From positions 1 to 52,691 of IMG/VR virus record IMGVR_UViG_2872174743_000006: DNA of 52,691 nucleotides; one strand, 5' to 3'. The notes under the pieces were generated by a model that searched no databases, was not told the origin of the DNA, and saw nothing but the letters and a program-made list of their open reading frames with translations. Positions 1 to 52,691 of this stretch are shown here, one piece after another. Each line of letters starts with the position of its first letter. Positions within the stretch are counted from its first letter, which is position 1. This stretch comes from a virus. Its lineage: Duplodnaviria; Heunggongvirae; Uroviricota; Caudoviricetes. Both the position numbers and the translations under genes were made by a program.

Positions 1-221
1 ACCCGCAAACCACACTTCCCTTTAAAACGCGTAACATACATTGCCTGCGTTTAACTTTCTTTGAACTCTTGCAGAAAAATGAGAATTCGTGAGTACAATC
101 ACTCAAAATCGCCTGGCAAAAATAAAATCACCCTATAAATGCACAAAAAACGGGCAAAACTACCTGGTTCGCAAAACTGCGTCTAAAGTTAAACCGGGAC
201 CTCGCGAGCAAGGGTGAGACG

Positions 222-287
222 ATGGCGCTTTACACAATTGGTGAAGTGGCGTTGCTTTGTGATATTAACCCTGTCACGTTACGCGCG
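222..287 (+). pseudogene. MerR-family HTH N-terminal fragment ending at an in-frame TGA
   Basis: Translates MALYTIGEVALLCDINPVTLRA then TGA where MerR-type regulators (MlrA/BluR-like, from memory) have the conserved Trp of LRAW; downstream frames do not continue the family. Confidence 0.3.
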
Positions 288-514
288 TGACGCAACATTT
301 TTAAAAATCGACGAAGACCGTCCAGGAGCGCCGTTTTTCAAGGGTTGGATAGATGATTCGTTTACCATGTCGACGAACTTCGACGAATTTCGCCGATAAA
401 AAGTGTCCCATACATGCCCCATTGATGCCCCATAAACAATATCAGGAATTGACACTGGTTATCCATACAGATAAAAATAACACCTGTACATAACTACAGT
501 TACAGGAGGGTGTT

Positions 515-763
515 ATGCGTGTTGAGATCTGTATCGCTAAAGAAAAAATCACTAAAATGCCAAACGGTGCTGTGGATGCGTTAAAGGAAGAATTAACCCG
601 ACGCATCAGTAAACGTTATGACGATGTAGAGGTGATCGTAAAAGCCACCAGCAACGATGGCCTTTCTGTTACGCGCACCGCCGATAAAGATTCAGCTAAA
701 ACTTTTGTTCAGGAGACTCTGAAAGATACCTGGAAGTCTGCTGACGAGTGGTTTTTTCACTAA
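515..763 (+). CDS. DinI-like family protein
   Basis: 82-aa ORF ([11 protein letters not shown]...SADEWFFH) with the same length and motif pattern as DinI (MRIEVTIAK...WESADDWF). Confidence 0.6.
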
Positions 764-866
764 TTAACACGTAAAATCGGTAACGGCTGGAAATCATTCA
801 ATACTCGCACTATCGAAAGTTCGCCAGCCAGCCGTGGCACGTTCTTGCATACGACGTGCTACGGTT

Positions 867-995
867 TCATTCATCTCCGACCGGAAACTTCTTATACAAA
901 GTCGATACGCCAACATCATAGATGATCACCACCTTCTGGCGAGAAACTCCTGATGCAATTTGTCGTCCGGCCTGTGCCTATTGCTCCGGCGTGAG
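867..995 (-). pseudogene. DNA invertase (Pin/Hin/Gin family) C-terminal HTH remnant
   Basis: Minus-strand translation LTPEQ*AQAGRQIASGVSRQKVVIIYDVGVSTLYKKFPVGDE matches the invertase C-terminal HTH; TAG sits where the family has Trp; no N-terminal catalytic part upstream. Confidence 0.45.
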
Positions 996-1079
996 AGTAA
1001 TACAGTAAACTGTAGAAAAAGCCCATTAAACCTAATATAATAATAAGTTACAGAATTATCTTTACTGAATAATAGATAT

Positions 1080-1625
1080 ATGAATATTAGTGAACTTAAA
1101 AAGTGTATACACTATGAAGTAATAGGTTGTAAACGCCCTTTCTCCTGGCGAAAAGCAATTGTTCGCGCAATAAAACACAGAAGATCACGTTATTTATTTT
1201 GGTGGCGCATAGCAAAATATCTTTTTGATAAAGGCGGATACCGGCGAAAGATTGCAGGAAAAATAGAACGCTTCATTCTTGATAAATACAATGTAACCGT
1301 TCCCTTAACTGTAAATATTGGTAAAGGGTTCGACATATCTTATCTCAATGGCGTTGTTATCGGTCACAAAGTTACAATAGGTGAAAATTGTTCAATTAAG
1401 CCTGGGGTAACTATTGGACTTCGCGGTGAATTTAATGATATGGATATTGTCATAGGAAATAATGTAACCATTGGCTGTAACGCCACCATCCTTGGTGGCA
1501 AAGTGCATATAGGGAATAATGTAAAAATAGGAGCTCATGCATTGGTACTGCATGACATTCCTGATGACTCCACATTCATTACCAAATTTCACTCTGAAAT
1601 TATTTATAATTCATCTCACACATAA
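1080..1625 (+). CDS. hexapeptide-repeat (left-handed beta-helix) acetyltransferase
   Basis: 181-aa ORF with tandem [LIV]-G-x-x-x-x hexapeptide repeats (VIGHKVTIGENCSIKPGVTIG...); visibly AT-rich relative to neighbours. Confidence 0.6.
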   Translation: MNISELKKCIHYEVIGCKRPFSWRKAIVRAIKHRRSRYLFWWRIAKYLFDKGGYRRKIAGKIERFILDKYNVTVPLTVNIGKGFDISYLNGVVIGHKVTIGENCSIKPGVTIGLRGEFNDMDIVIGNNVTIGCNATILGGKVHIGNNVKIGAHALVLHDIPDDSTFITKFHSEIIYNSSHT

Positions 1626-1635
1626 TTCCGTTTAA

Positions 1636-1893
1636 TCACAGCTCAGGCCATACGATATCCGGGGCTGTATTTATATCAATCCGACTCACTAATACCCGGT
1701 ATTTATTCCATGCCTCCAGCAACGATCTTTCTTCCTCCGTTGCGATTTCCAGATCTACAGCATCCTGCAGTGGCGCAATATACTCACTGAATTCCTGGAT
1801 ATAGAACTGTGTGGTGACGGTCTTCCAGCCATTCGGCTCCTGCTGTATCGAAGCATACCAGGCTATTTCAATATCGCTATGCTGCGGCAGCAT
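1636..1893 (-). pseudogene. tail fibre assembly protein (Tfa) C-terminal fragment
   Basis: 85-aa ORF ending ...[33 protein letters not shown], typical lambdoid Tfa C-terminus; no N-terminal half upstream. Confidence 0.55.
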
Positions 1894-2117
1894 TTAACCC
1901 CTTGTAATTCATCGCCATAATTGATTTAATTCACAAATAAAACCATAACATGGTGAAATCAATGAAAAAAAACACAGATGATGGGGCTAAAATTTACACA
2001 CCACTTACCCTAAAGCTTTATGACTGGTGGGTTTTGGGAGTATCAAATCGGCTTGCATGGGGGGTGATGCTGCCAACTTACTGATTTAGTGTATGATGGT
2101 GTTTTTGAGGTGCTCCA

Positions 2118-2393
2118 GTGGCTTCTGTTTCTATCAGCTGTCCCTCCTGTTCAGCTACTGACGGGGTGGTGCGTAACGGCAAAAGCACTGCCGGACATCA
2201 GCGCTATCTCTGCTCTCACTGCCGTAAAACATGGCAACTGCAGTTCACTTACACCGCTTCTCAACCCGGTACGCACCAGAAAATTATTGATATGGCCATG
2301 AATGGCGTTGGATGCCGGGCAACTGCACGCATTATGGGCGTTAGCCTCAACACGATTTTACGTCACTTAAAAAACTCAGGCCGCAGTCGGTAA
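2118..2393 (+). CDS. insA: IS1 InsA
   Basis: 91-aa [46 protein letters not shown]... Confidence 0.85.
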
Positions 2394-2437
2394 CCTCGCG
2401 CATACAGCCGGGCAGTGACGTCATCGTCTGCGCGGAA

Positions 2438-2815
2438 ATGGACGAACAGTGGGGATACGTCGGGGCTAAATCGCGCCAGCGCTGGCTGTTTTACGCGTAT
2501 GACAGGCTCCGGAAGACGGTTGTTGCGCACGTATTCGGTGAACGCACTATGGCGACGCTGGGGCGTCTTATGAGCTTGCTGTCACCCTTTGACGTGGTGA
2601 TATGGATGACGGATGGCTGGCCACTGTATGAATCCCGCCTGAAGGGAAAGCTGCACGTAATCAGCAAGCGATATACGCAGCGAATTGAGCGGCATAACCT
2701 GAATCTGAGGCAGCACCTGGCACGGCTGGGACGGAAGTCGCTGTCGTTCTCAAAATCGGTGGAGCTGCATGACAAAGTCATCGGGCATTATCTGAACATA
2801 AAACACTATCAATAA
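2438..2815 (+). CDS. insB: IS1 InsB frame (expressed as InsAB' by frameshift)
   Basis: [25 protein letters not shown]... downstream of insA in the -1 frame. Confidence 0.8.
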
Positions 2816-3261
2816 GTTGGAGTCATTACCTGCATGGGGATGTCCTACAAAGGAACACCTTCTTCCACACTTTCTGGAACATGTAGGTAACAACCATCTG
2901 GATATTGGTGTTGGAACTGGGTTTTACCTTACTCACGTACCTGAGAGTAGTCTGATATCTTTAATGGATTTGAACGAAGCTAGTCTGAACGCGGCATCTA
3001 CAAGGGCTGGGGAATCAAAAATTAAACATAAAATTAGCCATGATGTTTTTGAACCTTATCCCGCGGCGTTACATGGTCAATTTGATTCCATTTCCATGTT
3101 TTACCTTCTTCACTGCCTGCCTGGAAATATATCTACAAAAAGCTGTGTAATACGCAATGCGGCGCAGGCGTAAGCGTACAGCCTGAACCGTCTGGTCAGA
3201 ATCTGACGAATTAGACAAAGTGGTGTCCACCAAATAAGTAGTGGGAACCAAAGTGTCAGAT

Positions 3262-3641
3262 ATGCAGAAAAATGTGAATCCCGGCAGGCGAAAAGGCTGC
3301 CCTAATTATCCTCCCGAATTTAAACAGCAGCTCGTTGCTGCCTCCTGTGAACCCGGGATATCCATCTCAAAACTTGCTCTGAAAATGGCATTAACGCCAA
3401 TCTGTTGTTCAAATGGCGACAACAATGGCGCGAGGGAAAGCTGCTATTACCTTCTTCAGAGAGCCCCCAGCTACTTCCTGTGACTCTCGATGCAGCTGCC
3501 GAACAGCCAGAATCGCTCGCAGAGGATCCGGAAACCCTCAGTATCAGCTGTGAGGTAACGTTCCGGCACGGGACGCTCCGCTTCAATGGCAATGTCAGCG
3601 AAAAGCTCCTGACTCTGCTGATACAGGAACTGAAGCGATGA
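3262..3641 (+). pseudogene. IS66-family tnpA with apparent frameshift
   Basis: N-terminal part MQKNVNPGRRKGCPNYPPEFKQQLVAASCEPGISISKLAL and C-terminal part FKWRQQWREGKLLLP... are in different frames (ORFs 3241-3483 and 3405-3641). Confidence 0.55.
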
Positions 3642-3985
3642 TCCCGTTACCTTCCGGGACCAAAATTTGGCTGGTTGCCGGTATCACCGATATGAGAAAT
3701 GGCTTCAACGGCCTGGCGGCAAAGGTGCAGACGACGCTGAAAGACGCTCCGATGTCAGGTCACGTTTTTATCTTCCGTGGGCGTAATGGCAGTCAGGTAA
3801 AGCTCCTCTGGTCTACCGGCGATGGACTGTGTCTGCTGACCAAACGGCTGGAGCGCGGCCGCTTCGCCTGGCCGTCAGCCCGGGATGGCAAAGTGTTCCT
3901 CACACCGGCACAGCTGGCGATGCTCCTTGAAAGTATCGACTGGCGGCAGCCTAAAAGACTGCTTACGTCCCTGACTATGTTGTAA
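3638..3985 (+). CDS. IS66-family TnpB
   Basis: 115-aa ORF MIPLPSGTKIWLVAGITDMRNGFNGLAAKVQ... Confidence 0.8.
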   Translation: MIPLPSGTKIWLVAGITDMRNGFNGLAAKVQTTLKDAPMSGHVFIFRGRNGSQVKLLWSTGDGLCLLTKRLERGRFAWPSARDGKVFLTPAQLAMLLESIDWRQPKRLLTSLTML

Positions 3986-4033
3986 GCCTCTTTATCCTGG
4001 TCGACGCTGAATGAGCCTGGTAATATACCCGGT

Positions 4034-5572
4034 ATGAGCAGCTCACTTCCTGACGATATCAATGCACTGAAACGTCTCCTTGCCGAACAGGAGGCGCTGA
4101 ACCGTGCCCTGCTGGAAAAGCTGAACGAGCGTGAACGCGAAATAGACCATCTGCAGGCACAGCTGGATAAGCTGCGCCGGATGAACTTCGGCAGCCGCTC
4201 CGAAAAAGTCTCCCGTCGTATCGCACAGATGGAAGCTGACCTGAAGGCACTTCAGAAAGAAAGTGATACCCTTACCGGTCGGGTTGACGACCCGGCCGTG
4301 CAGCGCCCGCTGCGTCAAACCCGCACCCGCAAACCGTTCCCCGAATCACTCCCCCGCGATGAAAAACGGCTGCTGCCGGCAGCGTCATGCTGCCCGGAAT
4401 GTGGAGGCTCACTGAGCTATCCGGGTGAGGATGCCGCCGAACAGCTGGAGTTGATGCGCAGCGTCTTCCGGGTTATCCGGACTGTACGTGAAAAGCATGC
4501 CTGTACTCAGTGCGATGCCATCGTGCAGGCCCCCGCGCCTTCACGGCCCATCGAGCGGGGTATCGCAGGACCGGGGCTGCTGGCCCGCGTGCTGATCTCA
4601 AAGTATGCAGAGCACACCCCGCTGTACCGCCAGTCTGAAATGTACGGCCGCCAGGGCGTGGAGCTGAGTCGTTCACTGCTGTCGGGCTGGGTGGATGCAT
4701 GCTGCCGGCTACTGTCACCGCTGGAAGAAGCGCTTCAGGACTATGTGCTGACTGACGGTAAGCTCCATGCTGATGACACGCCTGTCCCGGTGCTGTTGCC
4801 AGGCAATAAGAAAACGAAGACCGGGCGGTTATGGACCTACGTTCGTGACGACCGTAACGCCGGGTCAACGCTGGCGCCGGCGGTGTGGTTCGCTTACAGC
4901 CCGGACAGAAAAGGCATCCATCCGCAGACCCATCTTGCGGGGTTCAGTGGTGTACTGCAGGCGGATGCATACGCCGGGTTCAACGAGCTGTACCGGGATG
5001 GCCGGATAACGGAAGCCGCCTGTTGGGCTCACGCCCGCCGTAAAATCCACGATGTGCACGTTCGCACCCCGTCAGCCCTGACGGAGGAAGCGCTGAAACG
5101 GATCGGCGAACTGTACGCCATCGAGGCAGAGATAAGGGGAATGACGGCGGAGCAGCGCCTTGCCGAACGTCAGTTGAAAACGAAACCGCTGCTGAAATCC
5201 CTGGAAAGCTGGCTGCGTGAAAAGATGAAAACCCTGTCGCGACACTCAGAACTGGCGAAAGCGTTCGCATACGCCCTGAACCAGTGGCCGGCGCTGACGT
5301 ACTATGCAGATGATGGCTGGGCTGAGGCGGACAATAACATCGCTGAAAATGCGTTGCGGATGGTCAGTCTGGGCCGCAAAAACTACCTGTTCTTCGGTTC
5401 GGATCATGGAGGAGAGCGGGGAGCGCTGCTGTACAGCCTGATCGGGACGTGCAAACTGAACGGAGTGGAGCCAGAAAGCTACCTCCGCTATGTACTTGAC
5501 GTCATAGCCGACTGGCCGATAAACCGGGTCGGCGAACTGCTCCCCTGGCGCGTAGCACTGCCGACTGAATAA
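4034..5572 (+). CDS. IS66-family transposase TnpC
   Basis: 512-aa ORF with N-terminal coiled coil, Cys cluster (CPECG...CTQCD) and conserved C-terminal region. Confidence 0.85.
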
Positions 5573-5609
5573 CACATCCCCGTCAATACGGTTCTTGCTG
5601 CACGCTTAC

Positions 5610-5861
5610 AACTGTTACGACAACGCTCCGATGGAAAGCTTCTGGGGAACGCTGAAAAATGAGAGCCTGAGCCACTATCGTTTTAATAACCGGGATGAAG
5701 CCATCTCAGTAATACGGGAATACATTGAGATTTTCTACAATCGTCAGCGTCGTCACTCTCGTCTGGGGAATATCTCCCCGGCAGCCTTCAGGGAAAAATA
5801 TCATCAGATGGCTGCTTAAAAAAAGAACAAATGGTAGTGTCCGCTATTGCCAGTACACCTC
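5610..5861 (+). mobile_element. IS600 (IS3 family) 3' fragment: orfB C-terminus plus right terminal repeat
   Basis: Encodes ...CYDNAPMESFWGTLKNESLSHYRFNNRDEAISVIREYIEIFYNRQRRHSRLGNISPAAFREKYHQMAA then an IR-like end at about 5861; directly abuts the IS66 element. Confidence 0.6.
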
Positions 5862-6136
5862 ATGTGGTTTGGGTTCGTAGTCGCTCTGAACTTGCGTTTC
5901 TGCTTACAGCGTAGCCTTAGCTCCTTACGAAGACGTGCCAGTCGGTCACGACCAACGATGATGCCATTCTCTGCCAGCTCCGTCTGGAGCCGCCGGGTTC
6001 CATATGTTTCGCGAGTGCGGATATGTGCCACCTTAATCTCCAGTTTTAGCCGCTCATCACTTTGTTTTCTGTCTGAGGGTTCATGCTGTACCCAGTTGTA
6101 ATAACCGCTCCTGGATACACCAAATACCTGACACAT
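5862..6136 (-). pseudogene. IS600 orfB, N-terminal part only
   Basis: MCQVFGVSRSGYYNWVQHEPSDRKQSDERLKLEIKVAHIRTRETYGTRRLQTELAENGII... then diverges after ...TTNPNH. Confidence 0.6.
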
Positions 6137-6171
6137 CGCTTCAATGGGAAATTGTTGTCGCCATTGTTCGA

Positions 6172-6474
6172 TTAACGCGTATTTTTCAGCGACTCCTGTG
6201 CAAAATACGCTGTTGCTTTTTTTAATATATCTCGCTCAAGGCGAGCTTCATTTAACGCCTTACGCAGTTGCAGAATTTCAGATTCCAGTTCAGCCACCGT
6301 GCGGGAACCAGGAGTACCGAGCCCTTTTCTGGCGGCGGTAACCCATTGTCCTAAAGTGCCTTCAGGAAGGGATAATCGGGAAGCGCCTTCACTGATCGAA
6401 AGTTGATTTTCAAGAACCGTTCTGACAGCTTCGGCTTTGAACTCTTTAGAGTAACGTTGGTTTTTTCTGCTCAT
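6172..6474 (-). CDS. IS600 OrfA
   Basis: 100-aa ORF MSRKNQRYSKEFKAEAVRTVLENQLSISEGASRLSLPEGTLGQWV..., IS3-family OrfA. Confidence 0.8.
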   Translation of the reverse strand: MSRKNQRYSKEFKAEAVRTVLENQLSISEGASRLSLPEGTLGQWVTAARKGLGTPGSRTVAELESEILQLRKALNEARLERDILKKATAYFAQESLKNTR

Positions 6475-6538
6475 TATTAGCTCCTTCTGATGCCATTCTA
6501 TTTCAGGAAGGAGTGTCCGTTAAACTCAGGCTACCTCA

Positions 6539-6587
6539 GTTCAACGGTTTTTGGATTACCTGCGACAATGTTTTTTAAATGCTGCAT
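6539..6587 (-). pseudogene. tfa: tail fibre assembly gene N-terminal remnant (about 16 codons) truncated by IS600
   Basis: ATG at 6585-6587 (minus), 5 bp after the stf stop, reads MQHLKNIVAGNPKT (lambdoid Tfa N-terminus) then runs into the IS600 end. Confidence 0.5.
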
Positions 6588-6589
6588 GA

Positions 6590-9406
6590 TTATACCTGCG
6601 ATACGTTATACCATGTTCCGTTAATTAACTTTTGTATTGGTCTGAATACTGCCGGATCATCACCATCGACTTCACCGATAATACCAAGCCCCGTGATTAC
6701 ATGGCCTGATTTTTCATACATCACGCCTTTCTTCATGGTCTGAACAACTCGTGTGCCAAGTCTGACATCTCTCACATAGCGGGAATCAAAGTTACCGTAA
6801 TCCGAGGGATTAACACGTCCCGTAATATTTATGGTTTTATTACTTTGAATGCTTCCGGAGACAAAGCGCATAACATGGACGTTATTAGCATAAACATCCA
6901 GATTACCATCGCCATTTTGTTTAAAGCCCGTATCATTATCACCCAATACAATCGAATTACCGCCAAGAGCACTGGCTGTTCCGATACCCAGTGCACCATT
7001 CAGTTGACCACCAGATAACGGCAGTGCACCAACATCTCCTGCTGAAGGTTTTCTGGTGGTGGTGTAAAATTCGGACCAGTCGGCTTCAAAACCATAACCA
7101 TCACGGGCTGAACGATAAAAAATACCGCCATTTTTATAATTAATCCGAAACTGAGCTGCAGGACAACTTCCTTCTCCCATATAAAAATGAATAATTAACG
7201 TTGATGCACCTCTAATAGTTGCGTTATAGGCTCCGCTACTCCAGTTCCATCCAACTGCTTTATCATTCGCAACGGTGCTTCCTGTTTTCCCTAAGGCAAA
7301 CGCACCAACATGACTTGCTTTTAATGTGATATCGGAGGAACCATCAAAAGCCACATTGCTTATTTTCCTGGCAGTTTTTAATTTTGCAGCTGTAGAAGCA
7401 TTGCCGGATAGTTCACCAGAAAGGCCACCGCTGAATGTTTGTCGATTAGTCCAGGTATTCGCTGTACTGAGTAACGGTATTTTCTCCCCGCTTGTGCCGA
7501 GTTCTCGTAAACCGAGGTATTCGATAACGGCAGCAACAGTCGATTTCGCAAGAATATCCCGCCCGACTTTTGTCAGGGTTGCCAGGCTGGCGACATCATT
7601 CCCCGTAAAATACGGAAACTTGTCTGCCGCAGTAGTAAGCCCGGCCAGCGCCGTCAGGGTGGCATCTTTCGGTTGCTTACCCGCAAGCGCGTTAGTCATG
7701 GTGGTCGCAACATTCGGGTCGTTTCCCAGCGCCGCCGCTAACTCGTTCAGCGTATTCAGTGCGTCAGGTGACGAATCTACAAGGGCGGCAATCGCAGCCA
7801 TAACGAAAGCCGTGCTTGCGATTTGGGTATTATTCGTTCCCTGTCGCGCAGTTGGTGTTGTTGGCGTTCCGGTCAGTGCAGGACTATTTAAGGGCGCTTT
7901 CTTGTTCGTTTCACCCATTACCGCCTTAACCGCTTTTGGCGTTGCCGCCAGTGACTCGGAAGTGCTGTTGGTCGCACTGCTGAGCTGTACTATCCCCTTT
8001 TTCGTCGTGCTCGCATCCTCCAGCGCCACGGCGGATGCAATATCCTCTGCCCGTTTTGCTGCTGTCTCGGCGCGCGTTGCCGCGGATTCCGCCGTACTTT
8101 TGCTCTGAGCTGCCGCCGTCGCACTACCAGCTGCCTCTGATGCTTTCATTGTTGCTGTCGTGGCACTACCTTTCGCTGCTGACGCTTGTCTGGTCGCCTC
8201 ATCTTTTGAAGCAGACGCAGATGATGCCGATGACGCCGCTGAACTGGCTGACGATGCGGCTGCCGCCTTAGAGGAAGCAGCATTGTCTGCTGAAGTCTTT
8301 GCATTTGTTTCAGAGGTTTTTGCTGCAGAAGCAGACCTCGCTGCTGCAGTGGCTTGCTCAGTGGCTTTGCCAGCCTTCGTTGTGGCTGTTGAAGCGGATG
8401 ATGCGGCGCTTTCTGCCGATTTTCCGGCGGCGCTAGCACTGGCTGAGGCCTGCCCGGCACTTGTTGACGCGGCACTGGCAGACGACGCGGCCGCTGTTTT
8501 TGAGCCTGCCGCAGCTGAGGCGCTCTGTCCCGCTGCTGTTTCAGAAGACTTAGCGTTCGTCTCGGACGTTTTTGCCGCCTTCGCGGAATTTCCTGCCACC
8601 GTTGCCGAGGAAGCTGCACTACTGGCACTTGATGATGCATTCGTTTCTGAAGATTTCGCTGCCTCTTTTGAAGCCGCCGCACCCCGTGCCGAGGTGGCAG
8701 CTTCTGACGCCTTCGTGGTCGCTGTGGATGCAGAAGTGGCTGCCGATTTTTGTGATGCTGCGGCATTCGTTTCTGACGTTTTCGCGGCACTGGCGCTGGT
8801 AGCTGCCGCGCTTTTTGATGACTCTGCAGCAGCAGCACTTTTTGCTGCTTCACGGGCCTTTGTCGATGCCGTTCCTGCGCTGGAAGACGCTGACTGAGCC
8901 GACGACGCGGCCTGTCCGGCTGACGTGCTTGCGGCACGTGCTGAGGCTGCAGCATCGGTTGCATGAGTTGCCGCCTCGCTGGCTGATGCACTGGCATCGC
9001 TGGCTGATTTTTTCGCGGCTGCCGTATTCTGTGCAACCGCGGAGGCGTTACGTGACACCTCTTCCACCATCTGCTCAAAGCGGCGCAGTGCCTCCGGTCG
9101 GACATCATCCTCCGTCATGGCACCGAGAAAATCATTTAGCGTACCTGGTCTGGAACCTTCATAGACGGTAATGGTCCCGGCATGTGAAGGCGGAAAACCT
9201 TCAACCAGCAGGGTGACGCTGTACTGACCATGCTCAACATCCATGCTGTAACGTCCGGCTTCATCCGGATTTTCAGAGGCCACCGTGTTCACCACCACCG
9301 TGCTGCTGGTTCGTCTGGCCTTCAGCACAATGGTGCAGTTCTGTACTGGTTTTCCTGTGCCATCTTTAAGCACGCCAGAAATTTTTACTGTCATACTTTC
9401 CACCAA
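6590..9406 (-). CDS. stf: side tail fibre protein
   Basis: 938-aa ORF: conserved N-terminal domain (MTVKISGVLKDGTGKPVQNCTI...), long Ala/Ser-rich repeat region, globular C-terminal domain; follows lom as in lambda. Confidence 0.8.
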   Translation of the reverse strand: MVESMTVKISGVLKDGTGKPVQNCTIVLKARRTSSTVVVNTVASENPDEAGRYSMDVEHGQYSVTLLVEGFPPSHAGTITVYEGSRPGTLNDFLGAMTEDDVRPEALRRFEQMVEEVSRNASAVAQNTAAAKKSASDASASASEAATHATDAAASARAASTSAGQAASSAQSASSSAGTASTKAREAAKSAAAAESSKSAAATSASAAKTSETNAAASQKSAATSASTATTKASEAATSARGAAASKEAAKSSETNASSSASSAASSATVAGNSAKAAKTSETNAKSSETAAGQSASAAAGSKTAAASSASAASTSAGQASASASAAGKSAESAASSASTATTKAGKATEQATAAARSASAAKTSETNAKTSADNAASSKAAAASSASSAASSASSASASKDEATRQASAAKGSATTATMKASEAAGSATAAAQSKSTAESAATRAETAAKRAEDIASAVALEDASTTKKGIVQLSSATNSTSESLAATPKAVKAVMGETNKKAPLNSPALTGTPTTPTARQGTNNTQIASTAFVMAAIAALVDSSPDALNTLNELAAALGNDPNVATTMTNALAGKQPKDATLTALAGLTTAADKFPYFTGNDVASLATLTKVGRDILAKSTVAAVIEYLGLRELGTSGEKIPLLSTANTWTNRQTFSGGLSGELSGNASTAAKLKTARKISNVAFDGSSDITLKASHVGAFALGKTGSTVANDKAVGWNWSSGAYNATIRGASTLIIHFYMGEGSCPAAQFRINYKNGGIFYRSARDGYGFEADWSEFYTTTRKPSAGDVGALPLSGGQLNGALGIGTASALGGNSIVLGDNDTGFKQNGDGNLDVYANNVHVMRFVSGSIQSNKTINITGRVNPSDYGNFDSRYVRDVRLGTRVVQTMKKGVMYEKSGHVITGLGIIGEVDGDDPAVFRPIQKLINGTWYNVSQV
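8000..9055. repeat. low-complexity Ala/Ser-rich coding repeats inside stf
   Basis: Protein motif AAKTSETNA three times plus related units; several frames on both strands are open across this stretch in the ORF track. Confidence 0.5.
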
Positions 9407-9544
9407 TAAAAAAAGCCCGCAGCAGTGACGCCACGGGCTTCAGGACAGTGTAACTTTACGTTTCCTCAAACGCAGTTCACCCCATAAGGTGGATGAACCT
9501 GCGTATCATAACAATATTTACAGAAGATAAATCGGCGTCTGTTG

Positions 9545-10144
9545 TCAGAAACGGTATCCGATACCAACAATAAATGCATCCGTTCGCCAGTCGCCACTAC
9601 CGGAACCTTCATAAGCAAGGTCAACGGCCACGGATTCGGTCGGGTTAAACTGCACGCCAGCCCCCCACGCCAGAGAGGTATTGCTGTGGCGACCGTCATC
9701 ACTTCCGGTCAGCACGTCGTGCGTTTTCCCCTTGTTGTCAGTTACGCGGAGATAATCCCCGGAGAAAGTCGACACACGGCTGTAAGCCACACCCGCCATC
9801 GCATACGCGCTGAACCATTCATTCACGCGTACAGACGGCCCCGCCATCACACTGAACCAGCGGTTACGCACGGAATCTTCATGCCAGCGGGTATCGCTGT
9901 AGCGCGTTTTTTGCTCATCCTCAGCATTGGCATAACTGAAGGACGTAATCAGCCCCAGCGCGTCCGTAAACTCATAACGGTATTTCACGTTAATCCCGTT
10001 CAGATCATCACTACCGGGAACGTTCGTCGAGGCATGGAGATACCCCGCGCTCAGCGTGGACTGATGTTCTGCTGCACTCGCTGGCGTAGCAGCGGCGACC
10101 TGCCAGACTACTGCGGACAAAATAACAGCACATAATTTACGCAT
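9545..10144 (-). CDS. lom: Lom/Ail-family outer membrane protein
   Basis: 199-aa ORF with signal peptide, ending ...FIVGIGYRF, located between J and stf. Confidence 0.85.
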   Translation of the reverse strand: MRKLCAVILSAVVWQVAAATPASAAEHQSTLSAGYLHASTNVPGSDDLNGINVKYRYEFTDALGLITSFSYANAEDEQKTRYSDTRWHEDSVRNRWFSVMAGPSVRVNEWFSAYAMAGVAYSRVSTFSGDYLRVTDNKGKTHDVLTGSDDGRHSNTSLAWGAGVQFNPTESVAVDLAYEGSGSGDWRTDAFIVGIGYRF

Positions 10145-10211
10145 AATTACCTCTCGCTTTTCTGCAATAAAAAAGGCGCCATTTCTGGCGCCCGTATCTG
10201 GGTTATAAAAT

Positions 10212-13200
10212 TCAGCTAATCGTGATGCCTGCAGTGGCTTTCTTCATCACCACAACCAGCAAATCGCTGATACTTGCTGTGGGATACCAGTTATTTACCA
10301 GCCATGCTGACACCGAAAACTCCAGTGTCATGTGACCGTGACCGGCAGGCATATCAATAACACCACTGTAAATCAGCGTATTATCCAGCGCGGTACGGTT
10401 ATAAATTTCAGCACCGTTTTTCCGCACTATCAGACGGCATGAGGAGTAAATATCAGTATGCTCTTTCTCATGTTTAGCGCCGCTGAATGCCACCGCCGGA
10501 ATAACAATCTGCCGGTCAAACGGCTGATCGTCATAAACCCTGACGGTAATGGTTCCTGATGGCCACCGCTCCGGTGCACGGGAGTCCCGGGGGAAAGCTT
10601 TGCCCACTGTTTTAACGAGATCGCCTTCAATCTGGTTCGCGGACAATTTTCCCAGAACCCGACAGTTCTCGTTAATCGTGACGTTGTTGAGCGTCCCGGA
10701 GTTCGCATTCACGTTACCGCTGATATCGGCATTTTTCGCCGTCAGCCGCCCGTCCGGTGTCAGGGAAAATGCCGGAGGATTACCGCCGCTGGTAATGGTG
10801 GGAGCCGTCAGATATTTCAGGAACACTTCATTCATAAATATCTGATCGCCCTGACCAACAAACATCGGCTTTGTGTTGCCATTCGCAGGATTAATCATCG
10901 CAATCCTGTCTGCCGCCAGCAGCACCTGACTCTGCATTCCTGCTGGCGTATTCTCAATACCGGCATCGATACCCGCAATATAAAGGCGTCCGTCCTGCAT
11001 CTGCTGCAGTTTCACGGCCCACATGCTGTTCAGGTTATTATTTGTATCAACCTGAACTTTCTGTATCTGCTGGATTGCCGCACTCTGATTTTCCAGTTTT
11101 TTATTGACGGTCTGCGTGATTTCATTGCTGACATTCGTAATGGACGTCCTGATTTCAGCCAGGTCCGGCGCAAGCTGACCGTTATCAATCTGCGTCCACA
11201 GCTCCTGGGCCAGATGTGTTTTCCCGATTTCTCCTTTGAAGAAATCCAGGTAACCTTCCGCATCATCGCTCGCCCGACCGACAGCCTCCACGAATGCCGA
11301 TTTGCCAACAGTATTCACACTGCGGATATAAAAATAATAATCATGGCCCGGTTTGATATTGATACTGGCAGCTATCCAGTACAGCGCCGAGCCAAGATAG
11401 CGGGCTGCGGTTTCAACCTGCCTGATATCCGCAATCCGCTTTTCCGAGAACCAGAACTCAAACTGTACCGTCGGGTAATAAACGGCAAGATGCGGCGTGG
11501 CGGTTATCTGAAAATAGCCCGGCGTCAGTTCAATGGTGGCGGGTTTTGCTGGCGCGTTAATCCGGAAGGTGGTGGTGGCCGGTTCGCCCTGCTGGCCATA
11601 ACTGTTAATTGCCCTGACTGTCAGGGTGTATTCCCCGAGCGGCAGACCACTGAAACGATGCTCTGTATCCGCAGTGATAGCGGTGGTCACCAGACGGCTG
11701 TCTTCTCCGCTTCCGCTGGTCAGTCGCAGACTGAAGCGCCCCCCCTTCACCACCCGCGGCGTGTCCCATTTCGCCTGTGCCAGATACTGGCCGTCAGCTG
11801 CGCTCACCTCCACCGTCAGGTGCTGCACTGCCGGTGGGATGACGCTGTTCAGGGAGCCTGACTGCGGCTCAAAGCGGGCACCGTTATCCACGATGGCTTC
11901 TTTTTCCGGTACGTGCTGCACCGCCGTGATGGCAAAGGTGCCGTCCGTGTTTTCCCGGACGGAGACACAGCGGAACAGGCGACGGCGCAGTGACGGCAGG
12001 GAGAGTCCCCACACCCCGTATGTCTCCACACCATCAGGCAGGGTACTGACCTGTATCCGGTCCGGCGCGGGGTGTGCGGTGATGTCCACACTCACCGGCT
12101 TACCGCTGCCGTTAATCAGGTTCACCGCCGATGTACCTGTCTCCGGCAGGGTAACCTCACGGTCCAGCGTCAGGGTGCGGGTGGCAGCATCAATGGACAG
12201 GACACGTCCGCCGGTCATAGTCCCGGCATAGTCGTTATCACAGATTTCAATAATGTCACCCGGTGTGTGACGCAGCCCCTGTGACCCGAGCGTGAAGTCC
12301 ACCGTCTGCGTTTCCAGCAGTCCGGTCTTTATCACCCACAGACCTGCACGGTGAGCCTGACCGCGGCAGGTACAGCCAAACGCATCCATCTTCAGCAGGT
12401 TGCGTCCGTAGCGCAGTATGGCTTCCGGGTCTTCCACCAGTTCCGTGGAGGTCTGCCAGCCGTTCTGCGGGTCGGTGTAATTCACCTCCACCGCCGTGTG
12501 CCGGTCCTTCAGGGCACTGAAGCTGTAGCGGAATCCCACGCCGTTATCATCCACCACCACATCGCTGTTGGTGTACGGCCACACCACATCCGACGGGCGG
12601 TCCTGAACGAACGTCAGCGTCTGACCGTTCCATACCGGCATACAGCGCATCGCAGAGCAGAAATCACTGAGAACGTCCCACGCCTTACGCTGTTGTGCCA
12701 GGTACGCATTAAAGGTCATCCGCGGCTCGGTCCCCCCGAAACCATCCGGGACCGTCTGGTCGCAGTACTGCCCGATGGCATACAGCGCCCACTTGTCCAC
12801 ATCCGCCGCCCCCAGACGTTTTCCCATGCCGTAGCGCGGGTGAGTCAGCATGTCCCACAGGCACCAGGCCGGGTTGTTGCTGTATGCCGGTTTCAGACTG
12901 CCGTCCCAGATACCACTGTACGTGCGTTTTTCCGGGTCATAGTTTGACGGCACCTGGATGATGCGACCGCGGATATGGTAGTTCACCGTCATCTGCTGGC
13001 CGCCGAACTGCTCCGCATCCACCTGCAGCCCCACAATGGCCGTGTTCGGGTAGCACTGTTTCACATCGATGATTTCGGTGTATGACGACCACAGCGTCTT
13101 ATTCTGCAGCTGGTCCGTGGTGCTGTCCGCCGTCTCCCTGACCATCCGGATGTTAAAGGGCCGGGGAGGCAGATTATCCAGAATCACCGAGGCCAGGAAC

Positions 13201-13685
13201 TGTGAGGTGGTCTTGCCGTTAATGGTGACGTCCTTTTCCGTCACCCAGCGGCCATTACGCTGTAACTGAATCAGAATCCGGACAGAGGAAGGATTACGGT
13301 CGCCCTTTGACGTGGTCTGCACCAGTGACTGCACCCCGAAGGTAACCCGCAGGCGGTCAATGTTCGCGGACGTAATGGTGCGCGTCACCGGTTTTGCCTT
13401 CGTCACTTCCACGCCCAGTCCGGTTTCAGAGCCGGAGGACTCAAAGCCTTCCGGTGGTGTCTGCTCCTGCTCCCCGGCGCGCCAGACCGCCGTCACACCG
13501 TGTATCACGGGATTGCCGTCCGTGTCCGTCAGTGGGGTTTTGTTCACCAGAATACTCTGCAGTCCCTTCACCGGACCTTCTATCGGTCCCTCACCAATCG
13601 CATCAATCACACTCATCATCTGCGTGGATTTGAGATTATCCTTCGCCTCACGAGGAGTGTGTGCCTTACCGCCACCTTTTCCCAT
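10212..13685 (-). CDS. J: host specificity / central tail fibre protein J
   Basis: 1157-aa ORF collinear with lambda J; follows I. Confidence 0.9.
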
Positions 13686-13890
13686 ACAGCCTTCCCCTGA
13701 ATAAATTAACCGCCACTTGCCATTCCGTACAGAAGTCGGATATCCTTCGCCCGAAAAGCATGAAACACATTTCTGCCATGCTAAAGAGAAACCCCGGTAT
13801 CAGCAGATACCGGGGTTTTCTTTCATGCCCACCGATAATCCTGTTGGTTAAAACCGGTAATGGCATAAAAATTCTGAATATCTTCACATT

Positions 13891-13918
13891 TTCACACACT
13901 GACTGTGGCGCTTATAAT
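13891..13918 (+). promoter_or_regulatory. sigma70-like promoter (TTCACA, 16 nt, TATAAT)
   Basis: -35 TTCACA at 13891-13896, 16-nt spacer, perfect -10 TATAAT at 13913-13918, in the I-J intergenic region on the strand opposite the late genes. Confidence 0.35.
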
Positions 13919-13924
13919 TTCGCT

Positions 13925-14023
13925 GCGTTAGTGTTTTTTTGCCCGAGTAACAAAAACAACTCCTTAACATTGATCTTCATTTGTCTGTCCCCGCAGCTCC
14001 GCGATCACTGCGGGATTTTTTTA
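13925..14023 (+). ncRNA. candidate small RNA, about 100 nt, antisense to the I-J intergenic region
   Basis: Promoter-like element upstream, no ATG in the interval, ends at a GC-rich hairpin plus T-run. Confidence 0.3.
13989..14023 (+). terminator. rho-independent terminator
   Basis: Stem CCCCGCAG / CTGCGGG with 11-nt loop followed by ATTTTTTTA. Confidence 0.5.
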
Positions 14024-14027
14024 TGTT

Positions 14028-14708
14028 TTATCCCTGTCGCCCGATAACCACGACCTTTCCGCCCCCGCCTTCATCACGGGTGCTGATGTCCTGGGATATA
14101 CGGCGGGAGCCAACCAGCATTTCCCCGTAAGGCACCGGCATCGGGTTCCCCTGGGCAATCATGTTATCCAGCGAGGAAAAGTACGTGTTCTGTCTGCCGT
14201 TATCCGTTGCGCGGTAATCCGGTGTTTTTGCCTTCGGGGCCAGCATCTGGGCCACACCGCCCAGAATCATGCTGGCTCCAAGTGAAAACAGCATCGTGGT
14301 GGCAGAAAAACCACCGGCTGCCAGGGCTGAACCCCATAACGCCATTGATGCCCCGGCAGTGAAGAAAGAGCCCACGATGGCTGCCGCCCCCAACACAATC
14401 TGCAGTCCACCCTTTCCGGCCCCGGCCAGTCGCGGCACAATATGGATGACCGTTCCCTCACCCAGCTGTTCGTGAAGACGGGCGTACACCGCCTCCGGTG
14501 CCGTGTCATAACCGGCAATACGTATCTGGTACCAGCCTTCGTTCATCTGACGGCGAAAGCCCGGCACCTGTAACGACAGCGCCCGGATGGCTTCCGCTGC
14601 CGTGTTCACATACAGGCTGAGGCGGCGGCCAAATCGTTGTAAATCCCCGTGAAGGCAGATGCGTGCCAGTGGCGGTGACGCCAGACAGAATGCGTTCGTC
14701 GTTGCCAT
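14028..14708 (-). CDS. I: tail assembly protein I
   Basis: 226-aa ORF; LQRFGRR, Gly/Ala-rich membrane segment and ...YGEMLVGSR match lambda I; overlaps K. Confidence 0.85.
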   Translation of the reverse strand: MATTNAFCLASPPLARICLHGDLQRFGRRLSLYVNTAAEAIRALSLQVPGFRRQMNEGWYQIRIAGYDTAPEAVYARLHEQLGEGTVIHIVPRLAGAGKGGLQIVLGAAAIVGSFFTAGASMALWGSALAAGGFSATTMLFSLGASMILGGVAQMLAPKAKTPDYRATDNGRQNTYFSSLDNMIAQGNPMPVPYGEMLVGSRRISQDISTRDEGGGGKVVVIGRQG

Positions 14709-15349
14709 TTTTCGGAATACCTCTCCCGTTTACTCAGTTGTTCAGGCAGATGGTGAAGCAGCTCACCGTTGCCGCAGTAAATGGTGGCATGGTTCGGTAC
14801 CGAAGCACCAAAGCAGCACAGCAGAATATCGCCCGGCTGTGCAGAGGACAGGGGCACCCGGTAAAAGCCGGTGACCGCCATATTGTCCAGGTACAGGTTC
14901 TGGCCGTTGCGCCACCAGTCATCCTCGCGATGAAAATCCGGCATATCAATTCCCGCCAGATGGTATGCATCCCGGAACAGCGTGTAACAGTCCGTCACCC
15001 CGTGCTCAAAGCGCCGTCCTGTCAGATGTGGCACACAGCGGAATTTATGAATTTCCCCCCGGCAGACCAGCCACCAGGGCAGTGCGCTTTTTATCTGCAG
15101 CCGCCGGTCAGCCTCGCTCAGCCAGGGCAGCCCACCGGGATGACTGTGGACCAGTGCCACAATCTCCCCCTGCATCTCTGCCCGCAGCCAGTCTTCCGGT
15201 GCGATACGAAAATACGCCTCCGGCTCTGCAGAAATATTCACACAAGGGATATACCACTCCCCCTCCGGCGTGCTTATCACGAAGCCGCACGACTCCGCAG
15301 GCGCACACCGCCGGGCATGCGCCAGAATCGCTGATTCAGTCTGTGTCAT
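14606..15349 (-). CDS. K: tail assembly protein K (JAB/MPN and NlpC/P60-like)
   Basis: Start set at MTQTESAILAHARRCAP (ATG 15347-15349); HSHPGG and CVPHLTGRRFEHGVTDCYTLFRDAYH match lambda K. The upstream extension of the ORF was not used. Confidence 0.85.
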   Translation of the reverse strand: MTQTESAILAHARRCAPAESCGFVISTPEGEWYIPCVNISAEPEAYFRIAPEDWLRAEMQGEIVALVHSHPGGLPWLSEADRRLQIKSALPWWLVCRGEIHKFRCVPHLTGRRFEHGVTDCYTLFRDAYHLAGIDMPDFHREDDWWRNGQNLYLDNMAVTGFYRVPLSSAQPGDILLCCFGASVPNHATIYCGNGELLHHLPEQLSKRERYSEKWQRRTHSVWRHRHWHASAFTGIYNDLAAASACM

Positions 15350-15359
15350 AAACCGGGAT

Positions 15360-16058
15360 TTACTGCGAAAGTTTATTAATGGAAAGGAAACCGCCAAAAT
15401 TGCCGACATTCCTGCGCAGTTCACACCCGCGCATGCACTTGCTGCATCTGTCCTTACGGATATCCGTGGTGGGGTTGTCGAACTCATCCGCCACCGCAGG
15501 ACCGTTATACCCGCATTCATCTCCCCGGTAATCCCACATACAGGTGTTCGCCAGCATGATGCGACCGGGAAACAGCGCCCCATCCGTCTCGGTCGGTGTA
15601 GCCAGCACAAACGAGGCCGTCATGGCTGTCAGCTGCGACATCTGCTCCACCACCCAGCGGTCACTCAGCTCCTGCTCCGGGTCCGCCTCCGGATTGCCCG
15701 CAACGAAATTCACCGCATCCAGAAAACGGGCATACACCCGGCGGCGGACCACCGTGGCCCCCACCAGACTCTGCAGGTCTTCCGCCATCCCGGTGACCAG
15801 ACCGAACAGATTGGACACCGTCAGCGACGGTCTGGCACTGCTGCCCCGACCGTTCATCTCAAAGCCGCTGCCGTCAATCGGGTATGCCTCATACTTACGC
15901 CCCTGCCAGGTGACCGGCTCCCCTTTTTCATTCAGCTCATTACAGAAAAAATACCGCTCACCGCCCTGTACCGTCAGGTCGATTTCCCAGAGTACCACCC
16001 GCGGTGACTGCTCTGATTTAACCGACTCGCTCAGACTTTCTTCGTGAATATCCTGCAT
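15360..16058 (-). CDS. L: minor tail protein L
   Basis: 232-aa ORF collinear with lambda L. Confidence 0.85.
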   Translation of the reverse strand: MQDIHEESLSESVKSEQSPRVVLWEIDLTVQGGERYFFCNELNEKGEPVTWQGRKYEAYPIDGSGFEMNGRGSSARPSLTVSNLFGLVTGMAEDLQSLVGATVVRRRVYARFLDAVNFVAGNPEADPEQELSDRWVVEQMSQLTAMTASFVLATPTETDGALFPGRIMLANTCMWDYRGDECGYNGPAVADEFDNPTTDIRKDRCSKCMRGCELRRNVGNFGGFLSINKLSQ

Positions 16059-16387
16059 CAGTTCACCACCTGCTTAAACTCCGCGCTGAACTCAACGCGC
16101 AACATCCCGACCCGCGCAGACCACCCGGCACAGGTCACCTTTATCTGCCGGTATGCATAGGGTGGCTTCCACAAAAATGCCTTCCAGCCACCGTGCTCTG
16201 CCAGGAACGCTTCCAGATGCCGGGCCTCCTCCCGGGTCACGGAAAGCGTCACCCTGTATGTTTTCAGGTCAGCATTCAGCCCTGCCGCCATACGCTGTGA
16301 GTACCCGTCACCAAAACGCACTTCACGCACCGATGGCTGCGAGTTCACCTCCATATCCGGCTTCACTTTCCAGCGAAAGGTTTTCAT
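16058..16387 (-). CDS. M: minor tail protein M
   Basis: 109-aa ORF at the lambda M position with M-like sequence. Confidence 0.85.
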   Translation of the reverse strand: MKTFRWKVKPDMEVNSQPSVREVRFGDGYSQRMAAGLNADLKTYRVTLSVTREEARHLEAFLAEHGGWKAFLWKPPYAYRQIKVTCAGWSARVGMLRVEFSAEFKQVVN

Positions 16388-18957
16388 CCACCGCTCCCTG
16401 ATAACATACCGCCATCACGCAACTGCAGCCGGAGTTCATCCTGTGCCCCCTTGCGGGCCATCTCATACACCGCTTTCATCAGCTGCGGCCCTGCCCGCCC
16501 GTTGGGGCCGTCGTTCTGAATCACCACGTGATTGTTCTGATTAAAATTAATGCCTTCCGCCCGCCGCATCTGCGCCGGACTTCCGGCACCGCCGACATAA
16601 CCACCTTCCGCATAGCCCCGCATCAGGCGGTACAGATTGCCGACACCAATCCGGCTGGTCGCCTCCTTCGTGAAGACAAACTCCCCGCGATGAACAATCC
16701 CCGCAGGTTCATATTTACCCCCCGTCCCCGTAAATCCCCCGGTCGCGAAATGGAAGTTCGCCGCCGCAGCCTGAATGGCTGTACCGCCTGACGCGGATGC
16801 GCCGCCACCAACAGCCCCGCCAATGGCGCTGCCGATACTCCCGACTATCCCCACCATCGCCTGCTTCAGAAAAATCTCTGTCAGCATGGACAGCACAGAA
16901 CGGGTGAAACCACGCCAGTTCTGTTCGCTGCCGGTCAGCATCGCTGCCATATTCTGTACAATACCGTCAAAGGTCTGCGTGGCCGCGTTTTTAACCTGCG
17001 AAAAACTGTCCGTCGCACTTTCCGCCCACTCGCCCCAGCCGGACTTCATCCCGGCCATCCAGCTTCCACGAAGCTGCTCCTCCGCAGACCAGGTGTTCTT
17101 CAGTGCAGATGTGGCCTTCGCCAGCGCAGCCGGATTATCACCGTACACCTCACGAAGGCGCTGCTCTTCCGACTCCCGCTGCGCCTGACGGTCGGTGAGT
17201 CCGCGTGCTTTTGCGCTGATTGCCGCCTGCTTCGCGCTCTGCTGCTGTTCAAACCGCGCCGCCTGCTGTGCCAGCTCATTCAGCCGTTTCTGGTGTTCAA
17301 TCTTGTCGCCCAGCTCAGCCAGCTGGCGTTTGTACTCCAGCGTTTCTTTCTCATGGGCCAGCAGGGATTTTTCCTGCTCAGATAACTGCCGTTTCGTGGC
17401 GGCCTCTTTCAGGACCACATACTGATTTTCCGCTTCCCATAAATCCCGGCGCTGCTGGCTGATTTTCTCATTCACACCGCTGTGTTTTTCCAGCGTCCTG
17501 AGCTCGGTTTCAAGCGCCAGCATGGCTGCATGCGCCCGGTCTTCCTGGCGCTCACCGGCAGACACCTTCACACCTGACGGCTTTTTCAGCGTCGATTCAT
17601 AATCCTTTTTTGCCGACGCCATCAGCGTGTTGTAATCCGCCTGCAGGATTTTTCCGTCTTTCAGGGCCTTATTCAGCTCTTTCTGACGGGCGGTATATTT
17701 ATCCAGCGGCGTCTGCAGGCGCTCATACGCCTTCTGCGCCTCTCCGGTATACTTCAGCTGTGACGCCTCACGCTCAGCCCGGTCCCTTGCCGCCAGTTCA
17801 CCGGCTTTTTCCATATCCGACTGCAGCGTGGCCGCTGCCAGACCCAGACGGGCATTTTCCCGGTCATCCCATGCCCCCTGAAGGTTCGCACGAAAAGAGG
17901 AGGTCTTTCCCCGGCGCTGGCTCCGGCTCTGGTACCACTGCCATTTTTTATCCGCCTCATCAAATGCCTTCTGCGCACTGGCGAGCATATCCGCTGAGGA
18001 TTCAGGACGACCGATATCCAGAATGGCATCCCACATCGATTTGAATGCCTTCCCTGTTTTATCCGCCCAGGTCTCCAGTGTTCCCATGTTTTCTTTCAGG
18101 CGACGGGTCTGCTCATCAAAGCCTTTCGTGGCGATATCGTTCGCCGCCTGCAATGCCCCGGCCTCGTCTCCGGAACGCTGCAGCTGTGCAACATACGCAA
18201 TCTGCTCTGCCGTCACGTTACGGAACTGGCGCGCCATCGCCATCAGTCCCGACGTCGGGTCAGTGGTCAGCTTCCCGAAGGCTTCAGCGACTTTATCCAC
18301 CTCCACACCGGATGCAGACGCAAAACGCGCGACACTCTGGTTGATGGCATCAAACTGTTCACCACCACGCACACCGGCATTCACCAGGGCTGCCAGTGAC
18401 TCTCTCGCCTGGTTAAACGTCAGCCCTGCTGCCTGCCCGGCTCTTGAGAGAGTCAGCATACGATCGGCAGTCAGTCCGGACTGATTACCGGAAAGAACCA
18501 GGGTTTTATTAAACGCTGAAAGCGTGGAATCTCCCTGGTACCAGGCGTACACCAGCGCACCTGTCGCCACCGCCAGCGAGGTGACTCCGACCATCGGCAG
18601 GGTGATCGCACCGGCGAGCCCCCTGAACATGGGGATCATCCCGCCGAAGGAGTCCTTCACCTGACCGCCCTGTTGCAGCAGGATCAGCCAGGGATTCTGA
18701 CCACCGGCAAGCTGCGTGGCGATATCCGTAAACTGTGCGGGCAGGGTTCGCATGGCCGCTTTATACTGCCCGACGGAAATCCCGGCTTTTTGTGCAGCCA
18801 GCGCCTGGCGGCTCAGGCCCTGTTCAACAGCACTGGCGGTTTTTCTGGCGTCGGTATCCAGACCTGAAAAATGACGCCTTACCCGGCTCATCTGCTCATC
18901 GAAACGGACAGCATCCAGACTCAGGTCAATAACAAGATCACCAACCGGCTGGGACAT
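16384..18957 (-). CDS. H: tail tape measure protein H
   Basis: 857-aa ORF, coiled-coil rich with C-terminal Gly-rich region, at the lambda H position. Confidence 0.85.
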   Translation of the reverse strand: MSQPVGDLVIDLSLDAVRFDEQMSRVRRHFSGLDTDARKTASAVEQGLSRQALAAQKAGISVGQYKAAMRTLPAQFTDIATQLAGGQNPWLILLQQGGQVKDSFGGMIPMFRGLAGAITLPMVGVTSLAVATGALVYAWYQGDSTLSAFNKTLVLSGNQSGLTADRMLTLSRAGQAAGLTFNQARESLAALVNAGVRGGEQFDAINQSVARFASASGVEVDKVAEAFGKLTTDPTSGLMAMARQFRNVTAEQIAYVAQLQRSGDEAGALQAANDIATKGFDEQTRRLKENMGTLETWADKTGKAFKSMWDAILDIGRPESSADMLASAQKAFDEADKKWQWYQSRSQRRGKTSSFRANLQGAWDDRENARLGLAAATLQSDMEKAGELAARDRAEREASQLKYTGEAQKAYERLQTPLDKYTARQKELNKALKDGKILQADYNTLMASAKKDYESTLKKPSGVKVSAGERQEDRAHAAMLALETELRTLEKHSGVNEKISQQRRDLWEAENQYVVLKEAATKRQLSEQEKSLLAHEKETLEYKRQLAELGDKIEHQKRLNELAQQAARFEQQQSAKQAAISAKARGLTDRQAQRESEEQRLREVYGDNPAALAKATSALKNTWSAEEQLRGSWMAGMKSGWGEWAESATDSFSQVKNAATQTFDGIVQNMAAMLTGSEQNWRGFTRSVLSMLTEIFLKQAMVGIVGSIGSAIGGAVGGGASASGGTAIQAAAANFHFATGGFTGTGGKYEPAGIVHRGEFVFTKEATSRIGVGNLYRLMRGYAEGGYVGGAGSPAQMRRAEGINFNQNNHVVIQNDGPNGRAGPQLMKAVYEMARKGAQDELRLQLRDGGMLSGSGG

Positions 18958-19402
18958 ATCTCACACCTCCCGGAATCCCCGCTGAAGCCATCATTAATGC
19001 GGCATCATCCACCATGACATCCGCCACATCCGCAGACGATAAAATATCGCGCCCTCCGTCCCCACCGAACCGGACGCCTCCGGCAAGTCCTGCCGCTTTC
19101 TGCATCAGCATTTTGTCCTCATCCGGCCTCTCCACCTGCTCTTCCTCATGCCGGGGGACAAGCAGACTGAAATCAGAGGGATGCATATCCGGATCGCAAA
19201 AAAACAGGCTGAGTACAGCGTACGTCAGCCCGGAAAAATGCATATCCAGCTGGGTATCCTGAAAATAATGCGTGCGGTAAAAACGGTGCCAGTCGGCATA
19301 TTCGGTGGATGTCATCCCGGCAAGCATGGCGCGCCAGTCGGGTCTCCCCATCTCACGCGCCAGTCTGAGGGCAAAGTTCAGCTCGCCGTCGAAGACTTTC
19401 CC
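18938..19402 (-). CDS. T: tail assembly chaperone T frame (expressed as G-T fusion via -1 frameshift)
   Basis: Open frame downstream of and overlapping the end of G, in the -1 frame relative to G from the slippery site. Confidence 0.7.
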   Translation of the reverse strand, partial: GKVFDGELNFALRLAREMGRPDWRAMLAGMTSTEYADWHRFYRTHYFQDTQLDMHFSGLTYAVLSLFFCDPDMHPSDFSLLVPRHEEEQVERPDEDKMLMQKAAGLAGGVRFGGDGGRDILSSADVADVMVDDAALMMASAGIPGGVRYVPAGW

Positions 19403-19791
19403 GCAGAAAAATCATCATCAGTCAGCGTGTTATTTTTCGCCACTTCAGTAATATCAGTATCCGGACGAACAGCTTCGATCATCCCGGACAGGCACAACAC
19501 CACGTCTTCCGCCCGGGCAATGGCATCGGCAGGCCAGGTGGTGAGCACTTCCTGCTCTATCTTCATCACGGCCTCATTCATTGACGGTGACTGCGTTTTC
19601 TGTGGATGGTTATGCCACAGGGACATCGCCACCAGAAACGCGCCGGTTCTGACGAGATCTTCCACGCTTACCTGCAGGTTGCCGCAGGATTCTGCCTGTT
19701 CTGCACGCCGTTTCAGGAGGGCAAGATGCTCGATACGCTGCAGCGCCCGCTTCAGTAACGGTGACTTCAGCCACTGCGGCGAACTGACCAT
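19378..19791 (-). CDS. G: tail assembly chaperone G (start uncertain)
   Basis: Matches lambda G from [10 protein letters not shown] onward; the first 16 codons are encoded inside the 3' end of V in another frame and do not match lambda G. Confidence 0.65.
19396..19402 (-). promoter_or_regulatory. programmed -1 ribosomal frameshift slippery heptamer G GGA AAG
   Basis: GGGAAAG on the minus strand in the G zero frame (GCG GGA AAG), 5 codons before the G stop; the T frame opens from it. Confidence 0.6.
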
Positions 19792-30676: not shown

Positions 30677-30974
30677 TTCACCACCAGCGTATCTGACCGA
30701 TGAAATAACCGGAGGCCATAATCACAAACACCAGCCAGATAAGAATGAACTTCCAGGTGGATAATTTTTCAGCCATCACTCGAATCTCCCGAATCAGTTT
30801 GCTAAAATCAAACACACTTTCTCCTTTGACTTTTCCAGAGTCAGGAAACACAAAACCCCGCTTGCAGCCAACAAACGGGTTTTTTACTTTTATTCACTTA
30901 GTTTTTGTCAGTTCGCAGGATTTCGTGTTATCCGTCCGTGTAAGCAAACCGCATTTTTCAGCAAAATATTCTGC

Positions 30975-31508
30975 TTATCTGTCGATACCCCAGCACGCCA
31001 GCGCGCTCTCCTGGTCACGACGGGATACCTGACCGTAGCAGTTGTTTGAACGAATACGGCAGTCTCTGCCACCGTCCTTAATCCACCAGCGAATCGCCTC
31101 ACACGCTCCCCTGCGATCACCTGCATTAATTCGTTTATAAAACGTCGACGGGAAACACTTACCGGGACCAATGTTGTACGGACAGAATGACGCGATCCCC
31201 GCTTTCTGGGGTTCGCTCAATGGCACTCTGATGTTTTTCTCCACCCATGCCAGCGCCTTATCACGCTCAATGGCGTTAACCCGGTCGCATTTTTCCTTCG
31301 ACAACTTCATGCCCGGAACGACAGGTTTGCCATCCACCAGGATGGCACCGCGGCAGATGGTCCAGATACCCGCGCCATCACGGTATGCCGTGGTGTGGTT
31401 ACCTTCCTTTTCATCCAGAAACTGGTCGAGAATGTCAGGCGCAGGCGCACCAGCGGCAATCAGCGCCAGAACGGCAGCCGACAGGCCGTATTTGATTTTG
31501 GTGTTCAT
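30975..31508 (-). CDS. R: SAR endolysin (lysozyme)
   Basis: 177-aa ORF with N-terminal signal-anchor-release segment MNTKIKYGLSAAVLALIAAGAPAPD and lysozyme-like body. Confidence 0.8.
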   Translation of the reverse strand: MNTKIKYGLSAAVLALIAAGAPAPDILDQFLDEKEGNHTTAYRDGAGIWTICRGAILVDGKPVVPGMKLSKEKCDRVNAIERDKALAWVEKNIRVPLSEPQKAGIASFCPYNIGPGKCFPSTFYKRINAGDRRGACEAIRWWIKDGGRDCRIRSNNCYGQVSRRDQESALACWGIDR

Positions 31509-31711
31509 GGATATATTAAATATTCAGCCGCTGTCCCTGGCCCACTAAATACGCACTTTAAGATAAGTCAGCCCCGGATGAAGCCAGTAAGCCGGCACTT
31601 TTTTAAAGGGTGGAGTATTAAAATCACGAAGAAGAGCCTCCCGCACAATTGCATCCGGTAATGCTGCCAACTTACTGATTTAGTGTATGATGGTGATTTT
31701 AAGGTGCTTGC

Positions 31712-31987
31712 GTGGCTTCCATTTCCATCAGATGTCCTTCCTGCTCCGCTACTGAAGGCGTGGTGCGTAACGGCAAAAGCACTGCCGGACATCAGCGCTA
31801 TCTCTGCTCTCATTGCCGTAAAACATGGCAACTACAGTTCACTTACACCGCCTCTCAGCCCGGTACGCACCAGAAAATCATTGATATGGCCATGAATGGC
31901 GTCGGATGTCGCGCCAGTGCACGCATTATGGGCGTTGGCCTCAACACGGTTTTACGTCACTTAAAAAACTCAGGCCGCAGTCGGTAA
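31712..31987 (+). CDS. insA: IS1 InsA
   Basis: 91-aa [42 protein letters not shown]... Confidence 0.85.
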
Positions 31988-32031
31988 CCTCGCGCATACA
32001 ACCGGGCAGTGATGTGATTGTCTGCGCTGAA

Positions 32032-32409
32032 ATGGACGAACAGTGGGGCTACGTCGGTGCTAAATCACGTCAGCGCTGGCTGTTTTACGCGTATGACAGG
32101 ATACGGAGGACGGTTGTGGCGCACGTCTTCGGTGAACGCACTCTGGCCACACTGGAGCGTCTTCTGAGCCTGCTGTCGGCCTTTGAGGTCGTGGTATGGA
32201 TGACGGATGGCTGGCCGCTGTATGAATCACGCCTGAAGGGAAAGCTGCACGTTATCAGCAAGCGTTACACTCAGCGCATTGAGCGACATAATCTGAATCT
32301 GAGACAACATCTGGCAAGGCTGGGACGGAAGTCACTGTCGTTCTCAAAATCGGTGGAGCTGCATGACAAGGTCATCGGGCATTATCTGAACATAAAACAC
32401 TATCAGTAA
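32032..32409 (+). CDS. insB: IS1 InsB frame
   Basis: [22 protein letters not shown]...; Met chosen inside ORF 31906-32409. Confidence 0.8.
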
Positions 32410-33131
32410 GTTGGAGTCATTACCATTGCATCCTTATCAGCACCACTGGCCAGCGCTTCAATCTCAGCAGCTATCTGCAGATATCCCATGCAACGACCAA
32501 TGCACTTCATCAGCCCCTGCTTTTTATTGTTCTTCAGGTAATCAATGGCAAATTCAATGAGCGCCTCACTATGCTGGTGCGATGGCGGTGTTAATTTCCC
32601 ATTTTCTGAGATGGTTATTTTCCCGCCATCTCCGTATACAACAAAGGATGGCCGGTTACACTCCCATTCCTGATCTTTATCAGGTGCAGACGCAATAAAA
32701 TAACGTTTATTTCCTTCCTCTCCGGCACTTTTAACCGTAATGGAGTACTCAGACTGCAGACAAGACGCCTCTTTTTCTGACCGCAGTGTTGACGGCGGCA
32801 TCTTCAGAGAACAAGTAATTATTCCCGGTAGTTTTCCTCTGTAGGTTATCAACACATCCTGCGCCTCTAAAATGATGGGGCGCTTTTCCTGCAACGGTTC
32901 GTTCCCTTCACATAACCCGGCAGCAACATCCATGAAAAACTGCTTCGCCTGCTTTTTCGCCTCCGCTTCGTAAAACTCCAGCTTGGCACCTTCAGTACGG
33001 TCAAGACTAATCGCCACATATGGCAACAACAGTGACGGATACCCACCAATTTCCAGTGCCACAGTAACAGTAATCTTATCCGGGTAATTATTTATCCCTT
33101 TAACAACCAGTTCGTATTTTTTCTTCATCAC
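32403..33131 (-). pseudogene. unknown lysis-cassette gene (native about 270 aa) with 3' end displaced by IS1
   Basis: Last 7 codons lie inside IS1; joining across the target duplication restores an in-frame tail ...ADKDAIVREALLRDFNTPPFKKVPAYWLHPGLTYLKVRI ending near 31553; no recognisable family. Confidence 0.45.
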
Positions 33132-33132
33132 T

Positions 33133-33348
33133 TTACTCTCCCCGTACAGCCTTACGACGGTCCTCTCTGATTTTGAAATACAGGTTAGTCAGATATGTCA
33201 GCAGCCCAAACAGCAGACTCCCCAGCACGCCTATTGCCGCCCACTGAGACGGGGAAACCCTGTCCAGCAACTGCAGGAACCAGTAGCCCGTTCCCACCGC
33301 TGACGTGGTGTATGACACACCTGTTGTGATTTTTTCCATCTGGTACAT
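33133..33348 (-). CDS. S: class II holin (S21-like pinholin) with dual-start motif
   Basis: Start set at [10 protein letters not shown] (ATG 33346-33348); two TM segments; ends ...[18 protein letters not shown] like phage 21 S. Confidence 0.75.
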
Positions 33349-33498
33349 ACCCCGTCTCCCGTTATCCGGAAGCTGACAACAATAAAAAAAGCCACCAGTT
33401 AAGTACTGATGGCTCTGATAACTCATGCAGGCATCTCAGACGACCCACTGACACTACCGGTGAGTTTAACGATACCTTCCATTTGACTGGCTCACTTT

Positions 33499-35121
33499 TT
33501 ATGATGATGCCGGTGCATTTATCTCCAGCACCAGACTTTCTATCTCAACGCCATACGCTGCATTTTTGGTAATATCCGTCAGCGTCAGTGCATTTAGTCC
33601 CACTGCCAGACTGTCTTTTATGGCCTGGAATGCCGGGCCAGCCACTCCATTCAGTTTCGGAGTAACCGTGGCACTGCCGGCGGTGAACACCAGCTCCAGC
33701 GTCTGCCAGTCGTTACTGTAATTCCCGAACTCGCCCAACTTTGTGTTTCCGGCTTTCTTGTGATGCATCAGATTCCGTTTGCCGTCTGTGGTCTGGGTGA
33801 AGAACGACATCAGGAACGGGTTACCAGTCCCGGTCATCGCCACGACGTCAGGTAACGCTACATCGGTATACAGATAAATTCCCAGACCGAACTGATTGTT
33901 GGTCAGTGCGCCTGACAGTCGAAACTTACAGCTCAGTCTGCCACCCCGTGTCAGCAGGGAGACTGCGTCATCCACCGGGCGCGTCAGGGACCAGGCTTTA
34001 TTGCTCTGCTTGGCGATCTTAAATACACCACCCGACAACTGAATTCCGCCGTCCTTAATGGTCCAGCCCTGCGCAGCAGCCTCTCCGGCTGTCGGCAGCA
34101 GGGAGATTGTGCGAACGGACGTATCTGCAGACGGACCCGATGGCGTGTCGCCGCCGGGCGAGGGTTTGATTTCCGGTGCCTTACCACTGATGAAGGCTGA
34201 GGTGCGCCCGGCTGCGTTCAGAATAGCGGTTGCCATACGATCGGGAATAATGCCACGACGCGCCCATGAGCTGAAATTTGTCGGGCGATTTGATGATACC
34301 CAGTTTTTGTTCGTTCGGGATGCCGAACCGTAATAACCAGACCCGACAATATCAGGATCTTCTGACGGGTTGTTTGTCGGTGTATTAACTCCGCTACCAT
34401 CGGTCATAAAGGGAACAAAATAAATCTGCTGGGATTCTTTACCTTTATATGCACCATATACCACTTCATATTGCGTACCGTGTTCTTGTTTCCACGCGTA
34501 TGTCGTGTCGCCACAAATCCAGGGGACTGTTGCCGGACTTCCACCGTGACACTGCGCCGCCAGCCCGGCAAGGTCAGCACGGAACTGCTGTACCATTGCA
34601 AGAAATGCTGCTGGCTGCTGGGCGTAACTGGCATTCGTCATATCGAATTCCCCCTGCATCCAGCATATCGCCAGCAAAACGTTTTTCGGGTTTTTCTGCA
34701 ATGCTGCCTTCGTGCGGAAAAGCAGATCCTGATATAACGGCTTACCCACTCCCCAGCGAGCCGAATCCTGACTGGCCCCCGTGGACTCGCTGAATGTCCC
34801 CTCCGTGCCCTGGGTGAATGCAGAACCACCACGGCAGCACGGAACCAGAAGAATACCGGCATTCGCCGGAATAAACGGCAACAATTTCTTCGCGATATGT
34901 AATCCCTGCCCCACGCATCCATACTGAGCTGCGCTGGCTTTCGGGTGTGAAAACTTACTCAAATCCTGAACATCATGCAGGCAGTGGTCCGCAGGAATAA
35001 TGTCATTGTAGTTACAGGACGCACCACCCGGCGTGACAGTGCTGCGACGCGCCAGCTGTTTAATACGCGGGTCCGGACGGTCATATGTCTCCGGCAGCGG
35101 AAGCCCTTCACCGTAAGCCAT
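33499..35121 (-). CDS. NanS-p-like sialate 9-O-acetylesterase (SASA domain)
   Basis: 540-aa ORF at the position this gene occupies downstream of the stx locus in Stx-phage backbones, preceded by a DUF1737 ORF. Confidence 0.65.
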   Translation of the reverse strand: MAYGEGLPLPETYDRPDPRIKQLARRSTVTPGGASCNYNDIIPADHCLHDVQDLSKFSHPKASAAQYGCVGQGLHIAKKLLPFIPANAGILLVPCCRGGSAFTQGTEGTFSESTGASQDSARWGVGKPLYQDLLFRTKAALQKNPKNVLLAICWMQGEFDMTNASYAQQPAAFLAMVQQFRADLAGLAAQCHGGSPATVPWICGDTTYAWKQEHGTQYEVVYGAYKGKESQQIYFVPFMTDGSGVNTPTNNPSEDPDIVGSGYYGSASRTNKNWVSSNRPTNFSSWARRGIIPDRMATAILNAAGRTSAFISGKAPEIKPSPGGDTPSGPSADTSVRTISLLPTAGEAAAQGWTIKDGGIQLSGGVFKIAKQSNKAWSLTRPVDDAVSLLTRGGRLSCKFRLSGALTNNQFGLGIYLYTDVALPDVVAMTGTGNPFLMSFFTQTTDGKRNLMHHKKAGNTKLGEFGNYSNDWQTLELVFTAGSATVTPKLNGVAGPAFQAIKDSLAVGLNALTLTDITKNAAYGVEIESLVLEINAPASS

Positions 35122-35154
35122 GGCATTGGACTGCCCGGCCAGGGCAACAACAAA

Positions 35155-35388
35155 TTAATACTCCGGGTTGCTGGTGGTGCTGATAACTGCGCCTTCTCCA
35201 TCCGACGGCTTCACCACCACAGGTGTGGTGACATCACCTTCCGCCGCAATGGCCTGCATCAGGGTATAAGGCGTGATGGCCACCGGACTGCCAAATGGCT
35301 GCCACCCCTCCTTCAGTTTTTGTGTCAGTCGCTCCGCAAGGTCTGACGGCGACGCCGCCCTGACCACGTCATAGTGTTTAAATGCCAT
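35155..35388 (-). CDS. DUF1737 small protein
   Basis: 77-aa ORF MAFKHYDVVRAASPSDLAERLTQKLKEGWQPFGSPV... directly upstream of the esterase. Confidence 0.55.
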   Translation of the reverse strand: MAFKHYDVVRAASPSDLAERLTQKLKEGWQPFGSPVAITPYTLMQAIAAEGDVTTPVVVKPSDGEGAVISTTSNPEY

Positions 35389-35850
35389 AAATCCTCCCGG
35401 CCTGGATAATATTGTGAGTAAAATGAGGAGCGGGCTGAAGTCCGGAAGTTACAGGACAATGGCAGAAGATAGACAACAGCCCGCAATATGAAAAAGGCCG
35501 CGCTATTGCGCAGAGTGATTACTGTCGGATATTATTCACCAGCTGAAATATTACTTCACGTTTTGTTGTTTATTCCTTGCCGCCCGCGTCTCCCAGCGCG
35601 GGCTTTTTTTGTCCATAAGAAAGCCCCTCCGGAGAGGGGCTGGAGAGTGGCGCTATGTGCCATTGCATGGTGCCGGGTGCCTCCCGGTGAGTTCAGTATC
35701 AGCACCTGAACCCGCACAGAAAGGATAAGGGTCGGTGACAAAACACCAGTTGCTGATTGCCCCTCCGCACAGGGGGATTCACCATGCCAGTTTCTTTTAA
35801 CAAACTCCCCGCAAACCAGACAACAGTCAACCGCCTGAATTGTGAGACAT

Positions 35851-35876
35851 TTAAAAAAAAGCCCGCAAAAGCGAGC
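35851..35876 (-). terminator. rho-independent terminator after the tRNA cluster
   Basis: Minus strand GGCTCGC TTTT GCGGGC followed by TTTTTTTT. Confidence 0.45.
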
Positions 35877-35889
35877 CAGGGAAAATAAG

Positions 35890-35966
35890 TGTGGCGCGTT
35901 CTACTGTATTCGAACCAGTGACCGATTGCTTAGAAGGCAATTGCTCTGTCCGGCTGAGCTAACAAC
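35890..35966 (-). tRNA. tRNA-Arg (anticodon UCU), argU-like
   Basis: Cloverleaf readable by hand: TAGCTCAG...GAGC D-arm, anticodon loop CTTCTAA, TTCGAAT T-loop, encoded CCA; one acceptor and one T-stem mismatch. Confidence 0.55.
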
Positions 35967-35979
35967 GCAGGATACAGAT

Positions 35980-36056
35980 AATGAACCGCCTTCGGGGACC
36001 CGAACTCCGCGCAACCAGCTTCGAAGGCTGGCGCTCTTTCCTGATGAGCTAATGGC
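35980..36056 (-). tRNA. tRNA-Arg-like (anticodon UCG), possibly degenerate
   Basis: D-arm and anticodon arm (loop CTTCGAA) canonical, but T-loop reads TTCGGGT, stems have mismatches and the 3' end reads TCA not CCA. Confidence 0.4.
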
Positions 36057-36063
36057 GGTATGT

Positions 36064-36139
36064 GATGGTGGCCCTTGCTGGATTTGAACCAGCGACCTGG
36101 CGATTATGAGTCGCTCGCTCTCACCACTGAGCTAAAGGG
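36064..36139 (-). tRNA. tRNA-Ile2 (anticodon CAU), ileX/ileZ-like
   Basis: GGCCCTTTAGCTCAGTGGTGAGAGCGAGCGACTCATAATCGCCAGGTCGCTGGTTCAAATCCAGCAAGGGCCACCA; closely resembles E. coli tRNA-Ile(CAU) as recalled. Confidence 0.7.
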
Positions 36140-36190
36140 CCGGGAGCAAAATAATAATGGTGCGTAATTAATTCTGCAATCTCATCCGTT

Positions 36191-37240
36191 TCAAACGATT
36201 AAATCCTGAACTTCCCTGACTGTCTGCTCAAAACGTCCGGTCTCCAGTTCAACGCCAATCGCACGACGCCCGAGCGCCAGTGCCGCTTTTACCGTTGAAC
36301 CTGAGCCCATAAAAAAATCTGCAACCTGGTCTCCCGGACGACTGCTCGCGTTGATTATCTGCTGCAACATTTCTGCCGTTTTTTCGCACGGATGTTTCCC
36401 TGGATAGTACTGCACCGGTTTATACGTCCACACATCGGTGTACGGCACCTGCACCGTCACACCGAAATACCTCCGCAAATTTTTATATTCACTCTGCAGC
36501 TCCACATACTGCCGGCTCAGCTCACTGTATGTGCTGACCAGTTGGTAATGGGACTTTTCCAGTTCTCCCCGCTGATGTTTCTCTTCTGCCACCCGGGCAA
36601 ACAGCGACTGTAATTTCAGATAATCGCTTTCGTTCGGTAGCTGCCACTGACTGGCACTGAACCAGTGCGACACCATGTTTTTCTTTCCTGTGGCATCTGC
36701 AATCTGTTTTGCCGTTATCCCCAGGGCAGCTCGCGCATCACGAAAGTAAGCAATCAGCGGGGCCATCACATGCTGTTTCAGTACCCTGCCCTTCGCCTCA
36801 TAGCCATCATCTTTCGGGCGGTACGGCCCCTGATAATGTTCCGCGAACAGAATGCGCTCTGTGGCGGGGAAATACGCCCGCAGGCTTTCCTTGTTGCACC
36901 CGTTCCAGCGTCCGGACGGCTTTGCCCAGATAATATGGTTCAGCACACTGAAGCGTTCACGCATCATGATTTCGATATCAGATGCCAGGCGATGACCACA
37001 GAACAGGTAAAGACTTCCGGCAGGTTTCAGCACCCGCCAGAACTGCGCCAGACACTGGTCCAGCCACTTCAGGTAATCATCGTCGCCCTTCCACTGGTTA
37101 TCCCAGCCCTCAGGCTTCACTTTAAAGTACGGCGGGTCCGTGACTATCAGGTCAACAGAATTTTCGGGTAACGACCGGATAAATTCCAGGCAGTCGGCGT
37201 TGATTAACTCACAACTGGATATTTTTACAGTATTAGCCAT
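36191..37240 (-). CDS. DNA methyltransferase (N6-adenine/N4-cytosine family, DPPY motif), orphan
   Basis: 349-aa ORF with DLIVTDPPY motif and C-terminal SAM-binding FFMGSGST; no restriction endonuclease gene adjacent. Confidence 0.7.
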   Translation of the reverse strand: MANTVKISSCELINADCLEFIRSLPENSVDLIVTDPPYFKVKPEGWDNQWKGDDDYLKWLDQCLAQFWRVLKPAGSLYLFCGHRLASDIEIMMRERFSVLNHIIWAKPSGRWNGCNKESLRAYFPATERILFAEHYQGPYRPKDDGYEAKGRVLKQHVMAPLIAYFRDARAALGITAKQIADATGKKNMVSHWFSASQWQLPNESDYLKLQSLFARVAEEKHQRGELEKSHYQLVSTYSELSRQYVELQSEYKNLRRYFGVTVQVPYTDVWTYKPVQYYPGKHPCEKTAEMLQQIINASSRPGDQVADFFMGSGSTVKAALALGRRAIGVELETGRFEQTVREVQDLIV

Positions 37241-37391
37241 AGATCAATAAGCACTTCTCTGATAGGCTCATACCGCTTTTGCGCAAAGCAGATGGGCCTG
37301 AGGTTTGCTTGTGACCCCAACGCATGAGCAGATGGCTGGTGGGTGCCCCTAACACCCACCAGCCGCCCATTTACCACAAATAAAAAAGCCT

Positions 37392-37676
37392 TCACTGCGG
37401 AAGGCGTCTGTAACAACCGAACTGATAGTCTGCCAGACCCGCCATAACCAGCTGGGTCAGTATTAACTGGCAGCGTTCGCGTGAAAGGTAAGTATTCTGC
37501 GCAATCTCCCCGACTGTCGCCGGTTCGGTGACGCTTAATTCATTAAACACCACTCTGGCGGTTTCTGTCATATCCTGCTGTTTCAGCATGTCTTTTTCCC
37601 TTTTCCGGTTAACGTGACACACCAATAACTCTTGTCGAAAAAGCCAGCAAGCTGAAAGACAGGTATTCACCGCCAC
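37392..37676 (-). CDS. hypothetical small protein, possible winged-helix
   Basis: 94-aa ORF (alternative start MLKQQDM at about 37589); stop overlaps a minus-strand hairpin plus T-run. Confidence 0.35.
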   Translation of the reverse strand: MAVNTCLSACWLFRQELLVCHVNRKREKDMLKQQDMTETARVVFNELSVTEPATVGEIAQNTYLSRERCQLILTQLVMAGLADYQFGCYRRLPQ

Positions 37677-37937
37677 CAGCGCGTTTACTGTACTGACGCG
37701 ATTTCAGTCATAAAAAACCCGCCAGGCGGCAGGTTTAAGCTGTATGACGGAGTGACCAATCTTAACAGATTAAGATGGTTTTTGTTATAACACAAATCAT
37801 TTCCTCGGTATCTTTATATCCCTTATGTTTCAATCGCCATAGATACTAGACTGGCCCCCTGAATCTCCAGACAACCAGTATCACTTAAATAAGTGATAGT
37901 CTTAATACTAGTTTTTAGACTAGTCATTGGAGTACAG

Positions 37938-38303
37938 ATGATTGATGTCTTAGGGCCGGAGAAACGCAGACGGCGTACCACACAGGAAAAGATCGCAATT
38001 GTTCAGCAGAGCTTTGAACCGGGGATGACGGTCTCCCTCGTTGCCCGGCAACATGGTGTAGCAGCCAGCCAGTTATTTCTCTGGCGTAAGCAATACCAGG
38101 AAGGAAGTCTTACTGCTGTGGCCGCCGGAGAACAGGTTGTTCCTGCCTCTGAACTTGCTGCCGCCATGAAGCAGATTAAAGAACTCCAGCGCCTGCTCGG
38201 CAAGAAAACGATGGAAAATGAACTCCTCAAAGAAGCCGTTGAATATGGACGGGCAAAAAAGTGGATAGCGCACGCGCCCTTATTGCCCGGGGATGGGGAG
38301 TAA
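37938..38303 (+). CDS. insC: IS2 InsC (OrfA)
   Basis: [47 protein letters not shown]... Confidence 0.85.
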
Positions 38304-39166
38304 GCTTAGTCAGCCGTTGTCTCCGGGTGTCGCGTGCGCAGTTGCACGTCATTCTCAGACGAACCGATGACTGGATGGATGGCCGCCGCAGTCGTCACAC
38401 TGATGATACGGATGTGCTTCTCCGTATACACCATGTTATCGGAGAGCTGCCCACGTATGGTTATCGTCGGGTATGGGCGCTGCTTCGCAGACAGGCAGAA
38501 CTTGATGGTATGCCTGCGATCAATGCCAAACGTGTTTACCGGATCATGCGCCAGAATGCGCTGTTGCTTGAGCGAAAGCCTGCTGTACCGCCATCGAAAC
38601 GGGCACATACAGGCAGAGTGGCCGTGAAAGAAAGCAATCAGCGATGGTGCTCTGACGGGTTCGAGTTCTGCTGTGATAACGGAGAGAGACTGCGTGTCAC
38701 GTTCGCGCTGGACTGCTGTGATCGTGAGGCACTGCACTGGGCGGTGACTACCGGTGGCTTCAACAGTGAAACAGTACAGGACGTCATGCTGGGAGCGGTG
38801 GAACGCCGCTTCGGCAACGATCTTCCGTCGTCTCCAGTGGAGTGGCTGACGGATAATGGTTCATGCTACCGGGCTAATGAAACACGCCAGTTCGCCCGGA
38901 TGTTGGGACTTGAACCGAAGAACACGGCGGTGCGGAGTCCGGAGAGTAACGGAATAGCAGAGAGCTTCGTGAAAACGATAAAGCGTGACTACATCAGTAT
39001 CATGCCCAAACCAGACGGGTTAACGGCAGCAAAGAACCTTGCAGAGGCGTTCGAGCATTATAACGAATGGCATCCGCATAGTGCGCTGGGTTATCGCTCG
39101 CCACGGGAATATCTGCGGCAGCGGGCTTGTAATGGGTTAAGTGATAACAGATGTCTGGAAATATAG
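38261..39166 (+). CDS. insD: IS2 InsD (OrfB transposase)
   Basis: 301-aa ORF with IS3-family DDE region, ending ...[16 protein letters not shown]. Confidence 0.85.
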
Positions 39167-39189
39167 GGGCAAATCCAGTAACTGTTCAT

Positions 39190-39597
39190 TTATCTTGAAT
39201 CATTTTCGTGATTCATATAGCAATCCATTTCTAAAGATACCTCGAGCATTGCCAGACACCCTTCAACAAACCCTTCAGCTTTCTGCAATCTAATAACAAC
39301 TTGATTAAGCGATATCCCCATTTTCGCCCCTAACGCTCGTAATGTGATCCCATATACATAATACATTTCCAGTAATTGGTATTGATATGGTTCCTTTTTC
39401 TTGAGAACTGCCATAACTGAACTAATGATAAGACCATCATCATCGCAACATTGCGGTCGATATTTTACTTTTGAGGGGATGAGGCCTTTAAACCCCGCAG
39501 CAATTGGCGACCAACTAACATTCTCATGATTATTTGCCGCCCATGCTCCCCAGCGTTCGAGAACCATCTGAATATCACGCATCAACTTTCTCCACAA
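39190..39597 (-). CDS. Q: late-gene antiterminator Q (phage 82/21-type family)
   Basis: 135-aa [23 protein letters not shown]...RPQCCDDD...[16 protein letters not shown]..., at the Q position. Confidence 0.65.
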
Positions 39598-39599
39598 AA

Positions 39600-40619
39600 T
39601 CAGGACAGCACACCTATCGCCAGCGCGCGATCGATAAAACGAAATATCAGCTCCAGTTGGGAACCATACTTCTCTTCAAATGCCACGGTATCCGCATGCA
39701 GTCCGTCATGGTGTTTTCTGCACAAAGGCAACACAAAAAGGTCATGCGCTTTTGTACCCATTCCACCCTGACCATGACCAATCAGGTGATGAGGATCGTC
39801 GGCTGGCTTACCACAACATGCACACGGCTGCGTCTTAACCCAGCGCGTGTACTTTTCATTAACCCAGCGACGACGTTTGGGGCGTAACATAAAAGACTCC
39901 GGCGACTCCGGATCCACTTTCAGCGCCAGCACCTTTTTCGCCTTATCCCGGATGATGCTGGTGGCAGGAACCGAAGGCACAAGGTCACTTTCCCGGGTGA
40001 CAGACGGCACAACAGGCTTCGGTAATCTCAGTGCCTTACGGGCTGCACTTTCCGGTAAGGCATCCGCCAGGTCATTACGAACCAGCCACCAGCACAGTTC
40101 CGGCATTGTCACAACGTGGCTGTCATCAAAACCGAGATCACGACGGACTACGGACAACACCCAGCGGGCACAGTTATCCGTTGCCATTGATTCCAGACGT
40201 TCCGTGAACTGATCGCGAAGCAGGTTATCGCAGTGCCAGCACAGACGGATTGCGCCCGGCGCGTGTCGCATTGTGGTCATGTTCTCGCTGTGCCATCCGG
40301 AATGAGGCCACTGGCAGCCTTTTTCACGAAGTAACCAGCTCTCAAGGCATTCCACGCCACCAGCACGACGGATCACCGCCTCATGGCGGAACACGGCCCG
40401 AACGGCAGGATCATCCGCCAGCGGTTGTGATGCTGCCGGAACGGCACCACTGGCAAAAGATGAATAACGTTCCGGCTCAGGCTCCAGCAGGACACGCCCC
40501 TGCATAAACAGGGGCATCAGCTCTGAACCGGGTCTGAACAAGACGATCCCCATACGCGGGGCAATTTCAGGGGTCAGCAGTGCTCTCACGGTCACCTCAG
40601 CAAACGATATTGAATGCAT
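39600..40619 (-). CDS. DUF968-family nin-region protein with C-terminal HNH-like Cys/His motif
   Basis: 339-aa ORF; C-terminus ...[39 protein letters not shown]. Confidence 0.5.
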
Positions 40620-40640
40620 ACAGAGAAAAAAACTCAGTCA

Positions 40641-40898
40641 TCACGCAGTAAACTCCTTCACCAGCGTTTCAAACTGGCTTACCTGTCCTTCCAGTTCCGC
40701 CACGCAATCCACCAGCTCATCCACCGCCTTTTGTGTGCGGTGTTTTGCCTGCAGCAGATCACGAAGCGCCGGAGTAAGCTGCTTGCGGAGCGTATCTTTT
40801 TTCACGCTCGTTTTTTCCATCTGTTCAGCACAACGAAGCATCTCCTGCGCCTGCCGACGAAGTTGTTCCGGTGAAACAGTGATTGTTCTGTTGTTCAA
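40641..40898 (-). CDS. hypothetical coiled-coil protein
   Basis: 85-aa ORF between the helicase and DUF968 genes; stop-start overlap with dnaB-like gene. Confidence 0.4.
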   Translation of the reverse strand: MNNRTITVSPEQLRRQAQEMLRCAEQMEKTSVKKDTLRKQLTPALRDLLQAKHRTQKAVDELVDCVAELEGQVSQFETLVKEFTA

Positions 40899-42295
40899 AA
40901 TAAACGCTCCGTTTTACTGCCCGACATGCGGTTATTGCTGTATCTGCGCGGATTGCCCGGCGTCATGGGTGTGGAAAGAACCCGGGCACTCTCCTGGTCC
41001 ACAGGCAGAAAATGTCCGTTATGAAAACGCCGGTAAATGGTCCCGAGTGTGCCATTACGCTGTTTCGTGATGTTGATTTCTGCTATGCCTCTGGCCTGTG
41101 TATCCGGGTTATACACCTCATCCCTGTAAAGCATCAGAATGATGTCGGCATCAGCCTCTATTTCCCCGGAGTTTTTCAGGTCTGAGTTCATGGGACGTTT
41201 ATTGGGTCTGGATTCCACGCCTCGGGAGAGCTGGCTCAGAGCAATCAGCGGGAAACCGCCGGATTTTGCCAGGCTTTTAAGTCCCTTTGAGATTTCCCCC
41301 ACAGCAAGGTCGTGACGCCCCGTGCTGCGGGTTTTAATCAGACCGAGGTAATCGACCACCACCAGCGCCGTTTCCGGATGCTTCATCCGGTGGTACCTCG
41401 TGGTTGCACATATCTCATCAATTGTTAGATTTGCCTGGTCCACCATCCAGATATTACGCCCCGTCATTCGTCCCACGCCCTGCGAGAAACGAGCCCAGTC
41501 TTCATCTTCAAAACGGGCAACAGACTTAAGACGGGATACCGGCATTCCACCGGCAGTAGACACCATACGTTCACCAATCTGGATGTTCGCCATCTCCATG
41601 GTGAACAGAAGCACGCCATGCCCCTGCTCAGTCACCTTGTCGATGATGTCCAGCGCCAGTTCGGTTTTCCCCATCGAAGGACGAGCCGCAATGAATACCA
41701 GGTCGCCTGGCTCCATCCCCCCTGTTTTTGCGTCCAGTTCATTAATACCAGTCATCAGTGTTCTGGATTTCTCCAGTCCCTGATTCCGGCATTCAACACG
41801 GCCCACCACTTCCGGAAGGACATCATCAATGTGAACCGGCTGAATGACGCCCTTTCCGGTCGACAGTGAGGCCATCATGTTCTGCGCATCCTTCAGGGCA
41901 TCCTCGGCTGCTTCACAGGTATACGCATCACGTAAATTCTGTAATGCTTCAGTCAGTGTTTTTTCTGCATCACGCAGTGCGGCATTGCGCCGCAACGCTG
42001 CGACATAGTGCTCCAGTGAAGACTTCACCCAGGTTTTGCGTCCGGTGTCGGTAATCACCGGGGCAAGTTCCGGCATCTCATTGCACAGCAGTACGGGGTC
42101 AATGACGCCGGATATGCGAGCCTGTCTGCAAATCCCCGCGTAAATATCCCGGTACTGACGCACAAAAAATACATCCGCCGGAAGTGTGGCCAGAATATCC
42201 ATCACTTCCGGATCGGCCCCACGCAGAAAAAACGCACCGATGACAGCGCCTTCCAGGTCATCGTTACGCCATGCCGGGGTGTTCTGGCTGGTCAT
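40895..42295 (-). CDS. DnaB-like replicative helicase
   Basis: 466-aa ORF with Walker A (ARPSMGKT) and RecA-like fold motifs. Confidence 0.85.
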   Translation of the reverse strand: MTSQNTPAWRNDDLEGAVIGAFFLRGADPEVMDILATLPADVFFVRQYRDIYAGICRQARISGVIDPVLLCNEMPELAPVITDTGRKTWVKSSLEHYVAALRRNAALRDAEKTLTEALQNLRDAYTCEAAEDALKDAQNMMASLSTGKGVIQPVHIDDVLPEVVGRVECRNQGLEKSRTLMTGINELDAKTGGMEPGDLVFIAARPSMGKTELALDIIDKVTEQGHGVLLFTMEMANIQIGERMVSTAGGMPVSRLKSVARFEDEDWARFSQGVGRMTGRNIWMVDQANLTIDEICATTRYHRMKHPETALVVVDYLGLIKTRSTGRHDLAVGEISKGLKSLAKSGGFPLIALSQLSRGVESRPNKRPMNSDLKNSGEIEADADIILMLYRDEVYNPDTQARGIAEINITKQRNGTLGTIYRRFHNGHFLPVDQESARVLSTPMTPGNPRRYSNNRMSGSKTERLF

Positions 42296-43200
42296 GCGGC
42301 AACACCTCCGATACGAGAACGGTAGCTGGGCCAGTTAAACGACAACCAGTTGCGCCCGCCATCGGTGATCCTGTCGGCAATCCGGGGACTGATGAACGCC
42401 CACAATTCTTCCGGTGAAAGGTTGCTGATCAGGATAGTTGGCAAAATACCCTCATACCGGGCATTGATAATTTCCTGCAAAATGGCCATTTCAGCCGCAC
42501 TGCCAAACTGAACGCCGACTTCGTCGACAATCAGCAAATCCAGTGACGCATAATGCTCAATGACGTCATCCGCTGTTTTTTCACTGTCATTCCGCCAGCA
42601 GTTTTTCACAGCCCGGGTAAGGCGCATCACGTCGGTGATCTCCACACTGGCCAGATAGTTACGGATGATGTGTTTTGCCATTGATACCGCCAGATGATTT
42701 TTCCCGGTACCGCAACTGCCGGTCATAACAAGACTGGTACCGTTCTCCAGCATATCTGGCCAGTTCTCCGCATAGCGGCGACAGGCCGCAAGATTTCTGG
42801 CTGCGTCAGGATTAACCTCCAGATAATTATCAAACTCGCAGTCCCGAAAACGCAGAGCAATTCCGGCGTTATCAGTCAGTTCTTCCGCCTTAAGGGACGA
42901 CAGTTCCATGGTCAAATCACTGGCCTCAGCGATCAAGCAGTCAGGGCAGCATGAAATTTTTTCTCTGTCCTCGCCATTACGATCGATCCACACCAGTATA
43001 TGCGTACGATATTTACCGTGTTTTTCGCAATATCCGCGACCTTCACGCATCAGGCAGGAACGATAAGGCCATGGCTTTTCGCCCTTCTGAGCAAATGCAA
43101 TCTCTGCCCGTAACTCATCCATTTCTGCCCGTAACTCATCCATTCGCGCCTGTAGTCTTGTTTGTTTCTCACGTTGGTCAATCGTCATCATCGCTGTCAC
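42292..43200 (-). CDS. DnaC/IstB-like helicase loader
   Basis: 302-aa ORF with Walker A (TGSCGTGKNHLA) and Walker B (LLIVDEVG). Confidence 0.8.
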   Translation of the reverse strand: MTAMMTIDQREKQTRLQARMDELRAEMDELRAEIAFAQKGEKPWPYRSCLMREGRGYCEKHGKYRTHILVWIDRNGEDREKISCCPDCLIAEASDLTMELSSLKAEELTDNAGIALRFRDCEFDNYLEVNPDAARNLAACRRYAENWPDMLENGTSLVMTGSCGTGKNHLAVSMAKHIIRNYLASVEITDVMRLTRAVKNCWRNDSEKTADDVIEHYASLDLLIVDEVGVQFGSAAEMAILQEIINARYEGILPTILISNLSPEELWAFISPRIADRITDGGRNWLSFNWPSYRSRIGGVAA

Positions 43201-43201
43201 C

Positions 43202-44026
43202 TCAGAATGTCAATTTGTTACTGGATTTACCGAATTTGTCAGACATGGCTCCCAGGCCAGCCAGGACATCGACCTGTCGCTGTCGCCCACCTCCGTGAGC
43301 GGCTGGCTGTTGCCAGTAATCTTCGAAGTGACGATCGGGTCCAAAGAACGTCGCAGCCTGCTTCACGAACTGTGTGCCGGTATTTCCTGTAGCACGTACC
43401 CAGGCGGCATACCGCTTCACGCCATCAAGCATGGTCTCCGGTTTTATTCCCTCCCTGATACGGGCTTTCCAGGCTTTGAAGGCTGCTGACTTGGAATTGC
43501 CACCAGCACGTTTGGGATATTCCTGCCAGGCCTGTTCAAATTCCGGTGAATATTCCTGTCTGGCAGAACGCGCTGGTGCAGACGCGTCAGCGGATGCGCC
43601 AATAGTTGATTCATTGACTGGTTCTTTGACTGGTTCAAAAGAGTGACTGGTTCTGGGTGAATCTCCTGCACTACCCCCTGGTGCAACTCCTACACCACCT
43701 GGTGAATTTGCTGCACTAGGTAGTGAATTATTTGCACTACCACCTGGTGAATCTTTTGCACCATCAAGACGAAGAAGATAAATATTGCTCGAGTTCCCTT
43801 TTTCACCTTTCCGGGAAACTTTTTTTACCAGTCCAGATTCACAAAGAGCCGTAATATAATTCATCACAGAACGTTTGCTAATCTCGCACTGATCAGCAAT
43901 ATGCTGATAGCTGGGCCAGCACTCGCCCTGATCGCTGGCATTATCAGCCAGCTTAATCAGAACCAGTTTTCGCAACGGATTTCCCACACGAATTTTCATC
44001 GCTTTCACCATCAGCTCCATGCTCAT
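43202..44026 (-). CDS. replication initiator (O-like) with internal origin
   Basis: 274-aa ORF with N-terminal winged-helix domain, Pro/Gly/Ser linker encoded by the iterons, conserved C-terminal domain. Confidence 0.7.
   Translation of the reverse strand: MSMELMVKAMKIRVGNPLRKLVLIKLADNASDQGECWPSYQHIADQCEISKRSVMNYITALCESGLVKKVSRKGEKGNSSNIYLLRLDGAKDSPGGSANNSLPSAANSPGGVGVAPGGSAGDSPRTSHSFEPVKEPVNESTIGASADASAPARSARQEYSPEFEQAWQEYPKRAGGNSKSAAFKAWKARIREGIKPETMLDGVKRYAAWVRATGNTGTQFVKQAATFFGPDRHFEDYWQQPAAHGGGRQRQVDVLAGLGAMSDKFGKSSNKLTF
43645..43765. repeat. replication origin iterons (about five ~22-bp direct repeats) inside the initiator gene
   Basis: Repeats on the consensus cctGGTGAAT-yyyy-TGCACTAcc, followed by an AT-rich stretch at about 43766-43835. 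Confidence 0.6.
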
Positions 44027-44247
44027 AACACACCTCCCAGGCGTTTAAACATTTTTCCAGACAGAAATACCGCCAGAGGGTAACTGATGGTGTAGCTACG
44101 CCCCTGTAGTTCGCACACGACTTTCTGGCTTTCAGCGTTGACTAGGCAAACCCGCAGAACGTGACCGTTGCTGGTGGCGAACCACTGCCCCACACGGGGG
44201 CAACGGTTGTATCGGTGATACAGGGAATTAACGATGTGGCGGATCAT
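44023..44247 (-). CDS. hypothetical protein
   Basis: 74-aa ORF with stop-start overlap to neighbours in the early-right operon. Confidence 0.35.
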   Translation of the reverse strand: MIRHIVNSLYHRYNRCPRVGQWFATSNGHVLRVCLVNAESQKVVCELQGRSYTISYPLAVFLSGKMFKRLGGVL

Positions 44248-44438
44248 GGACGCACCTCCGCCGTAGTTACGTATTTAACCGGGCTACCTTTCATTGAGAT
44301 GGTTTCACACATCTCTGCCGCTTTCAGTTCCGCTGTTTTTCTGGATTTATAGCGACGGTGCCAGACAGATACATCCGTGCGAACTGATACATCGTTTCTG
44401 TATTCCGTAGTGGAGATGATGATTTCGTAACTAATCAT
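44244..44438 (-). CDS. hypothetical protein
   Basis: 64-aa ORF with stop-start overlap to neighbours. Confidence 0.35.
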   Translation of the reverse strand: MISYEIIISTTEYRNDVSVRTDVSVWHRRYKSRKTAELKAAEMCETISMKGSPVKYVTTAEVRP

Positions 44439-44986
44439 GGGCGAACCTCCTTGTCAGAACCATTCAGCCTGGAATCAACAAGTGCAGCGCCAAAAACAGC
44501 ATCACCAACACGGTCGTACAGTTTGCTAGCCAGCGGAGATTCAATGGCCTTAAGCATTGGATAAAGCTGGCTTGTCCAGATTTGATGGATTTCACGCAAA
44601 TGCAGGTATACGCCTCTGGCGTTTCGTGCGACAGCTGACATATCAACCGCGTCAGCACCAGATAAATTCTTCTCCATCTGGTTAAAGGCGTTGATGTATG
44701 CCTCTTTGAACCGGGCTGCACGTTTGCCAGTAAAGCCCATAGCAAGGAACGCGAAGCCATCACGGGTGATTTGATAGCAAGGTAGTTTGCGGCCTGTGCA
44801 ATCGGTGTAATCACTCACCGAAAAATTGCGGGCAGTGAATGATGCGGAGCATTCAAGCGTGCGGATCTTTTTCAGTACATCGTCATGACGCTTGGAGAAG
44901 AAGTTGGCAACAGCCAGGGATGAAGTAACAGCCTGACCATCAACGATGGCAATTTCAGGTTGAGTGAGGGTTGGGATCGTAGCCAT
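44435..44986 (-). CDS. Rha-family phage regulatory protein (second copy)
   Basis: Start set at MATIPTLTQPEIAIVDGQAVTSSLAVANFFSKRHDDVLKKIRTL; the upstream 100 codons of ORF 44435-45286 are low-complexity and not used. Confidence 0.55.
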   Translation of the reverse strand: MATIPTLTQPEIAIVDGQAVTSSLAVANFFSKRHDDVLKKIRTLECSASFTARNFSVSDYTDCTGRKLPCYQITRDGFAFLAMGFTGKRAARFKEAYINAFNQMEKNLSGADAVDMSAVARNARGVYLHLREIHQIWTSQLYPMLKAIESPLASKLYDRVGDAVFGAALVDSRLNGSDKEVRP

Positions 44987-45370
44987 GATGGCAGCCTCCG
45001 TTGACTGTGGAAAACTTCCACCACCGGAGCTGCGAAACTCACTGGTGGCAGACTGAACAGGGTTCGCAGTACCGGCGTCAACGGAGACCGGCGAGCCTTT
45101 CGGCTCCCCTGCCCAGCCCACCATAATTCTGGCGTGCGTGAGCGCGGACGATAAAAAAGACGCTGGCGCGTCATATATCGCCGTTGACAATTCCGGGCTG
45201 CGACCCCCGGCACCCACTTTATAAGGTGCAGAGACAGTGTAACGTCCCGAAATTGCAGAATCAATATTTGGTCTTGAAATGATCATATAGCTGCTGATAT
45301 CTTTAGAACTGTTCTTGGATGTTTCGGAGCCGTTTTATGCGAAACAGCTCCCCGTTATTGATGTTGAGTG

Positions 45371-45395
45371 AGCCGGGTTACTCCCGGCTTTTTTT
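45371..45395 (+). terminator. rho-independent terminator on the plus strand
   Basis: AGCCGGG TTACT CCCGGCT followed by TTTTTT; the minus-strand version has no U-run. Confidence 0.5.
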
Positions 45396-46102
45396 CACCG
45401 CTGCCAACCAATAACCTGAAATAACCCCATTTTCGGGTGATACCAGCGAGTCCCTCGCGGTTCTGCTTCCTCCATAACCCGATAAAAAGCAGCCATAAAC
45501 GGTTCCACAGCAACAATTGCGCGACGTGACAACAATCCGTCCGGCGTCATGAACTCATGGGTGTCTGTAGGAATCTGATAGGCGTTCACCAGATTGCGGC
45601 ATTTATCATCTGACAAACCGGTTTTTGCTTTCAGTTGGCGATATCCGGCATAGCCCTCACGAATAGTGCCCTTTTTAATTTGCTCGACTGTTTCAGCAAC
45701 GTGGCTGACTTTTTCTTCCACCTGAGTGATCCGTTTCTGCTGACGAACTGCTTCAAGAGCCATCGCGGCAACCATTTCGATTTCGCTCATTGGCTTACGG
45801 ATCTGTTCTTCCAGTTCGCGCCAGCGATCTACCAGGCGAGCAGTGAATTCAGGACAGAGCTGTGCGACGACAATGATGCTGTCGCGCTTACCTTGTTCTC
45901 CTTCAAACAGGTAATGCTCATATTGAACTTTAAAACCTAAGTTATTGATTCTTTCGGAAACCTCAATTTGAGGAGACCGGACAACGCCACCTTTGGCTAA
46001 TGTTTCAATAGTGCGTTTCACATTGTCATGACGTTTACCCACCAGCTCTGCGATCTCAACGCTGGTCATGGATGCTTTGCCGTTAAAAATTGCGGTGTTC
46101 AT
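45395..46102 (-). CDS. Rha-family antirepressor-like protein
   Basis: 235-aa ORF; N-terminus ASMTSVEIAELVGKRHDNVKRTIETL matches the Rha domain. Confidence 0.6.
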   Translation of the reverse strand: MNTAIFNGKASMTSVEIAELVGKRHDNVKRTIETLAKGGVVRSPQIEVSERINNLGFKVQYEHYLFEGEQGKRDSIIVVAQLCPEFTARLVDRWRELEEQIRKPMSEIEMVAAMALEAVRQQKRITQVEEKVSHVAETVEQIKKGTIREGYAGYRQLKAKTGLSDDKCRNLVNAYQIPTDTHEFMTPDGLLSRRAIVAVEPFMAAFYRVMEEAEPRGTRWYHPKMGLFQVIGWQR

Positions 46103-46326
46103 TGTTGGTCTCCTGTGGGCTTGTCATCTTCTGTATTCGCTAGACTTGGGTGTGTATATGGAATGCTCGGATCCAGATGACAAAGAATGGCAACATCCTC
46201 CGGAACACCTCGCGTTTTCCACTTTCCAACACCTTGACTGCCACGAGGCCTTCCTTTCTTTGGGAACCTGCGACCAATAGCGGCATTGGTTTTAAATTGA
46301 ATTTTTAATATTTCATAAAGGGTCAT
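46099..46326 (-). CDS. hypothetical protein at the cro position
   Basis: 75-aa ORF divergent from cI by 112 bp, coupled to the Rha gene; no recognisable HTH. Confidence 0.3.
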   Translation of the reverse strand: MTLYEILKIQFKTNAAIGRRFPKKGRPRGSQGVGKWKTRGVPEDVAILCHLDPSIPYTHPSLANTEDDKPTGDQQ

Positions 46327-46437
46327 TCTTTAGTCTCACACCAGATACTTTGTTATCCAACGATGTTAACCGCAAGAATCCAAAGTATCAAGATATTCTG
46401 TTACTTTAGTATCAACAGCCATGAGAGGAGAAGAAAA
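46327..46437. promoter_or_regulatory. OR-like operator/promoter region
   Basis: Inverted motifs GATACTTTG (46344-46352) and CAAAGTATC (46381-46389) plus related TTACTTTAGTATCAA. Confidence 0.35.
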
Positions 46438-47094
46438 ATGAAGTCTTTAGGTGAACGTCTCATCAACGCACGGCAAAAAGCTGGGTTAACACAAGATGCG
46501 TTGGCTAAAAAAGCTGGGATCACCAGAGTTGCAATCAGTAAAGCCGAGCAAGGCCTTACAAAAAGTTTCAACGGTGACACCCTTTTTAAAGTTGCAGCTG
46601 CACTGCGGTGTTCACCGCAGTGGCTTCAGAACGGAGATGAAAAAGATAAGCATTGGGAAAATAATGTTAAGAGCTGCCCACAGAGAGACACAGCACACTC
46701 TTACCCTGTAATTAACTGGGTTCAGGCAGGATTATTCGCAACTTCTGGTGATGACTACAACATGTATGATCAGGATAATTGGAGGCATTCTGTAAAATAC
46801 GCTGGTGAGAGGGGGTTCTGGCTGGAAGTGCACGGTGACTCAATGACTTCGCCCGTAGGAATAACATTTCCTGAAGGAATGTCGATCCTTGTCAACCCAG
46901 ATAAAGAAGTTTTTTCAGGGTGTTACGTCATCGCCAGAAAAAAATCCACCAATGAAGCAACATTCAAAAAATATATTTCTGACATGGGAAAGGCGTTTCT
47001 AAAGCCCCTTAATCCACAATATCCAATCATAGAAATGGACAATGATTGCGAAATAGTAGGTGTTGTGGTTGATGCCAGGTGGGATATTTTCTGA
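46438..47094 (+). CDS. cI: CI-like repressor (HTH_XRE plus S24 LexA-like peptidase domain)
   Basis: Start set at MKSLGERLINARQKAGLTQDALAKKAGITRVAISKAEQG (GAGG RBS); C-terminal ...HGDSM... with downstream Lys. Confidence 0.8.
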   Translation: MKSLGERLINARQKAGLTQDALAKKAGITRVAISKAEQGLTKSFNGDTLFKVAAALRCSPQWLQNGDEKDKHWENNVKSCPQRDTAHSYPVINWVQAGLFATSGDDYNMYDQDNWRHSVKYAGERGFWLEVHGDSMTSPVGITFPEGMSILVNPDKEVFSGCYVIARKKSTNEATFKKYISDMGKAFLKPLNPQYPIIEMDNDCEIVGVVVDARWDIF

Positions 47095-47197
47095 CCAGAC
47101 ACAAAGCACAAAAAGAAAACAAAGTATCAAAAATCACTTGTCACACCTTGATACCTTAGTTACCATAAAACAAAGTTCGTAACTGAGGTATCATCTC
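47095..47197. promoter_or_regulatory. OL-like operator/promoter region
   Basis: Contains CAAAGTATCAA (47120-47130), also present in the OR-like region, plus inverted TTGATACC. Confidence 0.3.
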
Positions 47198-47442
47198 ATG
47201 TTCAATAAAGCTACAACTCTTGACTGTCTCGAAGAACTGAAAAACCTCGGCAGCCTCATTACACTAATAGCAAAAGCAACACCTGATGCTACGCTCTCTA
47301 GCGATATAGAGTCATGCGCAGGACTGGCATGGGATATGACAAATAGCATATCCAGAAAGCTATCGTCAGCAATGCTTTTACAGAACAAAAATTCTGCAAT
47401 CAACAACCGTCTTCGCACCCAACGCGAAGCCTGCGGCTTAAC
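47198..47442 (+). pseudogene. first early-left gene, truncated by IS911
   Basis: ORF MFNKATTLDCLEELKNLGSLITLIAKATPDATLSS... runs into the IS911 end at 47443. Confidence 0.4.
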
Positions 47443-47450
47443 TGAAGTGG

Positions 47451-48619
<1,169 letters not shown>

Positions 48620-48727
48620 TGGAGCACCTGTGTTGTTCTGAGGTGAGCATATCACCTCTGTTCAGGTGGCCAAATTCAGTGTGCCACTTCAGTGTTATGT
48701 TCAACCAGTTACTTAAACAGGTAAGAA

Positions 48728-49045
48728 ATGGCAACTGACTCACAACTAACCATAGAAACGGCCCTGAATGTCGGCCTGGCGCTCCTTGGTTATTTTTACA
48801 TCGTGTTCTGCAGCAGACGGTGGCTGTCGCTGTTGTTCCTGAAAAAATGGAATAAACGCCGTAAGCAGGATGAACGCCAGAAGGCAATGAATGCGTTTTC
48901 CGAAGCCTTCGGAATTGACGGCATGGAACCAGGGGATCCAGCTCGCGCAATCAGCAGAGGGGGTGTAGTAATCCTTGTATATCGGAGTGAAGAGAAAAAT
49001 GACGATCACAAAACAACGAGTAGAAAAAATCATATATCGCCATGA
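48728..49045 (+). CDS. hypothetical membrane protein
   Basis: 105-aa ORF with a hydrophobic segment (VGLALLGYFYIVF); first ORF after IS911. Confidence 0.4.
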   Translation: MATDSQLTIETALNVGLALLGYFYIVFCSRRWLSLLFLKKWNKRRKQDERQKAMNAFSEAFGIDGMEPGDPARAISRGGVVILVYRSEEKNDDHKTTSRKNHISP

Positions 49046-49313
49046 AATGGGACTGAACAGCGATGTCACTGCCGAAGAGGTTTATGACCTGGCTGTACTG
49101 GCGCTGAATTTATCAAATATCGCAAACCTGAAGCGATACGAGCTTGATATGGATGGTTGCGACTCGTGCGGTCAGGATTGTGGCGCAGATATGACTGAAG
49201 ATCCTGATGGTGATTATGTCCTGTTTGATGACGTGGTTAAGTTGTTTGAATTTGATACAACCACTCAAAAGTTAGAAATCCCGGCAAAGGAGGCTGCCAG
49301 TGAGCAAGATTGA
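48999..49313 (+). CDS. hypothetical acidic protein
   Basis: ORF 48975-49313, start trimmed to MTITKQRVEKII; overlaps the previous ORF so one of the two may be spurious. Confidence 0.3.
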   Translation: MTITKQRVEKIIYRHEMGLNSDVTAEEVYDLAVLALNLSNIANLKRYELDMDGCDSCGQDCGADMTEDPDGDYVLFDDVVKLFEFDTTTQKLEIPAKEAASEQD

Positions 49314-49845
49314 CTATCAGGCACTGCGTGAGGCGGCAGAGAAGGCTACGAAAGGTAAGTGGGCTGTTGAATTCGACGATGAGATTTACTCCACTGACGG
49401 CATAAACCATGAGCAAATAGCTATGGTGTTCAGTGAAAACGAATCTCGTGATGCTGAATTCATCGCCGCAGCCAATCCGGCTACCGTCTTGGCGCTTCTG
49501 GATGAACGGGAAAGAAACCAGCAATACATCAAACGCCGCGACCAGGAGAACGAGGATATTGCGCTTACGGTTGGGAAGCTGCGCGTTGAGCTTGAAGCAG
49601 CAAAATCAAAACTCAACGAGCAGCGCGAGTATTACGAGGGAGTTATCTCTGATGGGTGCAAGCGTATTGCTGAACTGGAAGCGCGGGAAGTTCAATTACC
49701 GACTCGCTACGACCTTCGATATGGACACCCGATAAATGCAGATGAGCGACAAGTCATGATACCTAAAGAAAATGGCAGTTGGCTTTACCTGATTGACCTA
49801 GAACACGCATTACGCGTCGCTGACATTCGTATCAAAGGAGAGTGA
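49300..49845 (+). CDS. Ead/Ea22-like early protein
   Basis: 181-aa ORF MSKIDYQALREAAEKATKGKW... with central coiled coil. Confidence 0.5.
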   Translation: MSKIDYQALREAAEKATKGKWAVEFDDEIYSTDGINHEQIAMVFSENESRDAEFIAAANPATVLALLDERERNQQYIKRRDQENEDIALTVGKLRVELEAAKSKLNEQREYYEGVISDGCKRIAELEAREVQLPTRYDLRYGHPINADERQVMIPKENGSWLYLIDLEHALRVADIRIKGE

Positions 49846-49846
49846 T

Positions 49847-50110
49847 ATGGCCACTTTAACAAAAAAAGAACGGGCATGGTTGAATGAATTACAGGACGTT
49901 CTTGATCGCTGTCCATTACCAAAAAAAATTGGTTTTTACACCATTGGCGATAAAACCATTTACCTGTATGACCTACGCCGCATGGATGAAATCATGGAGG
50001 CTCTTGATAATCGTTCGTCGATGGATTGGTGTGTTGCTGTCCATGATATGAATGCAGGGTTTGATGAAAAGATTTTGTTCCCCTCATCAGTTGAAAGCAC
50101 TGCGGGTTAA
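49847..50110 (+). CDS. hypothetical protein
   Basis: 87-aa ORF, tightly packed in the early-left operon. Confidence 0.4.
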   Translation: MATLTKKERAWLNELQDVLDRCPLPKKIGFYTIGDKTIYLYDLRRMDEIMEALDNRSSMDWCVAVHDMNAGFDEKILFPSSVESTAG

Positions 50111-50120
50111 GGAGTAACAC

Positions 50121-50633
50121 ATGACCACTATAACCAAAGAGCGACTGCTGACAATCAAGCAGTGGCGCGAAACATACGGACCGGGTAGCAACGTTGTGCT
50201 TCCAGCAGAAGAAGCGGAAGAGCTGGCACGGATTGCGCTGGCATCACTGGCAGCAGAGCCGGTGGCAAAGATTATAGCTCATTACCCATTAGGAGTTGAC
50301 GTAGGCAAACAAAAATTCGTACAGGCCATTAGAGAGCTTCCTGACTTTGGCGGATATCTATTTGCCGCCCCTCCAGCGCCGATAGTGCCGGAAGAAATGT
50401 ATAGGCAGGATGCGCCAGTTGAAGGCAGCAGCAAAGCGGCTGCATACGCTACAGGCTGGAACGATTGCCGCGAAGCCATGCTTCAGTCCGGAAACTTTCG
50501 GGAAAATAAAGATTCGTCAACCAATAATTTTCGGAAAATCCCGGAAGCGTCAACCAGCTCTCCGGTAACTCCGGATGGTTGGATAAGCTGTAGTGAGCGA
50601 ATGCCGGACGACAGGCAGGAGGTGAATCAATGA
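50121..50633 (+). CDS. hypothetical protein
   Basis: 170-aa ORF with RBS GGAG upstream. Confidence 0.45.
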   Translation: MTTITKERLLTIKQWRETYGPGSNVVLPAEEAEELARIALASLAAEPVAKIIAHYPLGVDVGKQKFVQAIRELPDFGGYLFAAPPAPIVPEEMYRQDAPVEGSSKAAAYATGWNDCREAMLQSGNFRENKDSSTNNFRKIPEASTSSPVTPDGWISCSERMPDDRQEVNQ

Positions 50634-50717
50634 GCTGGCCTGATGCAATCGTAACTCTGGGGGTGGTATTCGCAGCAGCGTTTGTTGTGTTCTCGATTTG
50701 TCGATGGGGATAACCAC

Positions 50718-50960
50718 ATGTTCGCTTTGATTCAACGCGGTCAGATATACACGGACAGAGCCGGATACCCCGTGGTGATTACTCGCATCACTGAGCACTC
50801 AGTGTTCTTTCGACGGATGGACGGACGATCCGGGCGGGTACGCATTGGTGAGTTAAACTGCCTGTTCGAACATATTGACCACCAGGAGTACCGCAAAATT
50901 CTCGCGGACACTGAGCAGGAAAAGCACCTGAAAAAATTACGAGCCATAAAAAGGAAGTAA
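50718..50960 (+). CDS. hypothetical protein
   Basis: ORF 50682-50960 with probable start MFALIQRGQIYTDRAGYPVV. Confidence 0.4.
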   Translation: MFALIQRGQIYTDRAGYPVVITRITEHSVFFRRMDGRSGRVRIGELNCLFEHIDHQEYRKILADTEQEKHLKKLRAIKRK

Positions 50961-51116
50961 AGAATGAATAAAGCATTTGAACGATGGGTCCACCAGCGTT
51001 ACGGCAATCGCTATGACCTGACGCGAGATGTTGACGGCTTCTACTGTCGTGAAGTTGTGAAGCGAATGTTTGACGTGTGGTGCCACTGCCGTGGATGAAA
51101 ATTTTATGAGGTTGGC

Positions 51117-51371
51117 ATGCAGACAATCATCTATCAGATAACCCCCAGCAAATGGTGTACGGAGAGAGTCCTCATTGCATCAACAGGGCTAAAGCCTGGC
51201 ACCATTGAGCGGGCAAGAAGAAAGTCATGGATGCAGGGAAAAGAATACCGCCATTACGCTGTAGAAGGTGATCCGGGGCACTACAGTGAATGCCTGTACA
51301 ACATCGAAGAAATTATGCGATGGATCGAAAACCAGAAACAACCAGGTGCCAAAAATGCAAGTTCCGGTTAA
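51117..51371 (+). CDS. putative excisionase (Xis-like)
   Basis: 84-aa basic ORF immediately upstream of int. Confidence 0.45.
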   Translation: MQTIIYQITPSKWCTERVLIASTGLKPGTIERARRKSWMQGKEYRHYAVEGDPGHYSECLYNIEEIMRWIENQKQPGAKNASSG

Positions 51372-51404
51372 CCTGTTAATGCTCCTGGACGTCTGGGAGG
51401 TTTA

Positions 51405-52691
51405 ATGAGTAACGCATCATACCCGACAGGCGTTGAAAAACATGGAGGATCACTCCGTATATGGTTTCACTATAATGGCAAACGTGTCAGAGAAAACCTC
51501 GGTGTTCCTGACACAGCCAAAAACCGGAAGATCGCTGGTGAACTTCGCACTTCCGTTTGTTTTGCAATCAGAATGGGGAGTTTCGACTACGCCGCGCAGT
51601 TCCCTAATTCCCCTAACCTGAAACACTTTGGTCTGGGAAAAAGAGAGATAACCGTTAAGGCACTTTCGGAAAAATGGTTGGACCTTAAGAAAATTGAGAT
51701 TTGTGCGAATGCACTTAACCGTTACCAGTCAGTAATTAAAAACATGTTACCAATGTTAGGTGAAAAAAAACTGGTTTCATCCATAACAAAAGAGGATTTA
51801 CTTTTCGTAAGGAGAGATTTGTTGACCGGTTACCAAAAGCTTTCTAATGGAAAGACTTCTTCCATAAAAGGGCGCTCAGTGGTCACGGTAAACTACTATA
51901 TGACAACCATAGCTGGAATGTTTCAATTTGCAACAGATAATGGTTATACCTCAGGAAACCCATTTAACGGTCTGGCTCCCTTAAAAAAGTCCAAGGTAAA
52001 ACCAGATCCTCTCACCCGTGACGAATTTATTCGTTTTATTGAGGCTTGCCGTCATCAACAAACAAAAAACCTGTGGATTCTCGCTGTATACACGGGTATT
52101 CGTCACGGGGAGTTGGTATCGCTGGCATGGGAAGATATAGACCTTAAAGCAAGGACTATAACCATCCGTAGAAATTATACAAAACTTGGCGAATTCACTC
52201 CACCAAAAACCGATGCAGGCACCGGAAGGACAATTCATCTGGTTCAACCAGCTATTGATGCTCTTAAAAGCCAGGCGGAAATGACCATGCTTGGAAAGCA
52301 ACATTCTGTAGAGGTGAAGCAGAGGGAATATGGGAGAACTGCTGTGCATAAATGCACTTTTGTTTTTAGTCCTCAGGTAACAAAACAGCAGCAGTTGTCC
52401 GGACCTCACTACAAGGTTGACTCCATCAGGGAGTCATGGACAAGTATCTTAAAACGCGCAGGTCTGAGACACAGAAAATCGTACCAATCCAGGCATACTT
52501 ATGCATGCTGGTCACTTGCCGCAGGAGCTAATCCTAGTTTTATCGCAAGCCAGATGGGCCACACAAACGCACAAATGGTATTCAATGTTTACGGAGCATG
52601 GATGAAAGACAACAATCACGAACAGATAGAACTCCTTAACAAAAGACTATCTGAAAGTGTCCCATGTATGCCCCATAAGAAAGCTGGGTAA
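51405..52691 (+). CDS. int: tyrosine integrase
   Basis: 428-aa ORF with C-terminal catalytic region (...RHTYACWSLAAGANPSFIASQMGHTNAQMVFNVYGAW...); stop coincides with the window end. Confidence 0.85.
   Translation: MSNASYPTGVEKHGGSLRIWFHYNGKRVRENLGVPDTAKNRKIAGELRTSVCFAIRMGSFDYAAQFPNSPNLKHFGLGKREITVKALSEKWLDLKKIEICANALNRYQSVIKNMLPMLGEKKLVSSITKEDLLFVRRDLLTGYQKLSNGKTSSIKGRSVVTVNYYMTTIAGMFQFATDNGYTSGNPFNGLAPLKKSKVKPDPLTRDEFIRFIEACRHQQTKNLWILAVYTGIRHGELVSLAWEDIDLKARTITIRRNYTKLGEFTPPKTDAGTGRTIHLVQPAIDALKSQAEMTMLGKQHSVEVKQREYGRTAVHKCTFVFSPQVTKQQQLSGPHYKVDSIRESWTSILKRAGLRHRKSYQSRHTYACWSLAAGANPSFIASQMGHTNAQMVFNVYGAWMKDNNHEQIELLNKRLSESVPCMPHKKAG

Follow-up and report, generated by a model that had tools for sequence, protein, structure and literature searches.

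Two IS600 fragments and a copy of ISEc22 stand in place of the tail-fibre chaperone gene tfa and about 2.7 kb of adjoining DNA in a lambdoid prophage that protein names assign to Shigella dysenteriae (Table 1). The window, i.e., the whole stretch of DNA analysed (52,691 nucleotides), carries a fixed insertion sequence (IS) scar at the host-range end of the prophage, and the best reading of it, in which we place high confidence, is that several ISs inserted one after another before a deletion anchored at ISEc22 took place. The locus is a product of ordinary insertion-sequence decay, typical for Shigella genomes, and the biology behind it is already known. Each junction was aligned to reference elements having intact ends: for IS600, the 1264-bp copy at L002:3254-4517 with the GTT target duplication on both sides, and for ISEc22, the 2441-bp copy of E. 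coli 503025 (L007) with the 8-bp duplication AATCAACC on both sides. Three types of IS are stacked inside 4.5 kb.

Table 1. Features of the scar and its surroundings (window coordinates).
Feature	Position	Strand	Remarks
C-terminal part of a different tfa, 85-codon ORF	1636-1893	-	Pfam Caudo_TAP, E=6e-22
Class I SAM-dependent methyltransferase gene (prophage cargo)	1950-3169	+	split by IS1, cut by ISEc22
IS1	2063-2830	+	768 bp, insA + insB; duplication TGCATGGGG at 2054-2062 and 2831-2839
ISEc22 (IS66 family), full-length	3170-5609	+	ends GTAAGCG...CGCTTAC; 99.6% identity over positions 1-2441
IS600 fragment B	5610-5862	+	element positions 1012-1264; 100% identity to reference
IS600 fragment A	5863-6538	-	element positions 1-676; 99.4% identity to reference
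tfa 5' remnant	6539-6587	-	16 codons + 1 nt, MQHLKNIVAGNPKTVE
Side tail fibre gene stf	6590-9406	-	from the ORF list; intact; 934 aa (ATG 9394) or 938 aa (TTG 9406)

Read along the minus strand, stf is followed by 16 codons and one nucleotide of tfa, IS600 positions 1-676, an inverted IS600 piece and finally ISEc22. The first-pass annotation, made from the letters alone, had described an intact side tail fibre gene followed by a chaperone gene cut to about 16 codons by a partial IS600, and both statements are borne out. The stf frame is full-length, aligning over its whole extent with an E. coli homologue of 941 aa (L019) at 94% identity, and its called product matches Pfam phage_tail_N. Directly 3' of it, where a complete Tfa would be an ORF of about 175-195 aa, only 16 codons are left; MQHLKNIVAGNPKTVE corresponds to residues 1-16 of the Tfa that E. 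coli NCTC86 encodes intact (177 aa; L001 5927-6460), homology to L001 ends at 6539, the IS600 edge of the remnant, and no part of the NCTC86 Tfa beyond these residues was detected by tblastn anywhere in the window.

Comparison with intact stf-tfa loci of related prophages, a check proposed in the first-pass annotation, delimits the loss: NCTC86 keeps tfa, and it matches the window at 1644-2062, 2831-3169 and 6539-12000, while L001 3750-6411 (2662 bp) is missing. The ancestral layout, still found in E. coli, read J - lom - stf - tfa - invertible part - small ORFs - SAM methyltransferase - old tfa fragment - hexapeptide acetyltransferase - dinI, the invertible part comprising an alternative fibre tip with its tfa and a pin invertase remnant. 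In NCTC86 and AR_0086 (L019), J, lom and stf are 96-98% identical to the window, the first 16 tfa codons of NCTC86 are the same, and both these loci and that of R1 (L008) carry the same methyltransferase gene and old tfa fragment downstream. In contrast to the window, which has lost them all, the E. coli loci retain the complete 177-aa tfa, the inverted alternative fibre tip with tfa and the invertase remnant.

Instead of being deleted, the segment between tfa and the methyltransferase gene could have ended up at another chromosomal position if IS copies had given rise to an inversion or translocation. Rearrangement of Shigella genomes through IS recombination is heavy (PMC8072062 and PMC7373316), and in one genome (L011) the same prophage has a breakpoint at an IS1 inside stf, beyond which unrelated chromosomal genes follow. 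Such a relocation is nonetheless highly improbable here, as L001 3750-6411 is absent from the 52.7-kb window and its 10-kb flanks, apart from the expected stf-internal repeat, and the flanks of the scar keep the ancestral order and orientation, a better fit to deletion than to inversion. An inversion, had it occurred, would be recognizable by a reciprocal ISEc22 copy flanked by ...GGTAACTGTTA on the left or by GCGCAGGC joined to CTTAACTG on the right.

Neither piece of IS600 represents the complete element (1264 bp with TGAGGT...ACCTCA repeats). Fragment A, which has four variant bases, comprises IRL, seen in the sequence as TGAGGTAGCCTGAG..., orfA in intact form (6172-6474) and a 5' portion of orfB; fragment B, lying in the opposite orientation, comprises IRR preceded by the 3' end of orfB, and the tip of IRR (5862) abuts position 676 of fragment A. 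The earlier claim that an inverted IS600 fragment truncates this IS600 with its terminal repeat therefore stands, although the junction falls at 5862/5863 and not at 5861/5862; the junctions 6538/6539 and 5609/5610 lie exactly where the first-pass annotation had put them. A single flank survives for each copy, GTT (6539-6541) for the first and TGT (5863-5865) for the second, the former being presumably the IS600 target triplet. As fragments A (1-676) and B (1012-1264) have no element position in common, their origin from two separate IS600 copies is not proven, and together with the lost positions 677-1011 they make up exactly one element. A single IS600 might thus have had its 3' part (677-1264) inverted in place, so that IRR was brought to position 676. 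We regard this as very unlikely: nested inverted IS600 insertions with a proper 3-bp duplication occur in three unrelated plasmids (L002, L003, L031), which provides a direct precedent for a second insertion step, and we know of no route by which the copy-out/paste-in transposition of IS3-family elements would produce an internal inversion.

The IS66-family element, about 2.44 kb long with the expected ends and the tnpA-tnpB-tnpC array, was previously taken for ISEc8. This assignment has to be changed: the identity to the PGAP-annotated ISEc8 in L008 is 88.4% versus 99.6% to ISEc22, the name that PGAP gives to the best E. coli matches. Relative to the reference, a 1-bp deletion shifts the frame of tnpA, while tnpB (3638-3985, 115 aa) and tnpC (4034-5572, 512 aa) are intact. 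As noted before, the element abuts an IS600 fragment and lacks a target duplication; instead of the 8-bp repeat of a simple insertion, it has GCGCAGGC as its left flank and AACTGTTA as its right flank. Canonical duplications together with a complete tfa, which would have contradicted the scar as first described, were not seen, since the ISEc22 flanks are unmatched and tfa is reduced to 16 codons.

On its left side, ISEc22 terminates the methyltransferase gene after codon 147 of 222, and this truncated gene is the left edge of the deletion. When IS1 and a single copy of the duplication are left out, its two pieces are collinear with L001 3307-3749, and when joined they translate to match the L001 protein. 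IS1 itself is a simple insertion, with the length, the two genes and the 9-bp duplication expected of this element; Pfam Zn_ribbon_InsA and DDE_Tnp_IS1 are recognized in its called products, and the uninterrupted target occurs once in L001, where the two BLAST segments share 9 bp. Neither the IS1 insertion nor the truncated methyltransferase gene was mentioned in the first-pass annotation.

The same scar is present in at least ten independent Shigella assemblies. L005, L009, L014-L018, L021 and L023 share both IS600 pieces and the same ISEc22 allele, with variants at positions 108, 358, 362, 578, about 1253 and about 1805, and draft contigs encoding an identical Stf stop 47-49 nt past stf, at the IS600 edge. 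The shared pieces and allele, along with the contig breaks, indicate that the structure is real, single in origin and fixed. Misassembly is frequent in IS-rich regions, and repeats could in principle have been collapsed or mis-joined at IS copies; the chance that this happened here is negligible, given identical junctions in complete genomes from independent projects and short draft contigs (L005 and L006, 736 bp) that span the IS600/IS600 junction.

Genomes in intermediate states were sought in several ways. Exact look-ups of the Lom and Stf proteins returned only scar genomes, contigs ending at the IS600 edge or prophages with other fibre cassettes (L010, L013). Three synthetic parental junctions had no match among 5,426 complete E. 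coli genomes: IS600 IRR followed by GTT and the rest of tfa; the right end of ISEc22 followed by GCGCAGGC and the remainder of the methyltransferase gene; and IS600 through position 1019 followed by the left end of ISEc22. The real ISEc22/IS600 junction was absent from complete E. coli genomes and PLSDB plasmids. Full-coverage matches to the junction in O104:H4 pAA plasmids turned out to consist of two pieces about 313 bp apart, which is a different structure. Scanning the GTDB species representatives for exact copies of the IS600/IS600 junction gave no match, an uninformative result, because GTDB probably counts Shigella as E. coli, for which it has one representative genome. Searching the literature for the accession numbers retrieved no paper. 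Since no genome in an intermediate state was recovered, the order of events and a second ISEc22 copy are what we infer from the scar.

The following course would account for the junctions. An IS600 would have entered tfa after codon 16, at GTT and in the orientation of tfa, and a second, inverted IS600 would then have entered the first at position 676/677. ISEc22 may next have inserted into the second IS600 at position 1012, and the same or a second copy into the methyltransferase gene at codon 147. The DNA between the two ISEc22 points would then have been lost, leaving one ISEc22 with flanks from different target sites; the loss would take in what remained of both IS600 elements, codons 17-177 of tfa, the invertible segment and a third of the methyltransferase gene at its 3' end. 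Its most likely route would be homologous recombination between two directly repeated copies of ISEc22. IS1 probably entered the methyltransferase gene independently, and the 1-bp deletion in tnpA, confined to some strains, would be a later change.

The serial insertions and IS-associated deletion proposed in the first-pass annotation are retained in this course, but the IS-adjacent mechanism that it favoured is one of two which the window sequence by itself does not separate. In that mechanism, a single ISEc22, present beforehand at one of the two sites, would have transposed intramolecularly into a second site at a distance of about 3-5 kb, and the DNA between would have been lost in one step. 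One full-length ISEc22 with two unrelated flanks agrees with such an event, as does a strain (L014) that carries the same ISEc22 allele and an unchanged right junction with a different left flank (the interior of IS1, position about 390), which is expected from repeated end-anchored events. The IS1 of L014 is, however, a hybrid, with 26 variant sites clustered in one half, which shows that homologous recombination between ISs acts at this site; L014 also contains 7 bp of foreign DNA, and the two features together point to homologous exchange with another locus. To our knowledge, adjacent deletion is undocumented for elements of the IS66 family, which also counts against the one-step route. We consider it possible but somewhat unlikely, and recombination between two ISEc22 copies is preferred. 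All strains carry one ISEc22 allele, so allele patterns are uninformative as to whether the element is recombinant. One-step adjacent deletion keeps one old junction, makes one new junction and needs no second ISEc22.

The 85-codon ORF downstream is an older mosaic relic and not a product of the IS events. The earlier reading of a C-terminal piece of Tfa was correct (the Caudo_TAP match covers profile positions 75-128 of 131 only), but its inclusion in the scar was not, as the piece belongs to another tfa lineage and occupies the same place in E. coli loci free of IS. Over its last 135 nt, the fragment shares 98% identity with a different tfa (190 aa) of other Shigella prophages (L010), with 72% amino acid identity to the C-terminus of that Tfa, and blastp revealed no significant similarity to the lost Tfa (E=7.4). 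The fragment is also found in L001, L008 and L019, where it is annotated as an incomplete tfa. The interval 1644-2062, in which the fragment lies next to the beginning of the methyltransferase gene, is collinear with L001 and L019, which have an intact tfa and no IS in the interval; the match to L008 starts at 1694, and the only IS there is an unrelated ISEc8 beside stf. This collinearity identifies the fragment as the older relic, and, with the lack of similarity, rules it out as the missing C-terminus of the broken gene. As a substitute chaperone, the 85-aa product would be of a different lineage, shorter and without the N-terminal domain, and it is annotated as a pseudogene in E. coli.

The likely consequence is an Stf without its cognate folding chaperone, and particles would lack side fibres unless another prophage gave a compatible Tfa; lambda Tfa and T4 gp38 are the known systems on which this expectation rests. 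The open stf beside IS debris should accordingly not be taken for a working fibre system. Laboratory lambda PaPa is devoid of side tail fibres owing to a frameshift in stf. As here, the side tail fibre function is lost and the J-dependent tail tip is kept, but in lambda PaPa the cause is a point frameshift in stf, whereas here stf is open and the chaperone gene has been lost via IS. No stx was found in this Stx-phage-like prophage, which carries at least five further IS insertions or fragments and is therefore probably defective.

IS1 and IS600 are among the five ISs expanded in all Shigella, whose genomes are described as generally subject to deletion between homologous copies of an IS (Hawkey et al. 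2020, PMC7373316). The outcomes described in that study, interrupted genes and lineage-fixed deletions or rearrangements between IS copies, are the same as those seen here; it does not cover this locus, and here the deletion is marked by ISEc22, an IS66-family element outside the five. The significance of the locus beyond annotation is little, but it offers a clean, well-bounded case in which stacked ISs and an IS-anchored deletion erase a host-range module of a Shigella phage. For curation, ISEc22 should replace ISEc8, the additional IS1 should be recorded, and the 85-codon tfa ORF should be treated as an old relic and not as the missing remainder of the disrupted tfa.

Mild novelty attaches to one point only, namely that IS600 position 1012 has served as an insertion site more than once. 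Inverted IS600 copies inside IS600, resembling the window, are carried by an S. sonnei IncI plasmid (L002), S. flexneri pINV (L031) and an E. coli plasmid (L003); the inner copy is complete in L002 and L003, and L002 keeps both outer halves and the GTT duplication. In L002 and L031 the break lies at position 1012, the coordinate where fragment B ends, whereas the window has its IS600/IS600 junction at 676, and ISEc22 occupies the break at 1012, its end joining IS600 at that exact base. IS600 has inserted into 1012 at least twice independently, as the alleles are 100% identical in the S. sonnei plasmid and diverged (95-96%) in pINV. The palindrome GTAAC-T-GTTAC at positions 1010-1020 might be an insertion hot spot for unrelated transposases, a doubtful proposition at present; if true, IS600 would hold a 'landing pad' promoting IS-in-IS nesting and self-inactivation during the IS expansion in Shigella.

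The side tail fibre gene (stf) is open and full length, as the first-pass annotation had it, with a product 94% identical from end to end to the 941-aa protein of E. coli AR_0086 (L019). The tail fibre assembly (chaperone) gene tfa that follows is indeed cut to about 16 codons before a partial IS600: its remnant, MQHLKNIVAGNPKTVE, is identical to residues 1-16 of the E. coli NCTC86 Tfa, and tblastn across the whole window recovers nothing more of that protein. By analogy with lambda Tfa and T4 gp38, Stf would depend on its chaperone for folding, and the prophage is therefore predicted to be unable to make its own side fibres.

The IS600 pieces were aligned to a publicly recorded reference copy with intact ends (L002, a Shigella sonnei IncI plasmid, 3254-4517; 1264 bp, GTT on both flanks). 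Window 5863-6538 corresponds to IS600 positions 676 to 1 on the minus strand (99.4%, four mismatches), and window 5610-5862 to positions 1012-1264 on the plus strand (100%), so that one IS600 is cut by the terminal repeat of an oppositely oriented fragment. The junction had been proposed at this place but was one base off, as the first piece starts at 5863 and the second ends at 5862. The IRL of the first copy abuts tfa precisely, at the triplet GTT, which is a normal insertion junction, while the IRR of the fragment precisely abuts position 676 of that copy, the junction expected from an inverted second IS600. Such nests, with proper duplications, are observed directly in L002, in an E. coli plasmid (L003) and in S. 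flexneri pINV (L031).

The neighbouring IS66-family element had been taken for ISEc8; however, it is 88.4% identical to an annotated ISEc8 and 99.6% to ISEc22, the annotation carried by its best E. coli matches. Window 3170-5609 aligns over all 2441 positions of the reference ISEc22 in E. coli 503025 (L007; GTAAGCG...CGCTTAC, 8-bp duplication AATCAACC), with a single 1-bp deletion near position 210 that frameshifts tnpA. The 8 bp on either side, GCGCAGGC and AACTGTTA, differ, and therefore the element has no target duplication, as had been noticed. With the element renamed and one base corrected, the reference alignments uphold the observation as a whole.

Comparison with intact stf-tfa loci shows what was lost. 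In E. coli NCTC86 (L001), homology covers window positions 1644-2062 (95.7%), 2831-3169 (99.7%) and 6539-12000 (96.2%), and the 2662-bp NCTC86 segment 3750-6411 has no counterpart in the window. By annotation, this segment comprises the final 75 codons of a class I SAM-dependent methyltransferase gene, one small ORF, a fragment of a tfa gene, the remnant of an invertase, an alternative fibre tip in inverted orientation together with a tfa of its own, and codons 17-177 of the tfa after stf. The missing DNA was not found elsewhere in the window or in the 10-kb flanks of the same genome. L019 and E. coli R1 (L008) share the general layout, and in all three loci tfa is complete, unlike in the window. 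The methyltransferase gene is inactivated twice, by ISEc22 and by an IS1 that the earlier reading, right in outline, left out.

The separate Tfa C-terminal fragment at 1636-1893 exists (Caudo_TAP, E=6e-22) but belongs outside the scar. It does not supply the missing part of the broken tfa: similarity to the NCTC86 Tfa is not significant (E=7.4), whereas the C-terminus of another Tfa, 190 aa long, matches it with 72% identity. Other Shigella genomes (L010, L013) have an intact gene for this second Tfa, which directly adjoins the same acetyltransferase gene at the equivalent place in the chromosome; the prophage that they carry there is a sister of the present one and differs in the 3' half of stf (12064-15137). 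At the DNA level, the homology of the window to these genomes stops at 1770, in the fragment, and at 8082, in stf, which points to an older replacement of the entire host-range cassette. Both the fragment and, upstream of it, the start of the methyltransferase gene are collinear with E. coli loci that have no IS in this interval, so the fragment was already truncated before the IS events.

Both IS600 pieces recur in further Shigella assemblies (L005, L009, L014-L018, L021, L023), and the ISEc22 allele, recognised by six variant positions in common, likewise recurs in L005, L009, L014-L018 and L023. A 736-bp draft contig (L006) spans the IS600/IS600 junction, and draft contigs with an identical Stf end 47-49 nt past stf, at the IS600 edge. 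The scar is thus real, of single origin and fixed in this clade, and strain-specific decay came later, on top of it. The tnpA frameshift is confined to the window, L005, L016 and L023; since the other scar strains have retained TnpA intact (126 aa), the loss is recent and serves as a marker of a sub-lineage. Further tnpC frameshifts occur among scar strains, in L015 stf has taken up an additional IS3-family element (Pfam rve), and in L011 it is broken at an IS1. In L014 (CP045784.1), the part of the methyltransferase gene that lies between the IS1 and the ISEc22 (window 2831-3169) is gone; in its place, at 16976-17373, are 7 bp (CACGGTT) and then the initial 390 bp of a different IS1 variant, which adjoins the left end of ISEc22. 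The IS1 resident in L014 is a hybrid whose 26 variant sites all fall between window positions 2554 and 2812. The arrangement speaks for homologous exchange between IS copies, or else for repeated events anchored at ISEc22, in this one locus.

Both ISEc22 ends are precise, yet lie on unrelated targets, the signature of two-copy recombination or of an intramolecular, end-anchored deletion. The first IS600 would have inserted into tfa at GTT, a second would have entered it at position 676 in inverted orientation, and two ISEc22 copies, one per site, would have recombined to leave one ISEc22 with unrelated flanks. The two-copy route is favoured, as recombination between IS copies is a documented general process in Shigella (PMC7373316) and the hybrid IS1 of L014 shows exchange at this very locus. 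A one-step end-anchored deletion by ISEc22 is the less probable alternative; with it, the finding that this ISEc22 has another left flank in L014 is compatible. The proposal of serial insertions followed by IS-adjacent deletion was right in outline, with recombination preferred for its last step. None of the searched collections yielded an intermediate state. The phenomenon is standard, already known IS-driven prophage decay in Shigella.

The single curiosity of the locus is a shared break. The ISEc22 end meets IS600 at position 1012 (window 5609/5610), and two independent nests of one IS600 within another are broken at this same position, in L002 (3253/3254; alleles 100% identical) and in L031 (2753/2754; diverged, 95-96%). 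Position 1012 may be an insertion hot spot common to unrelated transposases. It sits within the palindrome GTAAC-T-GTTAC.

The window holds a near-complete lambdoid prophage. Its first 12 kb are 100% identical to GCA_900618175.1 (UYIT01000006.1) and its first 14 kb to CP026834.1; source records assign the locus products to Shigella dysenteriae, Shigella dysenteriae 225-75 and Shigella sp. FC3196. Because of further IS copies beside the lysis genes, at about 38-39 kb and at 47.5-49 kb, the prophage is probably defective.

Features of the prophage and of the scarred region
Feature	Window position	Remarks
dinI	515-763	
Hexapeptide acetyltransferase gene	1080-1625	
IS-scarred region	1636-6587	between acetyltransferase gene and stf/lom side
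Methyltransferase gene	1950-3169	
IS1	2063-2830	768 bp; perfect 9-bp duplication TGCATGGGG
lom	9545-10144	
J	10212-13685	
Tail, head, terminase genes, then lysis genes, then replication and immunity region		order past J
Second IS1	31657-32424	beside lysis genes; 91% identical to IS1 at 2063-2830
SASA/DUF6645 esterase gene	33499-35121	540 aa, NanS-p-like
77-aa ORF	35155-35388	
Three tRNA genes	35892-36141	Met-CAT, Arg-TCG, Arg-TCT
DNA methylase gene	36191-37240	
IS3-family element, possibly IS2	37893-39166	136-aa and 301-aa ORFs; where late-gene regulator expected
cI-like repressor gene	46363-47094	
Third IS3-family element	47451-48950	279-aa rve ORF; adjoins cI-like repressor gene
Integrase gene	51405 to window end	

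Two cargo ('moron') genes, for the acetyltransferase and the methyltransferase, lie past the tail fibre genes; that for the hexapeptide-repeat acetyltransferase (181 aa) is intact. The late region (33499-37240) has a Stx-phage-like layout, from which stx genes are absent, and the tRNA genes lie just about 770 bp away from the esterase gene.

Follow-up and report, generated by a model that had tools for sequence, protein, structure and literature searches.

Two direct IS1 copies of different isoforms flank the head, tail, and part of the lysis genes of a Shigella dysenteriae lambdoid prophage

IS1, IS3, IS66, and other insertion sequence families are expanded in Shigella, where they are a driving force of rearrangement and of the loss of genes (PMC8072062). 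In S. dysenteriae type 1, the defective Stx prophage is a 13.5-kb remnant with IS600, located between sapC and ychK (PMC7819885). The prophage described here is likewise lambdoid, IS-invaded, and from the same species, but the Stx prophage is an end state that has stx and has lost most of its structural genes (PMC7819885), whereas the present one lies at btsS/mlrA, has no stx, and retains all of its head and tail reading frames open. Tn9-type composite transposons are a second point of comparison, since two direct IS1 copies with compatible ends are again present and their outer ends could in principle be used together. Unlike those composites, the pair has no shared outer duplication, consists of different isoforms, and encloses a native module in its native order over 30.4 kb. 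Compared with IS-mediated genome reduction in Shigella, the locus is one instance of the process and shows no difference from it. Two IS1 elements flanking head, tail, and part of the lysis genes are a known kind of feature, ordinary for an IS-riddled species. The locus exemplifies how Shigella IS expansion peppers a still-complete prophage, and how such a prophage is later cut down; its wider significance is small.

The window, by which we mean the whole stretch of 52,691 nucleotides analyzed, was 100% identical to CP026834 over both stretches compared (1-11625 and 22403-43128). This DNA is a lambdoid prophage in a Shigella dysenteriae chromosome, with btsS (yehU) on one side and mlrA (yehV) on the other. 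The species and strain name, S. dysenteriae ATCC 49347, were taken from a plasmid at the accession next to CP026834 and are presumably those of the host. Open reading frames and Pfam matches follow the lambdoid order of int-xis, early genes, cI-like repressor, replication genes, Q, holin-endolysin-Rz, terminase-head-tail, and tail fibre. The chromosomal flanks btsS and mlrA adjoin the prophage, and the annotated relative in E. coli 09-02E is likewise lambdoid in order. The stretch from the tRNAs to the DUF1737/esterase genes has no called ORF, stx or otherwise. A full-text search for the accession numbers returned no paper, and they do not appear in the supplements of PMC8072062. The structural genes, taken from the ORF list with Pfam matches on the identical loci L004 and L020, and the lysis genes, assigned by Pfam, are as follows.

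6590-29433, minus strand: complete lambda-like packaging, head, and tail module, all ORFs open
28885-29433, minus strand: Nu1
26985-28913, minus strand: terminase A
25206-26798, minus strand: portal
23711-25216, minus strand: S49 protease/scaffold
23327-23674, minus strand: decoration protein
22241-23269, minus strand: major capsid
16384-18957, minus strand: tape measure
10212-13685, minus strand: J
9545-10144, minus strand: Lom
6590-9394, minus strand: side tail fibre
30209-30676, minus strand: Rz spanin (PF03245), inside the IS1-bracketed interval
30975-31508, minus strand: endolysin (lysozyme, R; PF00959), inside the IS1-bracketed interval
33133-33348, minus strand: P21-type class II holin S (PF04971, E = 3.4e-32), outside the bracketed interval, to the right of IS1 copy B

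The head-tail module runs colinear with that of the annotated E. coli 09-02E prophage. The original prediction placed the whole structural module plus the lysis genes between the two IS1 copies. This holds for terminase, head, tail, R, and Rz, but not for the holin, which is called as a 71-aa gene in L004 and lies beyond copy B.

The two IS1 copies, identified by reading the sequence, are the only long repeat family that a repeat search found in the 52.7-kb window.

2063-2830, plus strand: IS1 copy A, IS1SD-type, 768 bp; insA 2118-2393, insB frame to 2815
31657-32424, plus strand: IS1 copy B, IS1F-type, 768 bp; insA 31712-31987, insB 31906-32409
2054-2062 (left) and 2831-2839 (right): perfect 9-bp target duplication of copy A, TGCATGGGG
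31648-31656 (left) and 32425-32433 (right): perfect 9-bp target duplication of copy B, ATTGCATCC

The copies are separated by 28,826 bp (29,594 bp from start to start). Their left ends are GGTGATGC in copy A and GGTAATGC in copy B, and their terminal inverted repeats of about 23 bp match at 18 of 23 positions in copy A and 20 of 23 in copy B. In both, the insA and insB frames are open and the A6C frameshift motif TTAAAAAAC is present (near 2368 in copy A). The Pfam domains Zn_ribbon_InsA, HTH_Tnp_IS1, and DDE_Tnp_IS1 (PF03811, PF12759, and PF03400) match identical IS1 genes in loci L004, L008, and L020. Length, inverted repeats, frameshifted frames, 9-bp duplication, and near-identity to a named isoform all identify both elements as IS1. 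A perfect 9-bp repeat exactly at the element ends is expected by chance at only about 4e-6 per element, so we take both duplications to be real.

Copy A was 99.7% identical to elements annotated in RefSeq as "IS1-like element IS1SD family transposase." Copy B matched IS1F of E. coli K-12 MG1655 at 763 of 768 positions (99.3%), and matches 100% identical to it occur in many E. coli chromosomes. The two copies share with IS1SD and IS1F the 768-bp length, GGT(G/A)ATG... inverted repeats, insA/insB with the A6C site, and 9-bp duplications; they differ from these named isoforms by a few point differences and nothing substantial, except that insB is an open frame in copy B whereas K-12 IS1F insB7 is annotated as a pseudogene. 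Aligned with each other, copies A and B were identical at 700 of 768 positions (91.1%), with no indels and 68 substitutions spread along the element. Six identical runs of at least 30 bp were found (53, 51, 35, 35, 35, and 30 bp). For annotators, this shows that IS1 copies within one genome can differ by 9%.

Each copy interrupts a gene.

1950-3169, plus strand: cargo gene for a putative class I SAM-dependent methyltransferase, into which copy A inserted after about codon 38; truncated at 3170 by an IS66-family element
31545-33128, minus strand: DUF1327/YdfR-family gene (PF07041, E = 7.6e-43), 268 codons as reconstructed, interrupted by copy B

The main basis for calling this gene a methyltransferase is a 719-bp match, 98.7% identical, to E. 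coli 09-02E, in a region that includes an annotated intact gene (1980-2648 of locus L001); in the reconstructed ORF, the Methyltransf_12/25/11 matches fall just under the Pfam gathering cut-offs. Site A is uninterrupted in E. coli 09-02E, with a single TGCATGGGG and a gapless alignment through the junction. The DUF1327/YdfR gene lies between holin and endolysin, and copy B splits it at codon 232 of 268 (aa 251 of the stop-to-stop frame). Its N-terminal part reads through into IS1 as a 241-aa fusion ORF (32403-33128), and the exact fusion protein is encoded on 17 public contigs. Site B is uninterrupted in E. coli FDAARGOS_401, with a single ACTGCATCC and a gapless alignment through the junction. 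Since both target sites exist in uninterrupted form in E. coli relatives, the two insertions were independent.

These data bear on whether the pair and the 28.8 kb between them entered as one Tn9-like composite. Direct IS1 copies whose terminal repeats are almost the same, as they are in Tn9, would fit such an origin. Yet the outer flanks differ (TGCATGGGG versus ATTGCATCC), each copy having a matching duplication of its own instead; the isoforms are not the same; and intact E. coli prophages, IS1-free at both sites, are colinear with the interval, whose order matches that of the genes outside it. Target duplications and synteny refute a composite insertion as a past event, the segment not being foreign to its surroundings, and we give this origin almost no credence. 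The original prediction stood on most points of anatomy and origin. Its two same-orientation copies about 28.8 kb apart were correct to the base, and sequence reading confirmed that each has its own perfect duplication and that the terminal repeats differ slightly. The "distinct variants" it proposed are IS1SD-type and IS1F-type elements with 91.1% identity. Its view that these are independent simple insertions rather than a transposed composite is borne out by the separate duplications, the unlike outer flanks, the empty E. coli alleles, and the colinearity of the interval with an intact prophage.

IS1 is highly repeated in Shigella and some related assemblies have many frameshifts (L005 and L007), which could raise the suspicion that one or both copies are assembly artefacts. 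The same junctions, with identical IS1, were nevertheless present in independently deposited chromosome-scale assemblies, seven for site B and nine for site A, and the site B junction was also present in draft contigs. We reject an artefact, whose probability is negligible, since both junctions recur in many independent assemblies. Of 10 chromosome-scale assemblies, 9 have a pure A-type IS1 at site A, followed by the usual right flank; at site B, seven of seven have a pure B-type IS1 next to the usual left flank. Five chromosome-scale assemblies had both copies, with outer flanks 30,362 to 30,807 bp apart (a deletion product would measure 768 bp). Both junctions serve annotators as stable lineage markers. 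Neither the right junction of copy B nor the left junction of copy A had an exact match among species-representative genomes, a set that excludes this lineage.

We consider it very probable that two ordinary, independent transpositions of different IS1 isoforms produced an arrangement that is formally a deletion substrate, rarely undergoes exchange, and is stably inherited. An IS1SD-type copy entered the cargo methyltransferase gene at the tail-fibre end, and an IS1F-type copy the DUF1327/YdfR gene between holin and endolysin, each making its own 9-bp duplication. Because the copies are in direct orientation (a 50% chance), RecA-dependent recombination could formally use them to delete 29,594 bp. 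Such a deletion by recombination between copies A and B (A×B) would take out the cos/terminase region together with the head and tail genes, R, Rz, and what is left of IS66 and IS3; int, the genes for immunity and replication, Q, and the holin would stay. Its junction would read ...GGCTTGCATGGGG, then a single IS1 (A-type left, B-type right), then ATTGCATCCTTATCAGC.... The minimal processing segment in bacteria is up to 30 bp (PMC8918686), and RecA-dependent exchange could start here because six identity blocks reach at least 30 bp. Mismatch-repair editing should strongly suppress exchange between homeologous copies that are 9% divergent (PMC8918686). With this divergence, and with identity blocks of at most 53 bp, A×B exchange should be rare. 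The comparisons show the anatomy, the isoforms, the separate origin of the insertions, and their stability across assemblies; the recombination rate and the phenotype of a deletion product we infer.

Among 5,426 complete E. coli genomes, not one had the joined A-left/B-right flanks. The A×B junction was likewise not seen in the chromosome-scale assemblies listed for marker proteins adjoining site A or site B, a negative that covers about a dozen assemblies, given that drafts break at IS1 and a consensus hides rare subpopulation variants. The original prediction proposed looking in related genomes for a deletion variant whose lone IS1 lies between hybrid flanks; none was found in either set, an outcome that the prediction itself named as refuting. 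Its statement that recombination between the IS1 copies would delete the module is valid in its geometry but unsupported by evidence. The pair has the orientation and block length of a deletion substrate and lacks near-identity and a recombinant product in relatives.

These results can be set against the reading that the IS1 pair is a significant recombination substrate, regularly generating module-less derivatives and forming the main decay route of the prophage. The direct orientation and the six blocks of at least 30 bp, which exceed the minimal processing segment (PMC8918686), speak for it, as do the A/B chimeric IS1 copies in CP045784 and the high rate at which IS-rich Shigella genomes rearrange (PMC8072062). 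Against it stand the low identity of the copies, the absent junction, and the five assemblies in which the two copies remain about 30.4 kb apart. The one module loss that was observed, described next, also ends elsewhere. We judge this reading unlikely.

Besides IS1 (twice), the window contains an IS66-family element, an IS2 immediately downstream of Q, IS911, and IS3-family fragments. Those inside the IS1-bracketed interval are listed here.

3170-5609, plus strand: IS66-family element (2.44 kb) with a tnpA remnant, tnpB 3638-3985, and tnpC 4034-5572 (Pfam TnpB_IS66 and DDE_Tnp_IS66)
3170-3191 and 5588-5609: IS66-family inverted repeats, GTAAGCGTAC...
5610-6532, both strands: IS3-family fragments, comprising an rve transposase C-terminal end at 5610-5819 (plus) and orfA 6172-6474 with a partial orfB (minus)

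HTH_Tnp_1, HTH_21, and rve matches lie on the same IS3-family stretch in L012 and L033; the fragments occupy the place where relatives, including E. coli 09-02E, have a tail-fibre assembly gene. No target duplication was found for the IS66-family element or IS2 in the window. The missing duplications are a sign of earlier IS-associated rearrangement.

CP034935 is the one relative without the module, and its break is at the right inverted repeat of the IS66-family element, not at IS1. There, window positions 1-5609 run straight into the middle of preA, in K-12 order. This is probably a colinear deletion that took the remaining prophage along with mlrA to preA, some 68 kb in all; an inversion or translocation is a formal alternative. 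E. coli CM127658 (locus L021) retains of this prophage a remnant, which surrounds an IS5-family transposase gene. IS1-promoted adjacent deletion is an established process. Module loss, where it occurs, may be due to transposase action or to other events associated with IS elements, and not to homologous recombination of A with B; we lean toward this view. Candidates are an adjacent deletion by IS1 or IS66 through intramolecular transposition, and recombination between identical copies of other IS elements. The CP034935 breakpoint exactly at the IS66-family repeat, the CM127658 remnant, and the IS66-family element and IS2 without target duplications all favor it, but the CP034935 product alone cannot separate adjacent deletion from IS66×IS66 recombination. 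Such events are compatible with two independent insertions that rarely recombine, and are not opposed to them. The contrast is mildly instructive: the obvious IS1 pair is unrecombined across several strains, and the sole module loss observed in the lineage lies at a neighboring IS66-family end.

One genome offers a point in favor of recombination between the isoforms. In CP045784 (S. dysenteriae CFSAN029786), site A carries a cleanly chimeric IS1, A-type on the left and B-type on the right. Here, as also at the IS1 on the yehQ side, the same 7-bp spacer, CACGGTT, comes next and then a second IS1. A single crossover in nested IS1 does not reproduce the observed copies, nor does integration of an IS1 circle. 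If the chimera is real and not an assembly artefact, IS1SD- and IS1F-type elements would be swapping sequence or making tandem dimers in vivo in spite of their 9% divergence, at a site that the original prediction had singled out, and A×B deletion would become a live possibility; we regard this as unlikely.

As a separate observation, IS1F-type elements have been active independently in the lineage, with one copy nested within an IS1SD-type copy near yehQ and another newly inserted in the CP026828 tail-fibre gene.

Sequence reading and pairwise comparison found both IS1 copies at exactly the predicted coordinates, in the predicted orientation and with the predicted paired target duplications:

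2063-2830, plus strand, IS1 copy A (768 bp)
31657-32424, plus strand, IS1 copy B (768 bp)

Direct reading places TGCATGGGG on both flanks of copy A and ATTGCATCC on both flanks of copy B. The copies are spaced 28,826 bp apart, and in each the insA and insB frames are open and the A6C frameshift motif is present. Pfam domains Zn_ribbon_InsA, HTH_Tnp_IS1, and DDE_Tnp_IS1 were assigned on identical IS1 genes of related loci. The left ends are GGTGATGC in copy A and GGTAATGC in copy B, and the terminal inverted repeats match at 18/23 and 20/23 positions, respectively. Copy A is 99.7% identical to RefSeq-annotated IS1SD family elements, and copy B matches E. coli K-12 IS1F at 763/768 positions and has 100%-identical counterparts in many E. 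coli chromosomes, so the claim that they are distinct IS1 variants was largely right. Searched for repeats over its full length, the window has no long repeat family other than this pair. The two target duplications (2054-2062 and 31648-31656) share a TGCAT core (expectation ~2%), probably by chance.

Megablast comparison with complete E. coli genomes and phages identified a lambda-like prophage whose late genes lie on the minus strand. Neither half of the window was covered to at least 80% in any complete E. coli genome by megablast. Exact-protein look-ups placed the window on NCBI chromosome CP026834, with 100% identity over 1-11625 and 22403-43128, and we infer that the host is Shigella dysenteriae ATCC 49347. 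The prophage lies between btsS (yehU) and mlrA (yehV); in O157:H7, yehV is the site of the Stx1 prophage. Its other features are as follows:

515-763, dinI-like gene
1080-1625, opposite strand to the late genes, hexapeptide transferase (hexapeptide-repeat acyltransferase), intact cargo gene
1636-1893, tail-fibre-assembly fragment of 85 aa, adjoining copy A
1950-3169, opposite strand to the late genes, class I SAM methyltransferase, cargo gene destroyed by the insertion of copy A, which splits it, and by the IS66-family element
3170-5609, IS66-family element (2.44 kb), with intact tnpB and tnpC and, in this strain, a disrupted tnpA
up to 6532, IS3-family fragments, right of the IS66-family element
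6590-29433, side tail fibre, Lom, J, other tail genes, head genes, and terminase, all ORFs open
30209-30676, Rz
30975-31508, endolysin
between endolysin and holin, DUF1327/YdfR gene, split by copy B
33133-33348, P21-type holin
33499-35121, SASA/DUF6645 esterase, NanS-p-like
35892-36141, three tRNAs (Arg-tct, Arg-tcg, and one with a CAT anticodon, annotated tRNA-Ile in an E. coli relative)
36191-37240, DNA methyltransferase
37847-39177, full IS2 (1,331 bp), between Q and the late region
39190-39582, Q
between Q and the repressor, replication genes
46363-47094, cI-like repressor
~47443-48692, IS911 copy (1,250 bp), flanked by the repressor region and the early-left genes; recognised by its OrfA and OrfB frames and TGAAGTGG... 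ends
51405-52691, integrase

Both cargo genes are at the tail-fibre end, and the public index lists the exact transferase protein in 786 blocks. The IS66-family element has inverted repeats GTAAGCGTAC... and lies between the methyltransferase gene on its left and an IS3-family transposase fragment on its right; no 8-bp target duplication was found there. The tail-fibre assembly gene of relatives is gone from the window at this IS66/IS3 stretch. The region 33499-37240 has a Shiga-toxin-phage architecture, made up of a DNA methyltransferase, three tRNAs, DUF1737, and, upstream of the holin, a NanS-p-like SASA esterase. At the expected stxAB position, neither stx nor any other ORF was called.

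Empty sites were reconstructed by excising each IS1 in silico together with one copy of its duplication. Excision of copy A restored the methyltransferase frame, and the restored site aligned without gaps to its intact counterpart in E. coli 09-02E (98.7% over 719 bp), which has a single TGCATGGGG. Excision of copy B restored a 268-codon DUF1327 frame, and the alignment of this restored site to E. coli FDAARGOS_401, where ACTGCATCC occurs once, runs through the junction. A composite transposon arriving as a unit was ruled out, because the flanks outside the pair differ from one another and the bracketed segment keeps the native order of IS1-free relatives. The view that these are independent insertions and not a transposed composite thus largely stands.

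Homologous exchange between these direct repeats would remove 29,594 bp: what remains of the methyltransferase gene, the IS66- and IS3-derived debris, every tail and head gene, terminase, Rz, endolysin, and the presumed cos region upstream of Nu1. Holin, Q, and the replication, immunity, and int genes would be spared. The original prediction that the head-tail module plus the lysis genes would be lost therefore holds for the module, Rz, and endolysin and fails for the holin, which is right of copy B.

The deletion variant predicted in related genomes, with a single IS1 and hybrid flanks, was not seen. When 1 kb left of copy A was joined to 1 kb right of copy B, no place in 5,426 complete E. 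coli genomes was covered to at least 80%, a weak negative since the lineage is absent from that collection. The DUF1327::IS1 fusion protein, which any such deletion product would keep, was found on 17 contigs, with the longest contig exceeding 1 Mb in nine index blocks. Among the chromosome-scale places listed for it, endolysin, Rz, and terminase followed beyond copy B in every one. The 85-aa tail-fibre-assembly fragment was on chromosome-scale contigs (longest >1 Mb) in 14 index blocks, and among the places listed it was followed by copy A, the methyltransferase remnant, and the IS66-family element in all except CP045784. Base-level checks found a pure IS1SD-type element with a normal right flank at the copy A site in nine of ten assemblies, and a pure IS1F-type element with a normal left flank at the copy B site in all seven. 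Five assemblies (CP026807, CP045784, CP026834, CP026823, and PSSQ01000001) carry both copies with outer flanks 30,362-30,807 bp apart, indicating that the arrangement was inherited intact across strains. The predicted deletion has no support.

Low identity had been named as evidence against such recombination, and the copies are not near-identical: they share 91.1% identity, with 68 substitutions dispersed over the element and no indels. At roughly 10% divergence, recombination can be expected to fall by one to several orders of magnitude. In bacteria, RecA-dependent exchange requires up to ~30 bp of strict identity; once it spreads from such a block into diverged sequence, MutS/MutL editing aborts it (PMC8918686). 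The pair has six blocks of the required identity (the longest identical runs being 53, 51, 35, 35, 35, and 30 bp), each bordered by mismatches. Exchange could start in these six blocks, but editing should strongly curb its extension, and stability of the arrangement is therefore expected.

The exception, CP045784 (presumably S. dysenteriae CFSAN029786), has at the copy A site a clean chimera whose first 42 diagnostic sites are IS1SD-type and last 26 IS1F-type, followed by CACGGTT and a second chimeric IS1 cut by the IS66-family element at ~base 390; these replace the missing 343-bp methyltransferase remnant. The same junction of IS1F-type end, identical 7-bp spacer, and IS1SD-type start recurs at its yehQ-side IS1. 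In this strain neither copy B nor the structural module is damaged. Such chimeras with the CACGGTT spacer were in no assembly but CP045784, and no derivation worked for a single-event origin from ancestral structures. An assembly error among IS1 copies is no less probable than genuine homeologous exchange or dimer formation. An IS1F-type element is also nested in an IS1SD-type one near yehQ/yehR (IS1SD-type 1-537, IS1F-type 1-768, IS1SD-type 529-768; duplication GACGTGGTG). This nested copy occurs in CP026807, CP026834, CP026823, and CP034935 and is missing from PSSQ01000001, CP026840, and CP026828, so IS1F-type elements have been transposing recently in the lineage. The loci are:

L017 (CP045784.1) 4145-5687 and 10984-12148, IS1-CACGGTT-IS1 structures (L017/L027), single-crossover chimeras at two separate loci
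L012 4143-5687 and L020 4144-5688, same orientation as copy A, nested IS1 in host DNA ~5.3 kb left of the window start

Relatives that did lose the module point to elements other than the IS1 pair. CP034935 (4347810-4360067), a related S. dysenteriae-type chromosome, matches window 1-5609, including copy A and the IS66-family element, with the match stopping precisely at the latter's right inverted repeat. Beyond 5609 it continues in the middle of preA, then mglC and mglA, in K-12 order and orientation. This is most simply read as a colinear ~68-kb deletion, which would comprise the rest of the prophage (~47 kb) and chromosomal mlrA to preA (~21 kb). E. coli CM127658 (CM127658.1, a 5.04-Mb chromosome) retains of the same prophage, at the btsS/mlrA site, only the tail-fibre end and the early-left (Ea22...int) end, with a 307-aa IS5-family transposase gene at the join; here the whole structural, lysis, and replication region was lost independently. 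In other strains the tail-fibre gene has been hit by further elements: by IS2 in PSSQ01000001, by one resembling IS911 in CP026840, and by one of the IS1F type in CP026828. The prophage does undergo IS-associated decay. Two IS1 copies flanking a prophage module are an already known kind of feature: IS1 has expanded in Shigella, so finding two copies in a 50-kb S. dysenteriae stretch is expected (PMC8072062), and defective, IS-invaded lambdoid prophages are a familiar state in this species (PMC7819885). The pair is therefore ordinary and of little significance.

The IS2 lies ~12 bp past the Q stop codon, may cut Q off from its late promoter, and has no 5-bp target duplication (GATAC vs GTAAC). 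Identity to CP026807-group strains shifts at its left end (98.8% left, 99.9% right), which suggests recombination at this IS with a second, paralogous prophage. The same genomes carry a second lambdoid prophage (CP026807 827695-837928; CP026834 766381-776614) with identical DUF1737 and methyltransferase genes, a 114-aa DUF1327 gene, and IS3-family insertions, a likely partner behind the mosaic identity of the window's late region. A draft contig (LPSX01000243.1, GCA_001906425.1) encodes an identical 241-aa DUF1327::IS1 fusion protein behind different upstream prophage genes (RusA, a 273-aa antiterminator, a pmrD-like gene, and a 618-aa esterase), with DNA only ~90% identical; either recombination carried the IS1 insertion from one paralogous prophage to another, or the contig represents a second prophage of the lineage.

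Follow-up and report, generated by a model that had tools for sequence, protein, structure and literature searches.

A copy of the Hfq-dependent small RNA PasB lies in the I-J tail gene gap of a lambdoid prophage

We analyzed a 52,691-nt stretch of viral DNA (hereafter the window), which is a lambdoid prophage with its morphogenesis genes on the - strand. Tail genes J and I are separated by a gap of 342 bp (13686-14027) with a GC content of 43.6%, compared to 52.1% for the window. The genes and the features between them are as follows.

10212-13685, - strand: J, tail tip / host specificity gene
13686-13864, unstranded: variable left module ("long" form) from the J start to the PasB promoter, holding the hairpin at 13789-13818; not common to E2348/69
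13865-13924, + strand: conserved PasB promoter block, with an A/T-rich stretch, tandem TTCACA..TTCACA, the -35 at 13891-13896 and the -10 TATAAT at 13913-13918
13925-13939, + strand: extra 5' segment GCGUUAGUGUUUUUU, predicted from promoter geometry; absent from the published 83-nt PasB
13940-14022, + strand: PasB small RNA in its published boundaries, 83 nt, A27 allele (Table S6 of PMC8550237, mapped by alignment and direct reading)
13961-13983, + strand: putative target-pairing stretch UCCUUAACAUUGAUCUUCAUUUG, with seed 1 at 13961-13973 (SNP at 13966) and seed 2 at 13973-13983
13990-14022, + strand: intrinsic terminator and likely Hfq-binding module, with stem CCCGCAG/CUGCGGG, 11-nt loop and U7
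14028-14708, - strand: I, tail assembly gene

The + strand promoter found by scanning (TTCACA at 13891-13896, a 16-nt spacer and TATAAT at 13913-13918) matches the consensus at 11 of 12 positions. No other site on either strand of the 52.7-kb window reaches 11/12; the mean in 30 mononucleotide shuffles was 0.5. The following 98 nt (13925-14022) contain no ATG. They end in a GC-rich 7-bp terminator stem (13990-13996 with 14008-14014) and a T7 run at 14016-14022, with a fold of -12.6 kcal/mol (z = -2.3). The resulting U7 falls within the length of at least six expected for the U-tract at the intrinsic terminator of an Hfq-dependent small RNA. An initial annotation of this DNA had placed a promoter, about 100 nt free of ATG and a terminator hairpin with a T-run here, and scanning and folding recovered each of them where it had put them. 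The gene I stop codon lies 5 nt past the U-tract, and the two genes are convergent. The 5' end of the RNA lies downstream of the J start, about 250 nt away. A CRP-like sequence, TCTGA-ATATCT-TCACA (13873-13888, + strand), shares bases with the tandem TTCACA repeats of the promoter; its centre, near -44.5, is outside the usual activating positions.

PasB is listed in the paper that discovered it as an 83-nt RNA at NC_011601 (-) 1466343-1466261, in prophage PP6 (Table S6, PMC8550237). These E2348/69 coordinates fall between the tail assembly gene I and gpJ. Alignment and direct reading of the sequences revealed that the window from 13873 to 14050 is identical to the E2348/69 locus except at 13966, so that the published PasB maps to 13940-14022. 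The two RNAs share 82 of 83 nucleotides, the sole difference being A for C at 13966, RNA position 27. The E2348/69 promoter block is likewise identical save one base, at 13872. The published Northern probe, AATCCCGCAGTGATCGCGGAGCT (Table S6, PMC8550237), matches the window exactly at 13995-14017 on the - strand, with no match in 100 shuffles. Because it matches the - strand, this probe detects RNA made from the + strand. The identity of the RNA, the match and orientation of the probe, and the location between I and J opposite the tail genes all agree. On this sequence evidence, the unit is a copy of PasB, the Hfq-dependent small RNA of enteropathogenic E. coli found in 2021. It is already known, and our extensions to it are minor and incremental. 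The prophage small RNA gene of a kind described in pathogenic E. coli, which the initial annotation had proposed, is PasB by the probe match, the 82/83 identity and the shared I-J position.

A variant named PasB-2 differs from PasB at position 27, and PasB is described as embedded in the phage structural-gene operon and common beyond enteric pathotypes (preprint, doi 10.64898/2026.05.13.724894). From its sequence, the A27 allele of the window fits PasB-2. No Rfam 15 family (including Esr41, AgvB and AsxR) was detected in 13600-14100 at the gathering or a relaxed threshold; the best score, for an unrelated Streptococcus family, was 27 bits (threshold, 48). Esr41 was also rejected as an identity because it is located in SpLE1. 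RefSeq annotates nothing in the gap in any listed genome carrying the 342 bp, and a literature search by sequence strings gave no match.

In E2348/69, PasB gives a Northern band of about 80 nt, the size predicted from read coverage, and its stability depends on Hfq (Pearl Mizrahi et al. 2021, PMC8550237). On deletion of hfq, the log2 fold change of pasB was -6.8 in one growth condition and -2.4 in the other, and the RNA was higher in the "non-activating" condition (static overnight LB, 37 C) (PMC8550237). The same study recorded 37 RIL-seq interactions and reported no common target motif for PasB; expression from an uninduced prophage is shown for E2348/69 only (PMC8550237). In the PasB block of the RIL-seq table, PasB is the 3' partner in all of its chimeras.

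The start predicted from the promoter, at about 13925, would yield a 98-nt RNA. The published 5' end, which was set from read coverage, maps 15 nt further downstream, to 13940. The 5' end near 13925 proposed initially therefore matches the promoter prediction but not the published boundary. We saw no promoter in the sequence that could serve a start at 13940. The initial GCGUUA and the U-run are retained in most of the 32 variant bodies described below, GCGUUA with single-base changes in a few. A longer primary transcript that is then processed may be one explanation of the disagreement. The preprint makes no mention of a PasB promoter or start site (doi 10.64898/2026.05.13.724894). The promoter was previously unannotated, and its explicit assignment is new here.

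We also compared the RNA structure across variants. RNAalifold on 26 aligned variants returned the terminator as the sole structure. Its stem is near-invariant, with the innermost pair alone broken in two variants, and because it hardly varies, covariation lends the structure no support. A hairpin between the 5' U-run and an A-run formed in PasB-type variants but not in those of v01 type (the sister allele treated below), so it is not claimed.

To profile target pairing, we took 12 RIL-seq partner windows of PasB from E2348/69. Nine to ten of them bracket a translation start. Two partners are listed under the upstream gene and lie at the start of the next one, namely fabR (for yijD) and E2348C_2648 (for the following gene). 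With the E2348/69 version of the stretch and PasB nucleotides numbered from the predicted start at 13925, five of the 12 partners contain perfect matches of 9-11 nt, all within PasB nt 37-59, which 0-7% of dinucleotide shuffles equalled.

napF: 11 nt, PasB nt 39-49, CUUCACAUUGA, across the GUG start; as good in 0.7% of 300 shuffles
yijD: 11 nt, PasB nt 37-47, UCCUUCACAUU, Shine-Dalgarno region; as good in 0.7% of 300 shuffles
caiF: 9 nt, PasB nt 37-45, UCCUUCACA, just past the start codon; as good in 7% of 300 shuffles
rpoS: 10 nt, PasB nt 49-58, AUCUUCAUUU, early coding region; as good in 0.7% of 300 shuffles
tolC: 10 nt, PasB nt 50-59, UCUUCAUUUG, across the AUG; as good in 0% of 300 shuffles

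The remaining seven partners had no PasB match exceeding chance in the shuffle comparison. The stretch that carries the matches, 13961-13983, is predicted to be unpaired. From these sequences we infer two adjacent seeds, each with CUUCA, that would act by occluding translation starts. The preprint, working from conservation alone, proposed a seed immediately upstream of the terminator (doi 10.64898/2026.05.13.724894); that location overlaps our seed 2 only partly.

The base that distinguishes the window falls inside seed 1. With A at 13966, the matches to napF, yijD and caiF shrink to 6-7 nt and pairing is weaker by 5-6 kcal/mol; seed 2 is unaffected. Because of this position, targets of the napF/yijD/caiF type should be lost or altered in the window allele, and those of the tolC/rpoS type retained. 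The seed assignment, which would put the common position-27 polymorphism within the pairing region, is a new extension. Separately, GTTAAGGAGT (50106-50115, + strand), in the ribosome-binding site of the ORF at 50121-50633, is a perfect complement of the window-allele seed 1, ACUCCUUAAC; about two such 10-mers are expected by chance in the window. Targets inside the prophage itself were rejected: the candidates were this 10-mer, which does not exceed that estimate, and one 12-mer antisense to the integrase gene, which is not part of any gene.

The segment between the J start and the promoter occurs in two forms. It is 186 nt in the window versus 83-84 nt in the short form (84 nt in E2348/69), which has an unrelated hairpin. 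Folding confirmed the second plus-strand hairpin noted initially at 13789-13818 as a very stable structure: whichever strand is folded, it reaches -27 to -28 kcal/mol (z about -6), and none of 200 shuffles was as stable. This hairpin probably lies outside the RNA gene. It fails the terminator rule of the scan on both strands. The hairpin of the short form (E2348/69; L002, 4431-4454) scores as a terminator on the late strand. The initial annotation had held that lambda has no intergenic space between I and J. This was incorrect, as lambda has a 60-bp gap there (15445-15504; L128, 746-805) with a hairpin inside it, and on the late strand a T-rich run comes after this hairpin. A strong hairpin stands directly upstream of J in all I-J junctions examined, and the hairpin sequences are unrelated to each other. 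One contig (L066) has the long left module minus its 47-nt hairpin segment, a clean deletion that leaves a 139-nt form. The left module is probably part of the late operon and not of PasB, and the second hairpin of the window probably corresponds to the one in the lambda gap. On the simplest reading, the late operon had its hairpin upstream of J before the PasB unit was inserted between that hairpin and the I stop codon.

The 342 bp of the window were found in 1,612 of 5,426 complete E. coli genomes. In IMG/VR, a 25-mer of the promoter occurs in at least 120 contigs, with 32 distinct RNA bodies behind it. The commonest body in this sample, v01, follows a promoter with a few base changes and is only about 60-70% identical to PasB; it retains the 3' half of the terminator and the UCCUUA and AAUCUUC motifs. 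In E. coli VR50 (L141, 295-650), the left module is identical to that of the window, the promoter differs at three bases and the body is v01. This combination of a window-identical left module with a v01 body indicates that the locus is mosaic. Among the 5,426 complete genomes, 962 have a PasB-type and 800 a v01-type body. Rarer, more diverged RNA forms are also present (L143, L186). For all 12 PasB partners, the predicted duplex is stronger with PasB than with v01.

For its survey of Escherichia, the preprint used a word size of 28 nt and a minimum coverage of 75%, and it describes PasB variants that differ by a few bases only (doi 10.64898/2026.05.13.724894). Given these settings and these variants, its counts very probably do not include v01. 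This sister allele, about as common as PasB, seems to be undescribed.

Outside E. coli, a 21-mer of the promoter matched only E. albertii and two tiny contigs. These are a 546-bp contig of Asaia platycodi and a 3.4-kb contig of Streptomyces flavalbus, where the PasB promoter sits on E. coli prophage sequence; both are probably contamination. All 57 parsable I-J junctions beside this I allele carry the PasB module, although the survey, made by I protein, recovered no I allele below 97% identity and is thus uninformative on how frequent RNA-less junctions are. In one IMG/VR contig (2534681940_000025, L035), an insertion that begins TGAACCGCCCCGGGAATCC separates the -35 and -10 of a PasB-type promoter. 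The insert may be IS629.

The PasB unit has its own promoter and terminator, a base composition that deviates from that of the window, and a position between two genes that are nearly adjacent in lambda, where comparison of the I-J gap revealed no such unit. We interpret pasB as a self-contained moron between I and J that is read against the late operon, and we hold this explanation, with the mechanism proposed for it, to be the best one and very probable. In the lysogen, the near-consensus sigma-70 promoter would drive a short non-coding RNA ending at the intrinsic terminator with its U7 tail. The central unpaired stretch (13961-13983) would then pair with the ribosome-binding sites or start codons of the napF, yijD, caiF, tolC and rpoS mRNAs. 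Such pairing would most likely block translation initiation.

A broader reading makes the I-J junction a polymorphic small RNA locus, in which a promoter and a terminator/Hfq module stay fixed and the pairing region varies by allele (PasB, PasB-2, v01 and rarer forms). Near-identical prophages could then impose different host regulons, the SNP of the window would retarget seed 1, and v01 would be a sister RNA with its own targets. We put this forward tentatively, at somewhat less than even confidence.

PasB could instead act mainly in cis. After induction, the late transcript across the I-J gap would be fully complementary to it, and pairing or head-on transcription could tune J or mop up PasB. 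The convergence of PasB with the late operon and its placement entirely inside the gap would suit such a role, as would the stable position seen in the 57 junctions. However, PasB overlaps no coding sequence or ribosome-binding site, the J start is some 250 nt off, and the published evidence all concerns partners encoded elsewhere, in uninduced cells. Moreover, the RNA body is highly variable between alleles with identical flanks, a pattern more in keeping with changing trans targets than with a fixed role in cis. We therefore regard a mainly cis-acting PasB as improbable. The same evidence bears on the term "antisense", which was initially applied to this RNA. It is apt in that PasB lies on the strand opposite the late genes, but no coding or regulatory region of an opposite-strand gene is overlapped in the I-J gap of the window, and the published evidence is of an Hfq-bound RNA pairing with mRNAs encoded elsewhere.

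Two other readings fare worse than the moron interpretation. That the unit is silent or a decaying remnant in the strain of the window, without regulatory effect, is brought to mind by the promoter split by an insertion sequence in contig 2534681940_000025; it is very unlikely, as many unrelated strains carry the same intact promoter, body and terminator at 100% identity, and the copy in E2348/69, which differs at one base, is abundant and Hfq-bound (PMC8550237). That the gap encodes a small protein, either from a 66-aa ORF (13666-13866, - strand), annotated as a hypothetical protein in one phage record (ASU11), or from a 49-aa ORF (13981-14130, + strand), we consider negligibly probable, since RefSeq has no annotation there in every listed genome, the first ORF overlaps the J start and crosses the strong hairpin, the second starts with TTG within PasB and crosses the terminator, and the left module is swapped wholesale in other phages.

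The window contains matches to further RNAs. A STnc100 match (143 bits, 35611-35816, - strand) adjoins three tRNA genes (35895-35968, 35985-36058 and 36069-36141, - strand); STnc100 has been tied to PasD by structure (preprint, doi 10.64898/2026.05.13.724894). A C4 antisense RNA match (79 bits, 45041-45128, - strand) lies beside an IsrK match (56 bits, 45153-45229, - strand), and this pair may be part of an RNA-based control module.

An experimentally validated small RNA could thus be recovered from sequence alone, though it is missing from genome annotation and from Rfam. The extensions we propose are the promoter and 5' end, the seed assignment with position 27, the widespread sister allele and the origin of the second hairpin. 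For work on PasB, they offer as leads an explicit promoter with a 15-nt disagreement at the 5' end, a polymorphism at position 27 within the inferred pairing region, and a sister allele, v01, that is about as common and that a BLAST search with 28-nt words would miss.

Compared to PasB of E2348/69, the window has the same terminator, the same I-J position and the same promoter but for one upstream base; it differs at RNA position 27 (A for C) and in the module between promoter and J (186 versus 84 nt). The v01 form (e.g., in E. coli VR50 and Stx2c phages) shares the position, the left module and the 3' half of the terminator, whereas its promoter differs at three bases and its body of about 70 nt is roughly 60-70% identical, with both inferred seeds changed. 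Esr41 (EcOnc14) of enterohaemorrhagic E. coli is likewise short and Hfq-dependent, and its gene sits on a horizontally acquired element. Its targets are core-genome mRNAs, which it represses at ribosome-binding sites; in this it would resemble PasB as proposed here. Unlike PasB, it maps to the SpLE1 / O-island 43/48 element rather than between tail genes, and the sequences are unrelated. PasA/PasC, PasD/STnc100, AgvB and AsxR are, like PasB, prophage-borne, Hfq-associated small RNAs of pathogenic E. coli; their sequences are unrelated to it, and their loci are close to the lysis, Q or stx regions, whereas PasB sits in the tail operon.

Follow-up and report, generated by a model that had tools for sequence, protein, structure and literature searches.

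Results

Gene order in the lysis region

The window, that is, the whole stretch of 52,691 nt of viral DNA analysed here, carries its lysis genes on the minus strand in the order holin, YdfR-family gene, lysozyme and Rz with Rz1. The holin gene (33133-33348, minus strand) encodes a class II protein of the P21 or pinholin type, 71 aa long, which matched PF04971 ('Bacteriophage P21 holin S', E 1.4e-32), has a Met1/Met4 dual start and is 95-99% identical to the holins of Stx phages. The endolysin gene (30975-31508, minus strand) is intact and encodes a 177-aa member of the lysozyme family (PF00959, E 1.3e-23), whose hydrophobic, Gly/Ala-rich N-terminus (Kyte-Doolittle 19-residue maximum of 1.74 at residues 9-27) fits a SAR-type enzyme. 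Beyond it lies the Rz spanin gene (30209-30676, minus strand; PF03245, E 3.8e-50), in which Rz1 is embedded (30271-30456; PF06085, E 4.4e-20).

The gene between holin and endolysin had been described in a sequence-only reading as spanning 31553-33131, with about 270 codons. Its presence there was confirmed, on the minus strand and with 268 codons. The start given, 33131, corresponds to an in-frame GTG that is an alternative to the ATG at 33128, the latter lying 4 nt past the TAA stop of the holin gene, whereas the true 3' end was found at 31545, eight bases beyond 31553. The endolysin gene starts 36 nt beyond the restored stop. As had been noted, the GC content of the gene (46.1%) is lower than that of the holin (50.7%), endolysin (55.2%) and Rz (55.6%) genes; the value for the whole window is 52.1%. 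The strand opposite the gene contains short ORFs only, no RNA family was found within it by an Rfam scan, and no sigma-70-like promoter was found 5' of it on the minus strand in a scan of positions 30000-36200.

A terminator-like hairpin with a T-run (33388-33416, minus strand) is located just 5' of the holin start, within the late transcription unit, so that Q-mediated read-through would be needed at this point. Further 5', the nanS-p gene for a SASA esterase (33499-35388, minus strand) is divided into two ORFs, one of 77 aa with DUF1737 (35155-35388) and one of 540 aa with SASA and DUF6645 (33499-35121). Intact homologues of nanS-p form one ORF of 617-658 aa, and the copy in the window is probably a frameshifted pseudogene. 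Between nanS-p and a DNA methyltransferase gene sits a block (35611-36141, minus strand) of three tRNA genes, Met-CAT (an ARAGORN call), Arg-TCG and Arg-TCT, together with a match to the STnc100 sRNA (Rfam RF02076, 143 bits). Stx phages carry stx at the site that matches this block, and in the window this site leaves no space for toxin genes.

The gene is interrupted by IS1

An insertion sequence at 31657-32424 (plus strand), opposite in orientation to the lysis operon, interrupts the gene. All the hallmarks of IS1 are present: a length of 768 bp, terminal inverted repeats of about 23 bp (23 nt in this copy), the insA and insB genes, whose products matched PF03811, PF12759 and PF03400, and a 9-bp target-site duplication. 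The latter reads ATTGCATCC on the plus strand, with copy 1 at 32425-32433 and copy 2 at 31648-31656. A second IS1 at 2063-2830 of the window is just 91% identical to this one; therefore, the two are different IS1 variants.

The 5' part of the gene (32425-33128, minus strand) ends after the second base of codon 235, with codons 1-234 complete, and so covers the DUF1327 N-domain, a variable linker and most of a C-terminal module. The displaced native 3' end (31545-31647, minus strand) resumes with the third base of codon 235 and continues through codons 236-268 to the stop codon TAG (31545-31547). When IS1 and one copy of the repeat were deleted in silico, an uninterrupted ORF of 807 nt was obtained (268 codons plus TAG), with its 3' end at 31545. 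The reconstruction is correct, because the last 42 residues that it restores (...ASGADKDAIVREALLRDFNTPPFKKVPAYWLHPGLTYLKVRI) are identical to those of the intact homologues P0007, P0085 and P0003; the proposal that IS1 had replaced the last 34 codons, with a native end recoverable across the target duplication, is borne out by this match.

As it stands in the window, the gene would specify a truncated product of 234 native residues followed by 7 residues encoded by IS1 (MVMTPTY) and a stop, the 34 native codons being displaced. The displaced end, 31545-31647, contains the invariant residues P248, K250, W256, P259 and Y263. Since IS1 thus removes 34 C-terminal residues with five invariant positions, the window copy is a pseudogene, inactivated by the insertion. 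In addition, IS1 probably lowers the transcription of the endolysin and spanin genes from the late promoter, because it faces against the operon and lies upstream of these genes, as would suit a prophage in decay.

The 241-aa truncated product (ATG start) with IS1 was detected in at least nine NCBI assemblies of chromosome size, including CP026807.1, CP045784.1 and CP026825.1. A search of 5426 complete E. coli genomes for the disrupted allele gave no match, and identical partial products bear the source label Shigella dysenteriae. On these grounds the disrupted allele is most likely fixed in a Shigella-type lineage, and the window is most likely a Shigella-lineage prophage in decay. An exact scan of genome contigs for the IS1 junction and a look-up of the 242-aa product with GTG start gave no match.

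The reconstructed protein belongs to the YdfR family

No family had been recognised for this ORF in the sequence-only reading, and in this respect that reading was mistaken. Residues 1-100 of the reconstructed protein matched Pfam DUF1327 (PF07041) with 145.1 bits, compared to a cut-off of 25 (E 7.6e-43), this being the sole above-threshold Pfam match of the protein. The whole protein matched PHROG 1085, the long form of the family, in two stretches that include the C-terminal module (529 bits, E 5.9e-159), the best of them aligning protein residues 132-268 to positions 160-296 of a profile of 296. PHROG 1085 also matches stand-alone proteins of the C-terminal module and the Salmonella relatives described below. 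P0001, which bears the NCBI name 'YdfR family protein', shows 91% identity across the entire length, and at the DNA level identity reaches 95% with gp05 of Stx2 phage 86 and 98% with the allele of E. coli N32. The same name is used for gp05 of phage 86 and in many RefSeq genomes. Scans of the reconstructed protein with NCBIfam gave no matches, and with PADLOC 0 families at E up to 1.

It is therefore almost certain that the gene represents the long YdfR/DUF1327 form with two modules, in an allele inactivated by IS1, and, jointly with this identity, that lambdoid prophages of E. coli, Shigella and Salmonella carry the family as an accessory late gene located directly behind the P21-type holin gene. 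Both the family and its position are already known and annotated in thousands of genomes, so that the gene's supposed novelty does not survive profile searches and a survey of related cassettes. A match to a known lysis-accessory protein had been named as a result that would speak against a cargo gene; no match to a lysis-protein family was obtained, nor any membrane, signal or lipoprotein feature.

Position and distribution of the family

In the K-12 prophage Qin, the order of genes is essQ (holin), ydfR, rrrQ (lysozyme) and rzpQ, with a gap of 4 nt between the holin gene and ydfR and an overlap of 4 nt between ydfR and the lysozyme gene. In Stx2 phage 86, stx2AB, nanS-p and the holin gene precede the YdfR-family gene (268 aa), which again starts 4 nt past the holin stop and is followed by a small reverse ORF, lysozyme, ant and Rz; the family also occupies the post-holin slot in H-19B, BP-4795 and YYZ-2008. 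E. coli strain 3059 shares the wider context with the window, since there Q is followed by a methyltransferase gene, three tRNAs, nanS-p, holin, YdfR-family gene, lysozyme, Rz and terminase. More distant relatives from Salmonella (25-33% identity, annotated as hypothetical only) lie between Q and the holin or just 5' of holin-lysozyme-Rz clusters, the holin of the latter being of a different family, PF16080.

Among phage records, this holin type was found in 427, the DUF1327 domain in 100 and the C-terminal module in 5, and about three-quarters of the records with the holin lack a DUF1327 ORF. In the ten records that listed coordinates for both features, the DUF1327 ORF always began within a few nt after the holin; they include LC727884, LC645434, NC_011356, PV340549 and PV340573. 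The slot right after the P21-type holin is thus the usual home of the YdfR/DUF1327 family, and an insert between holin and endolysin is a frequent, annotated alternative to the direct order of the two. The earlier statement that cassettes of the phage 21 type run directly from holin to endolysin consequently describes the majority of sequenced phages with this holin but overlooks a common arrangement. In the same way, the description of a cargo gene in an unusual slot is appropriate insofar as the gene is an accessory, mosaic and lower-GC member of a lysis operon, but the slot itself is usual for the family, as seen in K-12 Qin and Stx2 phage 86. Absence from all related phages, which would have told against such a reading, was not observed, as YdfR-family genes are present in the same slot in related phages.

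In bacterial chromosomes, DNA matches were detected in 2936 of the 5426 complete E. coli genomes and were full-length in 553. When 1.84 billion representative proteins were searched exhaustively with an HMM, only 107 clusters at 50% identity were found; the family is therefore small. Its named members all come from Escherichia, Shigella and Salmonella.

Two modules joined by a variable linker

For the structural model and the search of representative proteins, P0001 (91% identical) was used in place of the spliced protein. With a shallow alignment of 14 E. coli sequences AF2 reached a pLDDT of 42, and a usable model was obtained with 81 diverse sequences. In the latter, the N-domain (residues 1-76, about 75 residues) is modelled as three strands and a long helix with pLDDT 75-95. 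It is followed by a linker (about residues 77-150) predicted to be disordered, with pLDDT below 50, which is mosaic among homologues in that a coiled-coil segment may be present or absent. The C-terminal module (residues 155-268, about 115 residues) is modelled as a three-stranded sheet with four helices at pLDDT 65-95. It bears the motifs GRCMGYLQxAAEIE and NPPFKxxPxxWxxPGxxYLKxRI, and in the alignment L198, G211, R212, L217, Q218, A220, P248, K250, W256, P259 and Y263 are invariant.

No second Pfam family was found for the C-terminal module across all 81 members of the alignment, and no structural relative was found for it; no PDB sequence was matched below E 0.2 in profile searches based on two alignments, and no enzymatic or toxin-like fold was recognised. 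A signal peptide, membrane segment or lipobox was likewise not found in the protein, in agreement with the sequence-only reading as regards the signal peptide. The N-terminus is not hydrophobic and the Kyte-Doolittle 19-residue maximum is 1.29, so a role based on a signal peptide or on the membrane was rejected. The protein is predicted to be soluble, with a mass of about 30 kDa.

Four arrangements of the modules were observed: fused, as in the window; the N-domain by itself, which is the case for K-12 YdfR and for proteins 72-76 residues long; the C-terminal module alone, as in P0182 and P0208; and both modules split in reverse order. The last arrangement is that of many O157-type and Stx prophages, where the genes after the holin encode, in turn, the C-terminal module as a protein of 213 aa and DUF1327 as one of 75 aa, with a reverse ORF and lysozyme coming next. 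Examples are the loci L005, L006 and L007 (4001-4897), of which L007 lies a short way 3' of stx genes. When two modules are fused in one lineage but encoded by neighbouring separate genes in another, this is a classic sign that they cooperate. As DUF1327 and the C-terminal module are found both fused and as adjacent separate genes, the pattern suggests that they may work together.

A convergent ORF of about 104 aa, assigned to PHROG 1853 and without Pfam match, was seen directly 3' of YdfR-family genes with the C-terminal module, on the opposite strand (L001:4809-5123, L010:8455-8769, L014:4809-5126, L012:495-812 and L011:436-759, all on the minus strand). It occurs in E. coli, in Salmonella (43% identity) and in metagenome contigs, and it is absent from the window and from the closest intact allele, that of E. 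coli N32.

Evidence for a genuine gene

Between E. coli and Salmonella, where identity falls to 25-33%, ORFs of 250-330 codons have been kept open and invariant residues have been retained. Among four close alleles of 268 codons, dN/dS was about 0.4-0.6 (0.37-0.57), a noisy estimate from a small sample. The K-12 protein has been expressed and purified (PMC13232886). Judged by its conservation, the YdfR-family ORF is thus a genuine gene and not a chance ORF.

In RefSeq, PGAP labels intact 268-codon ORFs as 336-bp pseudogenes, 'incomplete, missing C-terminus' (L002:4002-4808 and L010:7639-8445). The view that the long form is usually broken, as could be taken from these calls, was rejected, since translation shows the ORFs to be uninterrupted. 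The calls look like an annotation artefact, and presumably the naming model covers the N-domain only, which is a guess on our part.

Discussion

Possible function of the family

The gene in the window is one more IS1-inactivated gene of what is most likely a decaying lambdoid prophage in a Shigella-type genome. The family to which it belongs is of wider interest, as numerous lambdoid prophages, both Stx-converting and others, have it within the lysis operon, and about half of the complete E. coli genomes contain matches. Possibly useful for its study are the delimitation of an unnamed C-terminal module, the description of fused and split-permuted arrangements, and a recurrent convergent partner gene.

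As no promoter-like site was found upstream on its own strand and its start lies 4 nt from the holin stop, the YdfR-family protein would be made from the Q-dependent late transcript, alongside the lysis proteins. The only experimental lead on the function of the family comes from K-12 YdfR, which was picked up in a two-hybrid screen and gave two-hybrid signals with RNase E 1-597 (PMC13232886, 2026). In the same work, RNase E 1-598, its catalytic N-terminal half, co-purified with Strep-YdfR, the interaction surface was located within residues 1-72 of YdfR, and the Strep-YdfR eluate contained DNase-resistant nucleic acid, for which the authors state that an RNA-retaining contaminant could not be excluded (PMC13232886). 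Overexpression of ydfR altered very few transcripts and left growth unaffected (PMC13232886).

Over 89 residues, the N-domain of the window protein shares 43% identity with K-12 YdfR (E 1e-20). Because of this relation to a reported RNase E binder, the intact protein may have RNase E or RNA as its target in the late lytic phase and so change how host or late phage transcripts are degraded or processed, and its C-terminal module may serve as the partner or effector part of such a modulator. By analogy with K-12, then, we favour a late protein that modulates RNase E or RNA, or acts as an adaptor for them, standing outside the lysis machinery itself, as a tentative reading that is possible rather than probable. 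Against it, the experiments were done with a 103-aa protein that is 43% identical and lacks the C-terminal module. The complete account, made up of family identity, anatomy, late expression, RNase E mechanism and inactivated copy, has in our estimation somewhat less than an even chance of being right in all its parts.

Linkage to the holin and endolysin genes could equally mean a role in lysis, where the protein would tune the pinholin/SAR-endolysin pathway; it might, for instance, delay the triggering of the holin, make it sharper or set the holin-to-endolysin ratio. A function of this kind would account for the gene staying attached to that of the holin, at a fixed place a few nt past the P21-type holin stop in E. 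coli phages; the stop of ydfR overlaps the start of the endolysin gene in K-12, and even the Salmonella relatives at 25-33% identity still adjoin holin-lysozyme-Rz clusters, including those with a PF16080 holin. However, antiholins, spanins and known holin regulators differ from this protein, which has no membrane segment, signal peptide or lipobox, and lysis evidently does not need it, as some three-quarters of the phage records with the same holin do without the gene. Overexpression of K-12 ydfR caused no growth defect (PMC13232886), and the region behind the late promoter is a general hot-spot of accessory genes such as stx and nanS-p, which makes linkage alone a weak argument. We therefore consider a lysis-timing accessory unlikely. 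A distinctly unlikely explanation, in our view, is a gene of host benefit or conflict, acting in superinfection exclusion, anti-phage defence or counter-defence, in which the C-terminal module and the PHROG 1853 gene would make up a small cassette with expression of its own, separate from the late operon. The low GC content relative to the neighbours, the extreme mosaicism and patchy presence, the restricted taxonomic range (107 clusters at 50% identity out of 1.84 billion proteins searched) and the conservation of the convergent ORF in E. coli, Salmonella and metagenome contigs are what such a gene could show, but PADLOC gave no match, the gene has no promoter-like site of its own, the convergent partner is missing from both the window and the closest intact allele, N32, and an enzymatic or toxin-like fold was not recognised.

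That the ORF is recombination filler without function, lying between holin and endolysin modules and open by chance, can hardly be credited. High mosaicism, a dN/dS only moderately below 1 among close alleles and the pseudogene calls by PGAP would be in line with filler. Nevertheless, the called 'pseudogenes' are intact ORFs, reading frames of 250-330 codons have stayed open with invariant residues down to 25-33% identity, both domains fold confidently in AF2 when a diverse alignment is given, and the K-12 protein can be expressed and purified and binds a partner (PMC13232886). A more specific proposal for the C-terminal module is that of a new domain acting as a unit with DUF1327 and often with the PHROG 1853 gene, the whole constituting a hidden accessory cassette in enterobacterial lysis operons that would reprogram RNase E-dependent RNA decay or set the timing of lysis in Stx-type phages; this is speculative, and we would not expect it to hold.

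Comparison with known systems

The closest counterpart of the window gene is gp05 of Stx2 phage 86 (YP_794052.1, 268 aa), an allele also present in E. coli O104:H4, N32 and others, which has the same length, architecture and slot at 95-98% DNA identity. The copies of phage 86, O104:H4 and N32 are intact, whereas that of the window is not. Phage 86 also differs from the window in having the convergent 104-aa gp06 (PHROG 1853) between gp05 and lysozyme. The split arrangement of O157-type and Stx prophages contains the same two modules in the same slot, but as separate genes and in the order opposite to that of the window; one of its products, P0061 (213 aa), is about 86% identical to the C-terminal half of the window protein.

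YdfR of K-12 (b1555, P76160), from the cryptic prophage Qin, has a homologous N-domain and the identical slot (essQ-ydfR-rrrQ, 4-nt gap). With 103 residues it consists of the N-domain only, whereas the window protein adds a linker of 75 residues and a C-terminal module of 115 residues without Pfam family, and only the copy in the window is broken by IS1.

Phage proteins that act on RNase E include Srd of T4, gp0.7 of T7 and Dip of phiKZ, and T4 Srd binds the N-terminal catalytic half of the enzyme. No relation in sequence or fold was found between these three and the window protein, so that any likeness would be one of action only. If the result obtained with K-12 YdfR carries over to the long form, the family would provide one more RNase E-binding phage protein, directed, like T4 Srd, at the N-terminal catalytic half.

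Follow-up and report, generated by a model that had tools for sequence, protein, structure and literature searches.

The late region considered here raises a simple question: if about 500 bp between a tRNA cluster and an esterase gene, in a prophage of Shiga-toxin-phage type, hold no toxin gene, is this segment a toxin locus that stands empty? A reading made from the DNA letters alone (the sequence-only reading) had taken it for the slot in which stxAB would lie, occupied by nothing but terminator-like hairpins, and had offered two origins for it, a never-converted relative of the Stx phages or a toxin-loss derivative. The analysis covers the window, i.e. the whole 52,691-nucleotide stretch of DNA, and all positions are counted from its first letter.

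The explanation that we favour, and in which we have considerable confidence, is that the window carries an stx-free, decaying lambdoid prophage of the Stx-phage backbone family, in which a conserved module made up of a convergent pair of small-RNA genes would occupy the 500 bp from argO to nanS-p, while the toxin site would be a junction at 35850-35853. This junction lies between the terminator of the tRNA cluster and the start of the module, and its unoccupied condition is a common state in E. coli. The lack of an open reading frame (ORF) between the tRNAs and nanS-p should accordingly not be taken to mean that a toxin locus has been emptied. An organisation of this kind, in which convergent small RNAs lie at a moron site, is already known from Tree et al. 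in 2014 (PMC4104026), and the main value of the present result lies in correct annotation, with the point of stx insertion seen as a defined junction beside a small-RNA module.

Gene order of the late region

Coordinates are collected in Table 1. Read along the minus strand, the order is Q, three tRNAs, about 500 bp, DUF1737/esterase, P21-type holin, lysozyme and Rz/Rz1, so that ARAGORN and Pfam bear out the order proposed previously (Q, tRNAs, about 500 bp, DUF1737, esterase, pinholin, endolysin, Rz/Rz1) and place it on the minus strand. The earlier list was nevertheless incomplete: Q and the tRNAs are separated by IS2, a 94-aa ORF and a DNA methylase, and the holin and the lysozyme by a DUF1327 ORF and IS1, none of which it named. 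With Q, the tRNAs, nanS-p and the lysis genes all present, the assignment to an Stx-phage-like backbone also holds. The methylase gene is equally placed in the Stx2a phage Stx2_14040 and in E. coli 55989, at a DNA identity of 92-96%.

Table 1 Features of the late region, with the evidence for each.
Feature	Position	Strand	Evidence
Late antiterminator Q gene	39190-39597	minus	Pfam PF06530, E = 4.5e-49
IS2, 1331 bp	37847-39177	plus	terminal sequences and InsC/InsD-type ORFs
DNA methyltransferase (N6/N4), between Q and tRNAs	36191-37240	minus	Pfam PF01555
tRNA cluster ileZ (CAT), argN (TCG), argO (TCT)	36141-35892	minus	ARAGORN
Intrinsic terminator-like hairpin directly after argO	35852-35877	minus	fold and alignment
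Unoccupied stx (moron) site	35850-35853		blastn block boundaries
STnc100-family sRNA gene	35611-35816	minus	Rfam RF02076, full length
EcOnc08/21/42-type RNA, 3' part	35502-35610	plus	probe match and terminator
nanS-p (DUF1737 + SASA esterase + DUF6645), split by a stop	33499-35388	minus	translation, relatives, Pfam
DUF1737 ORF	35388-35155	minus	Pfam
SASA/DUF6645 esterase ORF	35121-33499	minus	Pfam
Whole lysis block, holin to Rz/Rz1	30209-33426	minus (IS1 ORFs plus)	Pfam and ORF lists
P21-type holin ORF	33426-33133	minus	Pfam PF04971
DUF1327 ORF	33131-32403	minus	Pfam
IS1 ORFs (InsA/InsB)	31712-32409	plus	ORF lists
Lysozyme	31508-30975	minus	Pfam
Rz	30676-30209	minus	Pfam
Rz1	30456-30271	minus	Pfam

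The tRNA cluster and its terminator

The CAT tRNA is identical at all 76 of 76 positions to Sakai ileZ (annotated as tRNA-Ile), and ileZ is intact. Rfam tRNA scores for the cluster are 72.5, 43.4 and 53.4 bits, both Arg tRNAs scoring lower in the window than in relatives, where argO reaches 70.1 bits and argN 50-58 bits. Alignment with relatives shows that argO (TCT) has a C61>A change unique to the window, which disrupts the G53-C61 pair, together with C67>G, an acceptor-stem mismatch, while argN (TCG) has a unique acceptor-stem change and ends in TCA in place of CCA. The two Arg tRNAs (35892-36059, minus) look degraded.

The hairpin that had been placed on the minus strand at 35851-35876 is indeed present, as a stem at 35877-35860 followed by a run of eight T (-11.4 kcal/mol, z = -3.1). 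In alignment the same argO-adjacent hairpin is retained upstream of stx2A in Stx2 phages, and it appears to be the terminator of the tRNA cluster and no relic of a lost toxin operon.

Two convergent small-RNA genes

On the minus strand the segment contains a match to the Rfam STnc100 model (RF02076) that extends over model positions 1-206 of 206 and scores 143.2 bits, the gathering score being 47 (E = 1e-33). EcOnc05/06/13/27, sRNA103 and the relatives of PasD belong to the same family. The gene has its own terminator, a minus-strand hairpin at 35641-35622 (-18 kcal/mol) with a weak U-tract (UUUCUUAU), which the sequence-only reading missed. Members of the family are equally placed in six loci, namely VT1-Sakai (Stx1), Stx2_14040 (Stx2a), PhiR5_1, the 55989 prophage, Nil3 and Sakai Sp5; the comparison loci with STnc100 are labelled L001-L005 and L007, L002 being Stx2_14040. 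The context of the family, downstream of stxB or of tRNAs and upstream of nanS-p, is found in the window also. Other Rfam matches (OmrA-B, anti-hemB, Leu_leader and others) fall far below their gathering scores and were dismissed as due to the terminator hairpins.

In the literature STnc100 is placed 75 nt downstream of stx2B (PMC12370729), a spacing that is reproduced in L002 and L007, and it has been equated with the Hfq-bound RNA EcOnc27/sRNA103 (PMC12711010), while PasD, an sRNA that immediately precedes a prophage sialic-acid esterase gene, is regarded as related to it in a 2026 preprint. The product in the present case would be a minus-strand STnc100-type sRNA of roughly 200-250 nt, of a kind that is Hfq-bound in O157 and presumably base-pairs in trans. 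Alignment of the six loci reveals a hypervariable segment inside STnc100 (about 35700-35765, minus) with nearly invariant stems on either side, and this variable segment may be the region that specifies the target. In the window it is the PhiR5_1 allele, unlike all four Sakai alleles. The allelic diversity of the module is of some applied interest, since a statistical link between HUS outcome and the STnc100 region that follows stx2B was reported recently (PMC12711010).

The partner on the plus strand is recognised by the published northern probe of Tree et al. (2014) for EcOnc08/21/42, which matches at 35 of 35 positions (35502-35536) and whose orientation assigns the RNA to the plus strand. 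Its terminator corresponds to the second hairpin noticed previously (35579-35612), which folds as a stem at 35582-35603 with a run of seven T reaching 35610 (-16.9 kcal/mol, z = -3.0) and abuts the STnc100 terminator back to back. Because the probe match is complete, this hairpin can be read as the 3' end of a known RNA; it would be the terminator of a convergent Hfq-bound RNA rather than a remnant of a toxin operon. Among the six loci the terminator shows no covariation, there being one non-compensated stem change together with loop changes. The claim that the segment holds only hairpins has accordingly to be given up, in view of the STnc100 match and the probe match inside it, and the stxB-downstream sRNA region, for which a search had been suggested, is present in the form of STnc100 and the EcOnc08/21/42-type RNA.

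Such an arrangement has precedents. Tree et al. (2014) described convergent Hfq-bound sRNAs at the moron site downstream of Q/PR', 3' of stx2B in Sp5, and the same organisation in the stx-free prophages Sp3, Sp4, Sp9, Sp10, Sp11 and Sp17, with Hfq-CRAC peaks and northern bands for the Sakai homologues of both RNAs and a length of about 271 nt for the EcOnc08/21/42-type RNA in Sakai (PMC4104026). From these homologues we infer that both RNAs are expressed in the present host, and likewise their modes of action; with IS2 separating Q from the late genes, and with the other signs of decay, the late operon around them may not be transcribed. If the plus-strand RNA is about 271 nt long, as in Sakai, it would start near 35340, inside the 5' end of nanS-p, and would cover, in antisense, the GGAGGA ribosome-binding site and first codons of that gene, an overlap deduced from position and length. 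No convincing sigma-70 promoter for either sRNA was found in the segment. The single promoter-like site on the plus strand (35382-35410) is weak and would yield about 194 nt, not about 271 nt, while for a TTGACT at 35826-35821 on the minus strand the sigma-70 promoter scan found no properly spaced -10; the northern sizes in Sakai suggest that STnc100 starts further upstream than this hexamer would imply.

The anti-sRNAs AsxR and AgvB, which fill the convergent position in Sp5 and Sp10, were also considered as the plus-strand partner. The test was a covariance-model match to their conserved 3' region of about 42 nt (RF02703 and RF02702); no match at E <= 10 was obtained in 35380-35900, whereas AsxR of Sp5, the positive control, scored 88.1 bits, and these candidates were rejected.

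It might of course be objected that the segment is a functionless spacer, its hairpins being due to chance or merely structural. In this host the predicted RNAs do rest on homology, and the STnc100 literature is thin, the published effects being confined to overexpression (PMC12711010). Yet six loci show hardly any variation at 35430-35640, although the nanS-p DNA next to it is no more than 73-81% identical among them, the covariance model scores the STnc100 match at three times its gathering threshold, and the Sakai homologues give both Hfq-CRAC peaks and northern bands, which together make a spacer highly improbable. Still harder to credit is the suggestion that the segment encodes a small protein, for instance the 73-aa ORF at 35488-35709 (plus) or one of the RefSeq 'hypothetical proteins' annotated here in several genomes. 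ORFs of 39-73 aa do occur on both strands, but the ATG at 35488 is peculiar to the window, five relatives having ACG or TCG, and in relatives the frame is interrupted by a 1-nt indel in a T-run and by 3-nt and roughly 20-nt indels; the ORF annotated in 55989 is itself flagged as an incomplete pseudogene. The 73-aa ORF was on these grounds rejected as protein-coding.

Position of the toxin-gene junction

If the 500 bp are an sRNA module, the place at which the toxin genes enter must be sought elsewhere, and it is given by blastn comparison with Stx2_14040, which shows similarity on both sides of the stx2AB genes, in agreement with the earlier expectation for the flanks. One block aligns window 34218-35849 with phage positions 2814-4469, comprising nanS-p and the sRNA module and ending 41 bp after stx2B; the other aligns 35854-37499 with 5805-7450, comprising the terminator, the tRNAs and the methylase, at 92% identity. 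These two colinear blocks are set apart by 4 bp in the window as against 1335 bp (stx2A + stx2B) in Stx2_14040. Because the 1335-bp stx2AB indel falls between 35849 and 35854, the stx slot is evidently the 4-bp junction and not the 500-bp segment for which it had been mistaken. In L002 (4470-5804) and L007 (3018-4422) a short direct repeat encloses the stx2AB cassette, in the form of ATATCTG on the upstream side and AATCTGTG on the downstream side.

A search of phage records with a 201-nt query across the junction tells the same story: about 287 records (Stx2a, Stx2c, Stx2d, phiP27 and others) break at window position 35854, and three stx-free phages, Nil3 (AM051322), PhiR49_2 and vB_EcoS-611R1, span the junction. 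The sequence at the junction, argO-terminator-AAATG-TCTCACAATTCAG, is the same, bar one terminator-stem base, as in these stx-free phages and in the 55989 prophage. Among 5426 complete E. coli genomes an unbroken junction match occurs in 1006, including O157:H7 strains that have stx elsewhere, the wider 4.5-kb arrangement in 1120, and the 500-bp segment itself in 2910, at a median copy number of 2; the exact junction pattern had 0 matches in species-representative genome contigs. The segment is to this extent, as the sequence-only reading had allowed might tell against it, an ordinary feature between the genes of related phages, stx-free and Stx phages alike, and in Stx1 and Stx2 phages it follows stxB.

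The module begins at a recognisable box, TC(A/T)CAATTCAG, at 35849-35839, where at least 4 different upstream sequences join: the tRNA terminator, the stx2B flank, the stx1B flank and the Q-proximal DNA of PhiR5_1. The common module of VT1-Sakai likewise begins at this box, which there reads TCTCAATTCAG and is found some 70 bp past stx1B, and in three contexts a -10-like hexamer (TTAAAT in the window, or TGTAAT) lies just upstream of the TCxCAATTCAG box. Since the Sakai northern sizes are 222-247 nt, a start of STnc100 at this box is suggested. One may then speculate, though we regard the proposal as a whole as rather doubtful, that the box is a shared module boundary, that with STnc100 starting there cargo exchange would take place inside the sRNA promoter and insertion of the toxin genes would rewire STnc100 transcription, and that the plus-strand RNA would act in cis as a brake on nanS-p translation. 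In practical terms, the argO terminator/TCxCAATTCAG junction could serve to mark lambdoid prophages as occupied or unoccupied.

Never converted or toxin lost

There remains the choice between the two origins originally put forward. The statement that no toxin ORF is present can be extended to the whole window: across all 52.7 kb, tblastn with Stx1A/B and Stx2A/B, for stx genes or remnants, and word-7 blastn with both stx cassettes gave only chance-level matches, so that the residual stx fragments for which a search had been recommended were not found by either method. In addition, SNPs adjacent to the junction (CACACTTATTTTCCCTGG vs CATATTTA-TTTACCAGG) group the window with stx-free copies and not with the Stx2-phage haplotype.

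An Stx ancestor could in principle have lost stxAB by precise deletion, or by exchange with an stx-free prophage in which the tRNA block and the STnc100 module acted as recombination arms, and several points speak for such a history. The backbone is common to Stx2a phages, with the 92% identity over tRNAs and methylase already mentioned; ATCTG occurs as a short repeat at both ends of the Stx2 cassette; and the flanks assort independently in E. coli, some matches covering only query positions 85-201 and others only 1-88, from which it follows that exchange at the junction boundary does occur. A clean recombinational replacement of an occupied site would, moreover, give an identical sequence. 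Against this, no stx fragment or scar is seen, Nil3 and about 1000 stx-free genome copies have the same junction, the SNPs beside it are those of the stx-free haplotype, and over the downstream flank identity to the Stx2 phages compared amounts to no more than 73-81%. We therefore consider loss of the toxin genes unlikely. Of the two alternatives left standing by the sequence-only reading, a never-converted relative appears far more likely than a toxin-loss derivative because of the lack of any stx remnant, the junction shared with about 1000 stx-free copies and the stx-free SNP haplotype, and the site has presumably never been occupied.

Comparison with known systems

The closest parallels are the moron-site pairs of Sakai, EcOnc05 with EcOnc08/21 in Sp4 and EcOnc13-type with EcOnc42 in Sp15 (Tree et al. 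2014, PMC4104026). Like them, the module of the window follows Q/PR' and the tRNAs, precedes nanS-p, and consists of an STnc100-type RNA converging on a plus-strand RNA, with an identical EcOnc08/21/42 probe target; window 35390-35694 is 97.4% identical to Sp15/VT1-Sakai. Unlike them, it gives no match to the probes for EcOnc05, EcOnc06, EcOnc13 and EcOnc27, its STnc100 being of the PhiR5_1 allele, and its prophage is disrupted by IS elements.

With Stx2a phages of the Sp5/933W type, such as Stx2_14040, the window shares the succession Q, (methylase), ileZ-argN-argO, terminator, [site], STnc100, nanS-p and holin, and an upstream flank 89-92% identical, but the 1335-bp stx2AB cassette is missing. 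Sp5 differs further in having AsxR (88 bits) as the convergent partner, where the window has the EcOnc08/21/42 type and neither AsxR nor AgvB. The stx-free Nil3 and the 55989 prophage, for all their agreement at the junction, have an EcOnc05-type STnc100 allele with a deletion of about 20 nt. The likeness to PasD lies in an sRNA directly upstream of a prophage esterase gene, the copy in the window being placed in the family by its Rfam match; the 2026 preprint on PasD reports STnc100 matches as markers of Stx-phage-derived regions.

Decay of the prophage

Apart from the tRNA-Arg genes, damage is most apparent in nanS-p, where a TAT>TAA change puts an in-frame stop at 35155-35157 (minus), 7 codons before the GQSN motif. 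The position is a conserved Tyr in the four relatives L001-L004 (PEYYFVV...GQSN), and the next ATG downstream of the stop lies after the motif. What had been described as two genes, DUF1737 and an esterase, are thus fragments of a single nanS-p ORF cut by a nonsense codon, and nanS-p is a pseudogene.

The IS2 element is complete and lies 12 bp beyond the stop codon of Q. Its flanking 5-mers, GATAC and GTAAC, differ, which implies that there is no target-site duplication and that a rearrangement is possible; homology to the Stx2a phage L002 breaks off at 37784 and resumes at 39424, on either side of IS2. The element probably uncouples or disturbs PR'-dependent late transcription. Taken with the IS1 insertion, the nonsense mutation and the damaged tRNA-Arg genes, it indicates a prophage in decay. 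Exact protein matches assign the window to record CP026834.1, and the load of IS1 and IS2 allows no more than a guess at a Shigella origin.

Two minor observations may be added. The 242-aa DUF1327 ORF extends to the IS1 end, its homologue in PhiR5_1 being 211 aa long. In the early region, a C4 antisense RNA (78.8 bits) and isrK (56.4 bits), both above the Rfam gathering score, lie side by side at 45041-45229 (minus) and constitute a P1/P7-type immunity or anti-Q-like RNA pair.

Follow-up and report, generated by a model that had tools for sequence, protein, structure and literature searches.

The window – the whole 52,691-nucleotide stretch analyzed here, from the caudoviral IMG/VR record IMGVR_UViG_2872174743_000006 – contains an intact gene at 39190-39582 (minus strand) that encodes a 130-amino acid Q antiterminator, allele Q-A. 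The protein matched all 118 positions of the PF06530 profile (E=3.9e-49), which is the Q21 family (Yin et al. 2022, PMC9388147), and the Q21 structures 6P18 and 6JNX (E=1.5e-8). The gene follows the nin/DUF968 region and precedes the late genes. A collection with one genome per species contained no close copy of Q-A (best match 62% identical), and the Q of the Escherichia coli SCU-105 prophage (WP_001204795.1) differs from it by a single amino acid at a variable position (Y41/F41).

Three downstream features, all on the minus strand, frame the region discussed below. A 65-amino acid winged-helix-like ORF with a weak TrmB match (37392-37589; E=0.0026) is the first gene after the predicted late promoter cassette. 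It is followed by a DNA methyltransferase gene (36191-37240), part of a conserved downstream module, and by three tRNA genes with CAT, TCG, and TCT anticodons (35892-36141).

An IS2 copy and a missing gene next to Q

The Q stop codon (39190-39192, minus strand) is separated from an insertion sequence by 12 nt (39178-39189, minus strand; ATGAACAGTTAC). This element is a 1331-bp IS2 of the IS3 family that occupies 37847-39177 on the plus strand, antisense to phage transcription. A preliminary description of the locus had placed an IS2 11 bp past the Q stop; the element is indeed a full-length IS2, though the gap is one nucleotide wider. Its ends read TAGACTGGCCCCC... and ...GGGGCAAATCCA and include the terminal inverted repeats of IS2, and both the terminal sequences (TAGACTGG...AAATCCA) and the length are those of E. 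coli IS2. The overlapping orfA (37938-38303, plus strand; HTH_Tnp_1, E=1.8e-19) and orfB (38261-39166, plus strand; rve (DDE), E=1.1e-18) are joined by an A6G motif for -1 frameshifting at 38255, as in E. coli IS2. IS2-like DNA was present in 5369 of the 5426 complete E. coli genomes searched, with a top identity to the window copy of 99.5%, and alignments to other IS2 copies end at 37847 and 39177.

IS2 usually generates a 5-bp target duplication. We looked for one at the flanks of the window copy and found none (GATAC on the left, GTAAC on the right), a sign that one flank was deleted or recombined. Both flanks were joined in silico and searched against complete E. coli genomes. The joined sequence matched 49 genomes over at least 80% of the query (best identity 99.7%), and in every match listed at that coverage the gap between the flanks was ~570-680 bp wider than in the query. 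Against E. coli SCU-105 (NZ_CP051738.1; locus L002), window position 37846 corresponds to L002 6597 and 39178 to L002 7246, which leaves 647-648 bp (L002 6598-7244/7245) absent from the window. This deletion accounts for the lack of a target duplication, and it concerns the history of the copy, not its identity.

The absent DNA has two parts. The first is 53-54 nt of the 66-nt spacer that separates Q from the next gene in relatives, of which the 12 nt next to the Q stop survive. The second is that next gene itself, which encodes the 205-amino acid protein WP_032283388.1, except for its final 24 nt. The remaining stump (37823-37846, minus strand) reads VSMAIET* (seven codons and a stop) and is identical to L002 6574-6597. 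WP_032283388.1 carries a WYL-domain annotation in some genomes, and its matches to the WYL models of Pfam (weak, E=0.01) and PADLOC (E=1.6e-4) led us to call the gene WYL-like. The order Q, WYL-like gene, late promoter cassette was found in ~21 complete E. coli genomes, including SCU-105, and in six IMG/VR contigs. The SCU-105 prophage otherwise resembles the window, sharing DUF968, Q, the cassette, the small ORF, the methylase, three tRNAs, and an esterase (flanks 99.7% identical), but SCU-105 and 20 other complete genomes have the WYL-like gene and no IS2, whereas the window has the reverse.

The event at this locus is thus an IS2 insertion together with the loss of 647-648 bp of adjacent DNA comprising nearly all of the WYL-like gene – an ordinary insertion scar, of a known kind, in which the actual genetic loss is an accessory gene. 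The plain insertion of the preliminary description, with nothing lost, has almost no probability left, for although the element is full length with complete ends, no duplication flanks it, DNA is missing relative to every close relative, and a stump of the lost gene remains. The sequence is compatible with two origins of the loss: an adjacent deletion mediated by the IS, or recombination involving a pair of IS2 copies 0.65 kb apart.

A search of 5426 complete E. coli genomes recovered neither IS2-phage junction. The right junction was found in one IMG/VR contig, which is 99.3% identical to window 39162-47459 and breaks inside IS2; no match to the left junction turned up in those genomes, in IMG/VR, or in metagenomes. 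In strain 266917_2, the WYL-like gene (L002 6574-7191; L044 2404-4359) is itself broken by ISVsa5, which points to a slot between Q and the cassette that takes repeated IS hits.

Two other mobile elements were observed in passing. E. coli 24AR0142 (L001 4222-6379) carries an IS2-like IS3-family element, 95% identical, inside a different and longer Q gene, which is thereby split into two pseudogene fragments. At the far end of the prophage, window 2438-5572 contains ORFs of 125, 118 or 115, and 512 amino acids, a layout that is IS66-family-like by ORF sizes only.

The predicted late promoter cassette

Reading the 66-nt spacer and the left flank by eye for promoters gave ambiguous results, and this approach was superseded by a cross-genus alignment and a profile search. 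We gathered Q relatives from other genera and inspected the DNA 3' of each Q stop. At 19 loci – from Photorhabdus, Xenorhabdus, Trabulsiella, Rahnella, Serratia, Salmonella, and others – a conserved cassette of ~100 nt starts no more than ~30 nt past the stop. Its successive parts are a 5+5 inverted repeat with AAAAAC, a TAnnnT hexamer, the sequence TG(T/A)TAAGAGTG ...CACACAGCTTA, and a hairpin with a U-run. An nhmmer profile built from these 19 foreign cassettes had a sole match in the window, at 37794-37703 (minus strand; E=2.9e-12), and a sole match in the SCU-105 locus, at the homologous place; the spacer between Q and the WYL-like gene of SCU-105 gave no match. The same cassette lies 3 nt past Q in those E. 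coli phages that carry another Q allele (B), including the induced phage PhiR5_1.

The predicted pR'/qut cassette of the window spans ~85 nt (37795-37712, minus strand) and is intact, wholly to the left of IS2, with 51 nt of native DNA kept upstream of the predicted -35. It is 100% identical over 140 nt to its counterpart in the IS2-free relative SCU-105, whose Q, as noted above, differs by one residue. The preliminary description had expected pR'/qut within 37731-37846, which proved essentially right, and its minus-strand hairpin and U-run at about 37708-37730 was recovered at 37736-37712.

Aligning the window with the cassette family and the Sakai Sp5 promoter places a predicted pR' -35, TTGTGT, at 37790-37795 (minus strand). 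The inverted repeat TGTTATAACA, followed by AAAAAC, overlaps it at 37783-37792 (minus strand) and is a candidate Q-binding element (QBE). The predicted -10 is TAATCT (37767-37772, minus strand), in a register where nearly all cassettes have TAnnnT and where Sakai Sp5 has TATCAT. Both predicted hexamers are weak (3/6 each), and a generic promoter scan of the window did not detect pR'. Searching the cassette alignment for a sigma-dependent pause element gave no confident assignment of a hexamer with conserved A2/T6, and no Rfam family matched the cassette leader.

The transcription start was placed by homology to Sakai Sp5, in which 257 nt separate the A in TGATAAGAG from the downstream end of the tR' U-tract. 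This spacing fits the Sp5 pR'-tR' RNA (StxS), which Sy et al. (2020, PMC7547250) mapped as 258 nt long using dRNA-seq and Term-seq, and moving this register to the window predicts a start at the A in TGTTAAGAT (37760, minus strand), 7 nt past the -10.

The cassette closes with a terminator-like hairpin, AAACCUGCC/GGCGGGUUU, and U6 (37712-37736, minus strand) that ends 49 nt past the predicted start. The fold of the hairpin (37736-37715) with the U-run to 37712 has a predicted energy of -20.5 kcal/mol (z=-2.9), and compensatory changes occur in the stem in two allele-B phages (L003 and L004). A second terminator-like hairpin and U-run, 3' of the small ORF (37382-37405, minus strand), is an alternative tR'. 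Doubt about the first hairpin as tR' comes from Sp5, where a hairpin with U7 at ~+27 to +52 of pR' (L127 870-897) is its positional homologue and is evidently read through, since the reported tR' lies at +258. The functional tR' of the window may therefore be 37382-37405, with the hairpin at 37712-37736 a partial terminator; both lie to the left of IS2.

The preliminary description had named the late promoters of phages 82, 21, and 933W for mapping these elements. The pR' regions of 933W and Sakai Sp5 belong to the same cassette family as the window (inverted repeat with A-tract, TAnnnT, TGATAAGAG, early hairpin); phage 21 matches in geometry. The Sp5 repeat overlaps the Q stop codon, unlike that of the window, and similarity to StxS does not extend beyond the promoter-proximal box: the Sp5 leader gave no alignment to the cassette region, and its sole blastn-short match in the window is an unrelated 20 nt at 25137-25156. 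Zhang et al. 2018 (PMC6266700) offered no pR' sequence that could be used for a Q of this type.

For phage 21, we took the QBE from the annotated genome OL657228.1 (the system of Yin et al. 2019). There the order is a -35 from 7 nt past the Q stop, the QBE in the promoter spacer, the -10, the start, and a pause element; the terminator ends at +50 and tRNA genes follow (GenBank OL657228.1). Like the window, phage 21 combines a PF06530 Q with a sequence-specific element in the promoter spacer and with tRNA and late genes downstream, and the leaders to the end of the hairpin and U-run are nearly equal (50 nt in phage 21, 49 nt in the window). The two differ in that the phage 21 QBE consists of two tandem 8-bp direct repeats (ATTGAGCA/AATGAGCA) whereas the window element is a 5+5 inverted repeat, in that the cassette profile detects no DNA similarity between them, and in where the cassette starts – 7 nt past Q in phage 21, ~1.4 kb from Q in the window. 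The shared position in the promoter spacer is one reason for regarding TGTTATAACA as the candidate QBE. A second is that the class of repeat at this position tracks the helix-turn-helix class of Q across ~100 loci.

Pairing of Q helices with cassette repeats

Inverted-repeat class goes with Q helix-turn-helix class. Helices of the form ISHNQVAKRLQ occur with TGTAATTACA, CSDG.IGKKLQ with TTACGTACGTAA, CSDT.IGKRL with TTACGATCGTAA, and CSEGKIRNRL with TTCGTTACGAA, while the (S/N)E..IRQQ type and its relatives, among them the B allele (SEKAIRIEMQ), occur with TGCG..CGCA. The Q-A helix is nearest to the ISHNQVAKRLQ class (Photorhabdus helix GISHNQVAKRLQSAEGF), and the window repeat TGTGTTATAACA is nearest to the Photorhabdus repeat TGTGTAATTACA. 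Six IMG/VR contigs encode Q-A and extend far enough downstream for the comparison; every one has TGTTATAACA, and its anchor motif is 739 nt past the Q stop.

The distance between Q and its cassette varies widely. Among 80 IMG/VR loci, the pairing of helix and repeat is kept at all distances, namely 14 nt (37 loci, with a 144-amino acid Q type), ~35 nt, ~805-823 nt, and ~1550 nt, a covariation that is confounded by the physical linkage of Q and repeat. CSDG-type Qs keep CGTACG and CSDT-type Qs keep CGATCG at 14, ~35, ~810, and ~1550 nt alike. Extra DNA of ~805-823 nt lies between Q and a helix-matched cassette at four IMG/VR loci (L097, L115, L117, and L122), and extra DNA of ~1550 nt at another four (L060, L062, L080, and L082). 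In the IS2-free relatives of the window, ~710 nt containing the WYL-like gene already stand between the two. At the level of sequence, these comparisons show that Q-A and the window cassette descend together and that a kilobase-scale interval from Q to its cassette is a common natural arrangement.

A broader reading is tentative, and we regard it as possible though somewhat short of probable. It holds that an inverted-repeat QBE, a helix code, and a tolerated gap would be branch-wide properties, and that Q-A and TGTTATAACA would form a new specificity pair that survived IS2. The QBE of the 933W-type branch would then be a 5+5 inverted repeat with an A-tract in the pR' spacer, unlike that of phage 21, and the Q recognition helix would read the core of the repeat in a simple code – CSDG with CGTACG, CSDT with CGATCG, ISHNQ with TAATTA, and ISLNQ with TTATAA. 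Accessory genes and IS elements would have a landing pad in the stretch from Q to the QBE.

The comparison also provides a usable pR'/qut map for a large group of Q21-family prophages, Stx-phage types included.

Expected effect on late transcription

The Q protein is diffusible and would load onto RNA polymerase at the cassette, so that IS2 most likely leaves Q-dependent late transcription essentially working. That transcription would cover the small ORF, the methylase, the tRNAs, and the lysis and structural genes. In vitro, purified Q21 is active on DNA templates, which indicates that Q acts in trans; together with the natural Q-to-cassette gaps of 0.7-1.5 kb, this leads us to expect that late transcription is affected little or not at all. 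We therefore consider it likely, on the sequence evidence, that the IS2 insertion and the 647-648-bp loss left Q and its cognate cassette intact and late transcription preserved. The preliminary description had suggested that IS2 separates Q from its target region; the element does lie between them, but a gap of ~710 nt is already there in relatives that lack it.

A less favored possibility, which we rate as unlikely, is that the cassette is intact and IS2 nevertheless shifts late expression quantitatively, through a lost cis preference of Q, antisense transcripts, or a Q mRNA with a different 3' end. Lambda Q is reported in the older literature (Echols et al. 1976; Burt and Brammar 1982) to act preferentially in cis, and with such a preference the distance from Q to the cassette could matter quantitatively. 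The transposase genes read in the direction of Q and on the strand opposite to it, so that transcripts leaving the right end of IS2 would run antisense to that gene. The junction also creates a hybrid promoter-like site (TGAACA-17-TATATT; 39188-39160, minus strand) that reads into IS2. Against a quantitative shift stand the ~710 nt between Q and cassette in IS2-free relatives and the gaps of up to 1.5 kb elsewhere, the ISVsa5 copy in the same slot of strain 266917_2, and the persistence of the same right-hand junction in a second prophage diverged by 0.7%. In addition, the promoter scan found no outward promoter towards the cassette.

At the junction site itself, the -35 (TGAACA) belongs to the phage flank and the -10 (TATATT) lies inside IS2, antisense to the transposase. 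In relatives, this TGAACA may be part of the promoter of the WYL-like gene.

More improbable still is that the true pR' and QBE lay in the 66-nt spacer past the Q stop and were destroyed by IS2 and the deletion, leaving the late genes of the prophage off. The spacer of SCU-105 does contain aTGAACA-16 nt-TACAGT, with a direct repeat AGTTACT/AGTTATA inside those 16 nt, at a distance from the stop equal to that of the -35/QBE/-10 of phage 21, and just the first 12 nt are left in the window. The cassette profile, however, is blank there and has exactly one match downstream, where the cassette is of the class that the closest homologues of Q would predict. Other lineages likewise have 0.8-1.5 kb between Q and a matching cassette, and the spacer motif is more simply read as the accessory gene's own promoter.

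Returning to the reading we favor, with Q and its cognate cassette both preserved, the sequence indicates for the strain that the prophage can probably still activate its late genes. What lies between Q and its target appears dispensable and is often replaced, a point that is relevant to predicting toxin or phage induction by Q or pR' typing.

The downstream region yielded several further observations. The module of hairpin, 65-amino acid ORF, methylase, and three tRNAs is common to more than 1200 complete E. coli genomes. It sometimes follows unrelated Q types, for example a 273-amino acid antitermination protein in E. coli O104:H4 C227-11 (L043 2594-5338), and its mosaic joint lies at the hairpin or just upstream. 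A full-length Rfam match to the small RNA STnc100 (35611-35816, minus strand; 143 bits, E=9.8e-33) lies between the tRNAs and a NanS-p-like sialate esterase gene (SASA/DUF6645; 33499-35388, minus strand). The esterase gene has an in-frame stop after codon 77 that divides it into ORFs of 77 and 540 amino acids; its SCU-105 homologue is an intact 617 amino acids and 84% identical.
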